From the NCBI GenBank assembly GCA_905178155.1, contig CAJINV010000001.1, positions 15,624,142-15,688,141 of the forward strand: a DNA stretch of 64,000 nucleotides, written 5' to 3'. Of this stretch, positions 1-64,000 are shown piece after piece. Numbering within the stretch: position 1 is the first letter of the stretch; every line of letters begins with the position of its first letter. The position numbers were made by a program, and so were the translations under genes. The stretch comes from Amoebophrya sp. A120. Its lineage: Eukaryota; Protista; Dinoflagellata. The notes beneath the pieces were generated by a model. That model saw nothing but the letters and a program-made list of their open reading frames with translations. It was not told the origin of the DNA and did not search any database.

Positions 1-244
1 TCAATTTTGATGGTGGATTTTTCCCCAACGCGTGAATGCCATACCAACAAATGATCGAAAAAATTGTTGGTGCAGGAATGCTGGTGCTATTATACTTCTA
101 GTTCCATTATATCTGAATGGATGCTTTTTATTATTTTCTAGCTACACGTATAAGAAATAGAAAATTCACCCTTGTAGTTTTGACAACTAGGTCTGGACGA
201 AGAATTGAGACAAAATCCTAAGCACGTCCAGAAGTAAAACGCCG

Positions 245-328
245 TTGTTTTTATTGTTCCACACTTGCGCAATTGTTTTCATTGTTCCAGCACGCTGCTG
301 TTAAATCGCAACTGTTTCCATTGTTCCA
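245..328 (+). repeat. Three imperfect copies of TGTTTYYATTGTTCCA just upstream of a likely start codon
   Basis: ttgtttttattgttcca, ttgttttcattgttcca and ctgtttccattgttcca read directly; ATG (MSSNPP) at 349. Confidence 0.7.
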
Positions 329-348
329 CCACCACTACCACCACCAGA

Positions 349-3052
349 ATGTCATCAAACCCCCCTGATGAACATGCTCCGCGCTCCACGGACGGGGCAA
401 ACGCTTCGCCCGTAGGTAGAAGTAGTCGTGCGCCGGATGATGTCGCACAACACTCGTTGCCAACTTTGCTAGAAAAAGAGGAGCCAGCCGCGGCGAAAGG
501 ATCTGCGACCGGTATGGCCGCGCAGAGGAAGATTTCCGGCACTTTGGAAATCGCACTAGAAGGTAACGACTGCAACCACTTCTCGGCGGCTACCATTACG
601 GGCGGTTGGTTGGAGGCGACCGATGGTACTCGTTTTGCTCTTTCGCCCGGTGGGAAAATTTCGTCTGTGATCGTGCCGTCTGAAAACGACAAGACGACTC
701 GTGTAGTCGGTCTGGCCACGAGCCAGAAGGAAAAAGAGAACGAACCCGAGCCCACCCCACCAGAGATCATAGCGAGTGTGAACGAGAACAAACTCCTCCT
801 GGGCGACGAAAACAAGAACTTCTACCCGGACGAGGATGAGGACAAGAAGAAGGATCACGAGAAAAAGAACAGCCGGGAGTTGGAGGGCCTGTTATTCGAA
901 GACTTCGACGGGCTGAGCTCAATCGGGAAGAATTCCCCCGGAGATTGTGAGTTGGAGCTGGATGGGGCGCCAGAATTCGAGGAAAGCGAAAAGGTGGAAG
1001 AGAACAACAAGGTCAAGGAAATGCATACAGTGCGCGACGAGGCGAAGACGAAGCAGATGAACGACCGGCACCAGAAGACCCCGGCCGCGGAGGTTGGAGC
1101 ACAGGGAGCGGCCGAGTTGCTACCCTTCCCGAAGAAGCGCGATTTTTTCGCCGGCGAACTGTTAGGGCAGCGCCTGCCCGACCCGACGTTCGCGGCGATC
1201 GACTTCCACGCAAATCCGCCATCTCCGCCGGACACGCGCGAGCGGAGCTGCTTCGATCAGAAGGCCGAAGACGAAAGAGAGGACATCTTCCGGGCGGTCT
1301 GCAACGCGGTCGAGCGGCGCAACGGAATGGGTATGGACCCACGGCAGGGCCTCGGCCCACTGCGCGAGCGGTCAGCGAGCGCAGTGATCACGGGGCGCGA
1401 TGCGTACACACGGACGGAGTGGGATATCCTTTGCCAAGATGCCGCGCGCTCTTCTTCTTGTTCTTTTCTTTCGAAGCGCAGTCAGGTGGTCACGATGGAA
1501 AAACAAAAAGCGCAACGATCGAGCCGCAAGAAATGAAGTGCAAAACTTGCAACGCTCGCTGTTAGAAACCACAAAAATAAACTGCGTGGCCAAATCTGAA
1601 ACGAAAACAAAGAATCACTTTTGAAGAACGAGCAGAAGTGCGCGCGGGTGTTTTTGCACCTCATACAGAAAGATGGACTGCTTTACGAATGGCTGGAGGA
1701 TTATCCACAAAAAAAAAGCCATCCCCATCCAAACTGTAGACTATGTTGCTTTTTGTGCATGTTTCGCGCCACTACTAGTGGTGCGAAACATGCACAGAGT
1801 CCAGGAACTTGCCATGCAAAAAACTCTTTGATGGGCATGGCTCTTTTCTTCTGGATAAGTGTCAGAAAAAAAAGCCGAAGGGCGGCTATTCCCGCCCGAG
1901 AGTCCCAAAGTGCTTCAGTCCGTTCATAAGCAAGTTCGGCGATGAGTACGTATCTAGTGCAAAGGTATCGCACTCGTAGCAATTGCAGTTTGTTATGAAC
2001 AACGACAAGCGTTTTTTGTTTTTCTAAGGTCAATCAGCACAACAAGTACAAATTTGAAATTTCATTTTTCATGCAGAGAAAAAAACTGTCATGCAATTCA
2101 TAAAACTCGCGCGATGCTTTTGCAATTCATAGAACTTCGACTTGGATGACTCGGAGGATTTATTGCACCTACAGTCCGAGAACGACTCAGAGCATTCGCA
2201 GCTGGATTTGGCCGACAAGAACAGGTATTGTGTTAAATTTCGCATGCAGAAGCTGTTGTAGTTGAAGATAGAAACTAAGCGCAAACTAACCGTCGATGTG
2301 TATTGACAATCATGCTTGAGGGACATCCTCAACACTTATACAGGTGTATCAAAACCTGCTCAATATGGTCGCGTGGTGAAGCGGAAAGTGATACTTTAGC
2401 ACACAATACCTCCGGGGGCATCATGGCAGGTGGTGCGAGTGTCCATGCGGAAATGAAGAAGGCTCGTGTACCGGGATCCGAGTTTGCCTTTTCGTCCAAG
2501 GACATCTTCACTGACCAGCAAAATGGAAATACAACCACGGAGACAAAAGCTAAAATATCGCCCTCTTCCCTGCGCCACAACATTCTGCCGAGCGTTGAGG
2601 TTGACACGGGTGATCTTGAGATGGAGGACAAGTTTTCTACCAACTCGACGCGCGGCCACCGAAATAACCCGATCAACGCTGCCTCATCTTCATCTACCTC
2701 CACTTCTACTGCGGTAAATTTCCTGAACAAAAAAGCAACGCCAGCTGCTGGTGCGGATTCCGACCCTTCTTCTTCCGTGGACGACAGTTGGCTCGACGAG
2801 AATGGGGAGAAGATGTCTGTGGCGGCGTACTGGTACAAACGAAGTTCGAAGAAGGTGGCAGCCCGCGCACAGGCAAAATTGGCGCAAAAGAAATCGGGTA
2901 GCGGCGAGGACAATGAGAAGAGCGAGCTGGTGGAGGATCAGAAAGTCGAGGAGGACAGCGAGTGCGAGGAAGAGGAGGAAAACGACGGTGGAAGCAAGAT
3001 CGAGAACTGCTCTGGCGAGGAGAAAGGCGAGGATCAAGACTCTGATTTATAG
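349..3052 (+). CDS. Multi-exon acidic/low-complexity hypothetical protein (exons ~349-1530, 1669-1698, 1860-1947, 2134-2224, 2344-3052; may extend 3')
   Basis: ORFs 265-1536 and 2303-3052 join into one open frame after removing three TIR-bounded introns and one GT-AG intron (2225-2343). No recognisable domain. Confidence 0.55.
1533..1665 (+). mobile_element. Degenerate TIR introner (non-canonical intron)
   Basis: Left end atgaagtgcaaaac vs reverse complement of right end tatgaggtgcaaaaac; flanks aagaa/cagaa. Removing 138 nt eliminates two in-frame TGA. Confidence 0.55.
1702..1857 (+). mobile_element. TIR introner
   Basis: tatccacaaaaaaaaagccatccccatccaaa vs rc tatccagaagaaaagagccatgcccatcaaa; flanks aggat/agtgt. 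Element+5 removal gives ...WLE-CQKKKPK. Confidence 0.7.
1951..2131 (+). mobile_element. TIR introner (same TIR type as 8656-8895)
   Basis: tatctagtgcaaaggtatcgc vs rc tatgaattgcaaaagcatcgc; flanks gtacg/gaact; internal tgtcatgc. Element+5 removal keeps the frame. Confidence 0.6.
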
Positions 3053-5560
3053 ATGGGCTCCTGGAAAATTTTATGCAAAAATACTTTCACTTCTCCCTCA
3101 ACGTCGACACCGTCGAAAAAGGCATGGACATCATACGGAAGCCTTTGCTTTTGCAAATTAAAGGAAACGCATGAGCAATCGAAGATACGACAGCAGCGAC
3201 ATCGGTAACCTAAATACAAATAGGAAGAGGCATGCTCTGGACACAAAATTACTTGTATTTTTACAGCATTGTCATGAGCGTGATGGTGATGCTTCCAGCG
3301 AGCTGTAGGTTGCACTGAAAAAAAAGGGTTGAAACAGTAGATGGAGATGCAGAAATAGTCTGCATTGATGCAAGTCGCGCGTCGATGGGTGTCCGCGTGC
3401 TCGAGCGAGAAAAAGTTTTTCCATTCGATCTGCTCTTTTTAGGGTTTCGGAATTTTCAAGAGAGCCCGGGAACCGGACGACGAGGACATCAACGCATACA
3501 ACCTAAACCTATTCGAGTGCTTCACTAATAAACCAACTGGGATTTCTTACAGATGAGAACCATTGATGTGCTTACGTTTAGCGTGAAGATGAACAAATGA
3601 AATCACACCGCCATCCAATGTGAACATAGATGAAGAGAAGGCTACGACGGTTCTCATAATATGGGTTTTCGGTTGGCGGGTTCATCAACTTTATAAGAAA
3701 TAGAAATAAAAACATGCGAGGATGCTAGTACTTGGCGAAATAATATTAATAGGAAATTGTCGGAATTGAAACTCCTGCATTTGCTACACTGCTGACTCAA
3801 GGTTGCGCAAATAGAAATACGCAGCAAGAAGTGATGTAGTTTCTAATCGATTTACGACGAGTGGTTTATTGTTCCTTTTTCTTCGATGAAAGCGAGCGAC
3901 ATGATTTTATTCGACGGTGCTAACCAAGTCGAAAATATAAAGTGCGGCAGTAGATCATAACAACGCAAATTTAGGCACTTAATTTTTGGAAATAAGATAG
4001 AGACTACGACTACAGTTGTTGAGCAAGTTTCTTTTCTAGACGGCCTAGGACTTCGACTTCATCTGTGTGGAAGCGGACTTCATATTGCGGAGTCTTCCAC
4101 CAGTCTCAGCTGGAAAAAATTGCTACATTACAAGGTACAGTCCGGGTGTGTGAGTATGTGTATGAAAATATGCGAAACTCATTTTTTTAATTATTTTTTT
4201 AGCGACTCATAGGATTGCGGCTGCGGTGAACACGTGACGTTGTCACAAATTTCAAACATTTGCATCGAACGAACGTGTTGTGGCCTTTTGATGGGAGGCC
4301 ATGCTCTACCTCTTTTTTTGTTCCTTTCATCACTAGGCTTCGGCGTGATCTAGCTGCACATATGGCTGTGGCTCATGTTTTGATTTATTTTGGCAGCACT
4401 ACCGAAACGAAATCGCAAAGGAAAGACGGGAGATGCTCACTCCGTCTGCACATCACGATTTACTCTTTCTAAACGTGGTTTTTTTCAGCTTGTTGGAGTT
4501 GTTCTTGTCTCCTCCTCCTGGAACTGAAGAAAGGATTATTTCACTAATAGGTAGTGTCCTACTTGATGAAGATGTTGTCTAACAGACACACACGACATTT
4601 CAAATGAAGTAAGGCAATTGAACTTTGCTGGGGGTACTACTATATGAAAAAGCTTCGGCTTGTTGATCATGAAACGCAAAGAATTACAAGAACGAAGAAC
4701 GGAGACTGGTGTAGGAGGTGCTGACTCTCGAGCCTAGAGAGACTACGACAGGCTTTCGAACCACCAGGGAGGAACCTGCTCGGACATGCCTAGTCCTAGC
4801 AGCCAAAGAAATGGCAATGCGTGATGTTCTTCAACGGCTCGTTGACTCGTCAAACGCTCACACCAAGGAGCCGCCCGTGTAGTAAGTTAGTGCACTTGTT
4901 GGAAAAATTGCAGCACGACCACGACGACAAGAAGTGCTCAACAGCTAAGTTGTAGCTACCTGGCTGTACCTGGACTGCACCAGCGCCAATTTCTGGCGCG
5001 ACTGGAAGAGAAGAATGGTGAGAGCAAAATGGCAATGGGTAGGGAGCTGCACCACAAAAGTGCTGCAAGCCGCTAAAGTAAGTTCTTGTCAGTGATAAAA
5101 GAGTAGTAAGGAGTTGGAGCCGCGAGTGTAGGTGTACTAAGACTGACCCTAGCACTAGCAGACTACGCATAAAACATTTTTCAAATCTTCAGTCGTTTTC
5201 TTTCGGAGGGACAATCACAAACTGGATCGTTTATCCGGTTCTGCTTCTGTCATCGAGATGAAGAAAAACAATAACGCGTGACAATGTAGTTCCTTCGACG
5301 AGATCGCTCATCGTTGTCCTGCTTCTTCGAAGGCGAAGTCCGAAGGTGAAGCAGCGTTGCAGTGTGTTGTGCGGCAGCAAGAACTCCAACTGCGACATTC
5401 GTTCTTGTTGAGCAGAATTCATCTACATCTCCAGTAGTTGGAGACACGCTTGCCACGCACTAATATCGACGCAAGACCACAACACAACTTCTTCGTGGGT
5501 GCATTTACTACTTATTTTCTCCGGCTCTGACCAGGTCTGACTTCTTGTGCCGGCTTCATC

Positions 5561-6052
5561 ATGCCACCGTCTCTTCCCCGTCCTGGTCGTCTTGAGGAGC
5601 AGAACGACTTTGCTGGAGATCCGCACTGCTCCACCACAAAAATTATCGTTCCAGTGAATTTCACGGGCACTACAACGTCCGTGCTGGGAACGGTAGGCGA
5701 AACGACCGGAGAAGAAGTAGTTGCGACCACACCGCAAGATGATGAACCTCGCGTTTTCACAATCAAGACCGGTTCTCTGAAGACACTTGGTGGCGGTTCC
5801 ATAAGTGTGGTCGGCGGAACGATAAATGTGACGAATATTCCTACGGCTCCTGCGAGCCTGGTCCCGGCGAGCGTTGATACGGCGAAAGACGCGGGTGCAG
5901 AAAAGGTGATCCCGAGTGCGGCTATGGGGGAGTTGGCCGCGACGGCCGCGAGCGAAAATCGCGAAACGCTTGAGAGGCTGAATCTTAACAAGGTCTGTTC
6001 CAAGGCACCAGAGGTACAAGTGGATACAATTATTTCACAGGATTTCGTGTGA
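5561..6052 (+). CDS. Thr/Ala-rich hypothetical exon or ORF
   Basis: 163-aa ORF with coding-like composition; boundaries unresolved. Confidence 0.3.
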   Translation: MPPSLPRPGRLEEQNDFAGDPHCSTTKIIVPVNFTGTTTSVLGTVGETTGEEVVATTPQDDEPRVFTIKTGSLKTLGGGSISVVGGTINVTNIPTAPASLVPASVDTAKDAGAEKVIPSAAMGELAATAASENRETLERLNLNKVCSKAPEVQVDTIISQDFV

Positions 6053-6242
6053 GGAGTCAGTGTCTTGCTCTTGACTCTAGGTGATGGACTGTCGATTCTT
6101 GATGCTGGGCTGTCAACGACGATGCCGTGCTTTTCACGACACTCCTGAACGCTGGTGAGTGCCAGTTTTTCGTATTCATTGAATCAATCTCATTGTAGTA
6201 TGTAAGGTAGCTTGTTCCACCGAAGAACGTGACCATGAACAC

Positions 6243-7399
6243 ATGCAAACTCAGGAGCTCCTGTTGGTCCCGGACAAGGAACCTGCTAATATGGCTACCA
6301 GTTTAATCTCGCCGAAGCAGGCCCGCAAGGAGGACGCAAAGGCTGCACTGAAAGAAATAGAAAGTGAAGATGACCAAGAACCAGGGCAGCACCTGTACCA
6401 GACGAGGGAAGAACGAAAGGGTGAACTCTTGTTGCTCGTGGACGATACCGACGCAAACACTTTCACTTCGTCTTTGAATGCAGCATCGACGTCGCACCAC
6501 CAGCTCCGAGTACAAGATCAAGGCGAGAAAGTAGAGGGCGAGCCAGTAGAAGAAGCACCATCTCCATCGTCTGCCGCCGTCGACCTCGATGTGAGCGTGA
6601 GCATGTCCGCGAAGAACGAGCTGTACAATTTTTTGAAAACCTGTGCAGCCGATAGGAAACCTGACATCTCCGACGGCGATATTCATGCCGCATCTTCATC
6701 TACTGCAAAATCTAGAAACGAAAGCGCTGCCGGCCCGGCCGAGCAGCACGCCACCGGCGCCGCAGTGGAAAGCGACAGAATGGAAACTAACGCACTTGAT
6801 GCAGAGGATGAGGCAGAAAATGAAGACGATCCTGAGCTGTATCACACAAAAAAATGTCTAGCGTGCAAGCATATTATTAATATTATCTTCAGTGTGCATT
6901 ATTTACAATGCAAAAATAAAGGTAAGCTTAAACACACAGTCTCCGTCACAGAGTCCATGCATAGCTGAAACAGGCTGCTACGGCGAGCGAGCTCCTGGAG
7001 ACAACGAGATCTCTTTGTCTACTTATTCTTCACCGCTCATCTATGCAAGTTAAAAAGCCCAAAGCTTAAACTGCACGAGCGCTTTTCTGTGTGATAATGT
7101 CCTGAAACAGTTGCAAGAGATGGACGCACTTCTCCCGGACAATATTTTCGACGAGAATGGAGACGAGGACGACGCGGAAGCAGCTGCGCATTATGTATAC
7201 GCATTTTACGGTTTACGCACTGCAAAAACGTCGAGGTCTGGAAGAGTGGTCCGGAAATTTGTCATGCATTTTGATTTTTTGACCACTAAAACGGGCGGTG
7301 TTTCTCCAGACCTTGGTGGTGACCGGTTGAGACACCGATCGCCAGCTACTTACAAGCAGCAACATAGATAGTTCGTTAAACAGTCACTCGCTCGCCTGA
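6243..7399 (+). CDS. Acidic hypothetical protein, multi-exon, 3' end unresolved
   Basis: ORF 6243-6968 joins ORF 7111- in frame after removing the TIR element 6840-7096 plus 5 nt. Confidence 0.4.
6840..7096 (+). mobile_element. TIR introner
   Basis: tatcacacaaaaaaatgtctagcgtgca vs rc tatcacacagaaaagcgctcgtgca; flanks agctg/atgtc. Removing 262 nt restores the frame. Confidence 0.7.
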
Positions 7400-7577
7400 A
7401 GAAGCGAACACACGATTGATTTTTTGGACAACGCAATCTTCTGGGCTCTGTTTGAAATTTATGCGGAGGGGGCTATCATGACTGACAAGTTGTACGTTTG
7501 CACGTGTCAAGAATGGGCCCCCGGAACAATTACTGGCTTGCCGGGCAGTCAATTTAACTTTACGCATCATATTAAGT

Positions 7578-10412
7578 TTGCAGCACGTTTCCAGACCCAG
7601 GCATGTTGGCAATGCATACGCGGCGGCCGCATTCTTGGATCCTTCCTCGCCGGTCGATCTCAAGGCTGGTGCACATATTCCGGTAGAAGAGGGGATGGAC
7701 GATGAACACGATATCAAGAAATTGAACGACGCTGATGGTGATGTCCAGCATGAAGTAGAAAGCGATGTGCTAGGTGCGATGGAGCGGACGGAAACGGAGA
7801 CCATGGGAAAGCAAGCTGAACAAGATGAAGGGACAAGCAAAACCAATGCCAAACGCCCGCGATCCCGATCGCGATCCAAACAAAACGAAAACCAAAAAGG
7901 AGGTAAGCCCATGGCCATGTGAATGCGGCTCAACTTTTTTTCAACGTGAATGTTTCTAGTTGCTCTTGCGACGTAGACTTTATGAGTGCGCATGTAAATG
8001 TTGGTGTTGGGTACCTAAATAGATGTACTAACACCGCTGTTGTTTATTTTGCGACAGATGAGGACGGTAAGCTTCACCTTTTCCTTTCTAAACCAAAAAC
8101 CAACAATACCAAACCAATAATTATCTTGCACTGATGAAGGAGAAATAAAATCTCCAGATGAAGTTCCTGTGACTGACTCTTTGCTTCTGCTCACCGCTCG
8201 CGAGAACGAAGACGTGGACACCTTCATGACGGAAGATGTTGACGCAGATGCACACCAACATGAGCCTGCGACAAAGAGCCAGAAAAAGGCTGTGGAGGAG
8301 GTGGACAAGGTCAAGGATAGGGAGTTCGAACGTAGTCACGAGAGCAACAGAGCTTCCTTCTACCCCTTGCTGCGCGCGACCTTTTTCAGAGGACCCAGAC
8401 TGCGTCTGGAGCGGATCGAGGCAAGGACGCATCTCGTGAACTACACGGCGGCGGGAAAGTACAAGACGTCGGAATGGCTCGGGCAGAAGATCAAGGACGA
8501 GCTTCGCTTTACCTGCGCGGAGCTCAGCGCCGAAAAGCAGTTAACGGCGGGCGTCCCGCAGTTTTTTGTCACCGGGGAAATGGCTTTGATCGACAAGATC
8601 GTAGAAGAAGCAAACGAGCAAATCTTCCAAAAGGCAGTGGCCGCATTGGAAGTGATACCCAGTGCAAAAGCATCGCACTCGTTCAAGAGGTCGCTGTGGT
8701 CCTATCGTATAGTTACTAATTGCGGCGAACTTCCTTGGAAATTAATGAGTAAGAGAGCACAAGTTTGCGTGTTGACGTCACAGATTGCGAAATAAGTAGT
8801 AGCTGGTGACAAGTTAGCATGAGCAGGCATCGGGCATGCGTACGATTGACTATCTTCAATTCCTACGAGTGCGATGGATAGTTTTGCACTGGATAAAACG
8901 TCACAAGCAAGAACATCACAGCTGCAGGATTGCCGGAAGAAAAGCAACAGGAGGAACTGGCAAGTTTCTTCTCTGCGATACCGATCACCAAAGCACCAAA
9001 TAAGAGCAAAGGGAACTCTCACTCTGCAAACTACGATTTCGAGTACGGCACCTACCTGATCGCGGCTTTCCAGCAGGATCGTCGCGATCACGAATCGGGA
9101 AGTACTGCGGTCGGAGATTCATCACAGGAGGTCGAGTTTCTTTCGGACAACTTCCAATCTGCATTCGACGGCGGTCGCCTGGCCGCAAAGATAAACGCAG
9201 CTGAAATATGCGATGTAAAAGCCCGTGCCGGTGCCCCCCTTCACCATGGATTTGCATATGTTTCATCTAACAATAACAAACTCGTTCTAAATTTGCGAAT
9301 GTGCAACGTATCAATCACTTGCTTCCCGTGTAGTTATCGTGCTCGTGGTTGATGGCCTTGGTCACATGGTAAAGGAAATGTGATTGTGGCTCCCGCCGAG
9401 GCAGGTTTTCATTGCACACGAATCTGCGAAGAACGATGCTGGAGAAAAAATAACCAACCCGGTGAATAAACAGAACAGCATACCAAAAAAAATTCTGCGC
9501 GTTCCCACTCCCATGAAGAAGATGAAGATACAAGGCAAGTCCAGTGCTAGTTCTTCTTCGACGTGTAACACTAGCAGGAACAGCTCCTCGTCGTCGGCGA
9601 CGTCTAAGAAAGCCGACAAGATGAAGAAAAGCAAAACCAATCAAGCCAAGGCTTCATCCGCAGCTAGCAAGAAAACTGCCGCTGTCTTTGGACTGAAGAG
9701 CAACGACGCCGATTTGAGTGAGAAAGTGACGAACACCACGGCCACCGCCGTATCTGGGCAGGGCTCGTCGTCCTTGTTGATCAACAAGAATCCGACTTCT
9801 ACTGACACCAACGCCACTACCCTGAAAGGACTAGAAGTTTCTGGACATGAGAAGAACACATCGACATCCGAAGGTGCAGCTGGTGTCCTCGCAGGAGAAC
9901 AGGGAGGACAAGAGCGTGAAGGACTGGCTGCTGGTCAAGGTAAACCAGAAGCTTTGAGGTTTTACCCCTCGATCCCAATGAAAATCATTAAGGCCAAAAT
10001 GGGGCGCGGACGGCCGAAGAAGACTGATATTGCTGGCGCAGCTGCAACATCTTCTACTAGTTCTAGCTCCAAGACAACACTAAAGCCGGCTTCCAAGTCT
10101 TCATCGTCCTCAGCAAATAACTCCAAGAGCGCGCCGATGGGTGTGCAGCAGGGAGGGGAGGTGGAAATAAAATCAGGAGGCGCTACGTCTTCTTCTGGCT
10201 CCGGCTCCGGGTCCAGCAGCAGGAAGGTTGTCACGTCTAGTACGGTTTTCGAGGATCAACAAAAATCCGGTTCCTCGTGGTCTTCAAGTGCTGCGTCCTC
10301 CTCCTTCGACGCGAGAGTGGCCAAGGTTGCTGCAGCATCTTCCACCGGTTGTACCGGTAAACATTACAACTCGAATAAGGACAGTTGTTCCACCAGTTGG
10401 ATGAAGAAGTAG
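7578..10412 (+). CDS. Multi-exon hypothetical protein(s) with a Ser/Lys-rich C-terminal exon containing an AT-hook-like GRGRPKK
   Basis: Co-oriented ORFs 7578-7922, 8169-8795, 8930-9352 and 9384-10412. The 8169 and 8930 ORFs join across the introner at 8656-8895; other junctions are unresolved. Confidence 0.4.
8656..8895 (+). mobile_element. TIR introner
   Basis: tacccagtgcaaaagcatcgcactcg vs rc tatccagtgcaaaactatccatcgcactcg; flanks agtga/aaacg. Removing 245 nt gives ALE-NVTSKN in frame. Confidence 0.7.
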
Positions 10413-10436
10413 AACACTTCTTCATCCAACTGGTGG
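10390..10436. repeat. Perfect 21-bp inverted repeat with a 5-nt loop overlapping a stop codon
   Basis: ccaccagttggatgaagaagt-agaac-acttcttcatccaactggtgg; TAG at 10410-10412. Confidence 0.95.
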
Positions 10437-10676
10437 TCGAAGGCTTTTTTCTTGCTTCTCGCATTTATGTAAAAAAAACTAAGTCATTTGAATCTCATTG
10501 ATTCCAATGCTTTCTGCAAAGAAATCGAGCAGGCTATTCTTCCTGCGTACATATCATAGTTGCAGATGATGAATAGAGGGCAGTTTCTTTTTTTATATTT
10601 TTTGGTCAGCTGCAAGAGCGGCTAACCTCAACAAGTGCAGACCATGCCCATGCACAGCTGGTTGTGCAATTTTTCA

Positions 10677-10981
10677 TATTACAGTGAAAAGTGCCCCCAC
10701 CCCTCAAATTGCAAAAATTTGTGATGCGAAGTTTCCAAATGAAACCTTTTTGTCATGCATGAAAGGAGTATAAATCTTTCTGATGCAGAGTCTAGGCGTG
10801 TATCGCATCGCTTGCATGACAAGCGCCGCTCTTGCTGGGGTCTTTTGCAATACAAATTTTCGCTATTCACGATTGGAAATCTGTGATGCTGATAGGTGCA
10901 AGAGGGCGAATGTTTCATTTGGAAAGGTTTGCAATACAAATGCTTTCAAGTTCGGGGGTGGGGGCATTTTTCATTCTGATA
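10677..10981. mobile_element. Intergenic/UTR MITE of the introner family (TIR type shared with 17428-17747)
   Basis: tattacagtgaaaagtgcccccaccc vs rc tatcagaatgaaaaatgcccccaccc; flanks tttca/tttcc; several tgtcatgc/tgtgatgc motifs. Confidence 0.8.
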
Positions 10982-12110
10982 TTTCCAGATTTTTCACTAG
11001 AAGAAATTAATGAATCAAGGGGCGCAAAAGTCGCTCACGGAAAGAAATCAATACTGTTAGGCTTAGAATCGTAATGCCCAGGGTAAAATAATGGAATTCA
11101 AGTGTGTTTATGTTTTAGTTTTTTTTCCAAGAAAAAATACTCAGCAGCAGCAACAATATAGCATGGCCATACGAACACGAACATCAAAGAAACAGCAGTC
11201 ACTCATATTTTTTTTTGATGGATGTTGGTGTTGCATGGATAGTGGCACAGTATGTCAAAATTGAAACTCACACTCAAATTATATTTTTTTTTGCCGCAGA
11301 AGATTGCGACTACATTTAACATGTTGCTGCAGAGTCGGAGGCTTTTGAAAGATACTACATGTTGACTTTGTCACACACACGCATGATTGCGAAACGACAA
11401 GCGATCGAAAAGACGAGAAACCCAAATTTGTACTTCATTCTCAAACTCAACATTCAACAACGTCAACGCTGTGAACAATCACAAAGAAAAACGCGGGAAG
11501 TTGGTGTGTATCGTCGTCATCGTCCTGCAGCATTCTTTGTTCACGCTTTCGGATTTAACCTCAAAAAGAAAAAGTTTCATCGCACCCTAAGCCCTAAACC
11601 TTGACGACAGTGCTCGCTCAGGATCGATGAAGCAGAACCAAAGCGAAGATCAACTCTTTTGATTCAGGCTTGTCGACCATTGAGTAAATTTAAGGTGTCG
11701 AAAGTCTCTCTCTTTTGCGCTGATCTTGATCACCATGCGTAATACAACCTGAATTTATCTGTTGAGTGCGGAGTTGAGAGGATATGAATATTTTGTTTGA
11801 GGTGATTGCCGATGCCGGTCAGGGTCAGCTATATTCTTCCATTGTAGCCAGATGAACGTGATTACTAGGCATTTCCCTCTGAGAGCAGTAGTAGTGCAAG
11901 TGCGTATACTTCGTAAGCAACTAGATAGCCGGCATTGGTATTGATATTGTTCCTTTCGCATATGAAATAATTCACCGCGTCCTAATTCAGTCGCATATGA
12001 AATAAATTCAAAAACATAAAAGTAGTTCGACTACGATTAGCCAGAAAAAAATCGACTTCAGTACCACTACCATGCCCATGACTCGCTAACCCCGCCCTCA
12101 TATTTTTCTT

Positions 12111-13331
12111 ATGACACAAGTGGGCACCAGCTCCTCGCTCGCTTTGCCCACGAAAAAAAGCCAGAGTAACCTCCTGTTCGACGCCACGGCCGGCACGACG
12201 AGTGGCGCGCCAGCGCCTGCAAGAGGAAGCAACAAAAATAAAGTAGCCCTCCAAAGCTACACAACGAAACAAGACTCCGGAGCAGGCGGACCTCCTCCCC
12301 CCGCGGCTCGCATTCTAGATTACAAGGTCGACGAAGTAGAGCTCCGCGACGTTTTTATCTCGCACATTGCCCACTCTTTCCAAATGGAGGACGAGGAGGA
12401 AGAGGTGACGCCACTGACCAAGGAGGAAATCCTCTCCGATGGTCTCTACGGGCGGTGGGTTATGCGTCGCTTCACCGACGGAAACTGTTTCGAGGGTCGG
12501 GTCTGCTCGATCGACATCACGAACACGGGGAAAAAGTACTACTGCGTCCAGTACCGCGACGGGGATCTGGAGCATTTGGAGAGACACGAAGTGCTTCAGT
12601 ATTTGAATGAGGAGAAAGAAATTCCCGAGAAACCGAAACCCAAGCAGGCGTCGACGAAACCCAAGCAGGCGGCACCAGTAGCTGCAGCTGCAGGAGGAGC
12701 TTCATCTAAAACTACTACAGCGATGAAACCTACCAAAAGCGGGGGCGGAGCGGCAAAGAAAGCAGCCGACGATCTGGATCTGGAGCTCGATATTGAGGAC
12801 GAGGACCCGATCGAGGATGAAGAAGATGATCTTCTTGCGGATGACAATCCGCCACCTGCTGCTGCACCTCCTGCGGAAACAAGGAAACGACTCAACAAGA
12901 CGACGAACGACCACGAAGTAGGCAACATAAACATTGCGCAATCAATGAAGAAACAGCCAGCACATCAGCCAGCTTCTGTGCCAGATGCAAATGCGAAGCC
13001 AGCAGGACCAAAATCCTCTCCCGCCGCGAAGCCGAAAGCCGGGCGTGGTGGTAACAAAAAGTCCGCGTCCGCCAAACCGTCTCCCGCGGCAAAACCGAAA
13101 GCTTCTCCAACTGCTAAACCGAAGGCTTCTCCCGCGGCAAAACCGAAAGCAGCTCCGGCAGCGAAGGCGAAGTCATCGAAGGCAGCTGGCGAAGGTGTGG
13201 CGAAAGCTAAGCCGAAGGCGAAGTCCGCAGCTGCCAGCATGAAGAAAAACGGTGCCGCCGCGGCACCTGCGCCCAAAGCAAAGGCAAAGGCCAAAGCGAC
13301 CGCAATGAAAGCGACAAAAAAAAGTAAGTAA
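12111..13331 (+). CDS. Tudor-like domain protein with an acidic linker and a histone-H1-like K/A/P-rich tail
   Basis: GRWVMRRFTDGNCFEGRV...YCVQYRDGDLEHL resembles Tudor-like (PTM/DIR17-type) domains; C-terminal SPAAKPKA repeats. Upstream exons are possible. Confidence 0.65.
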   Translation: MTQVGTSSSLALPTKKSQSNLLFDATAGTTSGAPAPARGSNKNKVALQSYTTKQDSGAGGPPPPAARILDYKVDEVELRDVFISHIAHSFQMEDEEEEVTPLTKEEILSDGLYGRWVMRRFTDGNCFEGRVCSIDITNTGKKYYCVQYRDGDLEHLERHEVLQYLNEEKEIPEKPKPKQASTKPKQAAPVAAAAGGASSKTTTAMKPTKSGGGAAKKAADDLDLELDIEDEDPIEDEEDDLLADDNPPPAAAPPAETRKRLNKTTNDHEVGNINIAQSMKKQPAHQPASVPDANAKPAGPKSSPAAKPKAGRGGNKKSASAKPSPAAKPKASPTAKPKASPAAKPKAAPAAKAKSSKAAGEGVAKAKPKAKSAAASMKKNGAAAAPAPKAKAKAKATAMKATKKSK

Positions 13332-14302
13332 AAAAGTGAAGCAAGTACCACGTATAGTAGAAGAATGACAATGACGCTTATTTTCTCTGACTAGAAGATC
13401 ATCTTGATCTTTTGTTTTCGAAAGAGGACTGTAAAGTCACTGCGGAACAAGCGTTGGATTGAGCATTCACGTGCTGTAGCCGGTGGCGCATGGCCACACT
13501 TCTCCAGCTGCTGGTCTATTTCGCCTCGTTATCGCTGTCGCATAGTGATAGATGCGGATACCGACGACCCTTGTTCGAACTATCTCTCACAACTCTTGAT
13601 GTAGATCCGCAGCGCCACCGCATTAGGTACGAGCTGTCGCTTTCTGCTGGTGCAGTATTTACCTGTTACATACATGATCTTGATCAACTTCTGCTCAGCA
13701 AAAGCTTGCGTTTTTTGGAACTGACACAGCGTCGCCATCCGATCTTTTGTGTGAAAAAAACGATCATAATCATGATCAGATTCTTTCAGGCTCACAAAGG
13801 AAAGAACTCATGCTTATCCTCGCATTTATATGGGATGATGTCCTCGACCTGGTCCGGTCACTGCTGTGTTGGATCCTCTCGATCTCGTAAAGAACTATTC
13901 CGGGTCCGCTCCGGAAACGGAAATGAATTGAAGACGAAATGAGTAGAGCTAGAGGCTTTATTGACGTAAAGTTCCACCGTGCTGGTGAAGCTGATAGATT
14001 CATTGCACCCGCCTGTTGGTGGAGATCTTTTTGTATGTTGTGCCGATGAAGAATACTTAGCGTCAGCGTCTTTCGACGACCCTGCTCGATGTCGATTCTC
14101 CAACATAATTTCAGCGACAAAGATGACTCGTAGACTCTTGACCAACACGATGAACATATTTCGTTTTTAGTTAGAATCTGTTTCACTCAAGAACATCGAA
14201 GAAAGTGACCACGACTTCGTGCAGGAGTATATACGTATAAGCTGTTTTCCGCCACTGAAATAGAACTATACATCTACTAGCGACCTAGCCACAAAAGAGA
14301 AA

Positions 14303-15193
14303 ATGTTGTTCTACCAGTGGTTCCAGACGCTGGCTCAGAAAAAGGCGGACGTGACAGTGGAGTTGAAGAACGACCTGCAAATACAGGGCCAGATCTATCC
14401 TATGTAAAAACGTCCCCACCCCAGAGTTGTCATGCGAATCAGCATGGTAAAAATGCTTCTCATGCGAAGCCCCATGAGAGGCATTTTGTAGTCCTATTTC
14501 GCAATTTGTCATGCTCCAATCGGCATGACGTGCTAGATCTGTAATGCTGCTGAACTAGCTAATAAACAGGATTACATTATGAGGCCAAACTTGTCATGCA
14601 GAACTCCCAAAACTTGGGGATTTGTGTTGCAGACTTCCCATCTTGACCATGGTGTGCTGGGAATGTTTTTACATATCATAAGATCGTAGCGGTGGACCAG
14701 TTTTTGAACATCCGTTTGAACTATGAACTGCAAATATGTTTGGGTCTGGAAGATTGCAACTTGTCATGGTAAATCTGAAGCATGCAAAAATCTGTGTTGC
14801 ATGAGTGCCAAAAGCTGTCCAGCACTTCGACCAAGTTCGAACGGAGTTTCTCATGCAGAATAGGCATGGCAGAGACCTCGCAGAGTCTGTCATGCTAAGT
14901 CCCGCATTCCAGACTTCATGGGTCATGGAAAATCCGCATGACAAGTCTACACTCTTCCAGGAGACCCAGACATTTTTGCACTTGATAGGAACCAGGTCAC
15001 CTGCAGCGACCCCGACAAGTTTCCGTACCTGCTCAGCTTGAAGAACTGCTTCATCCGCGGGTCAACGTTGCGGTACGTCCATCTGAAGAAGGACGACGTC
15101 GACGAACAGCAACTCCAGGAAGCAACTATGAAGGAAGCCACGGAGAAAAAAATGGAACTTCAGGCAGAAATGCAAAAGGCTCTGCGGCAGTGA
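14303..15193 (+). CDS. LSM2: U6 snRNP Sm-like protein LSm2; three exons (~14303-14392, 14683-14717, 14989-15193), absent from the ORF track
   Basis: Spliced translation MLFYQWFQTLAQKKADVTVELKNDLQIQGQIVAVDQFLNIRLNQVTCSDPDKFPYLLSLKNCFIRGSTLRYVHL... matches the LSm2 signature (MLFY, VELKNDL, VDQ.LNI.L, KNCFIRGS). Confidence 0.93.
14396..14680 (+). mobile_element. TIR introner, LSm2 intron 1
   Basis: tatcctatgtaaaaacgtcccca vs rc tatgatatgtaaaaacattccca; perfect AGATC duplication; no GT donor available. Confidence 0.9.
14722..14987 (+). mobile_element. TIR introner, LSm2 intron 2
   Basis: tatgaactgcaaatatgtttgggtct vs rc tatcaagtgcaaaaatgtctgggtct; flanks tgaac/ggaac; GA...AG intron 14718-14988. 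Confidence 0.9.
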
Positions 15194-16117
15194 AGCTTTT
15201 CATCCCATGATGTGGTGCGTGCAGTCAAAAGGACGAGGGCAAGAAGATGATGTCTACGTCAGGACGTAGGACGAGATGATGCGTGCTTATGTCATTACGC
15301 AGAAGGAAACAATGTCGACAGTACCTGTCTGTTTGTCCTTGCCAAGCAACAACCACAAAGTGAATGTGTACCAATCGAGGAGTCGCGTCGCGCTTTTTTT
15401 GAAATAGTTGAATGAAGTGACACAACCCACATCGTGCCTTGTGGTCCAAGACCAAGCATAAACGCACCCGGATTCGCGACGTCTCGGCTTTGATTCACTC
15501 AGAGTTAGTGCGCCGTGTTCGTGTTCCGCGTTAGAGTCAATTTCAAGTTGACCACACAGGGACAGGGATTCGCTCCATACAACACAGGCTTCGCACAGGA
15601 TGAGTTCCATTTCTCGTTCGCTTCTCCTTCTGTGTACCGACGTCGAGGACTTGAAACGAGAGAAGAACCTCACCAAAAGCAATAATAGCCCGTCTCTGCC
15701 ATTTTTCTTGATGCATCAACACCAATACTTTGTTTCGCCGTGCGTTGCACAAGAGCTTTGATGTAGTTCGACTAGTCGCTGAGCTAAAAGTTCGTACATT
15801 GGGCGGATTGTTTTGACTCTTTTTTTTTCCTCCGGGTAATCACTTTTCATACTTAATACGTCTCATTTTCTTACTTTGAACAAGAACTTTTATGTTGTTT
15901 CCTTTCAAGGAGCTTACTTACAAGCAATTCCCTCGACAGCGAGCCGAAAACCAATACCAAAACCGTGAAAGAATAAAGAAGGTCAAAGTAGACAGAGTTG
16001 GTTATACGACGTAAAACTAAAAGGTCAAGACGCTTTTGTTTGTTGTATCCCAAAAAAAATTCGGTTCCGAGTGTCAACCTTGTTCTGTGTTCAACTCTGC
16101 TCTTCGACTAAACAAAG

Positions 16118-19100
16118 ATGGTTCAACATCTGCTAGATGAAACGAAATCAAGTGGCTCCGGCGACGCTGCTGCGCCAGCAGCTCCAATTCCTGTGGAAAA
16201 GCAGTCCAACGACGAAAACGATGGCGAGGCCAAGCAGAAGGAGCACGGCACAGGCGGAGGAGGCAATGAAAATCTCGGAAGAGATGGAGACCAAGACTCT
16301 TCAAAGGAAAGCCCGAACGGAGACAAGAGCGGAACAGAGGAGCGGGCGAGGACAAACTCGAACATACTAGACAACATCGACGTCGACGCAAACCGTGATG
16401 TCGTGCTGAACTCTTTCTCTTCAACAAGCCACTGTCATGGCCATGGGGACAACTTACCCCCAACTTCAGCGGTCAACTCTCCTGAGCTTGCTGCGCCAGA
16501 TGAGCAGCTAGAGAAGGATGAAGTAAATGAAGAGGCTGCACCAACAGGAAGAGTTACACTCGACAGCACAAAGAAAAAGAATACAGCCGTGAAATCGCCG
16601 CTCGGCAGTGCCGCATCAAGGACGAGTGGTGTTTTCACGGCAGATGATCTATTGGACGTAGCGGAGGGCAGCCTGAAAAGGATCCGGCTCCCCGAGCCCT
16701 TCGAAACGGAACCGGGACAGGATGCGTACGACGAAATTTTCGACGCGCTACGGTGGGAGGCCTTGGACTTAGAAGACTTGACCAAACAGGACGCTGGACC
16801 GAACAACAAGACGAAAACAGATATCAAAAGCGGCGCGTCATCATCAAGCTCGTCAAGCTCGAGCTCTTCATCATCAAACGCAAATAATTCCGCACAAAAA
16901 TCGAAGACGACCCTCCAAAACAAGCCGCACTTGGGTGAGGTCTTGCGCACCGCAACGCTTGTGGGTTACGAAACTAAGACATGGAAGAAAATGAACGACT
17001 TTTTCAAGATGGTGGAGGAGGGAAGCAAGGATTTGACGAAGGAAATCACCGGAAACTCGAAGAACATGAGCACCGGGAATCGCTACCCGTGGTCGCGGTC
17101 CGCCTGGCGGCACGAAGTCCTGGTCGAAAAACTCAACTTCAAGGAGTACAGAACTGCGGTCGTTTTGTACGACTCCGACACCATGACCATCAAATCCTGC
17201 TTCCTGCCGCACCTTCCGAATGACCGCGCAGATTGGATGTTCTCGTCGTCGACCACGACGTCCACGACCCATTCATCGTCGTTTGCGTTTCCCAGCACAT
17301 CGAAGATGATGTTGAACAGCACCACAAGCTCATCTTCATCTTCTTCTTCTTTGCTCGCCAGCGCCGAACCGTTTTCCTACGGGCGCGGGATATCCGTACC
17401 GAACTCGGACAAACCCGGGGGTTACCATATCAAAGTGAAAAAAGTCCCACCCCATATCGGAAACGGAAGATGCGCGAATTTGTGATGCTGTATTTGAGTA
17501 CACAAATCAACTTGTATTGCTAGAAGGCCAAGCGACAAAGCTGCGGCCTAAATTGCAGGCAATCTGTCATGCTGTTTCCCACTTCCAGTTGCCTCCTGTC
17601 ATCCTGGAGCTGCGAGGCTTTCCCACGCTAGACAGCACTACAGTCCGCATCTCTTGCCTTCTAGCATCACAAAGCTGTTTTGTGACCACAAATCTGCATC
17701 ACAGATATCCGCTTTGATATGGGGAGGGGGCATTTTTCATTGTAATATACCAGATCATTGATCAGGCTTTAGGGATGAGTGGCTGGATTGGCGGACGGGC
17801 GACGAAAGCTTCTTGCGGGGGAATGCACATGTTCGGCTCGCACGTGGTGCCACCTTACTCGCCAGAAATGAACCCTGGGACGTTGCAAAGGTATGGGTCC
17901 CGGAAAACGAAGCCGGGCAACGACGAGCAGGACGAGGCTGGTATAATAAAAAAGTTTGTTTGCTTTTTGTGACTGTTCTTGTGGTAAACCTAAACGGAAA
18001 TAAGTAGGGAAAGAAATGGTAATGGTCGCTCAGGTATCGATCCTAGATCCGGCGATTTCTACACAGAGGACTTTGCATTGGCAGTACCGAAACGCGACGT
18101 AGTTGACCGCGTCGTTGTACTGAACCCATTTATCCTGATCCACCTCATTCAGATCGATATTAAGGAATGTCAATGTTTCTAAGTGTCATCGATTAAATTA
18201 GTTTCTGAGTGATTTAGATTTTCTGTATCCCAAAAAGGTCCTCGCGCTGACGATGAAGAAAACAAGATGCCCGGAAGAGAACATGGAAGCAACAAGGTAA
18301 GCGAGAAAGAAATCGCCGGAACCACGAAGACCGCTTCCTCAGGACAACAAGTAGAAGCGCAAAGTCAAAAGGGCTACTGGCTTCCGAAAATCCAGGCCGT
18401 GGACGATATTGTGTTTGATTTTGCCCGCCACTACGCGCACGCCGAGCGGCTAGTAGTTCCCGCGGCCGCGCACAGTCGGCAGCGCATCATGGAGGCGCTG
18501 GACCCTGCGTCAGAGTGGGGGATCATTCCTGGGCAGCCCCATTCGGTTTGCAACGGTGCGCACATCTGCAGCAAGTCGCTGCAGTACGTCGTGATGGTCC
18601 ACGCGGATTCCACAACCGACGGCACGCTGGAAGCCATCTACTTTTATAGGCCAAAAAAAAAGGCGCGAAGCGGTCTCTACGGCGAGTTCCCGACCGGCCA
18701 CAAGTGGATGTTTCTGGCGGGTGCCGTCTTCGACATGTCCATGGCCCGGGGGTCGGGGAGCTTCGTCTACGTGCACTGCTCGAGACCGGACCCAGTCTAC
18801 CATGGGACGCTGCCAACGTTTACCAGGGTGGCCGAAGAGCAGGAAAACACCGCGCACGATGGTACAGCTACTGCTTTACTTCATCCGTAGCTGTGTTTCT
18901 TTTTCCATTTTGATGCTGTTCCACTAAAAATCTTCTTCATCAATCATGATTCTGCTGGGCGGTCCGACGTCTTCTCTTCGCTCCTCCGAAGAAGTGCAAA
19001 TATGTTCGTTGAGTTGTGCATGCTGGATAAGGATATGGATTTAATATCAGGTATGGGATCTGCCTTTCTCGTGCAGGATAATGTGGCCAGGTTTCTCGCG

Positions 19101-22100
19101 GACGAGGGGAATCGCGGGGCCGGAATGATCGCGAATATCAAGGCGGAAAGCGCCAGGCCTATGATTGTCCGGCCGGGGTTCAAGGCCGTCCGTGGCTTCG
19201 GGGGGTCGCGAGAACAAACACGGACTCGGGCGCTGCTCAAGCGGTGCCAGGAGCTTGCGGGTCGCAAACCGCAAATGCAGCGCGAACAGGGAAACATCAA
19301 GGAGGCGCTCGCTAACTCTACCACTACCTCCACCACCATTTTCGGAAAAAAGAAAAAAAAGAAAGATAAAGATGAGACGAAGGACAGCAAAAAGGCTATC
19401 AAGGCGCTTCTGCAAAGGCACAAGACCGGTCAAGCCGACAAAATAAAGCGAGACAGTCTGTTGCGAAAAAGCAAAAACATTCTTGCGGCGAAGGGCAAAA
19501 AGACGTTGAAGTTCAAGTCCAAGAAAGCGCGACAGCTGGCACAAAAAAAGAAGAGCATGGAGTTTAAAAACGCTCGCAAAGCGTTGATAAACGCGGGCGC
19601 ATACGAATACAAGGTGGGCACGCTAGCACAAGTACTTCTGGCACAGTTGGAGGCCGGGGAGATGAAAGAGAAGGTCGCGCAGCCACAAATTAACCAGGAG
19701 GGCGAGGAGGTGAAGGGGAAGGTCATTGCTGCGGGTCAAGCCCACAGCAACCTTGTTACACTGAACGAGATGATGGAAGGCGGCGATGAGAGTATGAAGA
19801 AAGCCTCCTCATCTAGCAGCTCATCTAGTTCTTCCTCTAGTGCAACTGTAACTACTGGCGGCGCTGTTCTTGCACCTCCCGCACCAGATGAAGATGTTGC
19901 AAATATGGAAGCCGCAAGCCAGAACACTCTGTCTAAAACAACGCTCATCACTTCTACGGCACAAGCTGAAGCTGTACCACATCAACAAAGCCAGAAGAAC
20001 GACAAAGCCGAAGCTTCGTCTTCGACATCGTCAGCGACCACATCAGTAGTAGAACAGTCAGAACCAGAAGCGCAGGAGAAACTACCAGACACCCCTGCTA
20101 GCGTAGAAATCAGCCTAGCCAGTTTGCGGACTGTGAATCTTGAACATAACGTGATGGCGGAACCCGGCCCGACCGGAAGCTTTGAAATTCGTTTGGAGGA
20201 CTTTGCGACTTGCGAGAAAACCGGGCAGCCGTTGTTCGCCTTCAACAAAATCATGGAGCTTTTGCAAGCCAATCTCGACGCCCGTGTGCAGAAGCGCGGC
20301 CACTACAACGCGATCCAGCGGACTGCCGGCATCTTGCGCAAAGCGCATATCGAAAAGCAGTTTTCTTGTGCCAAAATTCAATCTGGAACCGTTCAGCCGC
20401 TGCGCGTCGACCGCGTCTCCGGGGCGGTCATTGTGGGCCACGAGGCAGTTGCGAAGTTGGCGCGGACAAAAAACAAAAGCGTGACAGAGTTTCTGAACGA
20501 GAGGCAGTACAAGCAGCACAGGAGAGAGACGCGCGAACTCGCCCGGCTGCTGCAACGACTCAGAAAGCAGCCTGGAGAAAATAGCGCCGGAGAAACAAGC
20601 TCAGAGGAGAGCAAGGTAGAAGACGACGACGACGTTGACGTCAACAACGACAAAAAAGATCAAGAGCGAGATGATGAAGATGATAATAACGCGTCTGCCG
20701 GAGCCGAAAGTCGTCGTGCAAGGCAACTTGTCAAAGAGCGGAAAAAGGAAGCTGCAGGTGCAGGAGCGCCGAAGAAATACAAGAAAAAGAAGAAGAACAA
20801 GAAGAGGACTCCTTCGAGGTCACGTACGCCGCGCCGCCGCCGAGCCTCGAACTACGACGATGACAATATCCGGCTAGAAGTCATCACGAATGCGAAAGGC
20901 CGCTTTTTTGTGTACGAAGTACGGGGGCGGGACGGGGACGAGCGCGAGCGGATTGCGCTGCGCAGGGGCAACCTATCGCGAGAAAAAACTGTTTCACTGT
21001 GAACTTGTGATGCATAGAACGGAACGCAAATGAAATGTGTTTGTCTTGCTACACATGCAAGACATTGGATTTTTAGCTGTGCTTTCCCTTTAGGAAGCAC
21101 GCATGCCAAGTTTTCTTTGTCATGTGTAACAAACTTGTGATGCAAAACTTGCAAAATCATCACAGTGAAACAGTTTTTTCGTGGGATACAACCTGACGGA
21201 CGAGGGCGCTCCGCCCGCGTCGGGCGAGGCGCTGCGACAGTGGAAGATAGCGGAATGCAAACGGCTACAGGAGCGCAGAAAGCAGGGCATCGTCGAGACT
21301 CCGCCGAAGAGGTTGGGGCGGCATGAGAATCCGCAGGAAAGGGATCAGGAAAAACTGGCGCGGCCACCGGTCCAAAGGGTGTACTGGAACGAGGACCGAT
21401 TCTACGTGTACGACGAGAAATTCGTTGAAAAAACGCCGGTTGCCAGCGGAAAGAAAAAGAAGAAGGACAAGAAGGAACGATCTTCAAGCGTCCGCATCGA
21501 GCGTACGCTCGTTCGAAAGGGCAAGGAAGGCGATTCCGACGCTCCTCCGAGGCCCTCGCCGCGCGGCAAAGAAGTGGCGAAGAACCCGGTCGGCGATCAA
21601 GAAAAGGCACAAGAAGAAGACCCGAAACAGGCTGTTGAAGATGGTGTAGTTGAAGAAGAAGATGCCGATACTAGTGCCAAAGATCCCCTCAAAAAAAACC
21701 AGAAAGCGCGGCAGCAAAATCAAAAGGACGATTTGCATCTGCCGGATGATGGCGAGCAGCCAGAAGTTGAGGGAAAGGCAAAACCTTTGCGGCTGGTCTT
21801 CAAAAAGCTTCCGCCGAGGAAGAAGAAAGAGAATGCAGAAACGGATGCAGCTGCCAAGAAAAACAACGACGCTCCTGCACCTGCTTCAGCATCTTCTTCT
21901 ATCGAAGAACAAGTAGAAGACGCTGTGGCCGCTGGACCACGAAAGGAGATCTCGGAGTCTGATCCGAAACCGAATTGCAGCCCCGCAGCAGATCTGTCTT
22001 CCAGTGTAAAAGACGACGACAAGCATCAACAAGACCGTCCTGCCATACATGATGCGGCGAAAAAGCGACACAAGCCCGCCGAGGAGGTTGCAGTGGTCGA

Positions 22101-22203
22101 GTCGCAGCTGGAAAAGACACAGCAGAAAATGAAGGAAAAGCTGAAAAAGCGAAAGCTTGAGCAAGCTGCAAAACCAAAAGACGATACCGCTTCTGCGTCC
22201 TGA
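16118..22203 (+). CDS. ~1680-aa protein with a central putative 2OG-Fe(II) dioxygenase (TET/JBP-like) domain; exons ~16118-17427, 17753-17940, 18238-18861, 19051-20973, 21194-22203
   Basis: Five ORFs join in frame via two GT-AG introns (17941-18237, 18862-19050) and two introners. Motifs YVVMVHAD...VYHGTLP...HDGMGSAF fit an HxD...H triad; the domain call is inference. Confidence 0.6.
17428..17747 (+). mobile_element. TIR introner
   Basis: tatcaaagtgaaaaaagtcccaccccatatc vs rc tattacaatgaaaaatgccccctccccatatc; perfect TACCA duplication; restores GGYQIIDQ. Confidence 0.85.
20974..21188 (+). mobile_element. TIR introner
   Basis: tatcgcgagaaaaaactgtttcactgtga vs rc tatcccacgaaaaaactgtttcactgtga; perfect CAACC duplication; restores RRGNLTDEG. 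Confidence 0.9.
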
Positions 22204-23184
22204 AGTGTGGAGCGGCCCAGCAGAACTCGATAAGTATGTAAAAGTTGCGAGAAGTCGACGGTCCTTGCATTCGCATCAGACTCAACCACTTTACTAAAGT
22301 GGCACTTTAGAAGATTTGAAAATTAGCATCAATCCAGATGAAGATGAAGATCACCGTCTTGCTCTTGGCGGCGTCTTTGACCAACGCCAACGACCCCAAC
22401 TGATTTTTATACCAAAGTAGGTGACGTCATCCACTTCTTGGATGCCAAAAATCAAAACTACTATTTCACTGTCCGCGACTCGGGGTCCTGTATGTATTGC
22501 GCTATAGCCGCAGCTGGCTGTGACATCGGTCAGTTTCACTTTGTTATATCATCTATCGGTACCCCTACCACGTTGCACCTTTCTTCACTGTCCCTGTGTA
22601 GTATTACCTCCAGAGTACTAGTTTATCACCTTGTTTGGGACAAAGACGATGGAATTATGATTATCGTTATCCAATCAAAAGTTCGACTTCGATCGTGAAG
22701 ATTTTTCCTATCGTGTGGACCTCATCTTAAGGATAATAAATAAACGACAAAAAGCAGGTGAAGAAAGCGGAATTATTTTTATTTAGAAGATATGCAGGCA
22801 CGATCCATCAGGTATTCTCGCCAACGTGGCAACACGCATTGTTTGATGCTCTATGTGTCTTTTTGTTGCCGTAGCGTTCCGCACCGTCCCGAGATGTCGG
22901 TGATGATCTTCTGCAACACGATAATATGCGTTGGTGGCATAGTTGCTTTACTTCTTGCCACCGCTTATTCATTGATACATATTTATTCGTGATGCGTTGT
23001 GGACCCCGTCCTTGTGGTGCCATCGCTCTTTGTAGCCATCATGTCGATGATCTCCGACCGTCTCCATAATCTTGAGCGTTGTAAAACTAACTTGAGGCTT
23101 TATTTGGTTGCTCCAACGTGATTAAAAAAAGGTTGGGATTTACTCCATGCTCCCTTCCCGTTGTGCTGGTCGAAGATAAGAAAA

Positions 23185-24357
23185 ATGTTCTTGGTACCGA
23201 CGTTTTTCGGGCTGTGTAGACTTGCATTGCTTGTCACTCGGGCGTCTACGAGGGTCATTGCACATGCTGAACAACAAGCACTTCCGCGCGCTACGCCAGC
23301 AACGTCGGTGACTACAGAGCCTGAGCATGAGCCGGACTGCTCTGCGTTTGTGCTCACCATTCCCGGTGGTGGCGTAGTCGACGCGGAGCCAGCCCCCTGG
23401 ACGAAGGCGCGCCTGGATGCGGCGGCAGATTACTTCAATCGGACGTGCAAGAACGGAGACACTACCAGTAGTACGGAAGAACAAGGTGTTGAAGCTACGT
23501 CCAAAGTAGTGCGAAGAAATCAAAAATGCTTCTTCGCGCCCTTGTCCGCCGGAACGCCGCACTTGCCCATGCCCATCGACCCGACCACTGGAAAGACCCT
23601 GACCGAAAGCGGTGCGGCGGCGAAGTATCTCGTGAAGAAACACAATGTGTCGCCGGACCGCATCCTCGAGGAGGGGGCAAGTTTGGACACGATCGGAAAC
23701 GCATACTTTCTCCGGGTCATCCACCTCGAGATGCTTCTGAAAACGCATAAATTGGTAACCGTTGTGGTCTTCACCTCCGAATTCCACATGCCCAGAACAA
23801 AAGCGATCTTCGAGCATGTGCTGAAACTCCCGTGGACAAGTTCTTCTATACCCGCTGGCGCCATGACAACTGCTGGTGTTGAAACTGTAGCTGCGAGGAC
23901 TTGTGCCGAAGACGAAGATGCATCCAAAGATGGCGACTCCTCGCATCAAGGAACTACCGATCATAATGGAATCAGCCTCGAGGAGAACAAAAACACGAAT
24001 AAGAAATGCCTTGTCGCAGCAGATGGCACTAGTGCCCCACCAGCAGTATCCACCGGTAGTACATCAACATCATGCGTCGTAAACAATCCGGACAGCAACT
24101 TGCCCAGTTTCCAAACCGAATTTGTGGCTACGGAAAATCGCGGGCTGACAGAAGATCAGGCAAAACTGCGAAAAGAGCGTGAAGTGCAAAGCCTGGAAAC
24201 ATGGCGCTCTCGGACGCAACCAAAGCTGAATTCGGTGGTAGATTTGCACTCTTTCGTGTTTCAAGACCACGGAGCCTACGCGGCGAAACGCTTCGCGGTC
24301 GAAGAACATATCGGCGCTCCCGTCGATCTTGATGAGGTCAGGCGAACTTATCGATGA
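23185..24357 (+). CDS. DUF218 / YdcF-ElyC-like protein
   Basis: Motifs IPGGG, RLDAA, TESGAAAKYL, ILEEGASLDTIGNA, TSEFHMPR. Confidence 0.85.
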   Translation: MFLVPTFFGLCRLALLVTRASTRVIAHAEQQALPRATPATSVTTEPEHEPDCSAFVLTIPGGGVVDAEPAPWTKARLDAAADYFNRTCKNGDTTSSTEEQGVEATSKVVRRNQKCFFAPLSAGTPHLPMPIDPTTGKTLTESGAAAKYLVKKHNVSPDRILEEGASLDTIGNAYFLRVIHLEMLLKTHKLVTVVVFTSEFHMPRTKAIFEHVLKLPWTSSSIPAGAMTTAGVETVAARTCAEDEDASKDGDSSHQGTTDHNGISLEENKNTNKKCLVAADGTSAPPAVSTGSTSTSCVVNNPDSNLPSFQTEFVATENRGLTEDQAKLRKEREVQSLETWRSRTQPKLNSVVDLHSFVFQDHGAYAAKRFAVEEHIGAPVDLDEVRRTYR

Positions 24358-25459
24358 GGACATTTTTGTTTCGAGCGTATGTGTACAAAGATTGTTGAAC
24401 AGCAGAAAAAGAAGATTGATTCCAGCGCACACTGAAATTTAGCAGACAGATATCAGCTCAAAGCATCGAGACTTTTGACGTTTTATCCTCGTCAAGTTCA
24501 TACAAACATCAAGCAAGCTTGTATGAAGTTAAAGTTCTACGTACTATTCTTTCACCAGTTGTGATCTTGATCTCGAAGACGAAATCAGCGATGTTCTGCA
24601 ATAAAGCTGAAGCTTCACAACGCCGTCAGCTTGGTCGGCCTCCTGCTCGTTGACCTGTTGCACCTGAGTCACGAAGATCTTCGGTAAGACATAGGTAATT
24701 GCTCAGTCGATTCGTTCCTTGGGGTGTTGCTGCATTCTTGACATTGTCTCCCGCCGTGCCGTCACGCTGATGCAGCAAGGCGGACTTCTTGCGTCTGTCG
24801 TGCCTGCTTCCAGGTTTTCTCACTCGTGCTGGTCTTTGTTGTTTATCTTCGTTTGCCGCAGTCTACTTTGCGTAGGCCTAGACTGCCGAGATTTTTGTGC
24901 TACTCGGTCTAACCAAGACTAAGAAACAAACACCTCAAGCAAGGAAGTTTGAAGCGGCTTATGATGATACAGAGTCGAGCTCGAGAATGCCCAAGAAAGG
25001 ATCCATCTTCCGCACCTAAACTACGTATAGGCTTTTGTATCTAGTAGCCAATAAAGTCCAGAGAACGGAACAAAGAGCATTGAACACTTTGGTCGATACA
25101 CAAATCTCCATTTTTCATCGTGATTTCTCCACGACATCCACATCCAGAAGGCCGCGACCGCGACTATTTTACAACTTTTGAAGTGAGCTGCGGTTATTCC
25201 TGATAGTGATAGATTCCTTCACCACGACCACCTTCATATTAACACTTTCTCTGTATTCGCAAAGAACTTCACTTTCATTTCCAGCATGTATGGACTGTAG
25301 TTCTGCGGATATCTACCTCCAATGTGTCATGATCTGAAGTGCAAAGTAGAGAAAGGCGAAAAATGACTCCACCACGTCCGTGTTGAAAGAAAAAGCAAGC
25401 ATTTCGCATCTCACTACGTCCTGGGTCTGGAGGAACGTGCACGACGCATCACAAGCAAG

Positions 25460-28400
25460 ATGCTGGCATCTTCCGGCGGAGTTTTCACCCCAGCCACAAG
25501 GAGCGACGTGCTACTCACGGACGATGTCTTTCTACGATCACCGTACGCACCCTTGGCCCAGGTCTACTACAAAAATGGAGAACAGGGAGCTGCGCTCGAG
25601 TACTTCTATTTGGTTTTTGTTTCAGAAACAAGAATGGGAAGCAAAACGACCAAAACGAAAATCACTCTTCTATCAAAAATCTGAAACAAAGTGAACCACT
25701 GTATTGTATCAAAACTCAGCTCCACCACTATCTCGAGTTCCGAGGAGGATCCGGGTGGTATTGATGCCGTCCGCATGCTTGACTACGGCGAATTTTTTGG
25801 CCGCGAGCTTGCCGGTGGCGCGACGACGCTGGCCAGATGTCGCAGAAGTGTGAAGAAATTCGAGTGGATGCTCTGCCTCGATATCGTTCACGGCCCTCCA
25901 GCGCAGTCGAAAACTAGTTCATCCAACCCCAGCGGAAGTGTCAAACCGGTGTTGAAAAGAGGTGCCTTTTTCTCTACTTCCACTAGCGGCACTAATTCCG
26001 GCCCGGGGTCGCCTGCGCTGACGCGAAATCTTTGGTTGGATAAGTTGCGTGCCCTGCGGCTAGAATACGCGGAAATCAAGGAACAGTACAAAATCGATTT
26101 GGCCGCGACTGTGAAGAGAGCGCAGAAAAATCCGACGAAATTCAACCCCCTGTCCAAAGCAGAAGACAATCCCTGGGAACAGGTCACGGAAGATGAGGAG
26201 CTCATGCAGGAGATCGCAAAAGACGTCGAGCGCACATACAGCGACAAAGAACTCTTTACACGAAAAGACGTGCGGGGCATACTGCAGCAGGTAACAAAGA
26301 AGTATGGCATTGAAATTTGTTTTGATTTTGAACTACTTGAAACTTCAAGCTTGCACACAAGCTCAAGCTTCGGACTCTCTTCAGTAATTCGAACGAAGCG
26401 AGAATTGATGGTGGCCCGCGCCCTCGGTGGGAACGAAATAAAAATGCTCATGACGATGAACAACTTCAAGATACAAATAATCTCTCCACGACCGTCGATT
26501 TCAAAACTCATAGGTCCTGTACAACTGGTGCAAGCAGTTCAACCCGTCGAAGAAGGCGGCGGAAAGCTACCGCCAGGGAATGAACGAGTTGTGCGCCATT
26601 GCCTACCAGGTGACCCACGACTCACTGACGAACCCAAGTTCCAGCATGGAGTTTCTGCGCGAATTCGGCAACCCCGAGGCCCGCGAGGCCGACTGCTTTC
26701 TGCTCTTTCGGGCGCTGATGGGCCACGGCTTCACGCCGCTTTTTGCAGTGCAGGCGCCGATTTACACCACGAAGGCGTCGCCACGCGGGGCAGACATACC
26801 CGGAGCTGCACCAGGTGGGTTGTTGGATGACTCGAGCAACAAGCCGGTCGTCGAGGTGCAGAACCCGCAGACGGTCATTCTCGACAAGTGCAACCACATC
26901 ATGGAGGTGTTGCTCAAAAAAGTAGAGCCGGAGCTGCACCGGTTGCTCGTCGATACCTACGCCGTGCCGGCGCAGGTGTTCCTGTTGCGGTGGGTGAGGC
27001 TCCTGTTCTGTCGCGAGTTCTCCGTCGAGTCCACGCTGGATTTGTGGGCGGAAATGTTCCAGGACGCCTTTTTGAACGAAGAACCGACGGAGTTCACGCT
27101 CGGGAGCTACTTTGCCGTCGCCATGCTCCGGTACGTCAAGGCAGAGTTACTTGCGTCCGACGAGAGCGCATGCTTGTCCCGATTGATGAAATATCCGCCG
27201 GTATTAAATATTTTGTTTGTTTGTACTTACGACGGTATCAAACATTTTGTTTGTACGTACTAGTCCTAGTCCCAGGTGGTCCGCGTCCGCGAGTGTCTAC
27301 TCTGGTCATTTCCAATATCGTATTCATTTTCATTCGTGAATGTGAATCATGATAGTGATACATGATACCATCCGCATCAAAATCACTTTCCACCGTTTGT
27401 CAGGTTGAAATCGAGCCGTTGCTGAAAATGGCGAAGCAAGTCCGGTTTCAGGTGGAACCCGACAAGAAGTTTAGCGTCGGTCTGGAAAAGCCCAAGCCGG
27501 TGTCACATCAGCCCGAGTATGTTCCCTTGCCGGGCACGACCGTGGTGATGCCCGCGTCCAGTCCGCCCCTACAGCCGACGGCTCCTGCTGGTTCTGCGGC
27601 TTTGAACTTGAACCCGCCCCCGTTGATGAATCTGACGACCGCGACCACCGCAACTTCCCCAGCGTCAACCCTCAATAGCGCCTCCATGATGAGCACGAAC
27701 ACCAATAAGTCCCCCCTGTTCGCGACGCCCGGTGCTGGTAGTTCGAATCCCCTGGCGCCGGGGGGAACAAGTGGTGGATTGTCCCAGCATCCGCTCGCAG
27801 CCGCGTCGGCGACCGTCCCGGTGCACAGCGTCAGTGGGCCGCTGTTCCCAACCGGAGGATCTGCTGCCTCTGGCGCTGCGCCGCGGCCTTTGTTTCCTGG
27901 CGGAGCTGCCTCTGCGCCCGCCCAGGCCGTAATGAGTGGCGCAAACGCCAACGCGTACGCGAACTATAATCCGCAAAATCTACTCCCGATCACGGGCAAC
28001 TCACAAGCGACGAGCAGCACCAGTGTAAACTGGGAGGAACAGTACGGTTTGCTTAAGGAAAAGGCGCGGGTCAAGGTGAACGAACTGAACGAGAAAATCG
28101 CCGCACTGACCCAGAGCGTTGACCAGCAGACTCGCACGATGTACGACGCGCAGCGAGAACGCGTGGAGGCACTGCGGACAGCCGAAGATTTGCGCCTGAC
28201 GAAGGAACAACACACGCAGCAAATCAACCATCTGCGGACGCAAATTAACAAGCTGCAGAACAAAAACCTGTTCGAAAAAACGAAAAAAACCAACGCGCTC
28301 TTTGGTGAAGAAGACGAGGACATACAGCAAGCAACGCATTTGGGCGAGGACGGGAAGGGAGCAGAATCACAGGTAATGACAATGAGTTACCCAAAGTTAC

Positions 28401-30723
28401 AACTTACTTTGTTACTCGTGCACCAGCTGTGCTAATATCATGATTTTCTTGCTTAAGCTTGATCTCGACCGGTTCTTCTTGGTTTCGATCACCCGATCAT
28501 TTGGAATCACATGCTTGCCACGACCACACGTCACAGGCCGACAATTTCGAAGTTGAAGTGCTGCCGTGGCGAAAGCGCGTGGATGGTTTGCTTGAGGAAA
28601 AACGGAAACTCGAGGATGAGCGAGACCAGTTGCAGCTCGAGACAAAGCAGATGATCGCGGGCGTAGAGAACTTAAAAAGCCAGGCGAAAGCGCGAGTCCA
28701 GGAGCTGCAGCAGCAGTTGCAGCAGGCCCAGCAAGCTGCAGGCAGCTCTTCAACAACGGCAACGACCCCCGTTTCGGACGCCGCGAAAAGCACTGCTGCA
28801 GCGTCTTCAGAGCTGGCGCAACTTGCGGAACTCAAGACGCAACACGCAGCGGAGCTCGAAGACCTAAAGCAGAAGGCACGGGCAAAGATGCAAGAGATGC
28901 AGACCGCGTTCGAGCAGGCGAAAGCAGAACTAGCGAGAAAAGGCGGACAAGATGCGAGTTGTACTACAAGTACGCCAAGTGCAGATGTTGACCCCGGTCG
29001 AACGACGCTAACTCGGGAACAGGCGGACGCGGAAATCGCGAAGGCGCGCCAAGAGGTCGAAGCCCGGTTTGCAGAGAAATTCGCAAAAGTTGCAAACAAA
29101 GACGCCGCTGCATCGGAGAACGGACCTGAAGACGCTGCTGCAAGTAAGACCACGCCGACGACCGAGGCTGCAGCTGACAAAAAAGACGATGGAGGAGCCG
29201 CGCCAGCTGGAGATAGTACGAAAACTGACACTATGAAAGGCACAGCAAGCAAAGAATCGGAGGAATCTCCTAAAGGTGTTGGTGAAGCCTCACCGAAAAA
29301 GGGAGAAGATCCTCCACAGACGACCGCTTCACCTTCGGCTACAGAGGAAAAAATCGCGGCGCTGCAAAGCGAGTTGACGGCTGCAGAGAAGAAACTCCAA
29401 CAGCAACTCGAGGAGGCGCAGACGGCCCAGGCGATTTTGAAGACGCAGGCAGTCGCGAAAATGAACGAAATGAAGACCGCGTACGACACGGCGCTGAGCG
29501 CCGAGCGTGTGAAGGTTGCCGAGTTGCAACAGCAAATAGAAACCCTGAACCAAAGCGTCTCGCAGTTGCAAACGCGGGCCCAGCAGCTCGAGGTGAAGCT
29601 GGGCGGCGCGAAGCAGTCCTTGGTCGCTGAAACCCAGAAAAACGCTGCCGCCCGAGAACAGGATCACCAGGCCGCTGTGCAGGCACGCGCAGCGATCGAA
29701 GCTGATTTGCAGGCAAAACAGGCCGAAGTTGCGAGGTTGCAACAGAGAGTGAAAGAGCAAGAGGACGCGACGGAGGTGGCAGCGCACAACTTTCGGGTAG
29801 AAGCCGAGGAAACGCAGCGCCAAATGCAGGTTCTCAAGGACCAGAAGGAGGCCGAACTGGCCCACGTCAAGCAAGTCGCCCGCGAACGCATCGAGGCGCT
29901 CCAGCAACAGCTGGACCACGGGGGTGCGGGGGCACCTGGGGCCCCTGCACCGAACGGCACCGGTTCAGGTACTTACTACGCGCTTCAAAAATACTTAGTT
30001 TTTTGCTCTATATTTTGTAGTTTCCACGTGGATGAAACACTGTGGTCTACTTACTACTGCTTGTACCTGCTCGTGCATGACCTCGTGGCGCTTGTGAATT
30101 ATCTTAAGTGCCGAAACTAAATCTTTTAGGTGACGTGGAGGCGGTCCGGCAAGAATACGAGGGCATTCTCGCAGACTTCAGGGAACAAGCCAAAACGAAG
30201 TTCGCCGAGCTTAACGCGGACAAGGAGGCGCTCCAGGCCTCCATTGACAGCTTACAGGCCAGCGTCGAGGTATTGCAATATTACTGCTTGCAGACTTTTT
30301 CGAAAAGCAAAATCTAAATCTAAGTCTTGCATTGCAAATTCTTATCTGTTGCATCCTGATCGCACTCCAATAAAGAAACTGAAAGCAGTAAGAAGAAGAA
30401 CTTGAACTCTATCTCAAGCCTATAAACGAATGCTCCTTGTTCAGGCAAAGAGCGGTGAAATTACCGCCTTGCAGCAGAGCTTGTCGGAAAAGGAGGCTTC
30501 CCTGCAGCGCGCGATGGCGCAGACCGGGGACGGCGCGAGCAGCTCAGCGAGCGCGGAGTTCGAGGTTGTCGGGAATCCCAATCCACCAAGCGTGGAACCG
30601 ACTGCGGAAGCAGCTCGTCCCGCACCCCCACCCGCTGCGGGCAGCAAAACAAATTCCAAGAATGCGGACATGTCCCACGACGAAATTGACAAGCTGTTCG
30701 ACGATATGGAGGACATGATGTAG
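25460..30723 (+). CDS. TBC-domain Rab GTPase-activating protein (TBC1D5-like) with a long coiled-coil tail; GT-AG introns ~25600-25737, 26291-26513, 27201-27403, 28373-28536, 29969-30129, 30270-30444
   Basis: IAKDVERT (R finger), YRQGMNEL (Q finger), EADCFLLF, FLLRWVRLLFCREF; exons join in frame. Confidence 0.85.
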
Positions 30724-31827
30724 TCGTGCAAATTGAAATTAATTAACCATGAAATTGAATTATATCGAAAGTGTAAGTGAAATTGAAAATGTACATGACT
30801 TAACTTCAAGGCAACTCTCCGTCTCCCAGCTCTGGGTCTGGTGCACTCCTTGTGTTTCACTCTCGTAGTCAGATGCGGAAGCCAAACCGGAAGGAAGCAC
30901 AAATGGCATTTTCGCTTTGATGCCACATAAGTGGTTTCCGGTGTGGGATCAGTATCGATAAGCCCACGACGCTGGTGGTAGAAGACCCCGTTGGGTTGCA
31001 CGTCTGACGCAAATTAGCTATTGACGACAAGCCCTGTGATGTACCTGTTGTATCACAAACATCCTTCTTGTACATTGATCTTGATGCTTGGCCATCGCTT
31101 CAACGAATGAACGTGAAGGCTCACTTTGAACTCGGAGCTTACTGAGACTTTCTGTCCCCAAGAAAAAAAATGTTTTCCCCAGCGACAACAACTACGCAGC
31201 AATTTTTCAAGAAGCAAATCAAGTATATTACCTGTCTCCTCCTTGAGCCTCAGCGAATGGCGATCTTTCGCCCGGCTCGTGCAGACACAGGGACCGAAAG
31301 AAATTTCATGCCCTGCTAGGTAAGCGCATTCCATTCGCCCTGCCGACTGACTGTTCGGAGAAAGAGATCTGCAAATCAAACCTGAGTCACACGATTTAGG
31401 ACGGTTCTGGCGGTTTTTCGACAGACGATCTGCATCTTCTGGACATGAAGCCATATTCATTCAGCGATCACATTCAGGCCACACAAAATCGATGCAAAAA
31501 TGCGGCAACACTGATCGAAGGGTCGTTTCAGATCTCCTGGTTCTTTATTCTTGCCCGCAAAATGGAGCTGTTCATCTGTTGTGGATTTTCCTGAGGTTGT
31601 GACTTCGCCTTCTCTATAAAGGAATTTTCCCTAATGAAAGAACATGAAGATGAAGAACCAAATTTCATTCCAGCGACATTTTTCAACGACTTGGACTTCC
31701 CTATGGAGATATCGATCTAGTTTGATTTCGTCCTACTTTTTTTTCTTTTGGCGACGCATCTAGTCTTGAAAAAACTGTACATACTTACCTATAAGAAACT
31801 CGACATCACGACTAAATCTAAAACACC

Positions 31828-34653
31828 ATGGCCGACGACGACGACCACCTCCCGCCCGTTCTTCCGGAAGACGACCCGGACAACCATCTTCCCCCGGTTC
31901 TCCCCGAACATGTTGACAACGATGCGGCAGTGGGCGAAACATCGCAGGACCACCAGGAGCACCACGATATCGCACAGCTCCAGTCGAAAGCCTCGGACGA
32001 CGAAGCTGCTGGTGCCAGCACTAGACATGGCAGAAACAAAAACCAAACCAGCCCCGATGACGAGGACCGAAAGCCGCGCCGCCTGCCCGTGACGGAAAAG
32101 ATGCTCACCCAGTCGAAATCGCTACAGGCCTTCGCGAAAAAGCTCCCAATCTTCGAGTGGAAAGAGCAGATCATGCAGCACTTACGGCAGCACGATTTTT
32201 TGATCGTCGTTGCAGAAACCGGTAGCGGGAAAACCACCCAGATTCCGCAGTACATCTACGACAGCAAGGAGTTCGGCAACCGTTTCTGCATCACGCAGCC
32301 CCGGCGGGTCGCGGCCATCTCGGTGGCGAAGCGGGTGGCGGAGGAGCGCGCGGTGCACTTGGGCACGGAAGTCGGCTACACGATTCGGTTCGACGACACC
32401 ACGACCGAAGGGGAGACCAAACTGCGCTACATGACCGACGGGTGCCTGCTCCGGGAGTTCATGAGCAAGGATTCCGAACGAGGCGCCGGCGGGACCTTGT
32501 CCAACTACGACGTGGTGATCCTGGATGAAGCGCACGAGCGCACGCTCGCAACCGACGTGTTGTTCGCGTTCGTCAAGCGTGCGTGCCTGATCCGGCAGAA
32601 GCAAACAAACCGGCGGAACCTGAAAGTGATCGTCATGTCGGCGACATTAGATCGCGATCAATTTAGCAAGTACTTCATGAACGCGCCGGTGTTGCGGTGC
32701 GCCGGTCGGAGTTTCCCGATCGAGGTGTATTACGACCAGCCGGTGGCGCAGAACAAGCGTGTCGAGGCCGCGGTGAACTGCGCACTCAACTTGCACCTGC
32801 GGGAGAAGCGCGGCCACGTGCTCACGTTTTTGACCGGGATGGAGGAGTGCGAGCAGGCGTGCACGCTGGCGCTGTCGAAGTTGCAGCAGTTGAGAAACGC
32901 CAATGTGGTAGACAACGTCGGCGACAACGGCCCAAAAGGCGGCGACGACGACCACATTCTGCACCGAAAGAGCACAGACAAAAATGGAGCATCAAATACT
33001 GACAAACCGAAGAAGCAGGCGAAGCAGGACATCGCGGACTGCTTGATTCTGCCGCTCTACGGGTCGTTATCGACGGAGGACCAGCGCAAGGTGTTCGCCG
33101 AGGTGGACGCACGACAGATAAGGAAACTGATCTTCTCCACCAACATTGCGGAAACGTCGTTGACAGTCGACGGCATCGGATTCGTCGTCGATACGGGCGT
33201 TGTGAAGCAGAAAGAATTCAACCCCAAGACGGGGATGGAGCAGCTGGTGGTGTGCAACGTGAGCCGCGTGCAGGCCATCCAGCGTGCGGGCCGCGCGGGG
33301 CGGACGCAGAAGGGCAAGTGCTACCGTCTGTACACCGAGGAGCACTTCCGGAACCGGTTCCAGGAGGCCACCACGCCCGAGATTCTGCGGTCCAACCTCA
33401 GCTCCGTGTGTCTGCAGATGAAGGCCATGCGAATTAAAGACATTCTCCACTTCGACTTCATGGAGCCCCCGTCCCGGTACCACATCCTGCAGGCGCTGAA
33501 GCAGCTGTTCTACTTGGGGGCCGTGGACGAGGATGGCAACGTGACGGAGGAGGGTTTGGAGATGGCGGAGTACCCGCTGGAACCCACCTTCGCACGCTGC
33601 CTGCTTGCCGCGGAGCAGCTGAAGTGCGCGACGGACATGCTGACCCTGGTCGCATTGCTCTCCGCGGAGTCGGTCTGGTACCGCCCGGCGCGGCACGACG
33701 AGGAGAAGTTTCGCAAGGCCGCGATCGCGCACAGCAACCTGTGCGACGTGCAGGCGGGGGACCACTGGTCGTTGGTGGACATCTACAAAAAGTTCGAGCA
33801 GCAGGGCGGCCACATGTCCAAGGAGTGGTGCATGGAGAACTGCCTCCACTACCGCTCGCTGCGTTCCGCGAGCGACATCCGCGGCCAGCTGGAGACGCAG
33901 ATGCAAAGCAAGAAGAAGTCCTACACCAGCACCATGGCCCACGATCTGCCGTCCTCGGTGGCGATGCCCATCGTGAAAACCATGCGAAAAAGCACCGACG
34001 GAAATAACGAAGGCAATGCAGGAGACACGACCGCAGGAGCATCCGACGCAAGAGGAGATTATCGCCGCGAAGGTCCGGTTGCGGGGCAGCCCAAGAAGTC
34101 CTCGAATTTGATCAACTACTCAGCGATAGCGGCATCGACGACATCCACGTCCGTTCGCGTGCGGCGCGCGCTCTGCGAGGGGTTCTTCATGCAGAGCGCG
34201 AAGCTGATGAGCTCGCACACGGGGTGGCTCACGGTCTGCGATAACATGGCGGTCCGCCCCGAGTCCGGATCGGCAATCGACGAGGAAAACCTCCCGGAAT
34301 GGCTGGTATACACGGAAATGGCCGGAACCTCCACAGGCTCCACCGGTGTCGTCCGCAACGTCTCCCCGATTGAGCGTGAATGGATCAAGCACTTACTACC
34401 CCGCCTCGAAAAGGTCGACCTGTCCCGGCTGGTGGGCGAGAAGAAGCCCGAGCCTGTCGCAAACAGGCAGGCTCTACTCGCAGCATCCAAGCCACCAGAG
34501 GAAACGCGGGACGAAAAAGCGCAGAGCGCGAAGGAACGCTACCTGGCGAGAAAGAGACAAGAGCAGGCGGGAGGCGGTACGGCTGGCAATAGTACTGGAG
34601 GAAGACCCGGCGATGCAAAATCGAGGAGAACCGATCACCGAGGCAGAAGATGA
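31828..34653 (+). CDS. DEAH-box RNA helicase (DHX40/Prp22-like)
   Basis: AETGSGKTTQ, TQPRRVAA, MTDGCLL, DEAH, SAT, TNIAETS, QRAGRAGR; intronless, 941 aa. Confidence 0.95.
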   Translation: MADDDDHLPPVLPEDDPDNHLPPVLPEHVDNDAAVGETSQDHQEHHDIAQLQSKASDDEAAGASTRHGRNKNQTSPDDEDRKPRRLPVTEKMLTQSKSLQAFAKKLPIFEWKEQIMQHLRQHDFLIVVAETGSGKTTQIPQYIYDSKEFGNRFCITQPRRVAAISVAKRVAEERAVHLGTEVGYTIRFDDTTTEGETKLRYMTDGCLLREFMSKDSERGAGGTLSNYDVVILDEAHERTLATDVLFAFVKRACLIRQKQTNRRNLKVIVMSATLDRDQFSKYFMNAPVLRCAGRSFPIEVYYDQPVAQNKRVEAAVNCALNLHLREKRGHVLTFLTGMEECEQACTLALSKLQQLRNANVVDNVGDNGPKGGDDDHILHRKSTDKNGASNTDKPKKQAKQDIADCLILPLYGSLSTEDQRKVFAEVDARQIRKLIFSTNIAETSLTVDGIGFVVDTGVVKQKEFNPKTGMEQLVVCNVSRVQAIQRAGRAGRTQKGKCYRLYTEEHFRNRFQEATTPEILRSNLSSVCLQMKAMRIKDILHFDFMEPPSRYHILQALKQLFYLGAVDEDGNVTEEGLEMAEYPLEPTFARCLLAAEQLKCATDMLTLVALLSAESVWYRPARHDEEKFRKAAIAHSNLCDVQAGDHWSLVDIYKKFEQQGGHMSKEWCMENCLHYRSLRSASDIRGQLETQMQSKKKSYTSTMAHDLPSSVAMPIVKTMRKSTDGNNEGNAGDTTAGASDARGDYRREGPVAGQPKKSSNLINYSAIAASTTSTSVRVRRALCEGFFMQSAKLMSSHTGWLTVCDNMAVRPESGSAIDEENLPEWLVYTEMAGTSTGSTGVVRNVSPIEREWIKHLLPRLEKVDLSRLVGEKKPEPVANRQALLAASKPPEETRDEKAQSAKERYLARKRQEQAGGGTAGNSTGGRPGDAKSRRTDHRGRR

Positions 34654-35353
34654 GAATGGACATGTTACTGCGTAAGAGAGAAATAGTAGCTGTTGGTGTT
34701 GTTGTAGCACCATCTCGTCCATCCAGCTGTCTCACTGTTACTGTCATTTTTTTTAACCAGCTGCAGCTGAGGCTGACGTTGACGAACCACAAATATCTCT
34801 TCCAGAGGCGAAACGAGAGGCAACGCCGCTCTGAAAGTAGCAAATAAGAGGAACGTAAGTCTACGGTATCTCCTGGTCCAGAACCAGATTCCGTTTCTGA
34901 TCATGCGATTCAGGTTTTCGTTTTTCCTTTGTCTCACTCTACGTTCGGTGTCGTGCGGTGGATTTTTTTTGAAAACACGGCGACGGCGACTAAGAGGAAG
35001 TGTCGAGGTGAGGGAATAATTGCGACTTACTCTAAGAGCTGCGATGGAACGGGAGTGCGTCCTCAGGTTATTGTTATCAGTGACTATGCCCTGCTACAGC
35101 TAACTGAAGTCCATGTTTTAGACATGTGGCTCTGCGTCTACTCGTGCCGCGTGCGGTAGCTGTAAAAACACACTGGCTGTCTGTTAAACAAACAGGGACA
35201 GGTGTCTGCTCCATGTCAATCTCATTGGTATCGTTGCAACAGCCTTGTTAGGTCGATAGATTTTGGTGAAGATGGTTGTGGCTGTCATGATGGTGCCCTG
35301 ACATTGACGTTGTTGGTCTCGTGCCGCCGTTGCCATCCGGAAAACAGATTGCG

Positions 35354-38300
35354 ATGACGTCGACAGCCCCGCGACCCTTCCAGCCCCCCTCTCGGCAATT
35401 GGTCTCTCCGTTTGCGCGAAAGTGGGAACATCTGGGCTTTTTCGGAAACGTGTATTTCTTACTGCTGGATGCTACCTTTGCCCAGACCATCGTCTTCACC
35501 ATCACCGCCTACGCATTCGTCTGCGTTTTTCTCATTGCCCTGACACTACCCTTTGTCGACGATTTTGTCACCGCAAATGGCACGAGTGCTCCGGACGTCG
35601 TACTCGCCGCTACAGGAGATGAAGGGGATCCTGCTAGTTCTACTCAAAATGGTGCATCAAGCGGCGACGTGGACTTTGGCGTCCGGCTTACGGTGGCGCT
35701 GCGGGTGGTGGTCACGCATTTGGTCACCATGGGGCCCAGCGAGTTTGTGCCCGCCCCCTCGCTCGACTGGCTGTTTTTGTTCGCCACACTGCAGCAGTTC
35801 GCGGGTATCTTTTGCAACGTGTTTTTGATCGCGATTGTGCTGCGCAAAGTGGAACTTCCGACACCGGCGCTAATCTTCAGCCCCGTGGCACTGATCACCA
35901 AACGCGACGGCCAACTTGTTTTCCTGATCCGAGTGGGGAACTTGCGGTGCAACGTGATCCAACGCCCGGAGGTGGAGCTGCAGCTGTTCACCAGCGCGCT
36001 CACGCAAGAAGGCGAGTCCCGCATCCGGAGCCAAGTGATGGAGGCCAAAACCATGCCTCTGATGTACTCCCAGTGCGTGGTAGAGCACGTCGTGGACGAA
36101 AGCTCGCCACTTTTTCCCTTTTTGCTCCAATACAGTGACGGGGAATTCCAAAACTTGTCCAAAAACGAGCTCTGCGTGTGCGTGCTGTTCCGGGGGTTCG
36201 ATTTGACGTACTACGAGGACGTGTGGAGCAACTACAAGTACACGCCGGCGGATATCGTGCTCGCCCGGGCCGGTGACATGATCTGGGACGACATGATCCA
36301 GGCCCCGGATCATGCTGCCGCTGTTCCGGGTAGTATCACTGGTGGCGCCGTTCTTTCAGCGTCGTTTTCCTCTGTGTCGATATTTGCAAAGAAGTTTGTG
36401 ACTCCAGTTCTGTCGACATTCTTGTGCAGAGGTGGAGCTTCTGCTAGCAAGGGACATCAAATGCACCAGAATAGGCCAACGATTGACTTCGCCCGAATTG
36501 GCAGCATTGTCCCCGCTGCAAGGAAAAAAAAACAAAAACGGCGCTCCTGTTCATCTTCCCGGCCACGGCGCTTCCGGCAGCTTGATTGCGCTCTTGAAGG
36601 GGGCCCCGATGCAGACCACACACCGTCAGAGGATGAGGACGACGATGAGGCGTCACGCGCAGACGATCCCAATGGGATTCAGCTCAGCACGTATTTCACG
36701 TGTGCAGAAAGCAAGCGTGTACACAGCCTTGTTGCGGAACGGGGTACCAGGAAAAAAGAATTCCCGCCGCTATTTGCACTGTATCTCGAGCAGCGCGAAA
36801 GATATTTCGCAGCAATGAGACGGCCCGACAGAGTTCCGAAGGTTCAGAAACCTACTCTCGCAGCGGACCAGCTGCTCCCGGACCAACTCATCACCGAACC
36901 AAGCCAGTATCCGGACCTCACAGACGGCAGCTTGGTGTACATCTTTTCCGGCGGAAAACCGGGGCGGCTGGACTTAACACGACAGCAGACGAAAACAAAT
37001 TCTTGCGCAGGAGCGTTCTCAACTTGTAGTTCATCTACGGCTGGGCAAGGCCATCTTCTCCCAAAACTGTGTGTGGCTGCGCAGGTTCTGGAGGTGTTGC
37101 TACGCACAGCCGACATTTCGTACCAGACGATCGTGGTAAACTTTTTCGAAAAACCTGCCTGGTTCGAGGGAGAGCAGGAAATTCCAACGGAGTACCTGCC
37201 CAAAAGCCAGCGCCACCTCGGTCCGCTGAAATTCCCGCCCCTCGGTTTGACGCCGATGCTTTACTTCGAGGGACGGCTCCGGGGGGAATTCGCGGATATA
37301 GTGCGGTACTTGCTGCACCGCTTCGCCGACAAGTTCACGGATCCCGCTCGTTTCGCGATTCCACCCGTGTCCCACGACCCACTCGGCCTCCGAGGGCTCC
37401 TACTGCCAAACCAGCGCGACGCCTACTTAACCCTCCAGGATTTCGCGGATGCCAGCCGTTTGCCAGAACCCGCGCCGCCCCCGCCTCCAGAAGTCTTCAA
37501 ATTGGAACTTCTCAAGTACCACGATCTTCCGGTGGAGCGCAAAGATGAAGACAAAAACTACGACGAGCAGCAGCAGGAGCTGGAATCTGCTCCGCACAGC
37601 ACGCTCGCAATCCCGGTGCTGGACTTCGAGCAGGCGGTGTACATTTACACAAAACTCCAGTACTTCTTCGTACTCTACATCATGAACCTGGGTCCACTGC
37701 AGCAGGCGCACCTGCGGGAAAAGCGCAGCGCGGCCGCGGGCGCCGCGGAAAGGACGGTGACGGATCACACGCTAGAAAAGGCTGAGCTCGAGGATCCGAC
37801 GCTGAAAGGCCTAGCTGCACAGCTCCGGCAGACGTTTCAAGACTTCGAAACTGCCTACGAAAGCCGCCGGAGCGAGAGCGGAAACGGAGAAGATGAAGGT
37901 GCTGTTGCTGACCCGATTTTTCTGTATGGTGACACCCCCAGCGTGATCGAGACGGTGGCTTTGACGATGATTGCCCGGTACCGGGACTACATGCGCTACG
38001 CATTCTCGTCGCCCGCCACTTGGAAAGCCGTCTGGAACGAAAACGAATTCCCCTTGCTCACTAAAGCCTGCGAAGCGGCAAACTTGATGGCAGCAGCGCA
38101 GCCACACGGGGCCGCTTTCGTCAACATCGGAAGCTATGCCGCCCTCTTCCTGCAGCAGTTCTGCGCCAAAATGGGCCTACCTGAAACTGACCAGAGAGCG
38201 GATGTGTGTGCGGTGGAAGGGATTTTTTCAGAGTACTACAAAATCCTGAATGACGTTTTCGGCGTCATGGTTTTGGAAACCACGGAGTCCGAAGGAGAGC

Positions 38301-39064
38301 TCCATTGCAAGCAAGTGCAGGGTACGAACGCCGACGCGACCACCTCTCAACAGACCTGCGTGGACAACTTCTTACCGCCCGCTAAGTGCCAGAGCCGTCT
38401 TTTCGAATTAGGTTCGCTGTTTGAGGAAATGTTCGCTTGCGAGTGCGGCGGCGACCTGGAAAAATTCGAAGTTCTGCTTCGTGGTTTATACGCGCGTTGT
38501 AGGGCTCCTCCTCCAGTAACAGGAAGTCATTCGCGTTCACTCCCACTGCAAGGAGCACCTCCGCCCGTTGTTCTGCCAGCGTGTTCTAACAAGTACACTA
38601 TCGCAGCAGGAACCGGTCCTCCAGGCGAACGCGGCACGATGGAACAACGACGTACAATAGGGCCTGCAACAAATGAAACATACCCTCGTGTGAAATTGCT
38701 GCAAAAAGCTGGCACCGAACACTTCCACCTTCCACATGCAGTCGTTGAAGGAGCATCTTCTCCACTACACGAGTCAGTCCACCTAGCACCGCCCGGAACT
38801 GCATCTGCTGCTATGCCTACTTGTGCAGCCGCCTCTCGGCGAAGCAATAATTCCATAACCGACCACGCATCGTATCCATTTTCGGACATTCGCAACGCCA
38901 CAGGTGTAGTTGATCCGGATCAGAAAACTTTGTCAGCATCCTCGTCCCGGTTATCACCACCTCCAAAACTAGCGGGGGCCCGATCAGGCCGCAACAGCCT
39001 TCGGTTTTTCGCATCCCCCCTGCAGCGCCGCAATTCAACATCGACCATAAATTCTTGTTTCTAA
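35354..39064 (+). CDS. Inward-rectifier (Kir)-like channel fused to a GST/CLIC-DHAR-like domain
   Basis: Two TM segments around THLVTMGPS; Kir cytoplasmic motifs IFSPVALITKRDG..FLIRVGNLR and HVVDESSPL; later C..AQVL...Y....V....KPAWF, TPML and FLYGDTPS resemble GST N and C domains. Confidence 0.75.
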   Translation: MTSTAPRPFQPPSRQLVSPFARKWEHLGFFGNVYFLLLDATFAQTIVFTITAYAFVCVFLIALTLPFVDDFVTANGTSAPDVVLAATGDEGDPASSTQNGASSGDVDFGVRLTVALRVVVTHLVTMGPSEFVPAPSLDWLFLFATLQQFAGIFCNVFLIAIVLRKVELPTPALIFSPVALITKRDGQLVFLIRVGNLRCNVIQRPEVELQLFTSALTQEGESRIRSQVMEAKTMPLMYSQCVVEHVVDESSPLFPFLLQYSDGEFQNLSKNELCVCVLFRGFDLTYYEDVWSNYKYTPADIVLARAGDMIWDDMIQAPDHAAAVPGSITGGAVLSASFSSVSIFAKKFVTPVLSTFLCRGGASASKGHQMHQNRPTIDFARIGSIVPAARKKKQKRRSCSSSRPRRFRQLDCALEGGPDADHTPSEDEDDDEASRADDPNGIQLSTYFTCAESKRVHSLVAERGTRKKEFPPLFALYLEQRERYFAAMRRPDRVPKVQKPTLAADQLLPDQLITEPSQYPDLTDGSLVYIFSGGKPGRLDLTRQQTKTNSCAGAFSTCSSSTAGQGHLLPKLCVAAQVLEVLLRTADISYQTIVVNFFEKPAWFEGEQEIPTEYLPKSQRHLGPLKFPPLGLTPMLYFEGRLRGEFADIVRYLLHRFADKFTDPARFAIPPVSHDPLGLRGLLLPNQRDAYLTLQDFADASRLPEPAPPPPPEVFKLELLKYHDLPVERKDEDKNYDEQQQELESAPHSTLAIPVLDFEQAVYIYTKLQYFFVLYIMNLGPLQQAHLREKRSAAAGAAERTVTDHTLEKAELEDPTLKGLAAQLRQTFQDFETAYESRRSESGNGEDEGAVADPIFLYGDTPSVIETVALTMIARYRDYMRYAFSSPATWKAVWNENEFPLLTKACEAANLMAAAQPHGAAFVNIGSYAALFLQQFCAKMGLPETDQRADVCAVEGIFSEYYKILNDVFGVMVLETTESEGELHCKQVQGTNADATTSQQTCVDNFLPPAKCQSRLFELGSLFEEMFACECGGDLEKFEVLLRGLYARCRAPPPVTGSHSRSLPLQGAPPPVVLPACSNKYTIAAGTGPPGERGTMEQRRTIGPATNETYPRVKLLQKAGTEHFHLPHAVVEGASSPLHESVHLAPPGTASAAMPTCAAASRRSNNSITDHASYPFSDIRNATGVVDPDQKTLSASSSRLSPPPKLAGARSGRNSLRFFASPLQRRNSTSTINSCF

Positions 39065-40295
39065 GTCAAAGTAAATATGACAAAAGAGTGCCGCAGTTGG
39101 ATAGAGTTGGACTCGCTCGGATCAAAACAAAATGACTATGATTTTCGTTTCGTTCATTTCCTGCATGCAACAGCGTAATCAATTTTCTATGAGTTTCGCC
39201 ATCCTTTCAGAAGTTGTTACAGAATCAGGTAACCAGGCAGTCCAATGGATGCCAATGCATTTTCGTTCGAAGCAGTTTGGCGTCTTTGTTCTCGGATCAC
39301 GATCATCGGTACTATCCAATAACTTCTACTTGTGACTTGTCTTGCCTCACTTTCATAGTCAATCTCAATCAATCCTGAGCACCAGTGTGAGGAGCCAATG
39401 GTATTCGGTTTCTTCTTCCACTAATGTCTATGTCCCCGACGAATAAGCGGCGCATACTCATGTCTATGTATATTCCATTGTGACTCGTCGATTTGCACAC
39501 ATCGGTCAGAAGAATTCGTGTGAGGCCAAGAAAGCCTTCCGAAACACGATCAATCTGCTTGCCTCGTGCGGTCACACAAAATCCAGATCAAAAGCCGTGG
39601 ACGAGACACAAATAATAAACGAAGAAATCAAAAATACAGATCGGCATTCATTTGTCATGGCCGTGCAGTGCGCCGGATGATATCCATAGCGCACTACCCC
39701 ATCCTAGATTTTATGCTATTCCACCTGCAGCTTCTGATGTTTTTTCTCTTAGGAGGGTACTTACATTACACTACAAGTTTCAAGTTCGTCGACATCACAG
39801 CACCGAAATACAGCTAGGGGGAGGCCGCTTTCGCTACAAGTGGTTCGGAACAATGCGGACTATGAACGCACTCTGAAGAAGAGTGTCTACGGTGATTTTG
39901 TTCTTGATTTGATTTATTTGAAAGCTTATCTCGCTCTTTTTGTTTACGAAGGAAACAAAAACAAATGTAAGTGCCCGGTCTTAGTGCCTCGCTCTCTTCA
40001 TCTTCATCGAATTTCTCCTCGAAACTTTATTTTACCTCCATCGATCGCAATCGCTTCACTTCGTGTATTTAGCCTTACACTTTCACATTTTGACTTTGCG
40101 AACCAAGTTCACGTTGTATTTAGCTCAGCGAAAGCGAAACCGATGACGGGCCACAGACTTCGGCCACGGTCTGCGCCTTCGATTTTCCGCGTTTGACGCA
40201 TGACGAGCGCCAGTGTCCGCGGAAAACGAACCACACGATTAATCGGCCCGGTTCTCCAGTACGCTTGTTAGGTACCACCTTCGTGGCTGAAGATA

Positions 40296-42192
40296 ATGGC
40301 TTCGTCCTCCAGCACAGCTCCCCCCAGAAGAAGTAGGTTCGACGCGAGTAAAAACGCCAACAAGACCGCCTCGCCATCTTCCCCCACCGACGAGCAATGT
40401 CGGCTCGCTGCGGACTATTCCCGATACTTCGAGGCTTTCAAAACCGCGGTCCCGACCCAAACCGCAAAACTCACCCTGGACAACCAAGCGACCCAAACCT
40501 GGGAGTATTACCGCCTCGGTGGCGAAGAGGATTTGAGTTTGAACCTGGACCCGGTGGTCTTTCTGCCGCCAGAATCCGCATCCTGCGACGTGTTTTTTCT
40601 GCAAATCGACGCGCTGGCTGCCAAGGGGTACAAGTGCATTTCCTGCCAGCACCCGCCCATCTGGACGATTGAAGAATTTGTCGCCGGGTTTGGTTTGTTT
40701 CTGGACCACATCCAGGCCCGTCGCTGCCACCTGTTTGGAGCTGGCCTCGGCGGATTCCTAGCACAGACCTACGCCGCCAGCTGTCCCAGACGCGTGGCCA
40801 GTTTGCTGCTATGTACAGAGGATTCTCTCCTTTGATTCTTTTTCTTGCGAAGTGCCTCTCCGACGGTGATATTTTAATGCGGGGGCAGTTTTGTTATTGT
40901 TTCGTCTTGAGCCGTTTGCTATTGTTTCGTCTTATAAAATTGAGCCGTTTGTTATTGTTTCGTCTCAATCGATCTCATCGTGTCAGATAAGTATGAAAAA
41001 ACGTTCTATCTATGAAATCGATGATCGCATTTGCGACGAGAAACCAAAAATACGAAAATAACCACAGGCAACACGTTTTGCGAGACCCCATACTCCGGCG
41101 TCGGTATGGGTGCCGGAATGGTGATCGGCATGTTGCCAAGCGCGACGCTGCGGAGCATTGTCTTGAAGAACCACATCTCCGCACTAGTCCACGAAGAGGA
41201 CGAGAGCAGCACGCGCGAAGACCCACATCTCGGGCCACTCATAAGGAAACGAAACTATCATCGCCGGATGGTGAAAGAAGTCGAGGCGTGGGTGGAGGGT
41301 ATAGTTTTTCTTCCTCTAGACTATGTGTCTTTGCTTTGCAGTGAATGTGAGAAAAGTTGCGGCTGCGTTAAAAGTAGGATCTACATCTACTTCTTGTCGT
41401 GCGAGGACTTACCATACTAAGAGCAAGATCAACATCAGACGTCAAAATAGAAATTTTTATTTTTATCTATAATTCTTTCCACCATCGATCTCCCAGGTAA
41501 TCTGACCCATTTAAGCCCGGAACTGCTGCAGAGCAAGGTAACTCTTGCTTATGCTGCAAGCACCCTACCGGAAGTGAAGATGTCAGACTACCGCGTGCTG
41601 ATAATCGAGTGCTTGGACCTCAAGGACCTGAACGAGCAGGCTGCCCAAGGCAGCGCGCAGCTGAAGGCACGGCATCCCTATGCGAAGCTGGCCGACCAGA
41701 AGACTGGCGGCTCCTACCCGTTTCTGTGCGCCCCCATGGAAACAACCATCTTCCTAGAAGTACACCTGCGCAACTGCGACTATTTCCCGCAATTCGACTC
41801 ACCGGGACCGAAGGTGCGCTTGTTTTCGCGTTAATAAATAATTTCACCTAATATTCAGTGTCAGATCCAGATGGTCTTGCACATGAGCATGACATTGACA
41901 ATCAGCTTCGCCATAGTTGTTACAGCCCCTCTGGCTACAAAACAACACTAACAGACACCACACAATGAATTTTCTTGGCAATGAATTGACTAACCGTAAC
42001 CACCTGCAGGTGAAACGCGCGCCAGACGATCTCGTGAGCGGCGCCGAGGTCTTTGTGCCGGATATGCCTGGAGGCGGCCCGCTGGCAATGTCACCTGCAG
42101 AGGTGGAGGCACCCGCCACACCACCCTCAATATCCAAGATCGAGAGCTCCATGTTGGAAAGCGTTCCAGAAAACGAGAGAAGACATCGCTGA
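40296..42192 (+). CDS. Maspardin (SPG21)-like alpha/beta hydrolase; GT-AG introns ~40813-41067, 41299-41496, 41814-42009
   Basis: PVVFLPP.SASCDVFFLQI, HLFGAGLGGFLAQ (no nucleophile Ser), LLLCNTF, KTGGSYPFL. Confidence 0.85.
40889..40965 (+). repeat. Three tandem copies of ~gtttgttattgtttcgtct in an intron
   Basis: Read directly from the sequence. Confidence 0.8.
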
Positions 42193-42486
42193 TCTATACA
42201 TAACTGTTGACATAACTTTAGCTCTATGTTGTTGTTGACCACGGTTGCGTACATTACGGTTGCCTTCTCCTCTGTCCCGTCCAAGAAGAAGGCAACCACG
42301 ACGACACATATCTAATTTCACGCGACACAATGCTCCCACGATCATGGATGATACATCATCTCGCGACAACACGACACGAAGGAAAAAGAAATAAAAAACA
42401 AACCAACGAGACTACGAGCGCCCTAGCTGAGGTTTAATCATATGAAAAATACCCAAAATATCTTCCGACTCTGATTAGTGTTTCAA

Positions 42487-42695
42487 TTTTTCTTCTCCCG
42501 TCCTTTCGAGATGAGAGCCATCTTGTGCGCTTTGCTTTACTTCGGTCATGAGAGGAGTTTTTTCTTGGAGTAAGTTCTAGGAATCAAAAATGAGTCGATC
42601 TTGCTTATCCCTGATCAGCGAGCGTGCTGCGTCTCTCCAGCTGAAATCAGCGGCCCTCAACGTGGCAACGAAGTGGTGTCACGGGCGAGAAACTC
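42487..42695. repeat. Split direct repeat B2 (209 bp)
   Basis: Matches 50140-50348 with 5 transition mismatches. Confidence 0.95.
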
Positions 42696-42941
42696 GAGCA
42701 CACATGTGTATACCGACAAGACGACGCAGCGCGAGCCGCAGTGTCATCCGTAGATAACGGCGGCCGTAGGATAAGTTCGAACAGACATGAAAATCATGTG
42801 GAGAGAAAGTGGTGCTGAAAGTCACAGCCAACCTCGGTGCGAGGCGAACAAATGTAAGTAGGATGCTCGAGCAGAGCGCTGTATCGGAGTCATGAAATGA
42901 AAAACAAACAGTGCACAAGCAAAAGCGTGTGAGTATGAAAA

Positions 42942-45248
42942 TCAAATGTAACGCTCAGAATCATCATCACAAAACTCAGACTGAAAAGTGACATCTTCTA
43001 ACTTCAAATCGGCAATGACACCAAATTTCTCATGGCTGCACATGTGCAGCAGATCCGGAAGGATTTTATCGACTATGTCTTGCGAGAACTCTTTCACAGA
43101 TGTGAAGAGATCGGGATGGAGTTTCAAAGTATGTTGTAAGAATTTTTCTCTGGTTCCAATGTCGGCAATGTTGCAGTCGGTCGGAACTCGGTCTGCCCAG
43201 GGGCACATGCAATGCATGGATGAAGTGCACCAGAAAAACAGCGCCACTTGCGCCATGTGCGGCTTCGGGGAGTTCATGCTCAGAGTGGCGCACTTGGCTG
43301 ACTCGTTGTCGATGGAAATGCGGAAAAACTTGTTCGCAAGTTGCTTTTCGAACTCGAACAAGGCCATGACGGTAGCGCACAGCTCCAAAAAAGAAATCGG
43401 GTGGCGGCGAAGTTTTTCTGGGATCTGCGACTCGTGAACTTTGCACCACCGCATGACTCGCTGCTTTCCGATAACCAAGACCGCGCAAAGGCGGCCAACT
43501 TTATGGTTAAAATTGGCATCGGTGTAGACCATGACGTTGTCAGCAGCCGGATCTTCAAATGCGGTTTTTTTCCTCATTTCCTTGTCGAGGATGGCCTTGA
43601 TATTGCCGAGGCAAGTAGCCAACTTCGGGTCGATGTGCGGCCCGTATTTTCGGTTTTCCGTGTTTATGAAGTTGGACAGCGGTTTCATGGTCGGGTTGTA
43701 TCTTCGCTCCACGAGCGACCCGAGGCAAAATAGAACTTTGCCATGAAGTTCAGCAGCTTGATCCAACGACATCTCCTGTGCGGCCAAGGCGGAATCGATC
43801 ATTCCTTTGATCGCCTGCTTGCGCGACAAGGCGATGAAGAGCTCCGGAGTATCGCCCGCCAAGTCGAACATGAGTCCTAGGACTTCAGCAAGTTGCTCAA
43901 GTTTGATCTTGTTGGGGTGGATACTAACGCTAATAACTTTGAATAAATGAAGTACACACTCGCGTCCTTTTCGTCCGAGTTCGTACGGAATCGGTGCTGG
44001 GAAGTCGTCGACGTAGACTTGGCACATGATGCCAATGTAGTAGATAATAAAACTTTTTAGTGCGTCACTAATTCTGACCCAGTCAACTACAGAGTGCACA
44101 TTTCCAAAAATTAAAGTATAGGCCTCGTTGAAGACCCATTCTAAAATGTCAGGATCGAAGTGCACAAAGCGATTAAATTTTCTGTGCTTCATCATCACTG
44201 CTATCACGTTGTAGGCTTTGTGGACGTCAATGACCAACATGAGCAGCTTCTGTAACTCGCCGCCTGCGGCTACGCGTCTTCTTTTCGGATGATCTGCACT
44301 GCTTTTGTACCCTGATTGGTCGCATTGCTTGTGGAAGTCCTGCGCGGGCTTCAAAAGAGAAGCAGGGATGGGAGTGCCGTTTTTGACGAAGTTGTCGAAG
44401 GCTTTTTCGAATTCAAGCTCCAGCGACCGTCCACGACGAATTACTCTTTTCGGCATGGCGATAATGTTGAGATCGCGGAGAGAACTGTCGTGGAGGATGG
44501 TGGCAGCGGCTAATACTTTTCCAGCGTCTGTCATCGGGACAGAACGCTCCAGCTTGCTCCGCTTGTTTTGTGGTACTGCAGGATCTATCATCCTAATCTT
44601 GTTTTTCTGCTCTATGGCGAAGCGGCGGAGTACGTGTTTCCACCCGGCCCGTTTCGCCTGCTCGTACGAAAGTCGTGGACCAATTCGCGCATGACGTAAT
44701 AATGGTTCTACAGCGCGTTCTGCTTCCGTTTGCTGATGAATTTCGCGAATATGCTCCTTGCTCCAATATTCCGGTGGAGAAGTGCCAGGACAAAAATTGT
44801 CAATGTTGGTAGGGAGCGGAGATTCGTCGACAGCTGGTCTTTTCCGGTAATGCGGGGGCCAGCACGGTGGAGCGCGGCAATCGTACATGCATTTCCCGCC
44901 CTTGATGAGGACTTCGTCTGCTGTGCTATCTTCGTGTTTTGATTTGGAAAGTGCAAGATGAAAGAAGCCTATGTTGTATTTGCCGTGAAAGTCCAAGATC
45001 TCCTGCTTCATCTTCGCTTTTAGACTGGTGTCTAAATCAACAGCAGCTGCAACGTCGCGGTCTATCGCGGCTATCGGATCACCGTCACGCAACTTCGACA
45101 AATCCGCGCTCAAGAGCTCCTCGTCCAATGGCGTGAAAGGAGACTTTTTCCTTACGTCGATGCTGATCCGCTGTCGCATAAGCTTGATCCTTTCCTCGTA
45201 CTTTCTCTCTTCCGCAGAGAAAGTGGATGACGAGGAAGAGGAAGCCAT
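42942..45248 (-). CDS. Reverse transcriptase-RNase H of the YR retrotransposon
   Basis: KIRMIDP, IDVHKAY, LIFG, YVDDF; RNase H motifs YTDA, FLEL, IDN, NIAD. Confidence 0.93.
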   Translation of the reverse strand: MASSSSSSTFSAEERKYEERIKLMRQRISIDVRKKSPFTPLDEELLSADLSKLRDGDPIAAIDRDVAAAVDLDTSLKAKMKQEILDFHGKYNIGFFHLALSKSKHEDSTADEVLIKGGKCMYDCRAPPCWPPHYRKRPAVDESPLPTNIDNFCPGTSPPEYWSKEHIREIHQQTEAERAVEPLLRHARIGPRLSYEQAKRAGWKHVLRRFAIEQKNKIRMIDPAVPQNKRSKLERSVPMTDAGKVLAAATILHDSSLRDLNIIAMPKRVIRRGRSLELEFEKAFDNFVKNGTPIPASLLKPAQDFHKQCDQSGYKSSADHPKRRRVAAGGELQKLLMLVIDVHKAYNVIAVMMKHRKFNRFVHFDPDILEWVFNEAYTLIFGNVHSVVDWVRISDALKSFIIYYIGIMCQVYVDDFPAPIPYELGRKGRECVLHLFKVISVSIHPNKIKLEQLAEVLGLMFDLAGDTPELFIALSRKQAIKGMIDSALAAQEMSLDQAAELHGKVLFCLGSLVERRYNPTMKPLSNFINTENRKYGPHIDPKLATCLGNIKAILDKEMRKKTAFEDPAADNVMVYTDANFNHKVGRLCAVLVIGKQRVMRWCKVHESQIPEKLRRHPISFLELCATVMALFEFEKQLANKFFRISIDNESAKCATLSMNSPKPHMAQVALFFWCTSSMHCMCPWADRVPTDCNIADIGTREKFLQHTLKLHPDLFTSVKEFSQDIVDKILPDLLHMCSHEKFGVIADLKLEDVTFQSEFCDDDSERYI

Positions 45249-46574
45249 GATGGGCTAAGCGCAGACTACAATGCTAAAGGCTATCTCTCTGCGTGCGTCG
45301 ATGATATGCAGCAGGAGGGCTCAAGATAGGCATAATTCTCACGAGTCAGCAAGTAAGTATAATCAAAAGGAAAAACTACTTCCCCGGCCCTGCCCGACCC
45401 CAGATCTTCCCACCGAAGAGACCGAGCGAGGAGATCGAGCGCAGCACAATCACGACCGAAATGAGTCTTGCTGACTTTTCAAATGGAAATAGCGAGCAAA
45501 CCGACCAGGTTTGCTAAGTTCGCGGATGTGCAAGTGCGGCAACATGTGCACACCGAGCGTGAGAATTCCGCAGCAGACAAAAATGATCTGCGAGCACGGC
45601 ACTGAGTCTTGCTGTTCGGAAATGCGAGTAGCAAGAGGCGCTTGTAAGTCCAAGCCGAGTATGATTTTCCCGTGTAAGACAAGCACCATGCTTGAATAAA
45701 ATGTGGATAGTTTGTCTATGGCTGCTTTGATAGTCGGCTCTGCGTCTGCGCAGCTACATGGAAGAGTAGAGCTTTGATGTTATCATCTTTCTTTTAACAA
45801 TGTAACTTGTGGAGCATATTTTTCCACTTTTATGCTAAACAAGCGCATCGCGACTTTCTGAAAATATGACATCTAAAAATTTTTTGACAGACTCACGACT
45901 GGAAGATGAAAATAAAATATTTCAAAACTTTTTCTTGTACGACAGAAGCGGATAAAGATGAGACGCGTTTTCATTATATTTGAGTAGCGTTTTTGCAGTC
46001 TTACTTTTGTGATTTTTTCAGACTTAAAAATTGTCGTGCGAAACATATGATTTTCATTTCTGTAGAAACACTGTGCGTCATCGCTTCAACTCGTCGTATT
46101 TGGCATGGTCCTCGGACAATCGCGACTCCGAAAAACTTGCTCGAGGCCTTCGGAAGTAAACTTGATTGTAGTGGCGAGGACGAAACCTGAGTGAGTATTT
46201 TCTTTAGCCCGGCATACCGGAGTTTGATGATGCATGAGTAACAGCATAGCGCATGGGAAACCAAGTGTCGTTTCTTTTTTAAAGATATGGAGAAAACTTT
46301 TCATGAGCAAGCAATGCTAAGTACTGAGCATCCGGATCTTGTAGAAGGACAAGTTGATGACTGTGATCACCGCTAAATTGCAGCACGAAGAGTGTTGCTG
46401 GTGATGCTGGAAACAAACTGGACCTGAGTGAGGAGATGGGAAATGATGCGCAAGTGATCGTCATGAAAGTTGTCAGAAGGAATTTCTTTTTGACCATGAT
46501 GATGTGCGCAAGTGAAAATGCTACAAAGTGTGTAGGCAGCACATGATGGTGAAGATACCTGCAGCAAGTCGAAA

Positions 46575-47943
46575 TTACTCGGACTCGCTGGACGAAGAAG
46601 AGCTGCTGGAAGACTCCTCCTTCCTCGTCTTCTTCGCCATCTTCTTGCGATCGCCCTTGGAATCCTTGTTGTCATCATCCTTCTTCCTCTTGGACTTGTC
46701 TTTTTTCTTCTGCTTCTTCTCACCGCCCTTGTAGTCGCCCTTATCGTTGATCCAAGAAAAATAATCGGTTTTCTTCAACAACGACTTCGCCATGTGGCTG
46801 CTGCGCACTGCGTCATAGTCTTTGCGACTGAGTTCGCTACGCTTGTAGGGATGCAAACCGTTGGAGCAGTAAGTCTTCCCCTTCTCCTTGTACTCCGAGT
46901 TGGAGCACGGAGTCATCTTGCAAAAATGCCAGCAAATCTTGGCGAACTCTTTTTTTACCGGATTTCGGCTGCTTCTTCATCGGCTTGCGACCACCGGCAT
47001 CATCACTGCTGTCGGAATCGACGGAACGGCAGCGCTTGGACGCGTTGGAGTCACCCATGAGCGCGCGAAAGGACGGCTTCTGGTTCAAATTGTAGGTCGT
47101 GTGCACCTGCGCCATGAGCTGACTGTACAAAAATCGCATGCTGTTGGGGTTGTTCGCGCCGAGGGTCAGAAACACATTGACGCGATCCTGGTAGATGGTG
47201 GGGGCACCATTCACAATGGTGTCAGCAGCGTGGCATTCCGCCACTAACAGTGCTTCAAAAAATTTTTCATGCACAATCACCAACCAGGCATCGCCATCAA
47301 TTTTCTCCGGACGCTCCGCCGCTTTCTCGTCGATGAACAAGCACAACTGCCCGGCTTCGATGGGGTTCAAAACTGCGCTCTCGCGACCGTTGACGGCCAA
47401 GTTGTGCAAGCACGTCTTCGGGCGGATGGGCTCCTTCTTACCGGACTGGTTCAAGATGGCGTGGGACTTGAGCTGGTACTTCACCTGCAAATTCTCCAGG
47501 GTGTGGACCGCGCGGTCCCTGATGGTGTTACTCACCAGGCGGAAACTTTCCACCATCAGCCTCTCGGACCGCGGAATAAAATCGGCGTTGCCATGTGCCG
47601 CCACCTCGGCTTCCAACAACGGCTCCTGATTGTGTTGGTTCGGGAAGGCCGGATTACCGGGGGCTACCATCTGGATGATGGGAACGCCAGCACCACCTGC
47701 GCCAGGGGCTGCCGCAGCAGGAGCAGGAGCTGGGCCCGGAGCTGGACCCGGAGCGGGCGCCGGGGCGGGACCCGGAGCTGGACCCGGCGCGGGACCCGGA
47801 GCAGGACCCGGCGCGGGCGCGGGTCCCGGAGCAGGAGCTGGTCCTGGGGCAGGAGCAGGTCCGGGGGCGGGGGCAGGACCCGCAACTGGGACACCACCGC
47901 CTCCGGCACCACCACCGGCAGCAACTGGATTGTTACCAGACAT
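46575..47943 (-). CDS. Gag-like ORF with a Pro/Gly/Ala repeat; C-terminal Cys/His finger and K/D/S tail lie in the +1 frame after an A7 run (46950-46956)
   Basis: ORF from MSGNNPV (47943). Dropping one A gives ...SGKKEFAKICWHFCKMTPCSNSEYKEKGKTYCSNGLHP..., continuing into ORF 46575-46916. The gag call rests on position and the finger. Confidence 0.6.
47700..47910 (-). repeat. Coding (GPAP/APGP)n repeat with varied synonymous codons
   Basis: GPAPAPGPAPAPGPAPAPGPAPGPAPG... in the gag-like ORF. Confidence 0.85.
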
Positions 47944-48362
47944 GACCGCAGCTTTTTCTTCTCTTGGAAAGTCGTAGAAGGAGTTTTTTGCAATCGCTCT
48001 TCTAAAATGTAGAATGTGTTTGCAATTTTTTGTGCGAGTAAAAATGGCACAAAGACAAACATAAATAAGTGGATACACAAAAAAGGAGCGCGGGATCTCG
48101 GACGACGGGCAGCAAAAGAAAGCTTTTGGAGAAATGGCGAAGTGACTCTCCTCTCGAAATCGTGTGGCTGCTAATTTAGCTGCTCACAAGAGAAAACGCT
48201 GTGTAAGAACACAACGAACGCTGCAACGAAAAACGGACGTGATAGACGTAGAAAAGTAGAGACAGAAAAATGTGTCTGTCAACCATGTCGTATAGGCTCC
48301 TTCGAATATTTTGGTTTTTTTGGAAGTGAGCGGACTGACTTCTGTCGGAAGAGAGTCTTTCT

Positions 48363-49970
48363 TTACGGGATAAAATCGAAGTCCTGGAGTTTTAGCTTTC
48401 TAAAGTCGTTTCCTCTTTGATAATACGTTTGCATCTCATCAGATTTCCACCTGAGACGAGCACCAATTCTGGCGTAAGGATTTTTCGTTTTCATAAGGTG
48501 GCGTAAACAGCCTACCCTCATATTGTGGGTTCTATTTGTCCCGTAGTATGCTACAAAGTCGCGCTGGAAATCTTCTTTCCACGAGTCCGCCGAATCCGCG
48601 AGCAATGGCAGCGTAGCGTGCGGACACAGATCTTTCAGCTCCGGGTGGTCGCAGAAGCATTTTGCAAACGCCTTTTTTATATAATTACTTTTGAGGATAT
48701 ATTTATTCATGTCCAGACAGAAAACTTCTGACGCCGGGCAGAAACTAAAGTCCCCCGTGAGTGGCACGTAGTAGCTCCTCGTATCCTTGGTCAGAAGTGC
48801 TTGCTCCTCGATGAGATTGTCATCTTCCGGGTCGGAATCCTCGCCAAGTTCGTAAATCTTCTTCTGCTGCGCGGCCGGTCGTGCACTTGAGCTCGAGGAA
48901 GATGATGACGAAGAGGAGGAACCAAATAGGTTCAAGCTGTCCCCACAACCGAATGAGATCTTGTTCATAAGCGTGTTGCGGCGTAGTCCAAATAGAAATC
49001 CGATGCTCGTTGCGGCACCCAAAAGCGGACTCGTGTTGAAAGTTTCGAGAATCTCGTCTAACATAATCGCCGGAGCTTGGGTGTGGGAGAAGTAGCCTTG
49101 TCTTTTTAACCTGTTCACAGTTTGATGTAAATAAGTTTTGTCGGCTGAAGAAAGTGCAGATCCTCCTTCTACGCACTCAAGTCGTGCTATGACGCTGAAG
49201 AGGTAATCGTCAGCCGTAAGGTGCAAGGACTTGTTCTCGCCGGTGCTGTTCACGAGGGCGGTGAGGAAGTTGATGGCATGCGATCGAGTCATTGGCCATG
49301 GCTTTCCAAGCCATCTGTAATGCACGCCGAGTTGAGCACATACTTGAAAGTAGAGACGGAGTCTACTATCCTCGGTCTGTTTTCCAGGACGTGCTTCGAT
49401 TTCAGCTCGTCTCTTTTCAAATTCTGGCTTATTTGCTATTAATGCAAAAGCTTGCATTTTCTTCTTAGATTCAACTACATCAGTTCTTGCGCTTTTGTAA
49501 GCTCGCATAGTCGCTGGGTTTCCCGCAATCTCTTTGAAGAAACCGGGCGGGGGCTTCCAGTCTTCCGTCAAAACTAAGGCCTTCTTGCCGAGGTAGTCTG
49601 ATGCTGGTAAAAGTTTCCCGTCGTCATCGAAGATGTAACTTTTCTTCTTCGAGCTGGAGTCAGCTGATGCTGGCGATGAAGTTGGGTCAACATGATGCAC
49701 GGGTACTGCTGGATCAGCTACGACTGGTTCTGCGAAGAAGTTCTTCTGAAGTCGCTCCATGTCCGCTTCTTGAAACTTCGCGGATAGTGCGTCAGCGGCT
49801 TTTGCCTTCTTGAGTTGGCGGCTGAACTCGGAACCGCTCATAAAACCGCTCCTCCTTAAAGATGTCAGTCTTCCTCCGACTGTAGATTGCGCGCGAACGT
49901 CCGCTGCTCTTTCGGCAGCTTTCGCGGAAATCTTCGCGTTCATCTCCGCTTCGAAATCAAAACCGTCCAT
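48363..49970 (-). CDS. Tyrosine recombinase of the retrotransposon (likely start MDGFDF; ORF open to 50174)
   Basis: FGLR (catalytic R), LCPH, THNMRVG (HxxR), RLRWKS...YY (W and catalytic Y). Confidence 0.88.
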   Translation of the reverse strand: MDGFDFEAEMNAKISAKAAERAADVRAQSTVGGRLTSLRRSGFMSGSEFSRQLKKAKAADALSAKFQEADMERLQKNFFAEPVVADPAVPVHHVDPTSSPASADSSSKKKSYIFDDDGKLLPASDYLGKKALVLTEDWKPPPGFFKEIAGNPATMRAYKSARTDVVESKKKMQAFALIANKPEFEKRRAEIEARPGKQTEDSRLRLYFQVCAQLGVHYRWLGKPWPMTRSHAINFLTALVNSTGENKSLHLTADDYLFSVIARLECVEGGSALSSADKTYLHQTVNRLKRQGYFSHTQAPAIMLDEILETFNTSPLLGAATSIGFLFGLRRNTLMNKISFGCGDSLNLFGSSSSSSSSSSSSARPAAQQKKIYELGEDSDPEDDNLIEEQALLTKDTRSYYVPLTGDFSFCPASEVFCLDMNKYILKSNYIKKAFAKCFCDHPELKDLCPHATLPLLADSADSWKEDFQRDFVAYYGTNRTHNMRVGCLRHLMKTKNPYARIGARLRWKSDEMQTYYQRGNDFRKLKLQDFDFIP

Positions 49971-50016
49971 CTTCCGCTGAAGGGAACTGGGAATCAAACC
50001 GCAGGAGAAGGGTGGG

Positions 50017-50348
50017 AGAAAACAGAAGTGTGCAGCAACTCGCGCTAAGTCAGCACGCTGCGGGAGTTTCCGAATGTCTGTGCCCAATCTCTTAGGATCT
50101 CTCGAAGAAAAACTCGTCGCCGTGGTTCTTTGCATTTGCTTTTTCTTCTCCCGTCCTTTCGAGATGAGAGCCATCTTGTACGTTTTGCTTTACTTCGGTC
50201 ATGAGAGGAGTTTTTTCTTGGAGTAAGTTCTAGGAATCAAAAATAAGTCGATCCTGCTTATCCCTGATCAGCGAGCGTGCTGCGTCTCTCCAGCTGAAAT
50301 CAGCGGCCCTCAACGTGGCAACGAAGTGATGTCACGGGCGAGAAACTC
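50017..50348. repeat. Internal A2/B1 junction (equivalent to a circle junction)
   Basis: A (50017-50142) and B (50140-50348) overlap by TTT. Confidence 0.95.
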
Positions 50349-50619
50349 TCGTCTCGTGCAAGTGCGCTCATCTCTCGAGGCGATGACCTGTGTATACCTC
50401 CCACCAGGTCGTGACTAGACGTAAAGTCTGAGGGCTATGCTCGACAGACTAGTCAAAGTATACACCAACAGGTCAACGACCACGAGAAAACAAAGAACGA
50501 GGTAGGGAACACCAAGTAGTGCTGTGAGAAGTGTCGCAAGCAAATGTATAGCCTGCTGTACAATAATGTGACAATTCACGTGCTCAGAGGGAGGCGATGC
50601 AAAACACCTTCATTCAAAT

Positions 50620-50745
50620 AGAAAACAGAAGTGTGCAGCAACTCGCGCTAAGTCAGCACGCTGCGGGAGTTTCCGAATGTCTGTGCCCAATCTCTTAGGA
50701 TCTCTCGAAGAAAAACTCGTCGCCGTGGTTCTTTGCATTTACTTT
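50620..50745. repeat. Split direct repeat A1 (126 bp)
   Basis: Identical to 50017-50142 except one g/a near the terminus. Confidence 0.95.
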
Positions 50746-51832
50746 CACCCATCAAAATCAAAGAAAAAGAAACTCGGATCGTCTTCTCTTTCTTTCTGGT
50801 CATAATATCTGGGTATGGTAGGTTCAAACTTGTCATAGATCCGATCTGGGATTTTCGTTCTTCATTCTCATCATGTTATTATCTCTAGAAAAATGATTCA
50901 GATTGAATTGGTGTCGGAACATCATCATCCATTCTGATTTCATTCATTTTGATTTGTTTCATGAATCTCTTCGAAGAAAATCATTCTTCTTGGTGTGTGT
51001 TTTTTATAATATTGAAAAATGATTCCAGAATTTTCTGTCTCGGAATCATTGAAATATTTTATTTAAAATCATATGTGGGAATGGAATTTTGGGTTCCAGG
51101 ATCTGGATTAATAATGGAAGAAAAATATCTTTGAAAATTTTCTCAGGATAGAGATGTGTGTGAAAAAATTTTGAAAAATTAATATTCGAAAATAATTCTG
51201 AAAAATTTTTCATGAACCCCCTCCCTCCGAATATTAAAAATATATTAAATTTTCAAAAATGACATTCATCTCATTCATATTTAGATTTTTTATTTTCTCC
51301 CGATATGATAAGATTACTTGAAATTTTCGAAAAATGAATGAAAAATCTGATTTCCATCATATTCCAAGAATATTGAAATTAAGAAATTTTCATTTTGAAA
51401 ATATCCGGAATGAATCCCATTCCAGAATCGATCCAGATTCCAGAGATGATGAAAGACAATTTCGGACCGGACAACAACGACAATTTGAGTCATACCCAGA
51501 CATGAGAAGAAAGAAAGAAAGAAATCGATCCAGATCCTGGAATCTATCCGATCTGAATAATTTTTTTATATATCATTCCTATTCGACCCATGATGATATT
51601 GAATTCGAAATCCCACATTTATATACATTGAAAATTTGGAATTAGAAGAATCAGAATTTGAATGAAATGAGGACTCATAATTGATCTGAATTCAGAGTTG
51701 GATAATAGGATTCTCGAATGTCAGATTGTATTTTCATTCATCTATCACCGAATTATCGATCACATTCCGAAGAGATTCTCTTCCTTAAGGATCGATAGAT
51801 TTCCATCTTCCTCTTCGGTGAGGAAAATAGGG
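50737..51832. other. AT-rich, GpC-free island at the convergent strand-switch region
   Basis: No GC dinucleotide found by manual scan between gc at 50735-36 and gc at 51833-34; roughly 30% G+C. Confidence 0.85.
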
Positions 51833-52043
51833 GCAATGCGCATGCTCTCACAATCGCAAATCGAAATCAATGGATGCCAGCGCGTCCAAACAAAGTGCGA
51901 TATTAAATGTTCCTCTGATTTCAATCATTATGTTCATTTGTTTGGTTTTGTTTCTCATCCTCTTCTTCCAGTTGCGCTAAAAAAGAGCATTCGCTAGATG
52001 TCGTGTGGGTGTGTGGGTCTGGGTGAATATCATTTTTTTTTCG

Positions 52044-55000
52044 TCATATGTCGGCTAAGTTTAGTTCCTGATCCTGTTCGGAAGCGGAACAAAGAAGTCT
52101 TCTTTTTTTAAGTGGCAAATAGTTGTAATTGAGTCGATGCAGCAGCCTCTTCTTGAATCGTACAAAACCAAGTTCCTCACCCGTCAAGGGACAGAATGAT
52201 CCTTCGGACAGAAAGTCAATGCCAACGGTCGCACTGCCGCAATTACTGTTCGAGGTACTGTGATGTGGTCCAGGCCCTCTTCTTCCTTCCACATCCAAAA
52301 AGAAGGGACCCTTGCGTTTCTGGAATTGCAAGTCCGAAACTCCCGCGGCTTGGAGAAATTGCGTTATGTTGTCCGTTTCGCCTCCATTTTCATAGTCAAG
52401 TGAAGAGGATGTGGATGATCTATCTTTGGAAAATTCCGTTCTGGTGTGTGTCATCTTCCTCGTCTTGTTTTCCAGTTGCCGCTGTCGTGTTTTGTGCTGT
52501 CTCGAGACGGGCGAGTCATCATCATCTTCATCCATTTCGATTTCCTCAAAAGTGTCCTCGTCGTCTTTTACAGCATCGAATTCTGACTCGCCCGCCATTT
52601 CAATTTCTTCTCCAGTTTCGTCCACAGAATTTTTGTAATTGTTCCGCAACTGACAAGCAGCGCCGGCGTACTTTTCGAGGAGTACTTATGGAACTGTCAG
52701 GATCGAAATCAACAAAATCGAAAAATTTGCAATGCATAAAATGTAGGGCATGTGTGGCCTGTGTTGGGGCGCCGGCAAATGAGACCGATTGCAAGCCTCT
52801 TTAGGGGAAGAATTCCTGCTGCCAGAGTAGCATGACAGGAGCAGCCTTCTTTGCCCAAACAGCGTGAGAGACTGGATTTGGGTGCTCCCGAAATTTGTCA
52901 TGCATACCCGACTGCGCCACTTCAAAAACCTTTGCACCGTCGCCGCAAGCAGCTTCGGACGCAGGAGATCCGAAATTTGTCATGCGCCACTTGGAAATTG
53001 AGGCTCCAACTGGTGTCGATTTTATGCATCACAAATTTTTCGACTTTGTCAATTTCGATTCTGACACCTCCATAGTACTAGGACTGCCCGCGGCATCTGC
53101 CGCATCTGGTCTCCGTGCTCCAGCGTGAGCGCAAACAAAGTGCGGGCGAGCTGAGAGCTGGGCCGACTCCGCGCAAGCTTTTCATCTGCGGTCTGCGCAA
53201 TGTAAGTGAGCAGGGCTTCCCGAAGGAACTGCGTGCTCAAAATCTTCTCCGCGCCAAACATGCTCGTCAGTGTCATCGCATCCAGCAGATTCAGCAACTG
53301 TCTGCTTGTGAATCCAAACAGGAGGGTAGCTCTTTCTGCCTGGTTCGCTTTGCCTTTCGTCGTCCGTCTGAGTTCTGTGTGGTCGGCCTCGGCGGTTGTC
53401 TTTACTGACGAGGACCGTGGACTAGTACTTGTAGTGTCGCTGGCATGTTGTGGACGTAGATTTGCAGTGGATGCAGACGATGTAAGTGTGCCCGAAAGCA
53501 GGTGGGGTACGAGCTCGTCGTAAAACAACGACCGCAGCTGCGTCTTGGCAGGACGAGGCGGGTAATCCCGCCCTCCTGGAAGACCATATCCATAGCGCTG
53601 CTCCGCATGCTCTTTCACTCCTGGTTCGACCTGCTCCTGCCTATACGTGAAGCCAAAGTCTCCCTGGCATCTGTTGAGCACTTTTTCGCGCACCCATTCC
53701 CGAAGCTCGCCTGTTTGCGTTTGCACATTCAGAACACCTCGCCCAAGCGGGCGATCGCGCTGAAAAGTTGCAGAAGCTTGCTTGTCATGATCCCCTATCT
53801 GCAAGATGTCGGAGGATGTGCTGGTGGGTGAGCCGTAGCCATGGAATGGCATCGCCTTGGTGACTGATTTATGTGAAGAAGGATAATCATACTGAAGGGG
53901 TATATGCCCAACCCGTGCACAAGCCGCAGCGAAAACACTCAAATGCAGCGGCGAGTGGTGGTCTAGTCGCGCTAAAATGCTTGCTCCAAGGCGATCCCAG
54001 ACGTATTCGGTAGAAAAGCAGGCCCATAACAGAAAAAAGAGTACTTATTTATGTAGTGCGTTTTTTGGCGCGACAGATCGAGCATTTATTCGTGACACAA
54101 TTTTACTATTTTTCTGGTACTACAGTTGTGCTTTTCTCGAGGATATCACGTCCTGTCCGCGGAGACCCATCCGCCCAAACGCGTACGCCAAGAGGATGAC
54201 AGACTTGTCACCCATTTTCGTGCGCTGTCGGAATTTCTTTTTCCAACACGGCTGTTGTCCCTTCGATATTCCATCTGCATCGTCCTGCAGGGACAAATCG
54301 GGACCAGAAAAATCGTGGAAGGGGTGCGGGATGCTTTTCTGCACGCGCTCCATGGCAAAACGCATCAGATACACGTGCCGGATTCGCAGTTTAGCGAAAC
54401 TGTACAACACTAGCGCCAGCGACTGGTCGGACAGTTTCCGTTCCCGCTTGATGCACAGAACAGCGAGGGTTTGCACCAACGAACGATGAAAGTGCTCGAA
54501 CTTGGCGAGCGTGACCGCCAAGCTCGCGATGTGACGGTCCGTGACCCAATAGGCGGGTTTCCAATTCTCGTTCAGCCGCTTGCGCTGGAGTTTCAGGCGT
54601 GCCGCTTCCAGGCGCGCCTCGGTTTTCACGACGGATTCTTTCGGCTTGTTTTTTCTATTTCTTGGTCGGGAAAAAGAAGAGGAAGAAGATGTGTCGCGGG
54701 GAGTTCCTCGAACTGTGCAAGTACTAGAAGAAGCATCTTTATTTTGCAGAGGCTCTGGGGTGGGAGGAAGACTATCTTCAACATTGCGATCCGCAGGAGC
54801 AAAAAGTTCCTCTACTCCAGCACTGAGTGCATGTGCAACTCCAACTACATCATCGGCTTCATGCGGCCGTATCACGTTGTTCTCACCACCCGCCGCAATT
54901 TTCAAGGACGTACCTGGCAAGGACATCATCTCCTGTTCGGCGCCTTCGGTCGGAGTGTCTTCTCCTTGGCCCTTCGTCTTTGTCAAAAGCTCAGCTTCGT

Positions 55001-57107
55001 CTTTCTTTATTTTCGTCCGCCTACGTCTTCGTCCAGCACGAAGAGAAATCGGATTTCGTTTCTTGGGCCGCAGCATAGTTTTGTCCAGGTAATTTAGCGT
55101 CGGCGCCAAGATTTGCCTCGGGTAAAAGCCAAACAGCGCCATTTCGTGCAGGAAGATGATCATGGACTGCGGTGCCATGAGGTGCATCTTCTCGGAATAC
55201 ACCTGGCAGACCAGCCGCAGGGTCCGTGCCCACATGAAGTCTTCGCTTTTCCGGCGGTCGCAGCACTTCAGCCGCCTTTTGCGGAGCAGGTAGACAATCC
55301 AGCACAAATCGTACTCGTTCCAGCTGCACGCCGAGCGCTGCATGTGGCGGAACATGCGGTAGAAGAACTTTTCCTTCACTCGCGCGTTGCACTTCGCCAT
55401 GCAGTACAACACCTATGAGAGAGCACAACTTCTCCTCCCCCACCCCCTCATTTGTATTGCATGAACAGCAATACAAACGCCAGCCCTTCTGGAGCCTGTG
55501 CATGACTATGACAAGTTCACCGGTAGAAGGTAGTACTGTTTGGCCTTCCGAAATTTGTCATGCAAACAGTGCCACAGGGCAGCAAATGGATTTGCGGTTT
55601 TGCATGACAATTGAGGGGGAGGGAGAGTTGTCGTTGTGCACTTTCATAACACCAGGCAAATCTGGGAGTGGGACAAGCTGGAGGTCCGGGTGCTCGGCAG
55701 CTGCAACACCGATTTCGACCCCACTTGGTGGCGGATCTGCTGTTTGCCGAAAACGGCCTTCTCCACCGCGCGCGCAACGACATTCCAAGCCGTGTTGCTG
55801 CGGTACTGCAAGCGCTGAAAGCTGGTTGCCGTGGACACCAGTTGCGCGGGGGACATCTTCTCCAAACTTTCCACCACCTCCTCCCGCAACTTCTGAAACC
55901 GCCGGTCCAGCTGGACCTCCCGCCCGTGCGCCGACATCGTGGACGAGGAGTAAAGCAGGTCCGCGGACGAATTTTGTACTCCGGCCACTTCGGAAGGAGA
56001 AGAACTAGAGGCGGTTCCATAGTTGTTCTCAAGGCCAGGAGAGCTTGATGTTGTCCTTGTTTCCGGCAGCATGATCCTTCGTCGCCTTTTTGCGTTGTGC
56101 AGCGCGACCGAGAGTTCCTGCAAAAGGTACACCTTCGTGGACACTTTTTCGTTGCTGGTGGTCCCGGTCGCGGCTCCCATCTGCTTCAGGACGTGCTGCA
56201 GCTTTTGCTCCGTGGTGCGGTCCTGAACCGGCGCGCGCTCCTCAAAGCACAAGGCGCCTCCAAAGTCGGAGGATTTGTACACTTGGGACGGGAAATCTTC
56301 AAAACCGGCAACATCTTCATCGGTGCTACTCTGTTGAGTGGTGACAGAAGCGGTTCTACTATCGCTGAAATGAGAACTAGCATGCTCGTCCACTATCAGT
56401 TTTATTCCGTCGTCATCATCTTGAACCTCATGTTCGCAAGGCACTTCGGAATTTTTGCCTCGGCGGGCGAAAGCGGCATCGCTTGTCGTGGTCATTCTGT
56501 GCGAGCCGGTAGTCACAGTCGGTCGCGTTCTACTCCTGCCGGTGCACCAGCTATCCTCGGTACTCCTGGCAGCTGAAAGCTTCCCTGAAATTGCGAAGCT
56601 GTTTCTACCAGAAAAAACAGCTTCCGCTTCGTGGTTTTCACCTTCGTCGAAAGCTTCGCTGTCGCTGTGTCGTTCACCAACATGCTCATTCCCCCTGCTG
56701 TTGAGAAAATCCGACAGGGTTGATAGTGAAGCTGAGTGCGGGTTTTCATGTTGACCACTCCGTTCCACAGCCGAAAGCGCCGCATCGCTGTCCGCGGCGA
56801 GAGCCGCTGGTTGTGAGGAAGAAGTACTAAACGTCCTTCTTCCTGCAGCACCACGGAGTGTTGAATTCGAAGTGTCATGCCCGCAACAGCTCCTGGAGGT
56901 TCCAGATGAAGAAGTAGCGCCGGAAGGAACTCCGTGAGATTGTGCCTGTTTGGCAAAACCGAGAGTCCAATGATGGTGGCTCAAAAGGGTCTGCGTCAAG
57001 GCTCTTGCTCCCGCGGGCGCCAGTACAGTTGAAGAGGAACTGGGTGTGGTCGTAACCAGCACCGACCGCGAAGTAGAACTTGAACTAGCACATGCAGCAC
57101 GCTGCAT
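52044..57107 (-). CDS. Large helical-repeat (HPR/OPR/FASTK-like) putative organellar RNA-binding protein; four exons separated by three introners
   Basis: Repeats such as MSPAQLVSTATSFQRL, LSHSQICLVLYCMAK, LSDQSLALVLYSFAKL, MGDKSVILLAYAFGRM; S/R/A-rich N-terminus. ORFs 55644-57107, 54120-55412, 53049-53942 and 52044-52649 join in frame. Confidence 0.65.
52687..53074 (-). mobile_element. TIR introner with ~56-bp TIRs
   Basis: tatggaactgtcaggatcgaaatcaacaaaatcgaaaaatttg vs rc tatggaggtgtcagaatcgaaattgacaaagtcgaaaaatttg; perfect GTACT duplication. Confidence 0.92.
54004..54145 (-). mobile_element. TIR introner
   Basis: tattcggtagaaaagca vs rc tatcctcgagaaaagca; flanks agacg/tcacg. Removing 147 nt gives GQDVWDRLG. 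Confidence 0.75.
55414..55648 (-). mobile_element. TIR introner that forms a canonical GT-AG intron
   Basis: tatgagagagcacaac vs rc tatgaaagtgcacaac; perfect ACACC duplication; on - strand ctg|gtgttatg...ctcatag|gtg. Confidence 0.88.
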
Positions 57108-57667
57108 CGTGTTTTGAAAATTTTCAGGAAGAAACGGAAACCCAACTTATTGCCTTCTTCGATACTACTAAGCAATCGATGAAAACTGACAACAGATGAA
57201 AGGGGAACGCCAAATGAGTTGCACGACAGTCACCGCGTTTTTTTTTTCGAGAACACCAAAAGCAAAGCTATCCGAAAGAACATGAACATGCAGGAGCGAG
57301 AAAAAGTAAAAGACACGACAGGGAAACGAGATCGAGAAGTAGTAGAACTAGAAGTGGATCGGGATGAAAATAAAGAGAACCGGATTGTAATGATCGGAAC
57401 AAGTGAACAAGACAGATGATCTCAGTGAGACCACACCAAATTTTGATCTTTTCAAGTGCGTGGATCTTCATTTTGCATGTCAAAAGCTGCGGAGCGGGTG
57501 TTTCAGCGTCTCGAACATGTTTCGAAAATCCTGCAGCGTCCACATGATGTTACTGGCGGGCAGATGGAACTTCTCTGATGTTTTTGCTTCCATCATGACG
57601 TCAATCTAGTTTGAAGCTGCGCGATTGCGGTTTTCCGCCGAAAACTAGTATAGTATGATGATGTTGC

Positions 57668-60600
57668 TCAAAGCATGTAGTCCCCGAATGCACCGTCGGA
57701 AGGGGCCGCGCTAGACTTCGATGCCATTGTAAAGCCTGCGTTCTTGCTCTCACTGCGGGTTTCGGATTTTTTGATTTTCGGTGGAGGGGCCCTAGGGTTT
57801 TTCGATTTCGACACAACTCGAGTTGCACCTACAGGGCCAGCAGTGACCTCGATGTCGTCGGACATCAGCATCGCGCCCCGCAGGGCTGACACTCCACTCT
57901 TGTCCGACCGGTTTTCCCTCCTACTGGTGTGACCAAAAAGCGTGTCGGCCGCAGATGCAGTACCGGGTCCTCCTGCGCGTGCGCCGCCTTTGGAGGACGC
58001 ATAGTTGTTAACAACGCCCCCACGAGGACCTTTGCCTTTCGCACGGCTACCGTCCATTACCCGTAACCGATCCGGTGCAGCAGGGTGCTTCTTTGACATT
58101 CGTGCGCCCCACATCCACTCCTGCGTACTGTAGGTCAAAAACAACTCCTCGACGGTTGCGGCCTGCGGGAAGCCCGTCACGTAGGAAAGCTGCGGCACCA
58201 AATGCGTGCGGTCCGGCTGCTCCGCGGAGAACGTCGCAGCTTGAAATTTCCGGATATGGAAGCGTCAGCTTGGAAATCGTCGAAATGGAAATGAGTGATC
58301 CTGATCTACAGTGAAGAAGCAGAAAGTCGAAGATGCGTCTTACTGTTCTTGAGCGCAAAGACGTACGCTCCTGTCATGCATTTCTGCCGTCATTTCCTTG
58401 ACCTAGACCTCCACCTTAATCAAGCCGGCAGTCGGTCTCTCATCTCTCTTGCAGTCCTTGCAAAACAAGAAAAATGTGCCTTCTACTCGAACTCGATTTT
58501 ACGCAGGTACAAATCAATTAAGTAATCATTTCCACTTTGCAAATTTCAAACCGGTCACTGCCATACTGGAACGACAGCACATAATTGTTCGTGTACACCA
58601 CACCGCCCTGCGTCCCGCAGCAGCATCCAAGAATTTTCTCCACGACTCCCGGACCTCCACGACGGGACGTTGTATTTTTGTTGTTCGTGGTGTTCCCAGT
58701 AGACCCAAACGTACGACCACTTCCTGGTCCCATCTTTGCCGTTGAGAGTGCCTCTGACCAGAGTTCGTGGTGGATAGCGACCGGCACGCCAATGCCCCTG
58801 CGCAGTGGGCGCGCGATGTCGGCGGCCACCAAAGCCTGGCCCCAAATCCCCAGCTCGTTCTCGCTGCTGACTGCGAGCGCGTGCGTCGGAGATACCGAAA
58901 GGTGCCGAACGGGCGGGAAAATACTCGCAGAATCCTTGTTCGCGAGCATTGTTCTTGTGTCGTCCGTGATTGTCGCCGCGTGAAACCCGTTCGCTTTCAG
59001 TATTTGCGTCGGCCTCGCCGCCGCGCGCACGTGGAACCCGAGGCCGAGCTGGCCTAGGGTTGCCGAGCCCCAGGTGTAGACGTCCCCGTACACGGAGAGC
59101 AGCATACCGAACGCACCGGCGAGAAAGATGCGGTGCATTTCGGGAAGATGCGCGCCACGGAAGAACCGAGGTTTGCAGGCGAGCTCGAGGTTCATTTTTT
59201 CTGGCAATGCTGTGGGCTCCGGCGGTGCGCCGCCAAGAACACAAGCAACGCCGTCACCGAAGACGAAGCCACTTCCGTCTCTGTGTGCGGCGATGGAAAT
59301 GCAGCGGCTGCTGGAGGCGGAGGCAATGTCCAGCGGAATGGGCTCCTTCACGGTGGACTTGGTTGCAACGCCGAGCTGGCCGTGGGAGTTACTGCCCCAA
59401 GTGAAGACCGCACCCGTGTCCAGCCGTACGACGCAGTGGTCGGTGCCACAACACACCTCAACCGGGGATCCACCGCGCAAAGAACCGATAAACCGCAGCG
59501 GATCCCAATCAATAGATTTCGGGCCGAATTGCAGGACCATCGACGTCGGCCCTTCGTCCAGGGTCGTCGGGCTGGGGTTTGAGTTAGGGTTCTTGCTGCT
59601 ATCATTTTTCGATTGCGGCGCGACAGTGACGAAACTTCTCTCTTTATGTGAAGAAGTATTTTGTTGAACCCCATCGGCTTTATTTCGTGGCTTGTCCCTG
59701 ATGTAGTCGCACAGAAGCAGCGAACGTCTATCCCCCAGCGCTATCGCTTGTGGTAGAATGAGATTGCTTTCTGACGAAAAGTGCACTTTGTCCAGTCCGC
59801 TGCGCAAGCCAGCGAGCCGACTGCTCTCTTTGCCCTGAAATCCGAGCGCCAGCACCTTGCCGATCAGAATGCCGCCCGCATTTTTGCTCTCGTCCATGGG
59901 GGCGGCCAGCGGGCCGGGGACAAAATCTTTCGTTTCGTCAGCCGTACCGTCTGCGGGGAACGTAAACGCGCTGCCTTCCTCTGCCATCCGCTCCGTTTGC
60001 TTTAGCCACCACTTGCGCCAGTGGCGCTGCACGACACTGGTACTGGACCCCGTTTTTTTGAACCACCGGCGCCAAATCAGCATGCGCAGCAGGCACTGCA
60101 GCACGAACGCCGCTGCGCGCAGCCGCATGTACCCTTTGCGCGCAAGATAGGAACGAAACGCGGCCTGGATCTTCGCCGCGCGCCGATCGTAAAAAAAATG
60201 TTTCCGGATCTTCGATCTCTTCTCCTCTAGTGCCACCAATTCCGTGGCAAACGCTTGGCGAGCGCGGTGCCCACGGTACAGGGCCTGAATCTTCGTTGCG
60301 AACGGCGCCGCGCGCGCCCAGAATGTCTTCACTCGGAGAAGCAGTAGTCGCATGCCGGGAACGAGTGCTTGGTAGCGTCGCCGATCGCGGTACCCACGCC
60401 AGTACCTCTGAATGACAAAGGCGCAGCCGGAGTACTGCTGGATGATGCTCACCACATACAGCGCCCGGGCAGCCAAAAACTGCTTCGCCTTCGCCTGCAC
60501 CGTGCGCGCTGCGAACATGTACAGGACCTGAAAGCGGACGCGGTCCGCCTGCCGCATGGCGAACAACCGCCTCACGTGGGTCTGGATTTTCAGCGTCGCC

Positions 60601-63600
60601 GCGGCTTTCTTCTGGTGGAAGGTGACGAGGTTGTAACTCCTCCGCACTTTAAACCCCCTAAAATTTGCCTGCAGCCGCGTCGCGCAGCGCTCGAGCCACC
60701 AGTCGCGAATGCGGAGGCGGAGAAGGAGGCAGCTGCCGACCAGGAGGTTTTTTGCTTCTTCGGATTTCCTTCTCCCGTGTCGCACGCACCAGGCGCGCGT
60801 GAGCGCCTGAATTTTTCTCGCCAAGCTTCTTTGCTGTTTCACGTACTCCTTGGCCTGCTTGCCGCGAACGTAGGACTTGATGTAGGCAATTTTCGGGAGC
60901 AGCGCGTCCAGAAGCGCCGCCTTTCTCCGGTCCAACTCGTAACGCCCGGACTTCTTCAAGAAGACAAATCTCGGTTGGTCCCGCGCGCCGCGCGCTTCGT
61001 TCACCGTCGCCTGGGAGTTTTGTGATAGAGTCAGTTTACTAATTTTGCGTGTTGATCTTGCTGCAAAAAAAAACGAATGCAAATACGTAGAAAAAGTCAC
61101 GTGCATGCGCAAGTCCATCTGCACTTGCTGCACTTCATGTTCATCACAGTCACAGATAGAGATGCACGAATGAGTCCTCACAGTCTTCGTCTTACTATGA
61201 TGAATCTTCTTTGAAATACCCTTTCCTTGGAGAAGTGGATTTCGGAGAGGGCGAGCCCGGCCTGCAGCGCGACTTCGAGACAGAGCTGCTGCGGAGGCAG
61301 CAGGTTCGCCACGTCAGCAATGTTTTCTCCGAGGAGTTGGTAGCGCTCCACAAAGGTCGTCAGCGCGAGTTTCTCGGTGTACAAATTCCGCAGCTGCTGT
61401 GCCTGCGCGAGAATCTGGTGCGCGGCTAGGTCGTCGAGAATGTACTTTCCGGGACGCAGACAGTACAGAACGTGCACTTGTTGTTTATCCCGAAAATTTT
61501 TCCGGCACGTTCCCAGAAATTCGTCGCAGCGTTTTCGCACCCTGCTGCTGTGCAGCACTTTGTCCAAATTTTCCGGATTCACCTTCAGGTGTTCGTCGAA
61601 GTCCGTGTGCGAGAAAATTTTCTGCACCAGCCGACCCGCCTTCGTCTTCAGATCTGCTTGCCTCAGGTACAGCAGCAGGGGAGCTGGCATCTTCCGACTG
61701 TTGTCGCTGACCGCATGTGGATTTTCCTGTGTGTTTTCCAGTAAGTTCGCATCGCGGTACTTCACTAGTCCCCGCCCCATGTGCCGCACGGTGAAGTAGT
61801 CGCGGCCACTGCCGAGAGGACCGAGTGGACCTCGGGAACTGATTCCCGTCGTCGCCCATGTCCTTGCGCTGGAGGCGGGAGAGAGGTCTTGATTGCTAGA
61901 GCGATAATTCTGATGTTCATTATCCCTCCGCGTCCGCGAAGACGACGGCTCTCCTGGGCGGCCGGAGCCGGATGCATCGCCTGCGCCGCCAACGACAACA
62001 GTAGCAGCAGATGAAGCGCAGTTTTCTAAACTCGCTAATATGCCGGTATGTGGGTGTTCGAAGACCTCCCGCACCGTCCGGGTGCCATTCTCGTAGCTGA
62101 CGACGTCGCTGGCATGCAAGGCTTCCGCGAAAAGCCCTTTCGTTTCCTCCACTGGTCCCTCCAAGTGCTGCGGTAAAAACCAGTTTTGCAGCTTATCGCA
62201 GGCGTAGTTCTGCATCAGCTTCTCCACATCCGCGGGCTCGTACGCACTTGCGGGTTGCGGCCGATCGCCGGAGGTTGTTAAACCGATGGGGACTCCCGCG
62301 AGATTCGTGTCTTTTCCCGAGGACAGTGGATCGTAGAGGGAGACCGTGTGTCGCGCCACCGCTTTCCCCGGGTCCGGTTTAAGCTTTTTGTTGACGGCGG
62401 CAACCAACTGCGACAAGAGTCCCTCGTACAGGTGCATGGCGAACACAGCGAGGTTGTGCGCGACTTTCTCCGTCGCCAGCGGCTCCTGGAGCGGCAAGTC
62501 CTCGAAGCTAGTAGCGGGCGTGATGCGGAAGTTTTTTGGCGGGCGATAAATCAAGCCGCGGCCCAGGTGCTGCACGTCGAGCTCCAGCAGCTCGACTACT
62601 TTCAAGATCTCCTCCGACAGCTGGCACGCCTGGTGTTTACTGGTCGAGGCTCCGGGAGAGCTCATCGCGCTGGGCCCCTTTGGGGAAGCGACGCGGGTCC
62701 GGATCCCGCGGATGAGATCGACGGAGCTCAGGACGGCGAGAAAGGTCTCCGCATCTATGCCAATCTTCTGCAGGGCCGCGGGGACTGTCAGCTTCTCGGA
62801 ATCTGGCAGCACGGGTGGAAAGCCGCCACGGAGGTAAAACGCGGTTGACGGCTTGTTCTCTTCTCGTTCTTTCGTGTCTCCTTTGTTTTTCATTTTCTCC
62901 TTTTCTTTCTCGCTGCTGCGATGCCTTCTCTTATCGTACCAATTGTGCCGGCCCTCGACCTGGAACTCCTCGTCTAACAGCCGAAAGATCGCAAAGGAAG
63001 GCCGTCGGGCGTAGAACTGCGCTGGGGAGAGCGCACCCATCTGGCCTACGCTGAGACTGCATCCGACGGCGACGGCTTTTTTACCCGACGCTGGGAACTG
63101 AAACGTGAGTTGGAGATCGAGCCTGGATTCGAAATCGTGCGTGATCCCGGGTTGGCTCGTCATGCACTGCACTAGCGAAAGCAGCTCATGCAGCGACGGA
63201 ATCGATCCCGCCTGGGACTCGAAGGACTGGTCCGTAGTGAGGTATCGGGACAAAAAGTGCATCCACGTGCTCTTCCCCGCCTTGTTCGCTCCCTGAAGGA
63301 CGATGAGCGAATCTTTATTCGGAGCTGCTTGTTCTTCACTAGTGTTCTTCACTACTTTGTTCGGCACCGAAGAAGAAGACGAACCACCACCACCACTCGC
63401 CCCAACCCGAGATGAAGATGACGCCGACGACGACGATGTCGCTTCTCTCCAACAGGTGTCGACCAGACAAAAAGGGTGCGGCTCCACGTCGGCAACTACC
63501 GCACTCTCGTCCTGCAGCTGCCTGCGGACCAGATTCGCCTCCGCCTCCAGGTCGACGTTCAGCACGTCTTCGAGAGCAAACGGTCCCCGGGCAAGCAGGG

Positions 63601-63970
63601 ACTGTCCGCCCACCAGCCAGGTGAAGTCGCGGTTGAACCCAGCGTGGAGAGCGAGCGTGGCGAGATTCACTTCCTCTTCGTGCTTGACGAAGTTTTCCAG
63701 CACTCCCGTTACCTTCTGCGGATTGTACGTGCGATCGAACTCCTCCGTCCAGCGGAGGAAAACGCACGCGCGCGCGATCCACTGCAAGCGCTTATCCGAA
63801 AAGGAAGAGCTGCTGCCGGTGGAGTTCGTCTCGTCGATTTTGTCATACCGAACCAGCACCCGGTCGCCGTCCACGTCACGCACCGTCGCGGCAGCAAGCA
63901 CGTCGTCGTTGCGGTACACCCACACACGCCGCCCGCGTAAGTCGCAACGAGCCTCCGAAACCAGGTCCAT
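57668..63970 (-). CDS. Divergent myosin with multiple IQ motifs and an RCC1-repeat tail (MyoH-like architecture); introns ~61011-61219 (GT-AG) and introner 58255-58565
   Basis: Head remnants GANKAGKST, MHLYEGLL, EKLMQNYACDKLQ, FTVRH..G.VKY, YCLRP; IQxxxRGxxxR repeats; RCC1 motifs VFTWGSNSHGQLG and VYTWGSATLGQLG. Confidence 0.8.
58255..58565 (-). mobile_element. TIR introner (TIR related to 52687-53074)
   Basis: tatggaagcgtcagcttggaaatcgtcgaaatggaaatga vs rc tatggcagtgaccggtttgaaatttgcaaagtggaaatga; flanks ccgga/ctgga; restores VLSFRKFQ. Confidence 0.8.
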
Positions 63971-64000
63971 TCGTAGCAGATTTCGGTGGGCTTGTTAACT

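Follow-up and report, generated by a model that had tools for sequence, protein, structure and literature searches.

The 64,000-nucleotide stretch of the Amoebophrya sp. A120 genome analysed here (the window) carries TIR elements of the form TAT...ATA that lie between 5-bp duplications in exons and a UTR, and these elements are present in DNA-like contigs but missing from transcript contigs as the element plus 5 nt. All informative junctions share one register, and the bases at intron positions +1, −2 and −1 are free. We put a probability of about 0.9 on the reading that the position of the cut is set by a stem rule, in which the element leaves together with 1 nt upstream of its TAT and 4 nt downstream of its ATA (register k = 4). 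The elements are the published introner elements, or non-canonical introns, of this strain (PMC7789003) and are thus already known, a link that the original prediction had drawn. The rule bears on the removal of >60% of A120 introns, for which the source paper describes the splice position as variable or unknown. The 1+4 rule was not found in the literature searched; parts of the rule may already appear in Figures 3 and S19-S23 of PMC7789003 or in subscription papers. A single cut rule, N/UA..stem..UA-NNNN/, predicts the branch or circle-junction site, the bases to mutate and the machine to block, and accounts for the low cost at which a transposon can crowd into exons, with roughly one copy per kb. 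The identity of the machine is of interest both ways: it would be a spliceosome that ignores +1, −2 and −1, or else the euglenids would no longer be alone in having a second splicing system.

Sixteen TIR elements of 142-405 bp are found in the window (Table 1), where 13 of 130-390 bp had been predicted. Most have the expected TAT and ATA ends, but two rather than one start with TAC, one ends with ACA, and the supposed element lacking its first T, at 1533, was a mis-call: according to P0001, an annotated A120 protein (100% identity), and to the fold, the first intron surrounds 1425-1665, with the true start at 1425. The flanking 5-bp duplications are indeed perfect or decayed, matching at 5/5 positions in five elements, 4/5 in three and 1-3/5 in eight. 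At a TIR pair score of at least 30 there are 10 distinct pairs, whereas 5 shuffles together gave a single one, scoring 30, and at a score of at least 33 there are 13 versus 0 in one shuffle. The end duplex has a z of −2.0 to −9.3 in 16/16 elements, compared with +0.2 to +1.1 in five canonical introns. No Rfam family was found within the window.

Table 1. TIR elements in the window and canonical introns used as controls, with the intron expected under the 1+4 rule, the registers k that each junction permits and the supporting evidence.
Feature	Position	Strand	Length (bp)	Intron (ends)	k	Evidence and remarks
TIR element	1425..1665	+	241	1424-1669 (AT-GA)	4, 5	P0001: exon end 1422, E359, restart 1672; long terminal stem
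TIR element	1702..1857	+	156	1701-1861 (TT-TG)	4, 5	P0001
TIR element	1951..2131	+	181	1950-2135 (GT-AC)	2-4	P0001
TIR element	6840..7096	+	257	6839-7100 (GT-GT)	3, 4	RNA-contig joint 6837/7100, skip 262, slide 1; contig sets X1 and X3
TIR element, starts TAC	7214..7618	+	405	7213-7622 (TT-CG)	4 only	RNA-contig joint 7212/7623, skip 410, slide 0
TIR element, starts TAC	8656..8895	+	240	8655-8899 (AT-AC)	4 only	RNA-contig joint 8654/8900, skip 245, slide 0
Decayed TIR element, ends ACA	9207..9418	+	212	9206-9422 (AT-AA)	1-4	Detected via RNA joint 9202/9420, skip 217, slide 3
High-copy TIR element, 3' UTR	10677..10981	+	305	10676-10985 (AT-TC)	0-4	Joint 10671/10982, skip 310, slide 4; ORF end 10412
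High-copy TIR element, LSM2	14396..14680	+	285	14395-14684 (CT-AT)		LSM2 frame restored; 13-residue gap to solved LSm2 equals +5 twice
High-copy TIR element, LSM2	14722..14987	+	266	14721-14991 (CT-AA)		LSM2 frame; same 13-residue gap to solved LSm2 (+5 twice)
High-copy TIR element	17428..17747	+	320	17427-17751 (AT-CC)		X3 contig pieces end 17422, 192-nt middle exon, implied skip 325; frame
High-copy TIR element	20974..21188	+	215	20973-21192 (CT-AC)		X1 and X3 pieces end 20968, where the duplication starts on its left side; only +5 modulo 3 keeps the frame open
TIR element	52687..53074	-	388	52683-53075 (CT-TA)		Homologue P0002 ungapped over junction; without RNA joint
Decayed TIR element	54004..54145	-	142	54000-54146 (AT-TC)		P0002 ungapped; W opposite F if k<=4, R if k=5
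TIR element	55414..55648	-	235	55410-55649 (TT-TG)		P0002 ungapped; equivalent GT-AG register possible
TIR element, IQ/RCC1 protein gene	58255..58565	-	311	58251-58566 (GT-CG)		X1 joint 58249/58566, skip 316, slide 1; host gene on minus strand
Canonical intron	6014-6254	+		GT-AG, starts GTA		Control
Canonical intron	7903-8157	+		GT-AG, starts GTA		Control
Canonical intron	17941-18237	+		GT-AG, starts GTA		Control
Canonical intron	18862-19050	+		GT-AG, starts GTA		Control
Canonical intron	2225-2343	+		GT-AG, starts GTA		Control

The elements have the hallmarks of MITEs, being short (109-618 bp, median 258), non-coding and present in many copies, with TIRs and a 5-bp TSD. They match the published A120 end pattern, an inverted repeat from TAT, 7 looser bases and then an A-run, and PMC7789003 likewise describes an example with a 5-bp direct repeat, a hairpin and a MITE-like character with no transposase. 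However, that paper gives repeats of 3-5 nt, while the duplication here is a constant 5 bp: in one family of a second assembly it is exact in 20/35 paired copies, and duplications of 3, 4 or 6-9 bp occur in 0/35. Bin depth in the X5 contig set reaches 5,000-52,000 over young elements, compared with 43-53 on unique DNA; the family of the 14722 element has 38 loci in the second assembly, and loci picked by one element hold 225 elements in 237 kb. One family occurs in exons in both orientations (19 and 9). The 5-bp duplication, subterminal repeats and both orientations suggest insertion by a DNA transposase as the probable origin; a search for a long TIR element with an ORF for the cognate transposase found none in the window and the 237 kb of loci. 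An internal repeat decaying with age was also considered but finds no support in the loci (2.7, 2.4 and 2.2 per element). The A120 introner families of PMC12130899 are similar, being mostly TIR DNA elements of unknown family and about 250-350 bp, but the automated calls there give duplications of 2-5 bp, mixed ends and no single register (19/58 A120 rows).

Transcript contigs skip exactly the element plus 5 nt at 6/6 of the element joints listed, so that this transcript check, made on assembled contigs, came out as predicted, and nine further elements are backed by an annotated protein and homologues. Frame restoration had been expected in each case but does not apply to the element at 10677, which lies in a 3' UTR; frame alone sets the removal modulo 3 only, and the +5 derives from RNA contigs and homologues. 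Protein searches gave P0002 as the only match for the 52-57 kb gene and no match for the gene around 20974. The RNA evidence consists of assembled contigs of one study, representing majority forms only; transcript-contig cover is absent at 1400-2066 and over most of 52-57 kb, and the sole minus-strand RNA joint (the 58255 element) comes from one contig at depth 8. The contig alignment that gave this joint shows no end-to-start joint of the kind expected from a circle, which is uninformative. Raw-read runs X9, X10 and X11 gave 0, 9 and 0 reads, the 9 all on element repeats. As the sets X1 and X3 are RNA by guess, the skipping contigs could also be read as empty-site alleles or as products of DNA excision, with no RNA splicing involved. 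However, the same contigs are without GT-AG introns and most intergenic DNA, each joined form combines two diverged copies of the duplication as a 4+1 chimera, and X5 contigs read through the elements and so keep them. This reading is already largely refuted, and we consider it highly improbable. The canonical intron 6014-6254 shares one transcript with five TIR introns, and the transcript at 5142-11424 is an example that carries both intron classes.

The predicted fixed distance of 5 nt stands and can be refined: 1 nt of it lies 5' of the element and the other 4 nt lie 3' of it. Register k = 4 is common to 9/9 register-informative junctions (six RNA joints and three from P0001). It is the only register that fits all six RNA joints, with a chance of 0.0017 for a named k and 0.01 for any k, and the only one that fits all nine junctions including P0001 (chance 9.5e-5). 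When 53 decayed elements from the second assembly were scored for coding likelihood in a register-neutral way, k = 4 again came out highest, though weakly (P = 0.03 versus the complement, 0.12 versus k = 1). The 1+4 cut runs in transcript direction, the minus strand being the mirror image. Since 1 and 4 add up to the length of the duplication and the two ends look alike, splicing would restore the sequence that preceded an insertion, whichever way round the element went in. Alternatively, the register may not be truly fixed, with cuts that vary within the duplication or track element orientation and with contigs and gene models that give the majority form. For example, the Figure 3 legend of PMC7789003 calls the sites variable, and published annotated ends are mixed, with 29% AG ends in six large families versus 5% in this analysis. 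In addition, k = 4 alone is pinned by two junctions only, the polarity comes from one RNA joint and one homologue residue, and the coding-likelihood test is weak on the minus strand, where k = 3 and k = 4 tie. However, every informative junction contains k = 4, and aligner sliding within perfect duplications would reproduce the annotated spectrum (modelled GT.30, AT.19, AG.41, AC.20). We therefore regard a variable register as unlikely.

End statistics can be drawn from 202 strand-called elements, 12 from the window and 190 from the second assembly, for whose loci the register was assumed rather than read. Left out were 36/238 elements without a strand call and L037, which overlaps L036; the window elements outside the set are 8656, 9207 and 54004, which fall below the score cut-off, and 10677, without a strand call. 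Splice sites had been predicted to depend on the TIR stem and on a constant spacing from it instead of GT-AG, and in line with this +1, −2 and −1 show no preference. At 17428 and 20974, 0/6 registers yield GT-AG, GC-AG or AT-AC, exactly as foreseen; the 8656 element is cut as AT-AC. The ends are not wholly free of sequence constraint, however. Position +2 is T in 201/202 elements, the exception looking like a mis-call; at −5 there is A in 197 elements and G in the other 5, so that wobble pairing with +2 is possible throughout. This U and the base it pairs with are the only near-invariant ones, which differs from the account in the accessible text of PMC7789003. G at +1 is found in 69/202, versus 29% at other duplication positions (P = 0.14), AG ends in 11/202 with 17.7 expected, and +1 and −1 do not covary beyond chance across the 202 elements (independence P = 0.10; G/G 19 versus 22.2 expected). 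GT-AG occurs in 4/202 elements and in 0/65 older ones. The 16 elements had suggested that −5 or −7 might hold a constant branch A, but this fails in the 202, where −5 varies in 5 and −7 in 2, and no branch-like consensus was found at their 3' ends. In 59 older elements with 0.29 mismatches per duplication site, a terminal change is seen in only 6 (expected share 0.62), a contrast biased upward because detection needed near-intact ends. Inner pairs tolerate mismatches, while U-A and U.G are the only outermost pairs seen. Such conservation points to selection for keeping the stem and the pair that closes it, and suggests that the paired stem may cause the cut.

With the cut rule in hand, the machine can be considered, and a remodelled spliceosome has about an even chance of being the one. 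The inverted ends would form an RNA stem that likely sets the cut; the spliceosome would read U(+2)A(+3) as a relic of its GUA donor and would locate the acceptor by distance instead of AG. The 1-nt offset places UA at +2/+3, where the five supported canonical introns of the window have it, and the top motifs in Table S4 of PMC7789003 are N-T.. in A120 (9/9) and TT.. in A25 (9/9). U2, U4, U5, U6 and most spliceosomal proteins are reported present in A120, and cases are known in other systems where the acceptor lies a set number of bases from the branch point (PMC2483917). An adapted spliceosome processes non-canonical introns of Fritillaria borealis (PMC13326754, PMC11282704), which like those of A120 are TIR/TSD-derived, lack GT-AG and lie beside canonical introns. 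However, the Fritillaria ends keep preferences (AG-AC, AG-AT), with U2AF paralogues implicated, whereas +1, −2 and −1 are flat in A120. PMC13326754 also states that the first and last bases of an intron must pair for it to be spliced, but A120 shows no such covariation beyond chance and no residual spliceosomal preference at +1, at the AG end or in the +1/−1 pair. The elements do not follow the U2-type combination of GT/GC donor and AG acceptor, nor do they favour a first/last base pair (G-G or A-C). U12-type ends are limited to one AT-AC among 16, and minor snRNAs are reported absent in A120. The stem would also need unwinding, as it spans both splice regions.

It is possible, though short of even odds, that the same 1+4 stem rule is instead carried out by a separate, non-spliceosomal activity that recognizes the hairpin base, cuts in a staggered way that leaves the intron with 3 nt of net 3' overhang, and then joins the exons, a route also suspected for the non-conventional introns of Euglena. 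The free +1, −2 and −1 bases, the missing covariation, the lack of drift to GT-AG, the strict outermost pair over tolerant inner ones and the lack of a fixed branch A all favour this activity, and U1 snRNA is reported not found in A120. On the other hand, it leaves unexplained why the offset, one of 6 registers, puts UA exactly where GUA donors have UA, and no candidate enzyme is known. Tentatively, then, A120 may splice mRNA by a second pathway that is blind to sequence, takes its distances from the foot of an RNA hairpin, is tuned to the 5-bp duplication and erases insertions in either orientation; it would be convergent with the Euglena code and possibly shared with strain A25. That code, 5'-N3CDG..CHGN5-6/R (PMC12501133), differs in its motifs (CDG/CHG rather than TAT/ATA) and in its spacers of 3 and 5-6 nt (1 and 4 nt in A120, N1-TAT..ATA-N4), and its CDG..CHG and required exon purine are not seen in A120. 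Circles are reported for Euglena, whose introns leave as such without lariats (PMC11282704). Nevertheless, paired ends with fixed spacers are found in both, and Euglena non-conventional introns similarly lack GT-AG, have a paired terminal motif with a net 2-3 nt 3' overhang, are suspected to be of MITE origin and occur alongside canonical introns (PMC12501133).

Scans of the 64-kb window yielded 16 elements of 142-405 bp with TAT...ATA inverted ends. The elements of the original prediction are real, but they number more than the 13 it claimed; two of them, not one, begin with TAC, and one ends in ACA. Ten distinct inverted pairs in the window score at least 30, whereas five shuffles together gave a single such pair, at 30. 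The duplex of an element's first and last 30 nt has a z of -2.0 to -9.3 in 16/16 elements, and the same measure gives +0.2 to +1.1 for five canonical introns. Flanking 5-mers are identical at 5/5 positions in five elements, at 4/5 in three and at 1-3/5 in eight. In a second assembly, the 22-nt terminus of the family of element 14722 (elements are named by their window start) occurs at 38 loci; 20 of 35 paired copies carry an exact 5-bp duplication, and duplications of 3, 4 or 6-9 bp were found in 0/35. The DNA-like run X5 covers unique sequence at a depth of 43-53, and bins containing young elements at 5,000-52,000. Of 31 window matches to the motif TG[TC][CG]ATGC, 27 fall inside elements, which make up 6% of the window; the motif is found in either orientation and likely represents subterminal transposase-binding repeats.

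Removal from transcripts was read from the listed joints of assembled contigs of X1 and X3, two runs of one study whose RNA status is presumed. Six elements are skipped together with exactly 5 nt, as had been predicted, and the record that lacks the five between 6840 and 10677 also lacks two GT-AG introns; X5 contigs retain the elements and read straight through. Three raw-read runs contributed 0, 9 and 0 reads, of which none fell on a junction. The window also encodes P0001, an annotated Amoebophrya sp. A120 protein, at 100% identity, which supplies three further junctions.

Junctions informative on the cut register (k, bases retained from the upstream duplication copy, counted in transcript direction)
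Element	Skip (nt)	Source	k allowed	Host
1425		P0001	4-5	
1702		P0001	4-5	
1951		P0001	2-4	
6840	262 (element+5)	X1/X3 contigs	3-4	
7214	410 (element+5)	X1/X3 contigs	4	
8656	245 (element+5)	X1/X3 contigs	4	
9207	217 (element+5)	X1/X3 contigs	1-4	
10677	310 (element+5)	X1/X3 contigs	0-4	3' UTR
58255	316 (element+5)	X1, one contig	4-5	minus strand

A removed unit starting at 1533 and lacking its first T had been proposed. It is rejected since P0001 departs from the genome at 1422 and rejoins it at 1672, which fits element 1425-1665 plus 5 nt; the predicted fold, pairing 1435-1475 with 1590-1655, points to the same unit. The TIR-like end at 1533-1560 is internal to this element and its flanks agree at 4/5 positions; it may be the trace of an earlier insertion, the 5' site having since shifted upstream. 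Restoration of the frame by removing element plus 5 nt, the general claim, cannot apply to 10677 because of its UTR location. A skip of 325 follows for 17428 from the coordinates of the record, and at 20974 both X1 and X3 break off where the duplication begins on its left side. The LSM2 frame is open once 14396 and 14722 are removed, the gap between first and last exon being 13 residues, in agreement with solved LSm2. P0002, a homologue of the product of the 52-57 kb gene, aligns ungapped over 52687, 54004 and 55414. The spliceosomal LSM2 gene (14303-15192) itself hosts two such introns, 41 nt apart.

The only k common to all nine junctions is 4, so the intron consists of 1 nt, the element and 4 nt. 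By chance, the six RNA joints would share k=4 with a probability of 0.0017, or any one k with 0.01; all nine junctions give 9.5e-5. The plus-strand register is ruled out at 58255, and at 54004 a W opposite F of P0002 disfavours k=5. When 53 decayed elements of the second assembly were put to a coding-likelihood test that favours no register, a weak maximum appeared at k=4 (P=0.03 versus the complement, 0.12 versus k=1), with k=3 tying on the minus strand. These data support one 1+4 cut, mirrored by strand, which the RNA set cannot separate from dependence on element orientation. Two side observations touch on this rule. At 20974-21188, a DNA-like contig of single-copy depth connects the end of an element to the start of an element, with exactly 5 nt in between. 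In such tandem copies the exon between the two introns would have zero length under 1+4, and a full-length circle would give an identical junction. At locus L027 of the second assembly (3654-3667), 12 nt separate two elements, which would imply a 7-nt exon.

Junction bases were counted, with 1+4 assumed, in the 202 strand-called elements (12 window, 190 loci) among 238 scoring at least 33 (13 window, 225 loci). The +1 base is G in 69, C in 52, A in 46 and T in 35 (P=0.14 for G relative to the remaining positions of the duplication). The intron ends in AG in 11/202 versus 17.7 expected, and GT-AG occurs in 4/202 overall and 0/65 older elements. No +1/-1 covariation was detected in this set (independence P=0.10; G/G 19 versus 22.2 expected). 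All five duplication positions are flat, so this result does not depend on the assumed register. Position +2 is T in 201/202, the exception being a likely mis-call; position -5 has A in 197 elements and G in the other 5, where G preserves a U.G pair; mismatches are tolerated in the two inner pairs. Among older elements, 59 have duplications that diverge at 0.29 per site, yet the termini have changed in only 6 of them, versus an expected share of 0.62, a contrast inflated by detection bias. Neither length nor phase is constrained, and a single family is present in both orientations (19 and 9). The common k and flat bases support the proposal that the TIR stem and a fixed distance, not dinucleotides, set the splice sites. 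Independence from GT-AG is likewise supported: at 17428 and 20974 GT-AG, GC-AG and AT-AC are indeed absent from every register, though 55414 has an equivalent GT-AG register.

A DNA transposase would insert non-autonomous copies and create the 5-bp duplication; the element ends would pair in pre-mRNA, and cuts placed 1 nt upstream and 4 nt downstream of the closing pair would restore the original sequence, UTRs included. Since 1+4 equals the duplication length, that sequence would return in either orientation. As the cutting machine we favour a remodelled spliceosome, at a probability of about 0.5. The 1-nt offset sets UA where local GTA donors carry UA (5/5 canonical introns), U2, U4, U5 and U6 are present in A120 (PMC7789003), and top motifs in Table S4 of that paper start with N-T in A120 (9/9) and TT in A25 (9/9). 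The spliceosome of Fritillaria has adapted to non-canonical introns (PMC11282704, PMC13326754), and acceptors at a fixed distance from the branch point are known elsewhere (PMC2483917). Several features speak against it: positions +1, -2 and -1 are flat, the first/last base pair, on which splicing is reported to depend (PMC13326754), is missing, there is no fixed branch A, and a stem covers both splice sites. These points argue instead for a separate cut-and-join pathway, akin to that suspected in Euglena, whose non-conventional introns share the net overhang of the 1+4 rule (PMC12501133); such a pathway is a serious possibility, if a somewhat less probable one than the remodelled spliceosome.

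The introner system itself is already known in A120 (PMC7789003); what is added here is the code of the cut and the flatness of the junction bases. In the annotation of PMC12130899, six large families (1,817 introns, among 19 of 58 A120 rows) have GT in 27%, AT in 18%, AG in 29% and AC in 18%. Choosing the most canonical-looking register within our own 137 perfect duplications gave GT 30, AT 19, AG 41 and AC 20%, so sliding can hide a fixed cut. The wording of PMC7789003 suggests that A25 may share the cut geometry of A120. The available parts of reviews PMC11282704 and PMC11453091 give no register and those of PMC12005148 and PMC12787238 nothing on it; the 1+4 rule was not found stated in the open-access text searched.

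Elsewhere in the window, a TAC...GTA inverted repeat (30282-30390), possibly a chance occurrence, lies within a predicted GT-AG intron (about 30270-30444). Three long ORFs on the minus strand, for which no Pfam match was found, lie between split direct repeats of 98-99% identity (42487-42695 / 50140-50348 and 50017-50142 / 50620-50745); the layout of 42487-50745 is reminiscent of split-direct-repeat (Ngaro/PAT-type) retroelements. An AT-rich island (50750-51850; GC 0.39 in the 50001-52000 bin) adjoins these repeats. A DEAH-box helicase gene (31828-34653; HA2, OB fold) is a single uninterrupted ORF without an element.

Follow-up and report, generated by a model that had tools for sequence, protein, structure and literature searches.

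How the ends of the very long gene arrays on dinoflagellate chromosomes are defined is an open question, on which the evidence so far consists of an averaged GC dip and of 5-hmU at convergent boundaries. For Amoebophrya A120, the published assembly comprises 115.5 Mb and places 98.5% of genes in 516 co-oriented blocks (PMC7789003). The stretch of DNA analysed here, referred to as the window, covers 64,000 nucleotides of this genome (C1:15624142-15688141; contig C1 has 16.5 Mb and the genome 115,520,608 bases), and its non-canonical introns from repeated elements and co-oriented gene blocks are features fitting Amoebophrya A120. A first-pass annotation had pointed to a segment of about 1.1 kb that is free of GpC and lies where the gene blocks of the two strands converge. 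What kind of DNA is this, and is its composition a designed signal or the trace of a mutational process? If boundaries take the form of a discrete island obeying a simple dinucleotide rule, sequence alone would suffice to read them in any assembly. Such a rule would also point to a testable biochemical activity, namely purine-C-specific cytosine modification or deamination, and the island class would open boundary chromatin to study in a genome of only 115 Mb for which RNA and long-read data exist.

Composition of the island

By letter count, the run from 50737 to 51832 (1096 bp; A374 C171 G169 T382, 31.0% G+C) holds no GpC, against 26.3 expected from its base frequencies (Poisson P(0) ~3.6e-12), while 26 CpG, 34 GG and 39 CC lie within it. 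These counts bear out the first-pass claim of zero GpC in a segment in which CpG, GG and CC all occur. The last GpC before the run is at 50735-6 and the next one after it at 51833-4. Because the first nine bases of the run belong to a retroelement, we take the island proper to be 50746-51832 (Table 1). Its right edge is sharp, with 13 GpC in the next 200 bp. In the window the second-longest GpC-free run measures 179 bp, and 179 bp is also the maximum in another 200 kb of contig C1 (264 kb in total, used as background throughout). The window as a whole has 51% G+C, compared with 31% at the island, and a GpC observed/expected ratio (o/e) of 1.15.

The absence of GpC is part of a wider purine-C rule. 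Three steps are depleted in the island (o/e for AC 0.36-0.38, GT 0.44-0.45, GC 0) and others are raised (GA/TC 1.85-1.87, CC and GG 1.3-1.5, AT 1.25), with CpG at 0.98, CA/TG at ~1.05-1.11 and TA at 0.45. Put as a rule, a C persists only where a pyrimidine precedes it and a G only where a purine follows, on both strands alike. The first-pass annotation was right that GA/TC and AT steps are high; its remark that GT and AC are not enriched understated the case, both being depleted (0.44 and 0.38). Low G+C alone is ruled out as the cause, as other AT-rich segments in the 264 kb (36-42% G+C) have normal values for GpC (1.13), AC (0.98) and GT (0.94).

Authenticity and local gene context

Whether reads support the segment, a point that the first-pass annotation had left for checking, is answered by an independently assembled 2005-nt contig of a DNA run, which spans 50711-52715 with 0 differences at a contig depth of 26.5 over the island and 25.7 in unique flanks; the run is possibly from the same culture as the assembly, so that it confirms the sequence and does not stand for a second strain. 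Being identical in an independent contig at single-copy depth, the island is neither an assembly artefact nor a high-copy repeat, and in a BLAST search of its own genome only a block of 75-85 bp finds matches elsewhere. The Rfam search of the island gave no match reaching the gathering score, the tRNA search of 39000-54000, which includes the island, found none, the Pfam search of its four ORFs (59-103 aa) returned no match, and no conserved RNA fold was found in the ~85-bp block. These results rule out an organellar insert, an RNA gene and coding sequence. A tandem or satellite origin is likewise ruled out, trivial short arrays being the only ones present.

Open reading frames together with a 5-mer strand score, trained on a separate 200 kb of the same contig, place the window on the + strand up to ~39 kb and on the - strand from 52 kb. 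A DIRS-like YR retroelement stands at or near the left edge of the island; it is young, with repeats 98-99% identical, and single-copy at the DNA level. The first-pass annotation had the element split the island. The GpC-free state of the 59 bp on the element's far side, at 32% G+C, is confirmed, but the splitting is a weak claim resting on those 59 bp, which carry no statistical weight because only ~1.5 GpC would be expected there. Insertion of the element at the island edge fits the data as well. The 413-aa ORF of the element contains a 12-nt periodic GC-rich repeat (47696-47889; GGAGCxGGxCCC type, 11 overlapping units).

To the right, RNA contig coverage of the last minus-strand gene reaches 51947, ~115 bp short of the island, and no RNA contigs lie on the island itself, bearing in mind that contigs cannot prove silence or define exact 3′ ends. 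This gene contains a 393-nt non-canonical intron (52681-53073) that is spliced out in the RNA contig and ends in AG..AT on the + strand. With a summed DNA contig depth of 5,000-16,000, it is a very high-copy introner-type element, and a related copy occurs in the 200-kb stretch, in the region of locus L034. A second segment of very high depth (55319-55712; ~2,000-9,000, with several alternative contig joints) spans the transition between two minus-strand ORFs (54120-55412 and 55644-57107), and is probably another repeated intron element. At L034 itself (C1:15538003-15539893), within the co-directional + block, there is a tandem array of ~12 units of 154 bp that are 92-98% identical.

Table 1. 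Features at the island and in its surroundings (window positions), and genomic loci matching enzyme families considered in the text
Feature	Position	Strand	Description
Possible left island remnant	42428..42486		59 bp, 32% G+C, 0 GpC; an RNA contig covers it and continues into the element
DIRS-like YR retroelement	42487..50745	-	Split terminal repeats 42487-42695 = 50140-50348 and 50017-50142 = 50620-50745
Last 9 bp of retroelement	50737..50745	-	Counted in the GpC-free run
Island proper	50746..51832		1087 bp, 31% G+C, 0 GpC; AC 0.36, GT 0.45, TC/GA 1.86, CpG 0.98
Inverted, more decayed block copy	50778..50880	-	CTTTCTTTC terminus faces left
Most AT-rich core	50890..51435		23-25% G+C; not homologous to other islands, whether in the full or in a purine/pyrimidine alphabet
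Conserved ~85-bp block copy	51436..51524	+	80-91% identical to copies at other islands
GpC-normal spacer	51833..51946		Separates the island from the RNA contig coverage of the last gene
Last gene of minus-strand block	51947..53942	-	Exons 53942-53074 and 52680-52044; stop near 52044
C5 methyltransferase loci	C4:6810968-6812596, C19:1066489-1068073, C2:12619844-12620788, C11:3217101-3218522, C2:4290139-4291509, C12:2593136-2593288		
Weak Tet_JBP-like ORFs	C1:13511038-13511472, C9:385277-385516		799 and 1438 aa

Sister islands and a conserved block

In the BLAST search of its own genome, the island recurs elsewhere only over ~75-85 bp (51436-51524; a second copy, inverted and decayed, lies near 50778-50880). 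The two inverted copies, with outward CTTTCTTTC/GAAAGAAAG termini, enclose ~750 bp, and the 85-bp consensus of the block ends in GAAAGAAAGAAAG. In the window copy at 51436-51524, ApC stands in place of each of the two GpC of the family consensus. A 22-nt core of the block yields 45 copies at ~33 loci, compared with 2 for a reversed control; 8 of these loci are on C1, 5 on C2 and 6 on C3. A search of the rest of the window and of the 200-kb array found no block, and at every block locus recovered there is likewise an AT-rich stretch, in which GpC-free runs measure 155-755 bp.

At least 14 other islands of 0.7-1.9 kb and 30-37% G+C carry the same signature, giving a sample of 15 islands. Across the 14 sister islands, o/e values are 0.27-0.60 for AC, 0.39-0.67 for GT and 0.31-0.85 for GC, with GA/TC at 1.4-2.0, AT at 1.0-1.36 and TA at 0.40-0.67. 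Each island has 1-3 block copies in either orientation, similarity among some copies reaches ~200 bp, and no target-site duplication was seen at the copies. Outside the block regions, no homology above control was found between islands even in a purine/pyrimidine (transition-collapsed) alphabet, and the core and right 300 bp of the window island are without homology to other islands. Across the 15 islands there is no purine/pyrimidine mirror asymmetry, no 10-bp periodicity and, except for the block, no k-mer enrichment beyond dinucleotides. Enrichment of palindromes or restriction sites was rejected too, GATC being under-represented and TCGA occurring as expected from the dinucleotides.

The block may be a binding site for a protein, or else a small mobile element that seeks out islands; a viral origin found no match in viral contigs. 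The exact block core with ~600 bp of island-type DNA was also found on a 34-kb contig of another assembly from a metagenome collection (JACKZZ010011081.1), which is not identical to any genome locus recovered. At C22:424392-427475, three island-type segments occur in 3 kb with GC-normal DNA between them, forming a larger composite island with two block copies ~1.07 kb apart.

Position at convergent boundaries

The first-pass annotation had placed the island exactly at a convergent strand switch, and this holds for the window, with + genes to the left and - genes to the right; convergent flanks are also enriched among the sister islands. Among the 11 islands whose flanks could be tested, 7 are convergent, 4 are minus/minus and none is divergent. 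Flanks of ~1.5 kb on each side of the sister islands were scored, with a classifier that assigned 44 of 51 held-out 1-kb window pieces correctly (~86%); relative to placement inside arrays, where ~12% would be expected to appear convergent by error, the binomial probability is ~7e-5. Some flanks of the ambiguous islands are transposons, as in the window itself. At one sister island, a + strand host gene with a TMEM65 domain ends ~100 bp before the island. An island caller run over the 200 kb of the adjoining co-directional + array found none, and in the window it found only 50746-51832. The view that the island is a spacer where two co-oriented gene blocks converge is thus supported.

Related observations exist for core dinoflagellates. 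In Symbiodinium, a GC dip of ~10% occurs only at convergent boundaries (PMC8110479), and in Breviolum many convergent boundaries have 5-hmU and low accessibility, with no sequence motif for 5-hmU (PMC11071213).

It had further been suggested that the YR retrotransposon targets the island. This is not supported: the element is single-copy, and of its ~28 protein-level relatives none lies within 100 kb of a block-bearing island. Other types of transposable element also abut islands.

A local, context-dependent C-to-T bias

Three sets of related sequences allow changes to be compared by context. In 19 aligned copies of the block, T stands at a consensus C (strand-symmetrised) with a frequency of 0.25 for GpC, 0.155 for ApC, 0.093 for TpC and 0.045 for CpC, and the reverse change from T to C has a frequency of 1-5%. 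The comparison of C after a purine (RpC) with C after a pyrimidine (YpC) gives an odds ratio of 2.8 (p 9e-5), in a small test of 10 RpC sites. In two pairs of dispersed repeats beside islands, C/T differences affect 13.9% of RpC and 5.1% of YpC sites (odds ratio 3.0, p 2.7e-5), polarity being assigned with one partner standing in for the family consensus. Seven control repeat pairs of similar divergence within co-directional arrays show 15.1% and 15.9% respectively (odds ratio 0.94, p 0.81). All of these Fisher tests overstate independence because aligned copies are related. Since control repeats inside the arrays are unbiased, the RpC bias is local and not the general spectrum of the genome, and a genome-wide mutational bias is ruled out as the cause.

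The two repeat families beside the islands (L004:338-1205/L011:512-1384 and L002:2189-2883/L016:2402-3068) are unrelated to each other, GC-rich and without a Pfam domain. Each numbers at least 13-14 copies in the genome, of which most are far from islands and some adjoin them; in both cases, the copies on the island side have diverged more from their family. The island-abutting copy at L004 carries 27 of the 33 RpC changes, which are most frequent in the 200 bp bordering the island. In the third set, the duplicates within the YR element, 4 of 6 differences are of RpC type with T/A in the island-proximal copy. One of them extends the GpC-free run into the retroelement by a G>A change: position 50741 of the terminal copy is A, while the internal duplicate at 50138 has the G of a GpC. 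With such small numbers, the differences between the YR duplicates are only suggestive of the RpC process.

A simulation that changes C to T only at RpC, on both strands of ordinary genome DNA until 31% G+C is reached, correlates with the observed table of 16 dinucleotides at r = 0.92. It also reproduces the raised CC/GG, the lowered AG/CT and the unchanged CpG, whereas a context-free simulation of C>T gives r = -0.18. Misfits of the RpC simulation are TA (0.86 compared with 0.45 observed), AA/TT (0.82 compared with 1.1) and an over-predicted AT. The logic of the substitution agrees with the island table, as C>T at purine-C makes GC, AC and GT decay to AT while TC, CC, GA, GG and CpG of the YCGR type survive. 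The first-pass annotation had read the GT and AC steps as an argument against mutational decay. This argument fails because GT and AC are themselves substrates of the purine-C rule, and RpC-biased C>T in repeat copies is confined to islands and their edges.

Proposed mechanism and alternative explanations

The composition of the island is best explained as a mutational scar rather than a designed signal. Our main reading, with a probability of roughly 0.6, is that the island is a convergent boundary spacer shaped by a local, strand-symmetric hypermutation of RpC to RpT. The process would be limited to boundaries and ~1 kb around them, and would turn any C preceded by a purine into T on either strand; GpC, being struck from both, would be the first step to vanish. 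We suppose that the boundary is kept in a special state of chromatin or modification, as dinoTAD boundaries of core dinoflagellates are, and that this state would recruit or permit deamination, either directly or after methylation. The spacer would then serve as a zone of termination and insulation and as a tolerated landing place for transposons.

A candidate route is non-CpG cytosine methylation by a homologue of C5-methyltransferases followed by deamination, and an alternative candidate is a RID-like or other deaminase activity. Matches to C5 DNA methyltransferase above the Pfam cut-off occur at 5-6 loci in the genome (Table 1), and the APOBEC_N profile (PF08210) has no match in it. Tet_JBP gives sub-threshold matches only, at 30.9 and 25.9 bits with a cut-off of 34.9, and the two weak ORFs are candidates for divergent thymine or cytosine dioxygenases. 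Judged by these profile matches, no enzyme with a putative RpC specificity was identified among the results for C5-methyltransferase, Tet_JBP and APOBEC_N. A broader proposition, to which we give somewhat less than an even chance, is that in syndinian dinoflagellates a boundary-restricted, strand-symmetric and 5′-purine-specific hypermutation or modification marks every convergent boundary and carves GpC-free islands. If true, the islands would be a sequence-readable map of dinoTAD-type boundaries, and the process would be the first RIP-like one in alveolates, with a new context rule.

The same composition could have arisen as a selected code, if a boundary needs DNA that is rich in TpC/GpA and ApT and free of purine-C and selection excludes GpC, either because the DNA is a dense substrate for thymine hydroxylation (5-hmU, base-J-like) or because it is read by a boundary or termination protein. 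The convergent position, the sharp right edge and the 85-bp block common to the islands agree with this, and 5-hmU is enriched at convergent boundaries in Breviolum (PMC11071213); an older report, as cited in PMC11572971, describes for C. cohnii a preference of 5-hmU for replacing the T of TA and TC. Because of this literature on 5-hmU and the G+C drop at core dinoflagellate boundaries, a TpC-rich substrate for thymine modification stays among the rivals. We nevertheless consider a selected code unlikely: RpC-biased changes of the same kind are found in transposon copies that are neutral, GC-rich and simply adjacent to islands, the islands are not homologous outside the block even in the purine/pyrimidine alphabet, and the mirror asymmetry, periodicity or k-mer enrichment that a code might show is absent apart from the block. 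The lack of a 5-hmU sequence motif in Breviolum (PMC11071213) and the sub-threshold Tet_JBP scores also weigh against it. Of the 'sequence-encoded boundary' proposed by the first-pass annotation, a role in boundary formation or termination is therefore plausible by position, but design is less likely than a mutational scar.

The bias might instead be inherited: an AT-rich TIR/MITE-like element, inserting into itself, would have left the island as a nest of copies that then decayed, and it would be the element's own composition that we read. Two inverted block copies with outward termini bracketing ~750 bp look like such an element, as do the 1-3 copies per island in either orientation with similarity of up to ~200 bp among some. 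We hold this to be distinctly unlikely, since only 85-200 bp are homologous between islands and neither the core nor the right 300 bp is, the block consensus holds GpC and ApC that individual copies have lost, target-site duplications were not seen, and unrelated transposons beside islands have the same bias. Still less probable is a replication-related AT island, either a fission-yeast-like origin or a zone of fork convergence, with the composition as a by-product. AT-rich island origins of S. pombe are of similar size and AT content, and, should divergent switches house the origins, the space between blocks would be a fitting place for replication to terminate. If a convergent site were itself an origin, however, head-on collisions would follow on both sides, and the purine-C rule would go unexplained. 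The first-pass annotation had also raised a centromere, in the manner of the short AT-rich islands of Plasmodium or diatoms, and a short, AT-rich, transposon-flanked segment free of RNA contigs resembles one. With at least 14 sister islands and the block at ~33 loci, 8 of them on C1 alone, a single centromere is excluded, and a centromeric nature of any kind is highly improbable.

Comparison with known systems

Kinetoplastid convergent strand-switch regions, with base J and H3.V, resemble the island in that polycistron-like blocks meet at a short untranscribed zone and a modified-thymine pathway is a candidate. They differ in that the island area (39000-54000) has no tRNA gene and that no clear JBP homologue was found in the genome, and we know of no comparable dinucleotide signature in kinetoplastid regions. 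AID-type deamination at WRC hotspots shares the preference for C after a purine and the sparing of pyrimidine-C, in line with the odds ratios of 2.8 and 3.0 at the islands. Unlike AID-type action, that at the islands is strand-symmetric and regional, the genome has no APOBEC_N (PF08210) match, and transcription-linked single-stranded DNA is not evident at an island without RNA contigs.

Fungal RIP also produces sharply bounded AT-rich blocks by two-strand C>T, matching transposon-rich silent DNA, with leakage into neighbouring sequence and with DNMT-like genes in the genome. Its context is different, in that RIP reads the 3′ neighbour (CpA to TpA) and raises TpA, whereas the islands follow the 5′ purine and have a TpA of 0.45. 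Multi-copy repeats within gene arrays are unaffected and the high-copy intron elements have normal composition; as array repeats carry no RpC bias, duplication is not the trigger. RIP of the fungal type is ruled out by the different context, the low TpA and the absence of a duplication trigger.

The closest likeness is to the dinoTAD boundaries of Symbiodinium microadriaticum and Breviolum minutum, where unidirectional blocks converge, local G+C falls only at convergent sites, transposons are enriched nearby and there is little or no transcription. Those boundaries are known as averaged G+C dips of ~5-10% at 10-kb resolution, while the Amoebophrya island is a discrete 1-kb segment, 20 points lower in G+C, with a strict rule against purine-C, and its class is further set apart by an 85-bp block in common and by evidence of C>T that is local and context-specific. 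Our literature search found no report of a purine-C-depleted island signature, of the shared block or of a boundary-restricted C>T process. A GC-poor convergent array boundary is thus of a known kind; new are its form as a discrete island and the purine-C rule, as well as the shared block and the evidence for boundary-restricted, context-specific C>T.
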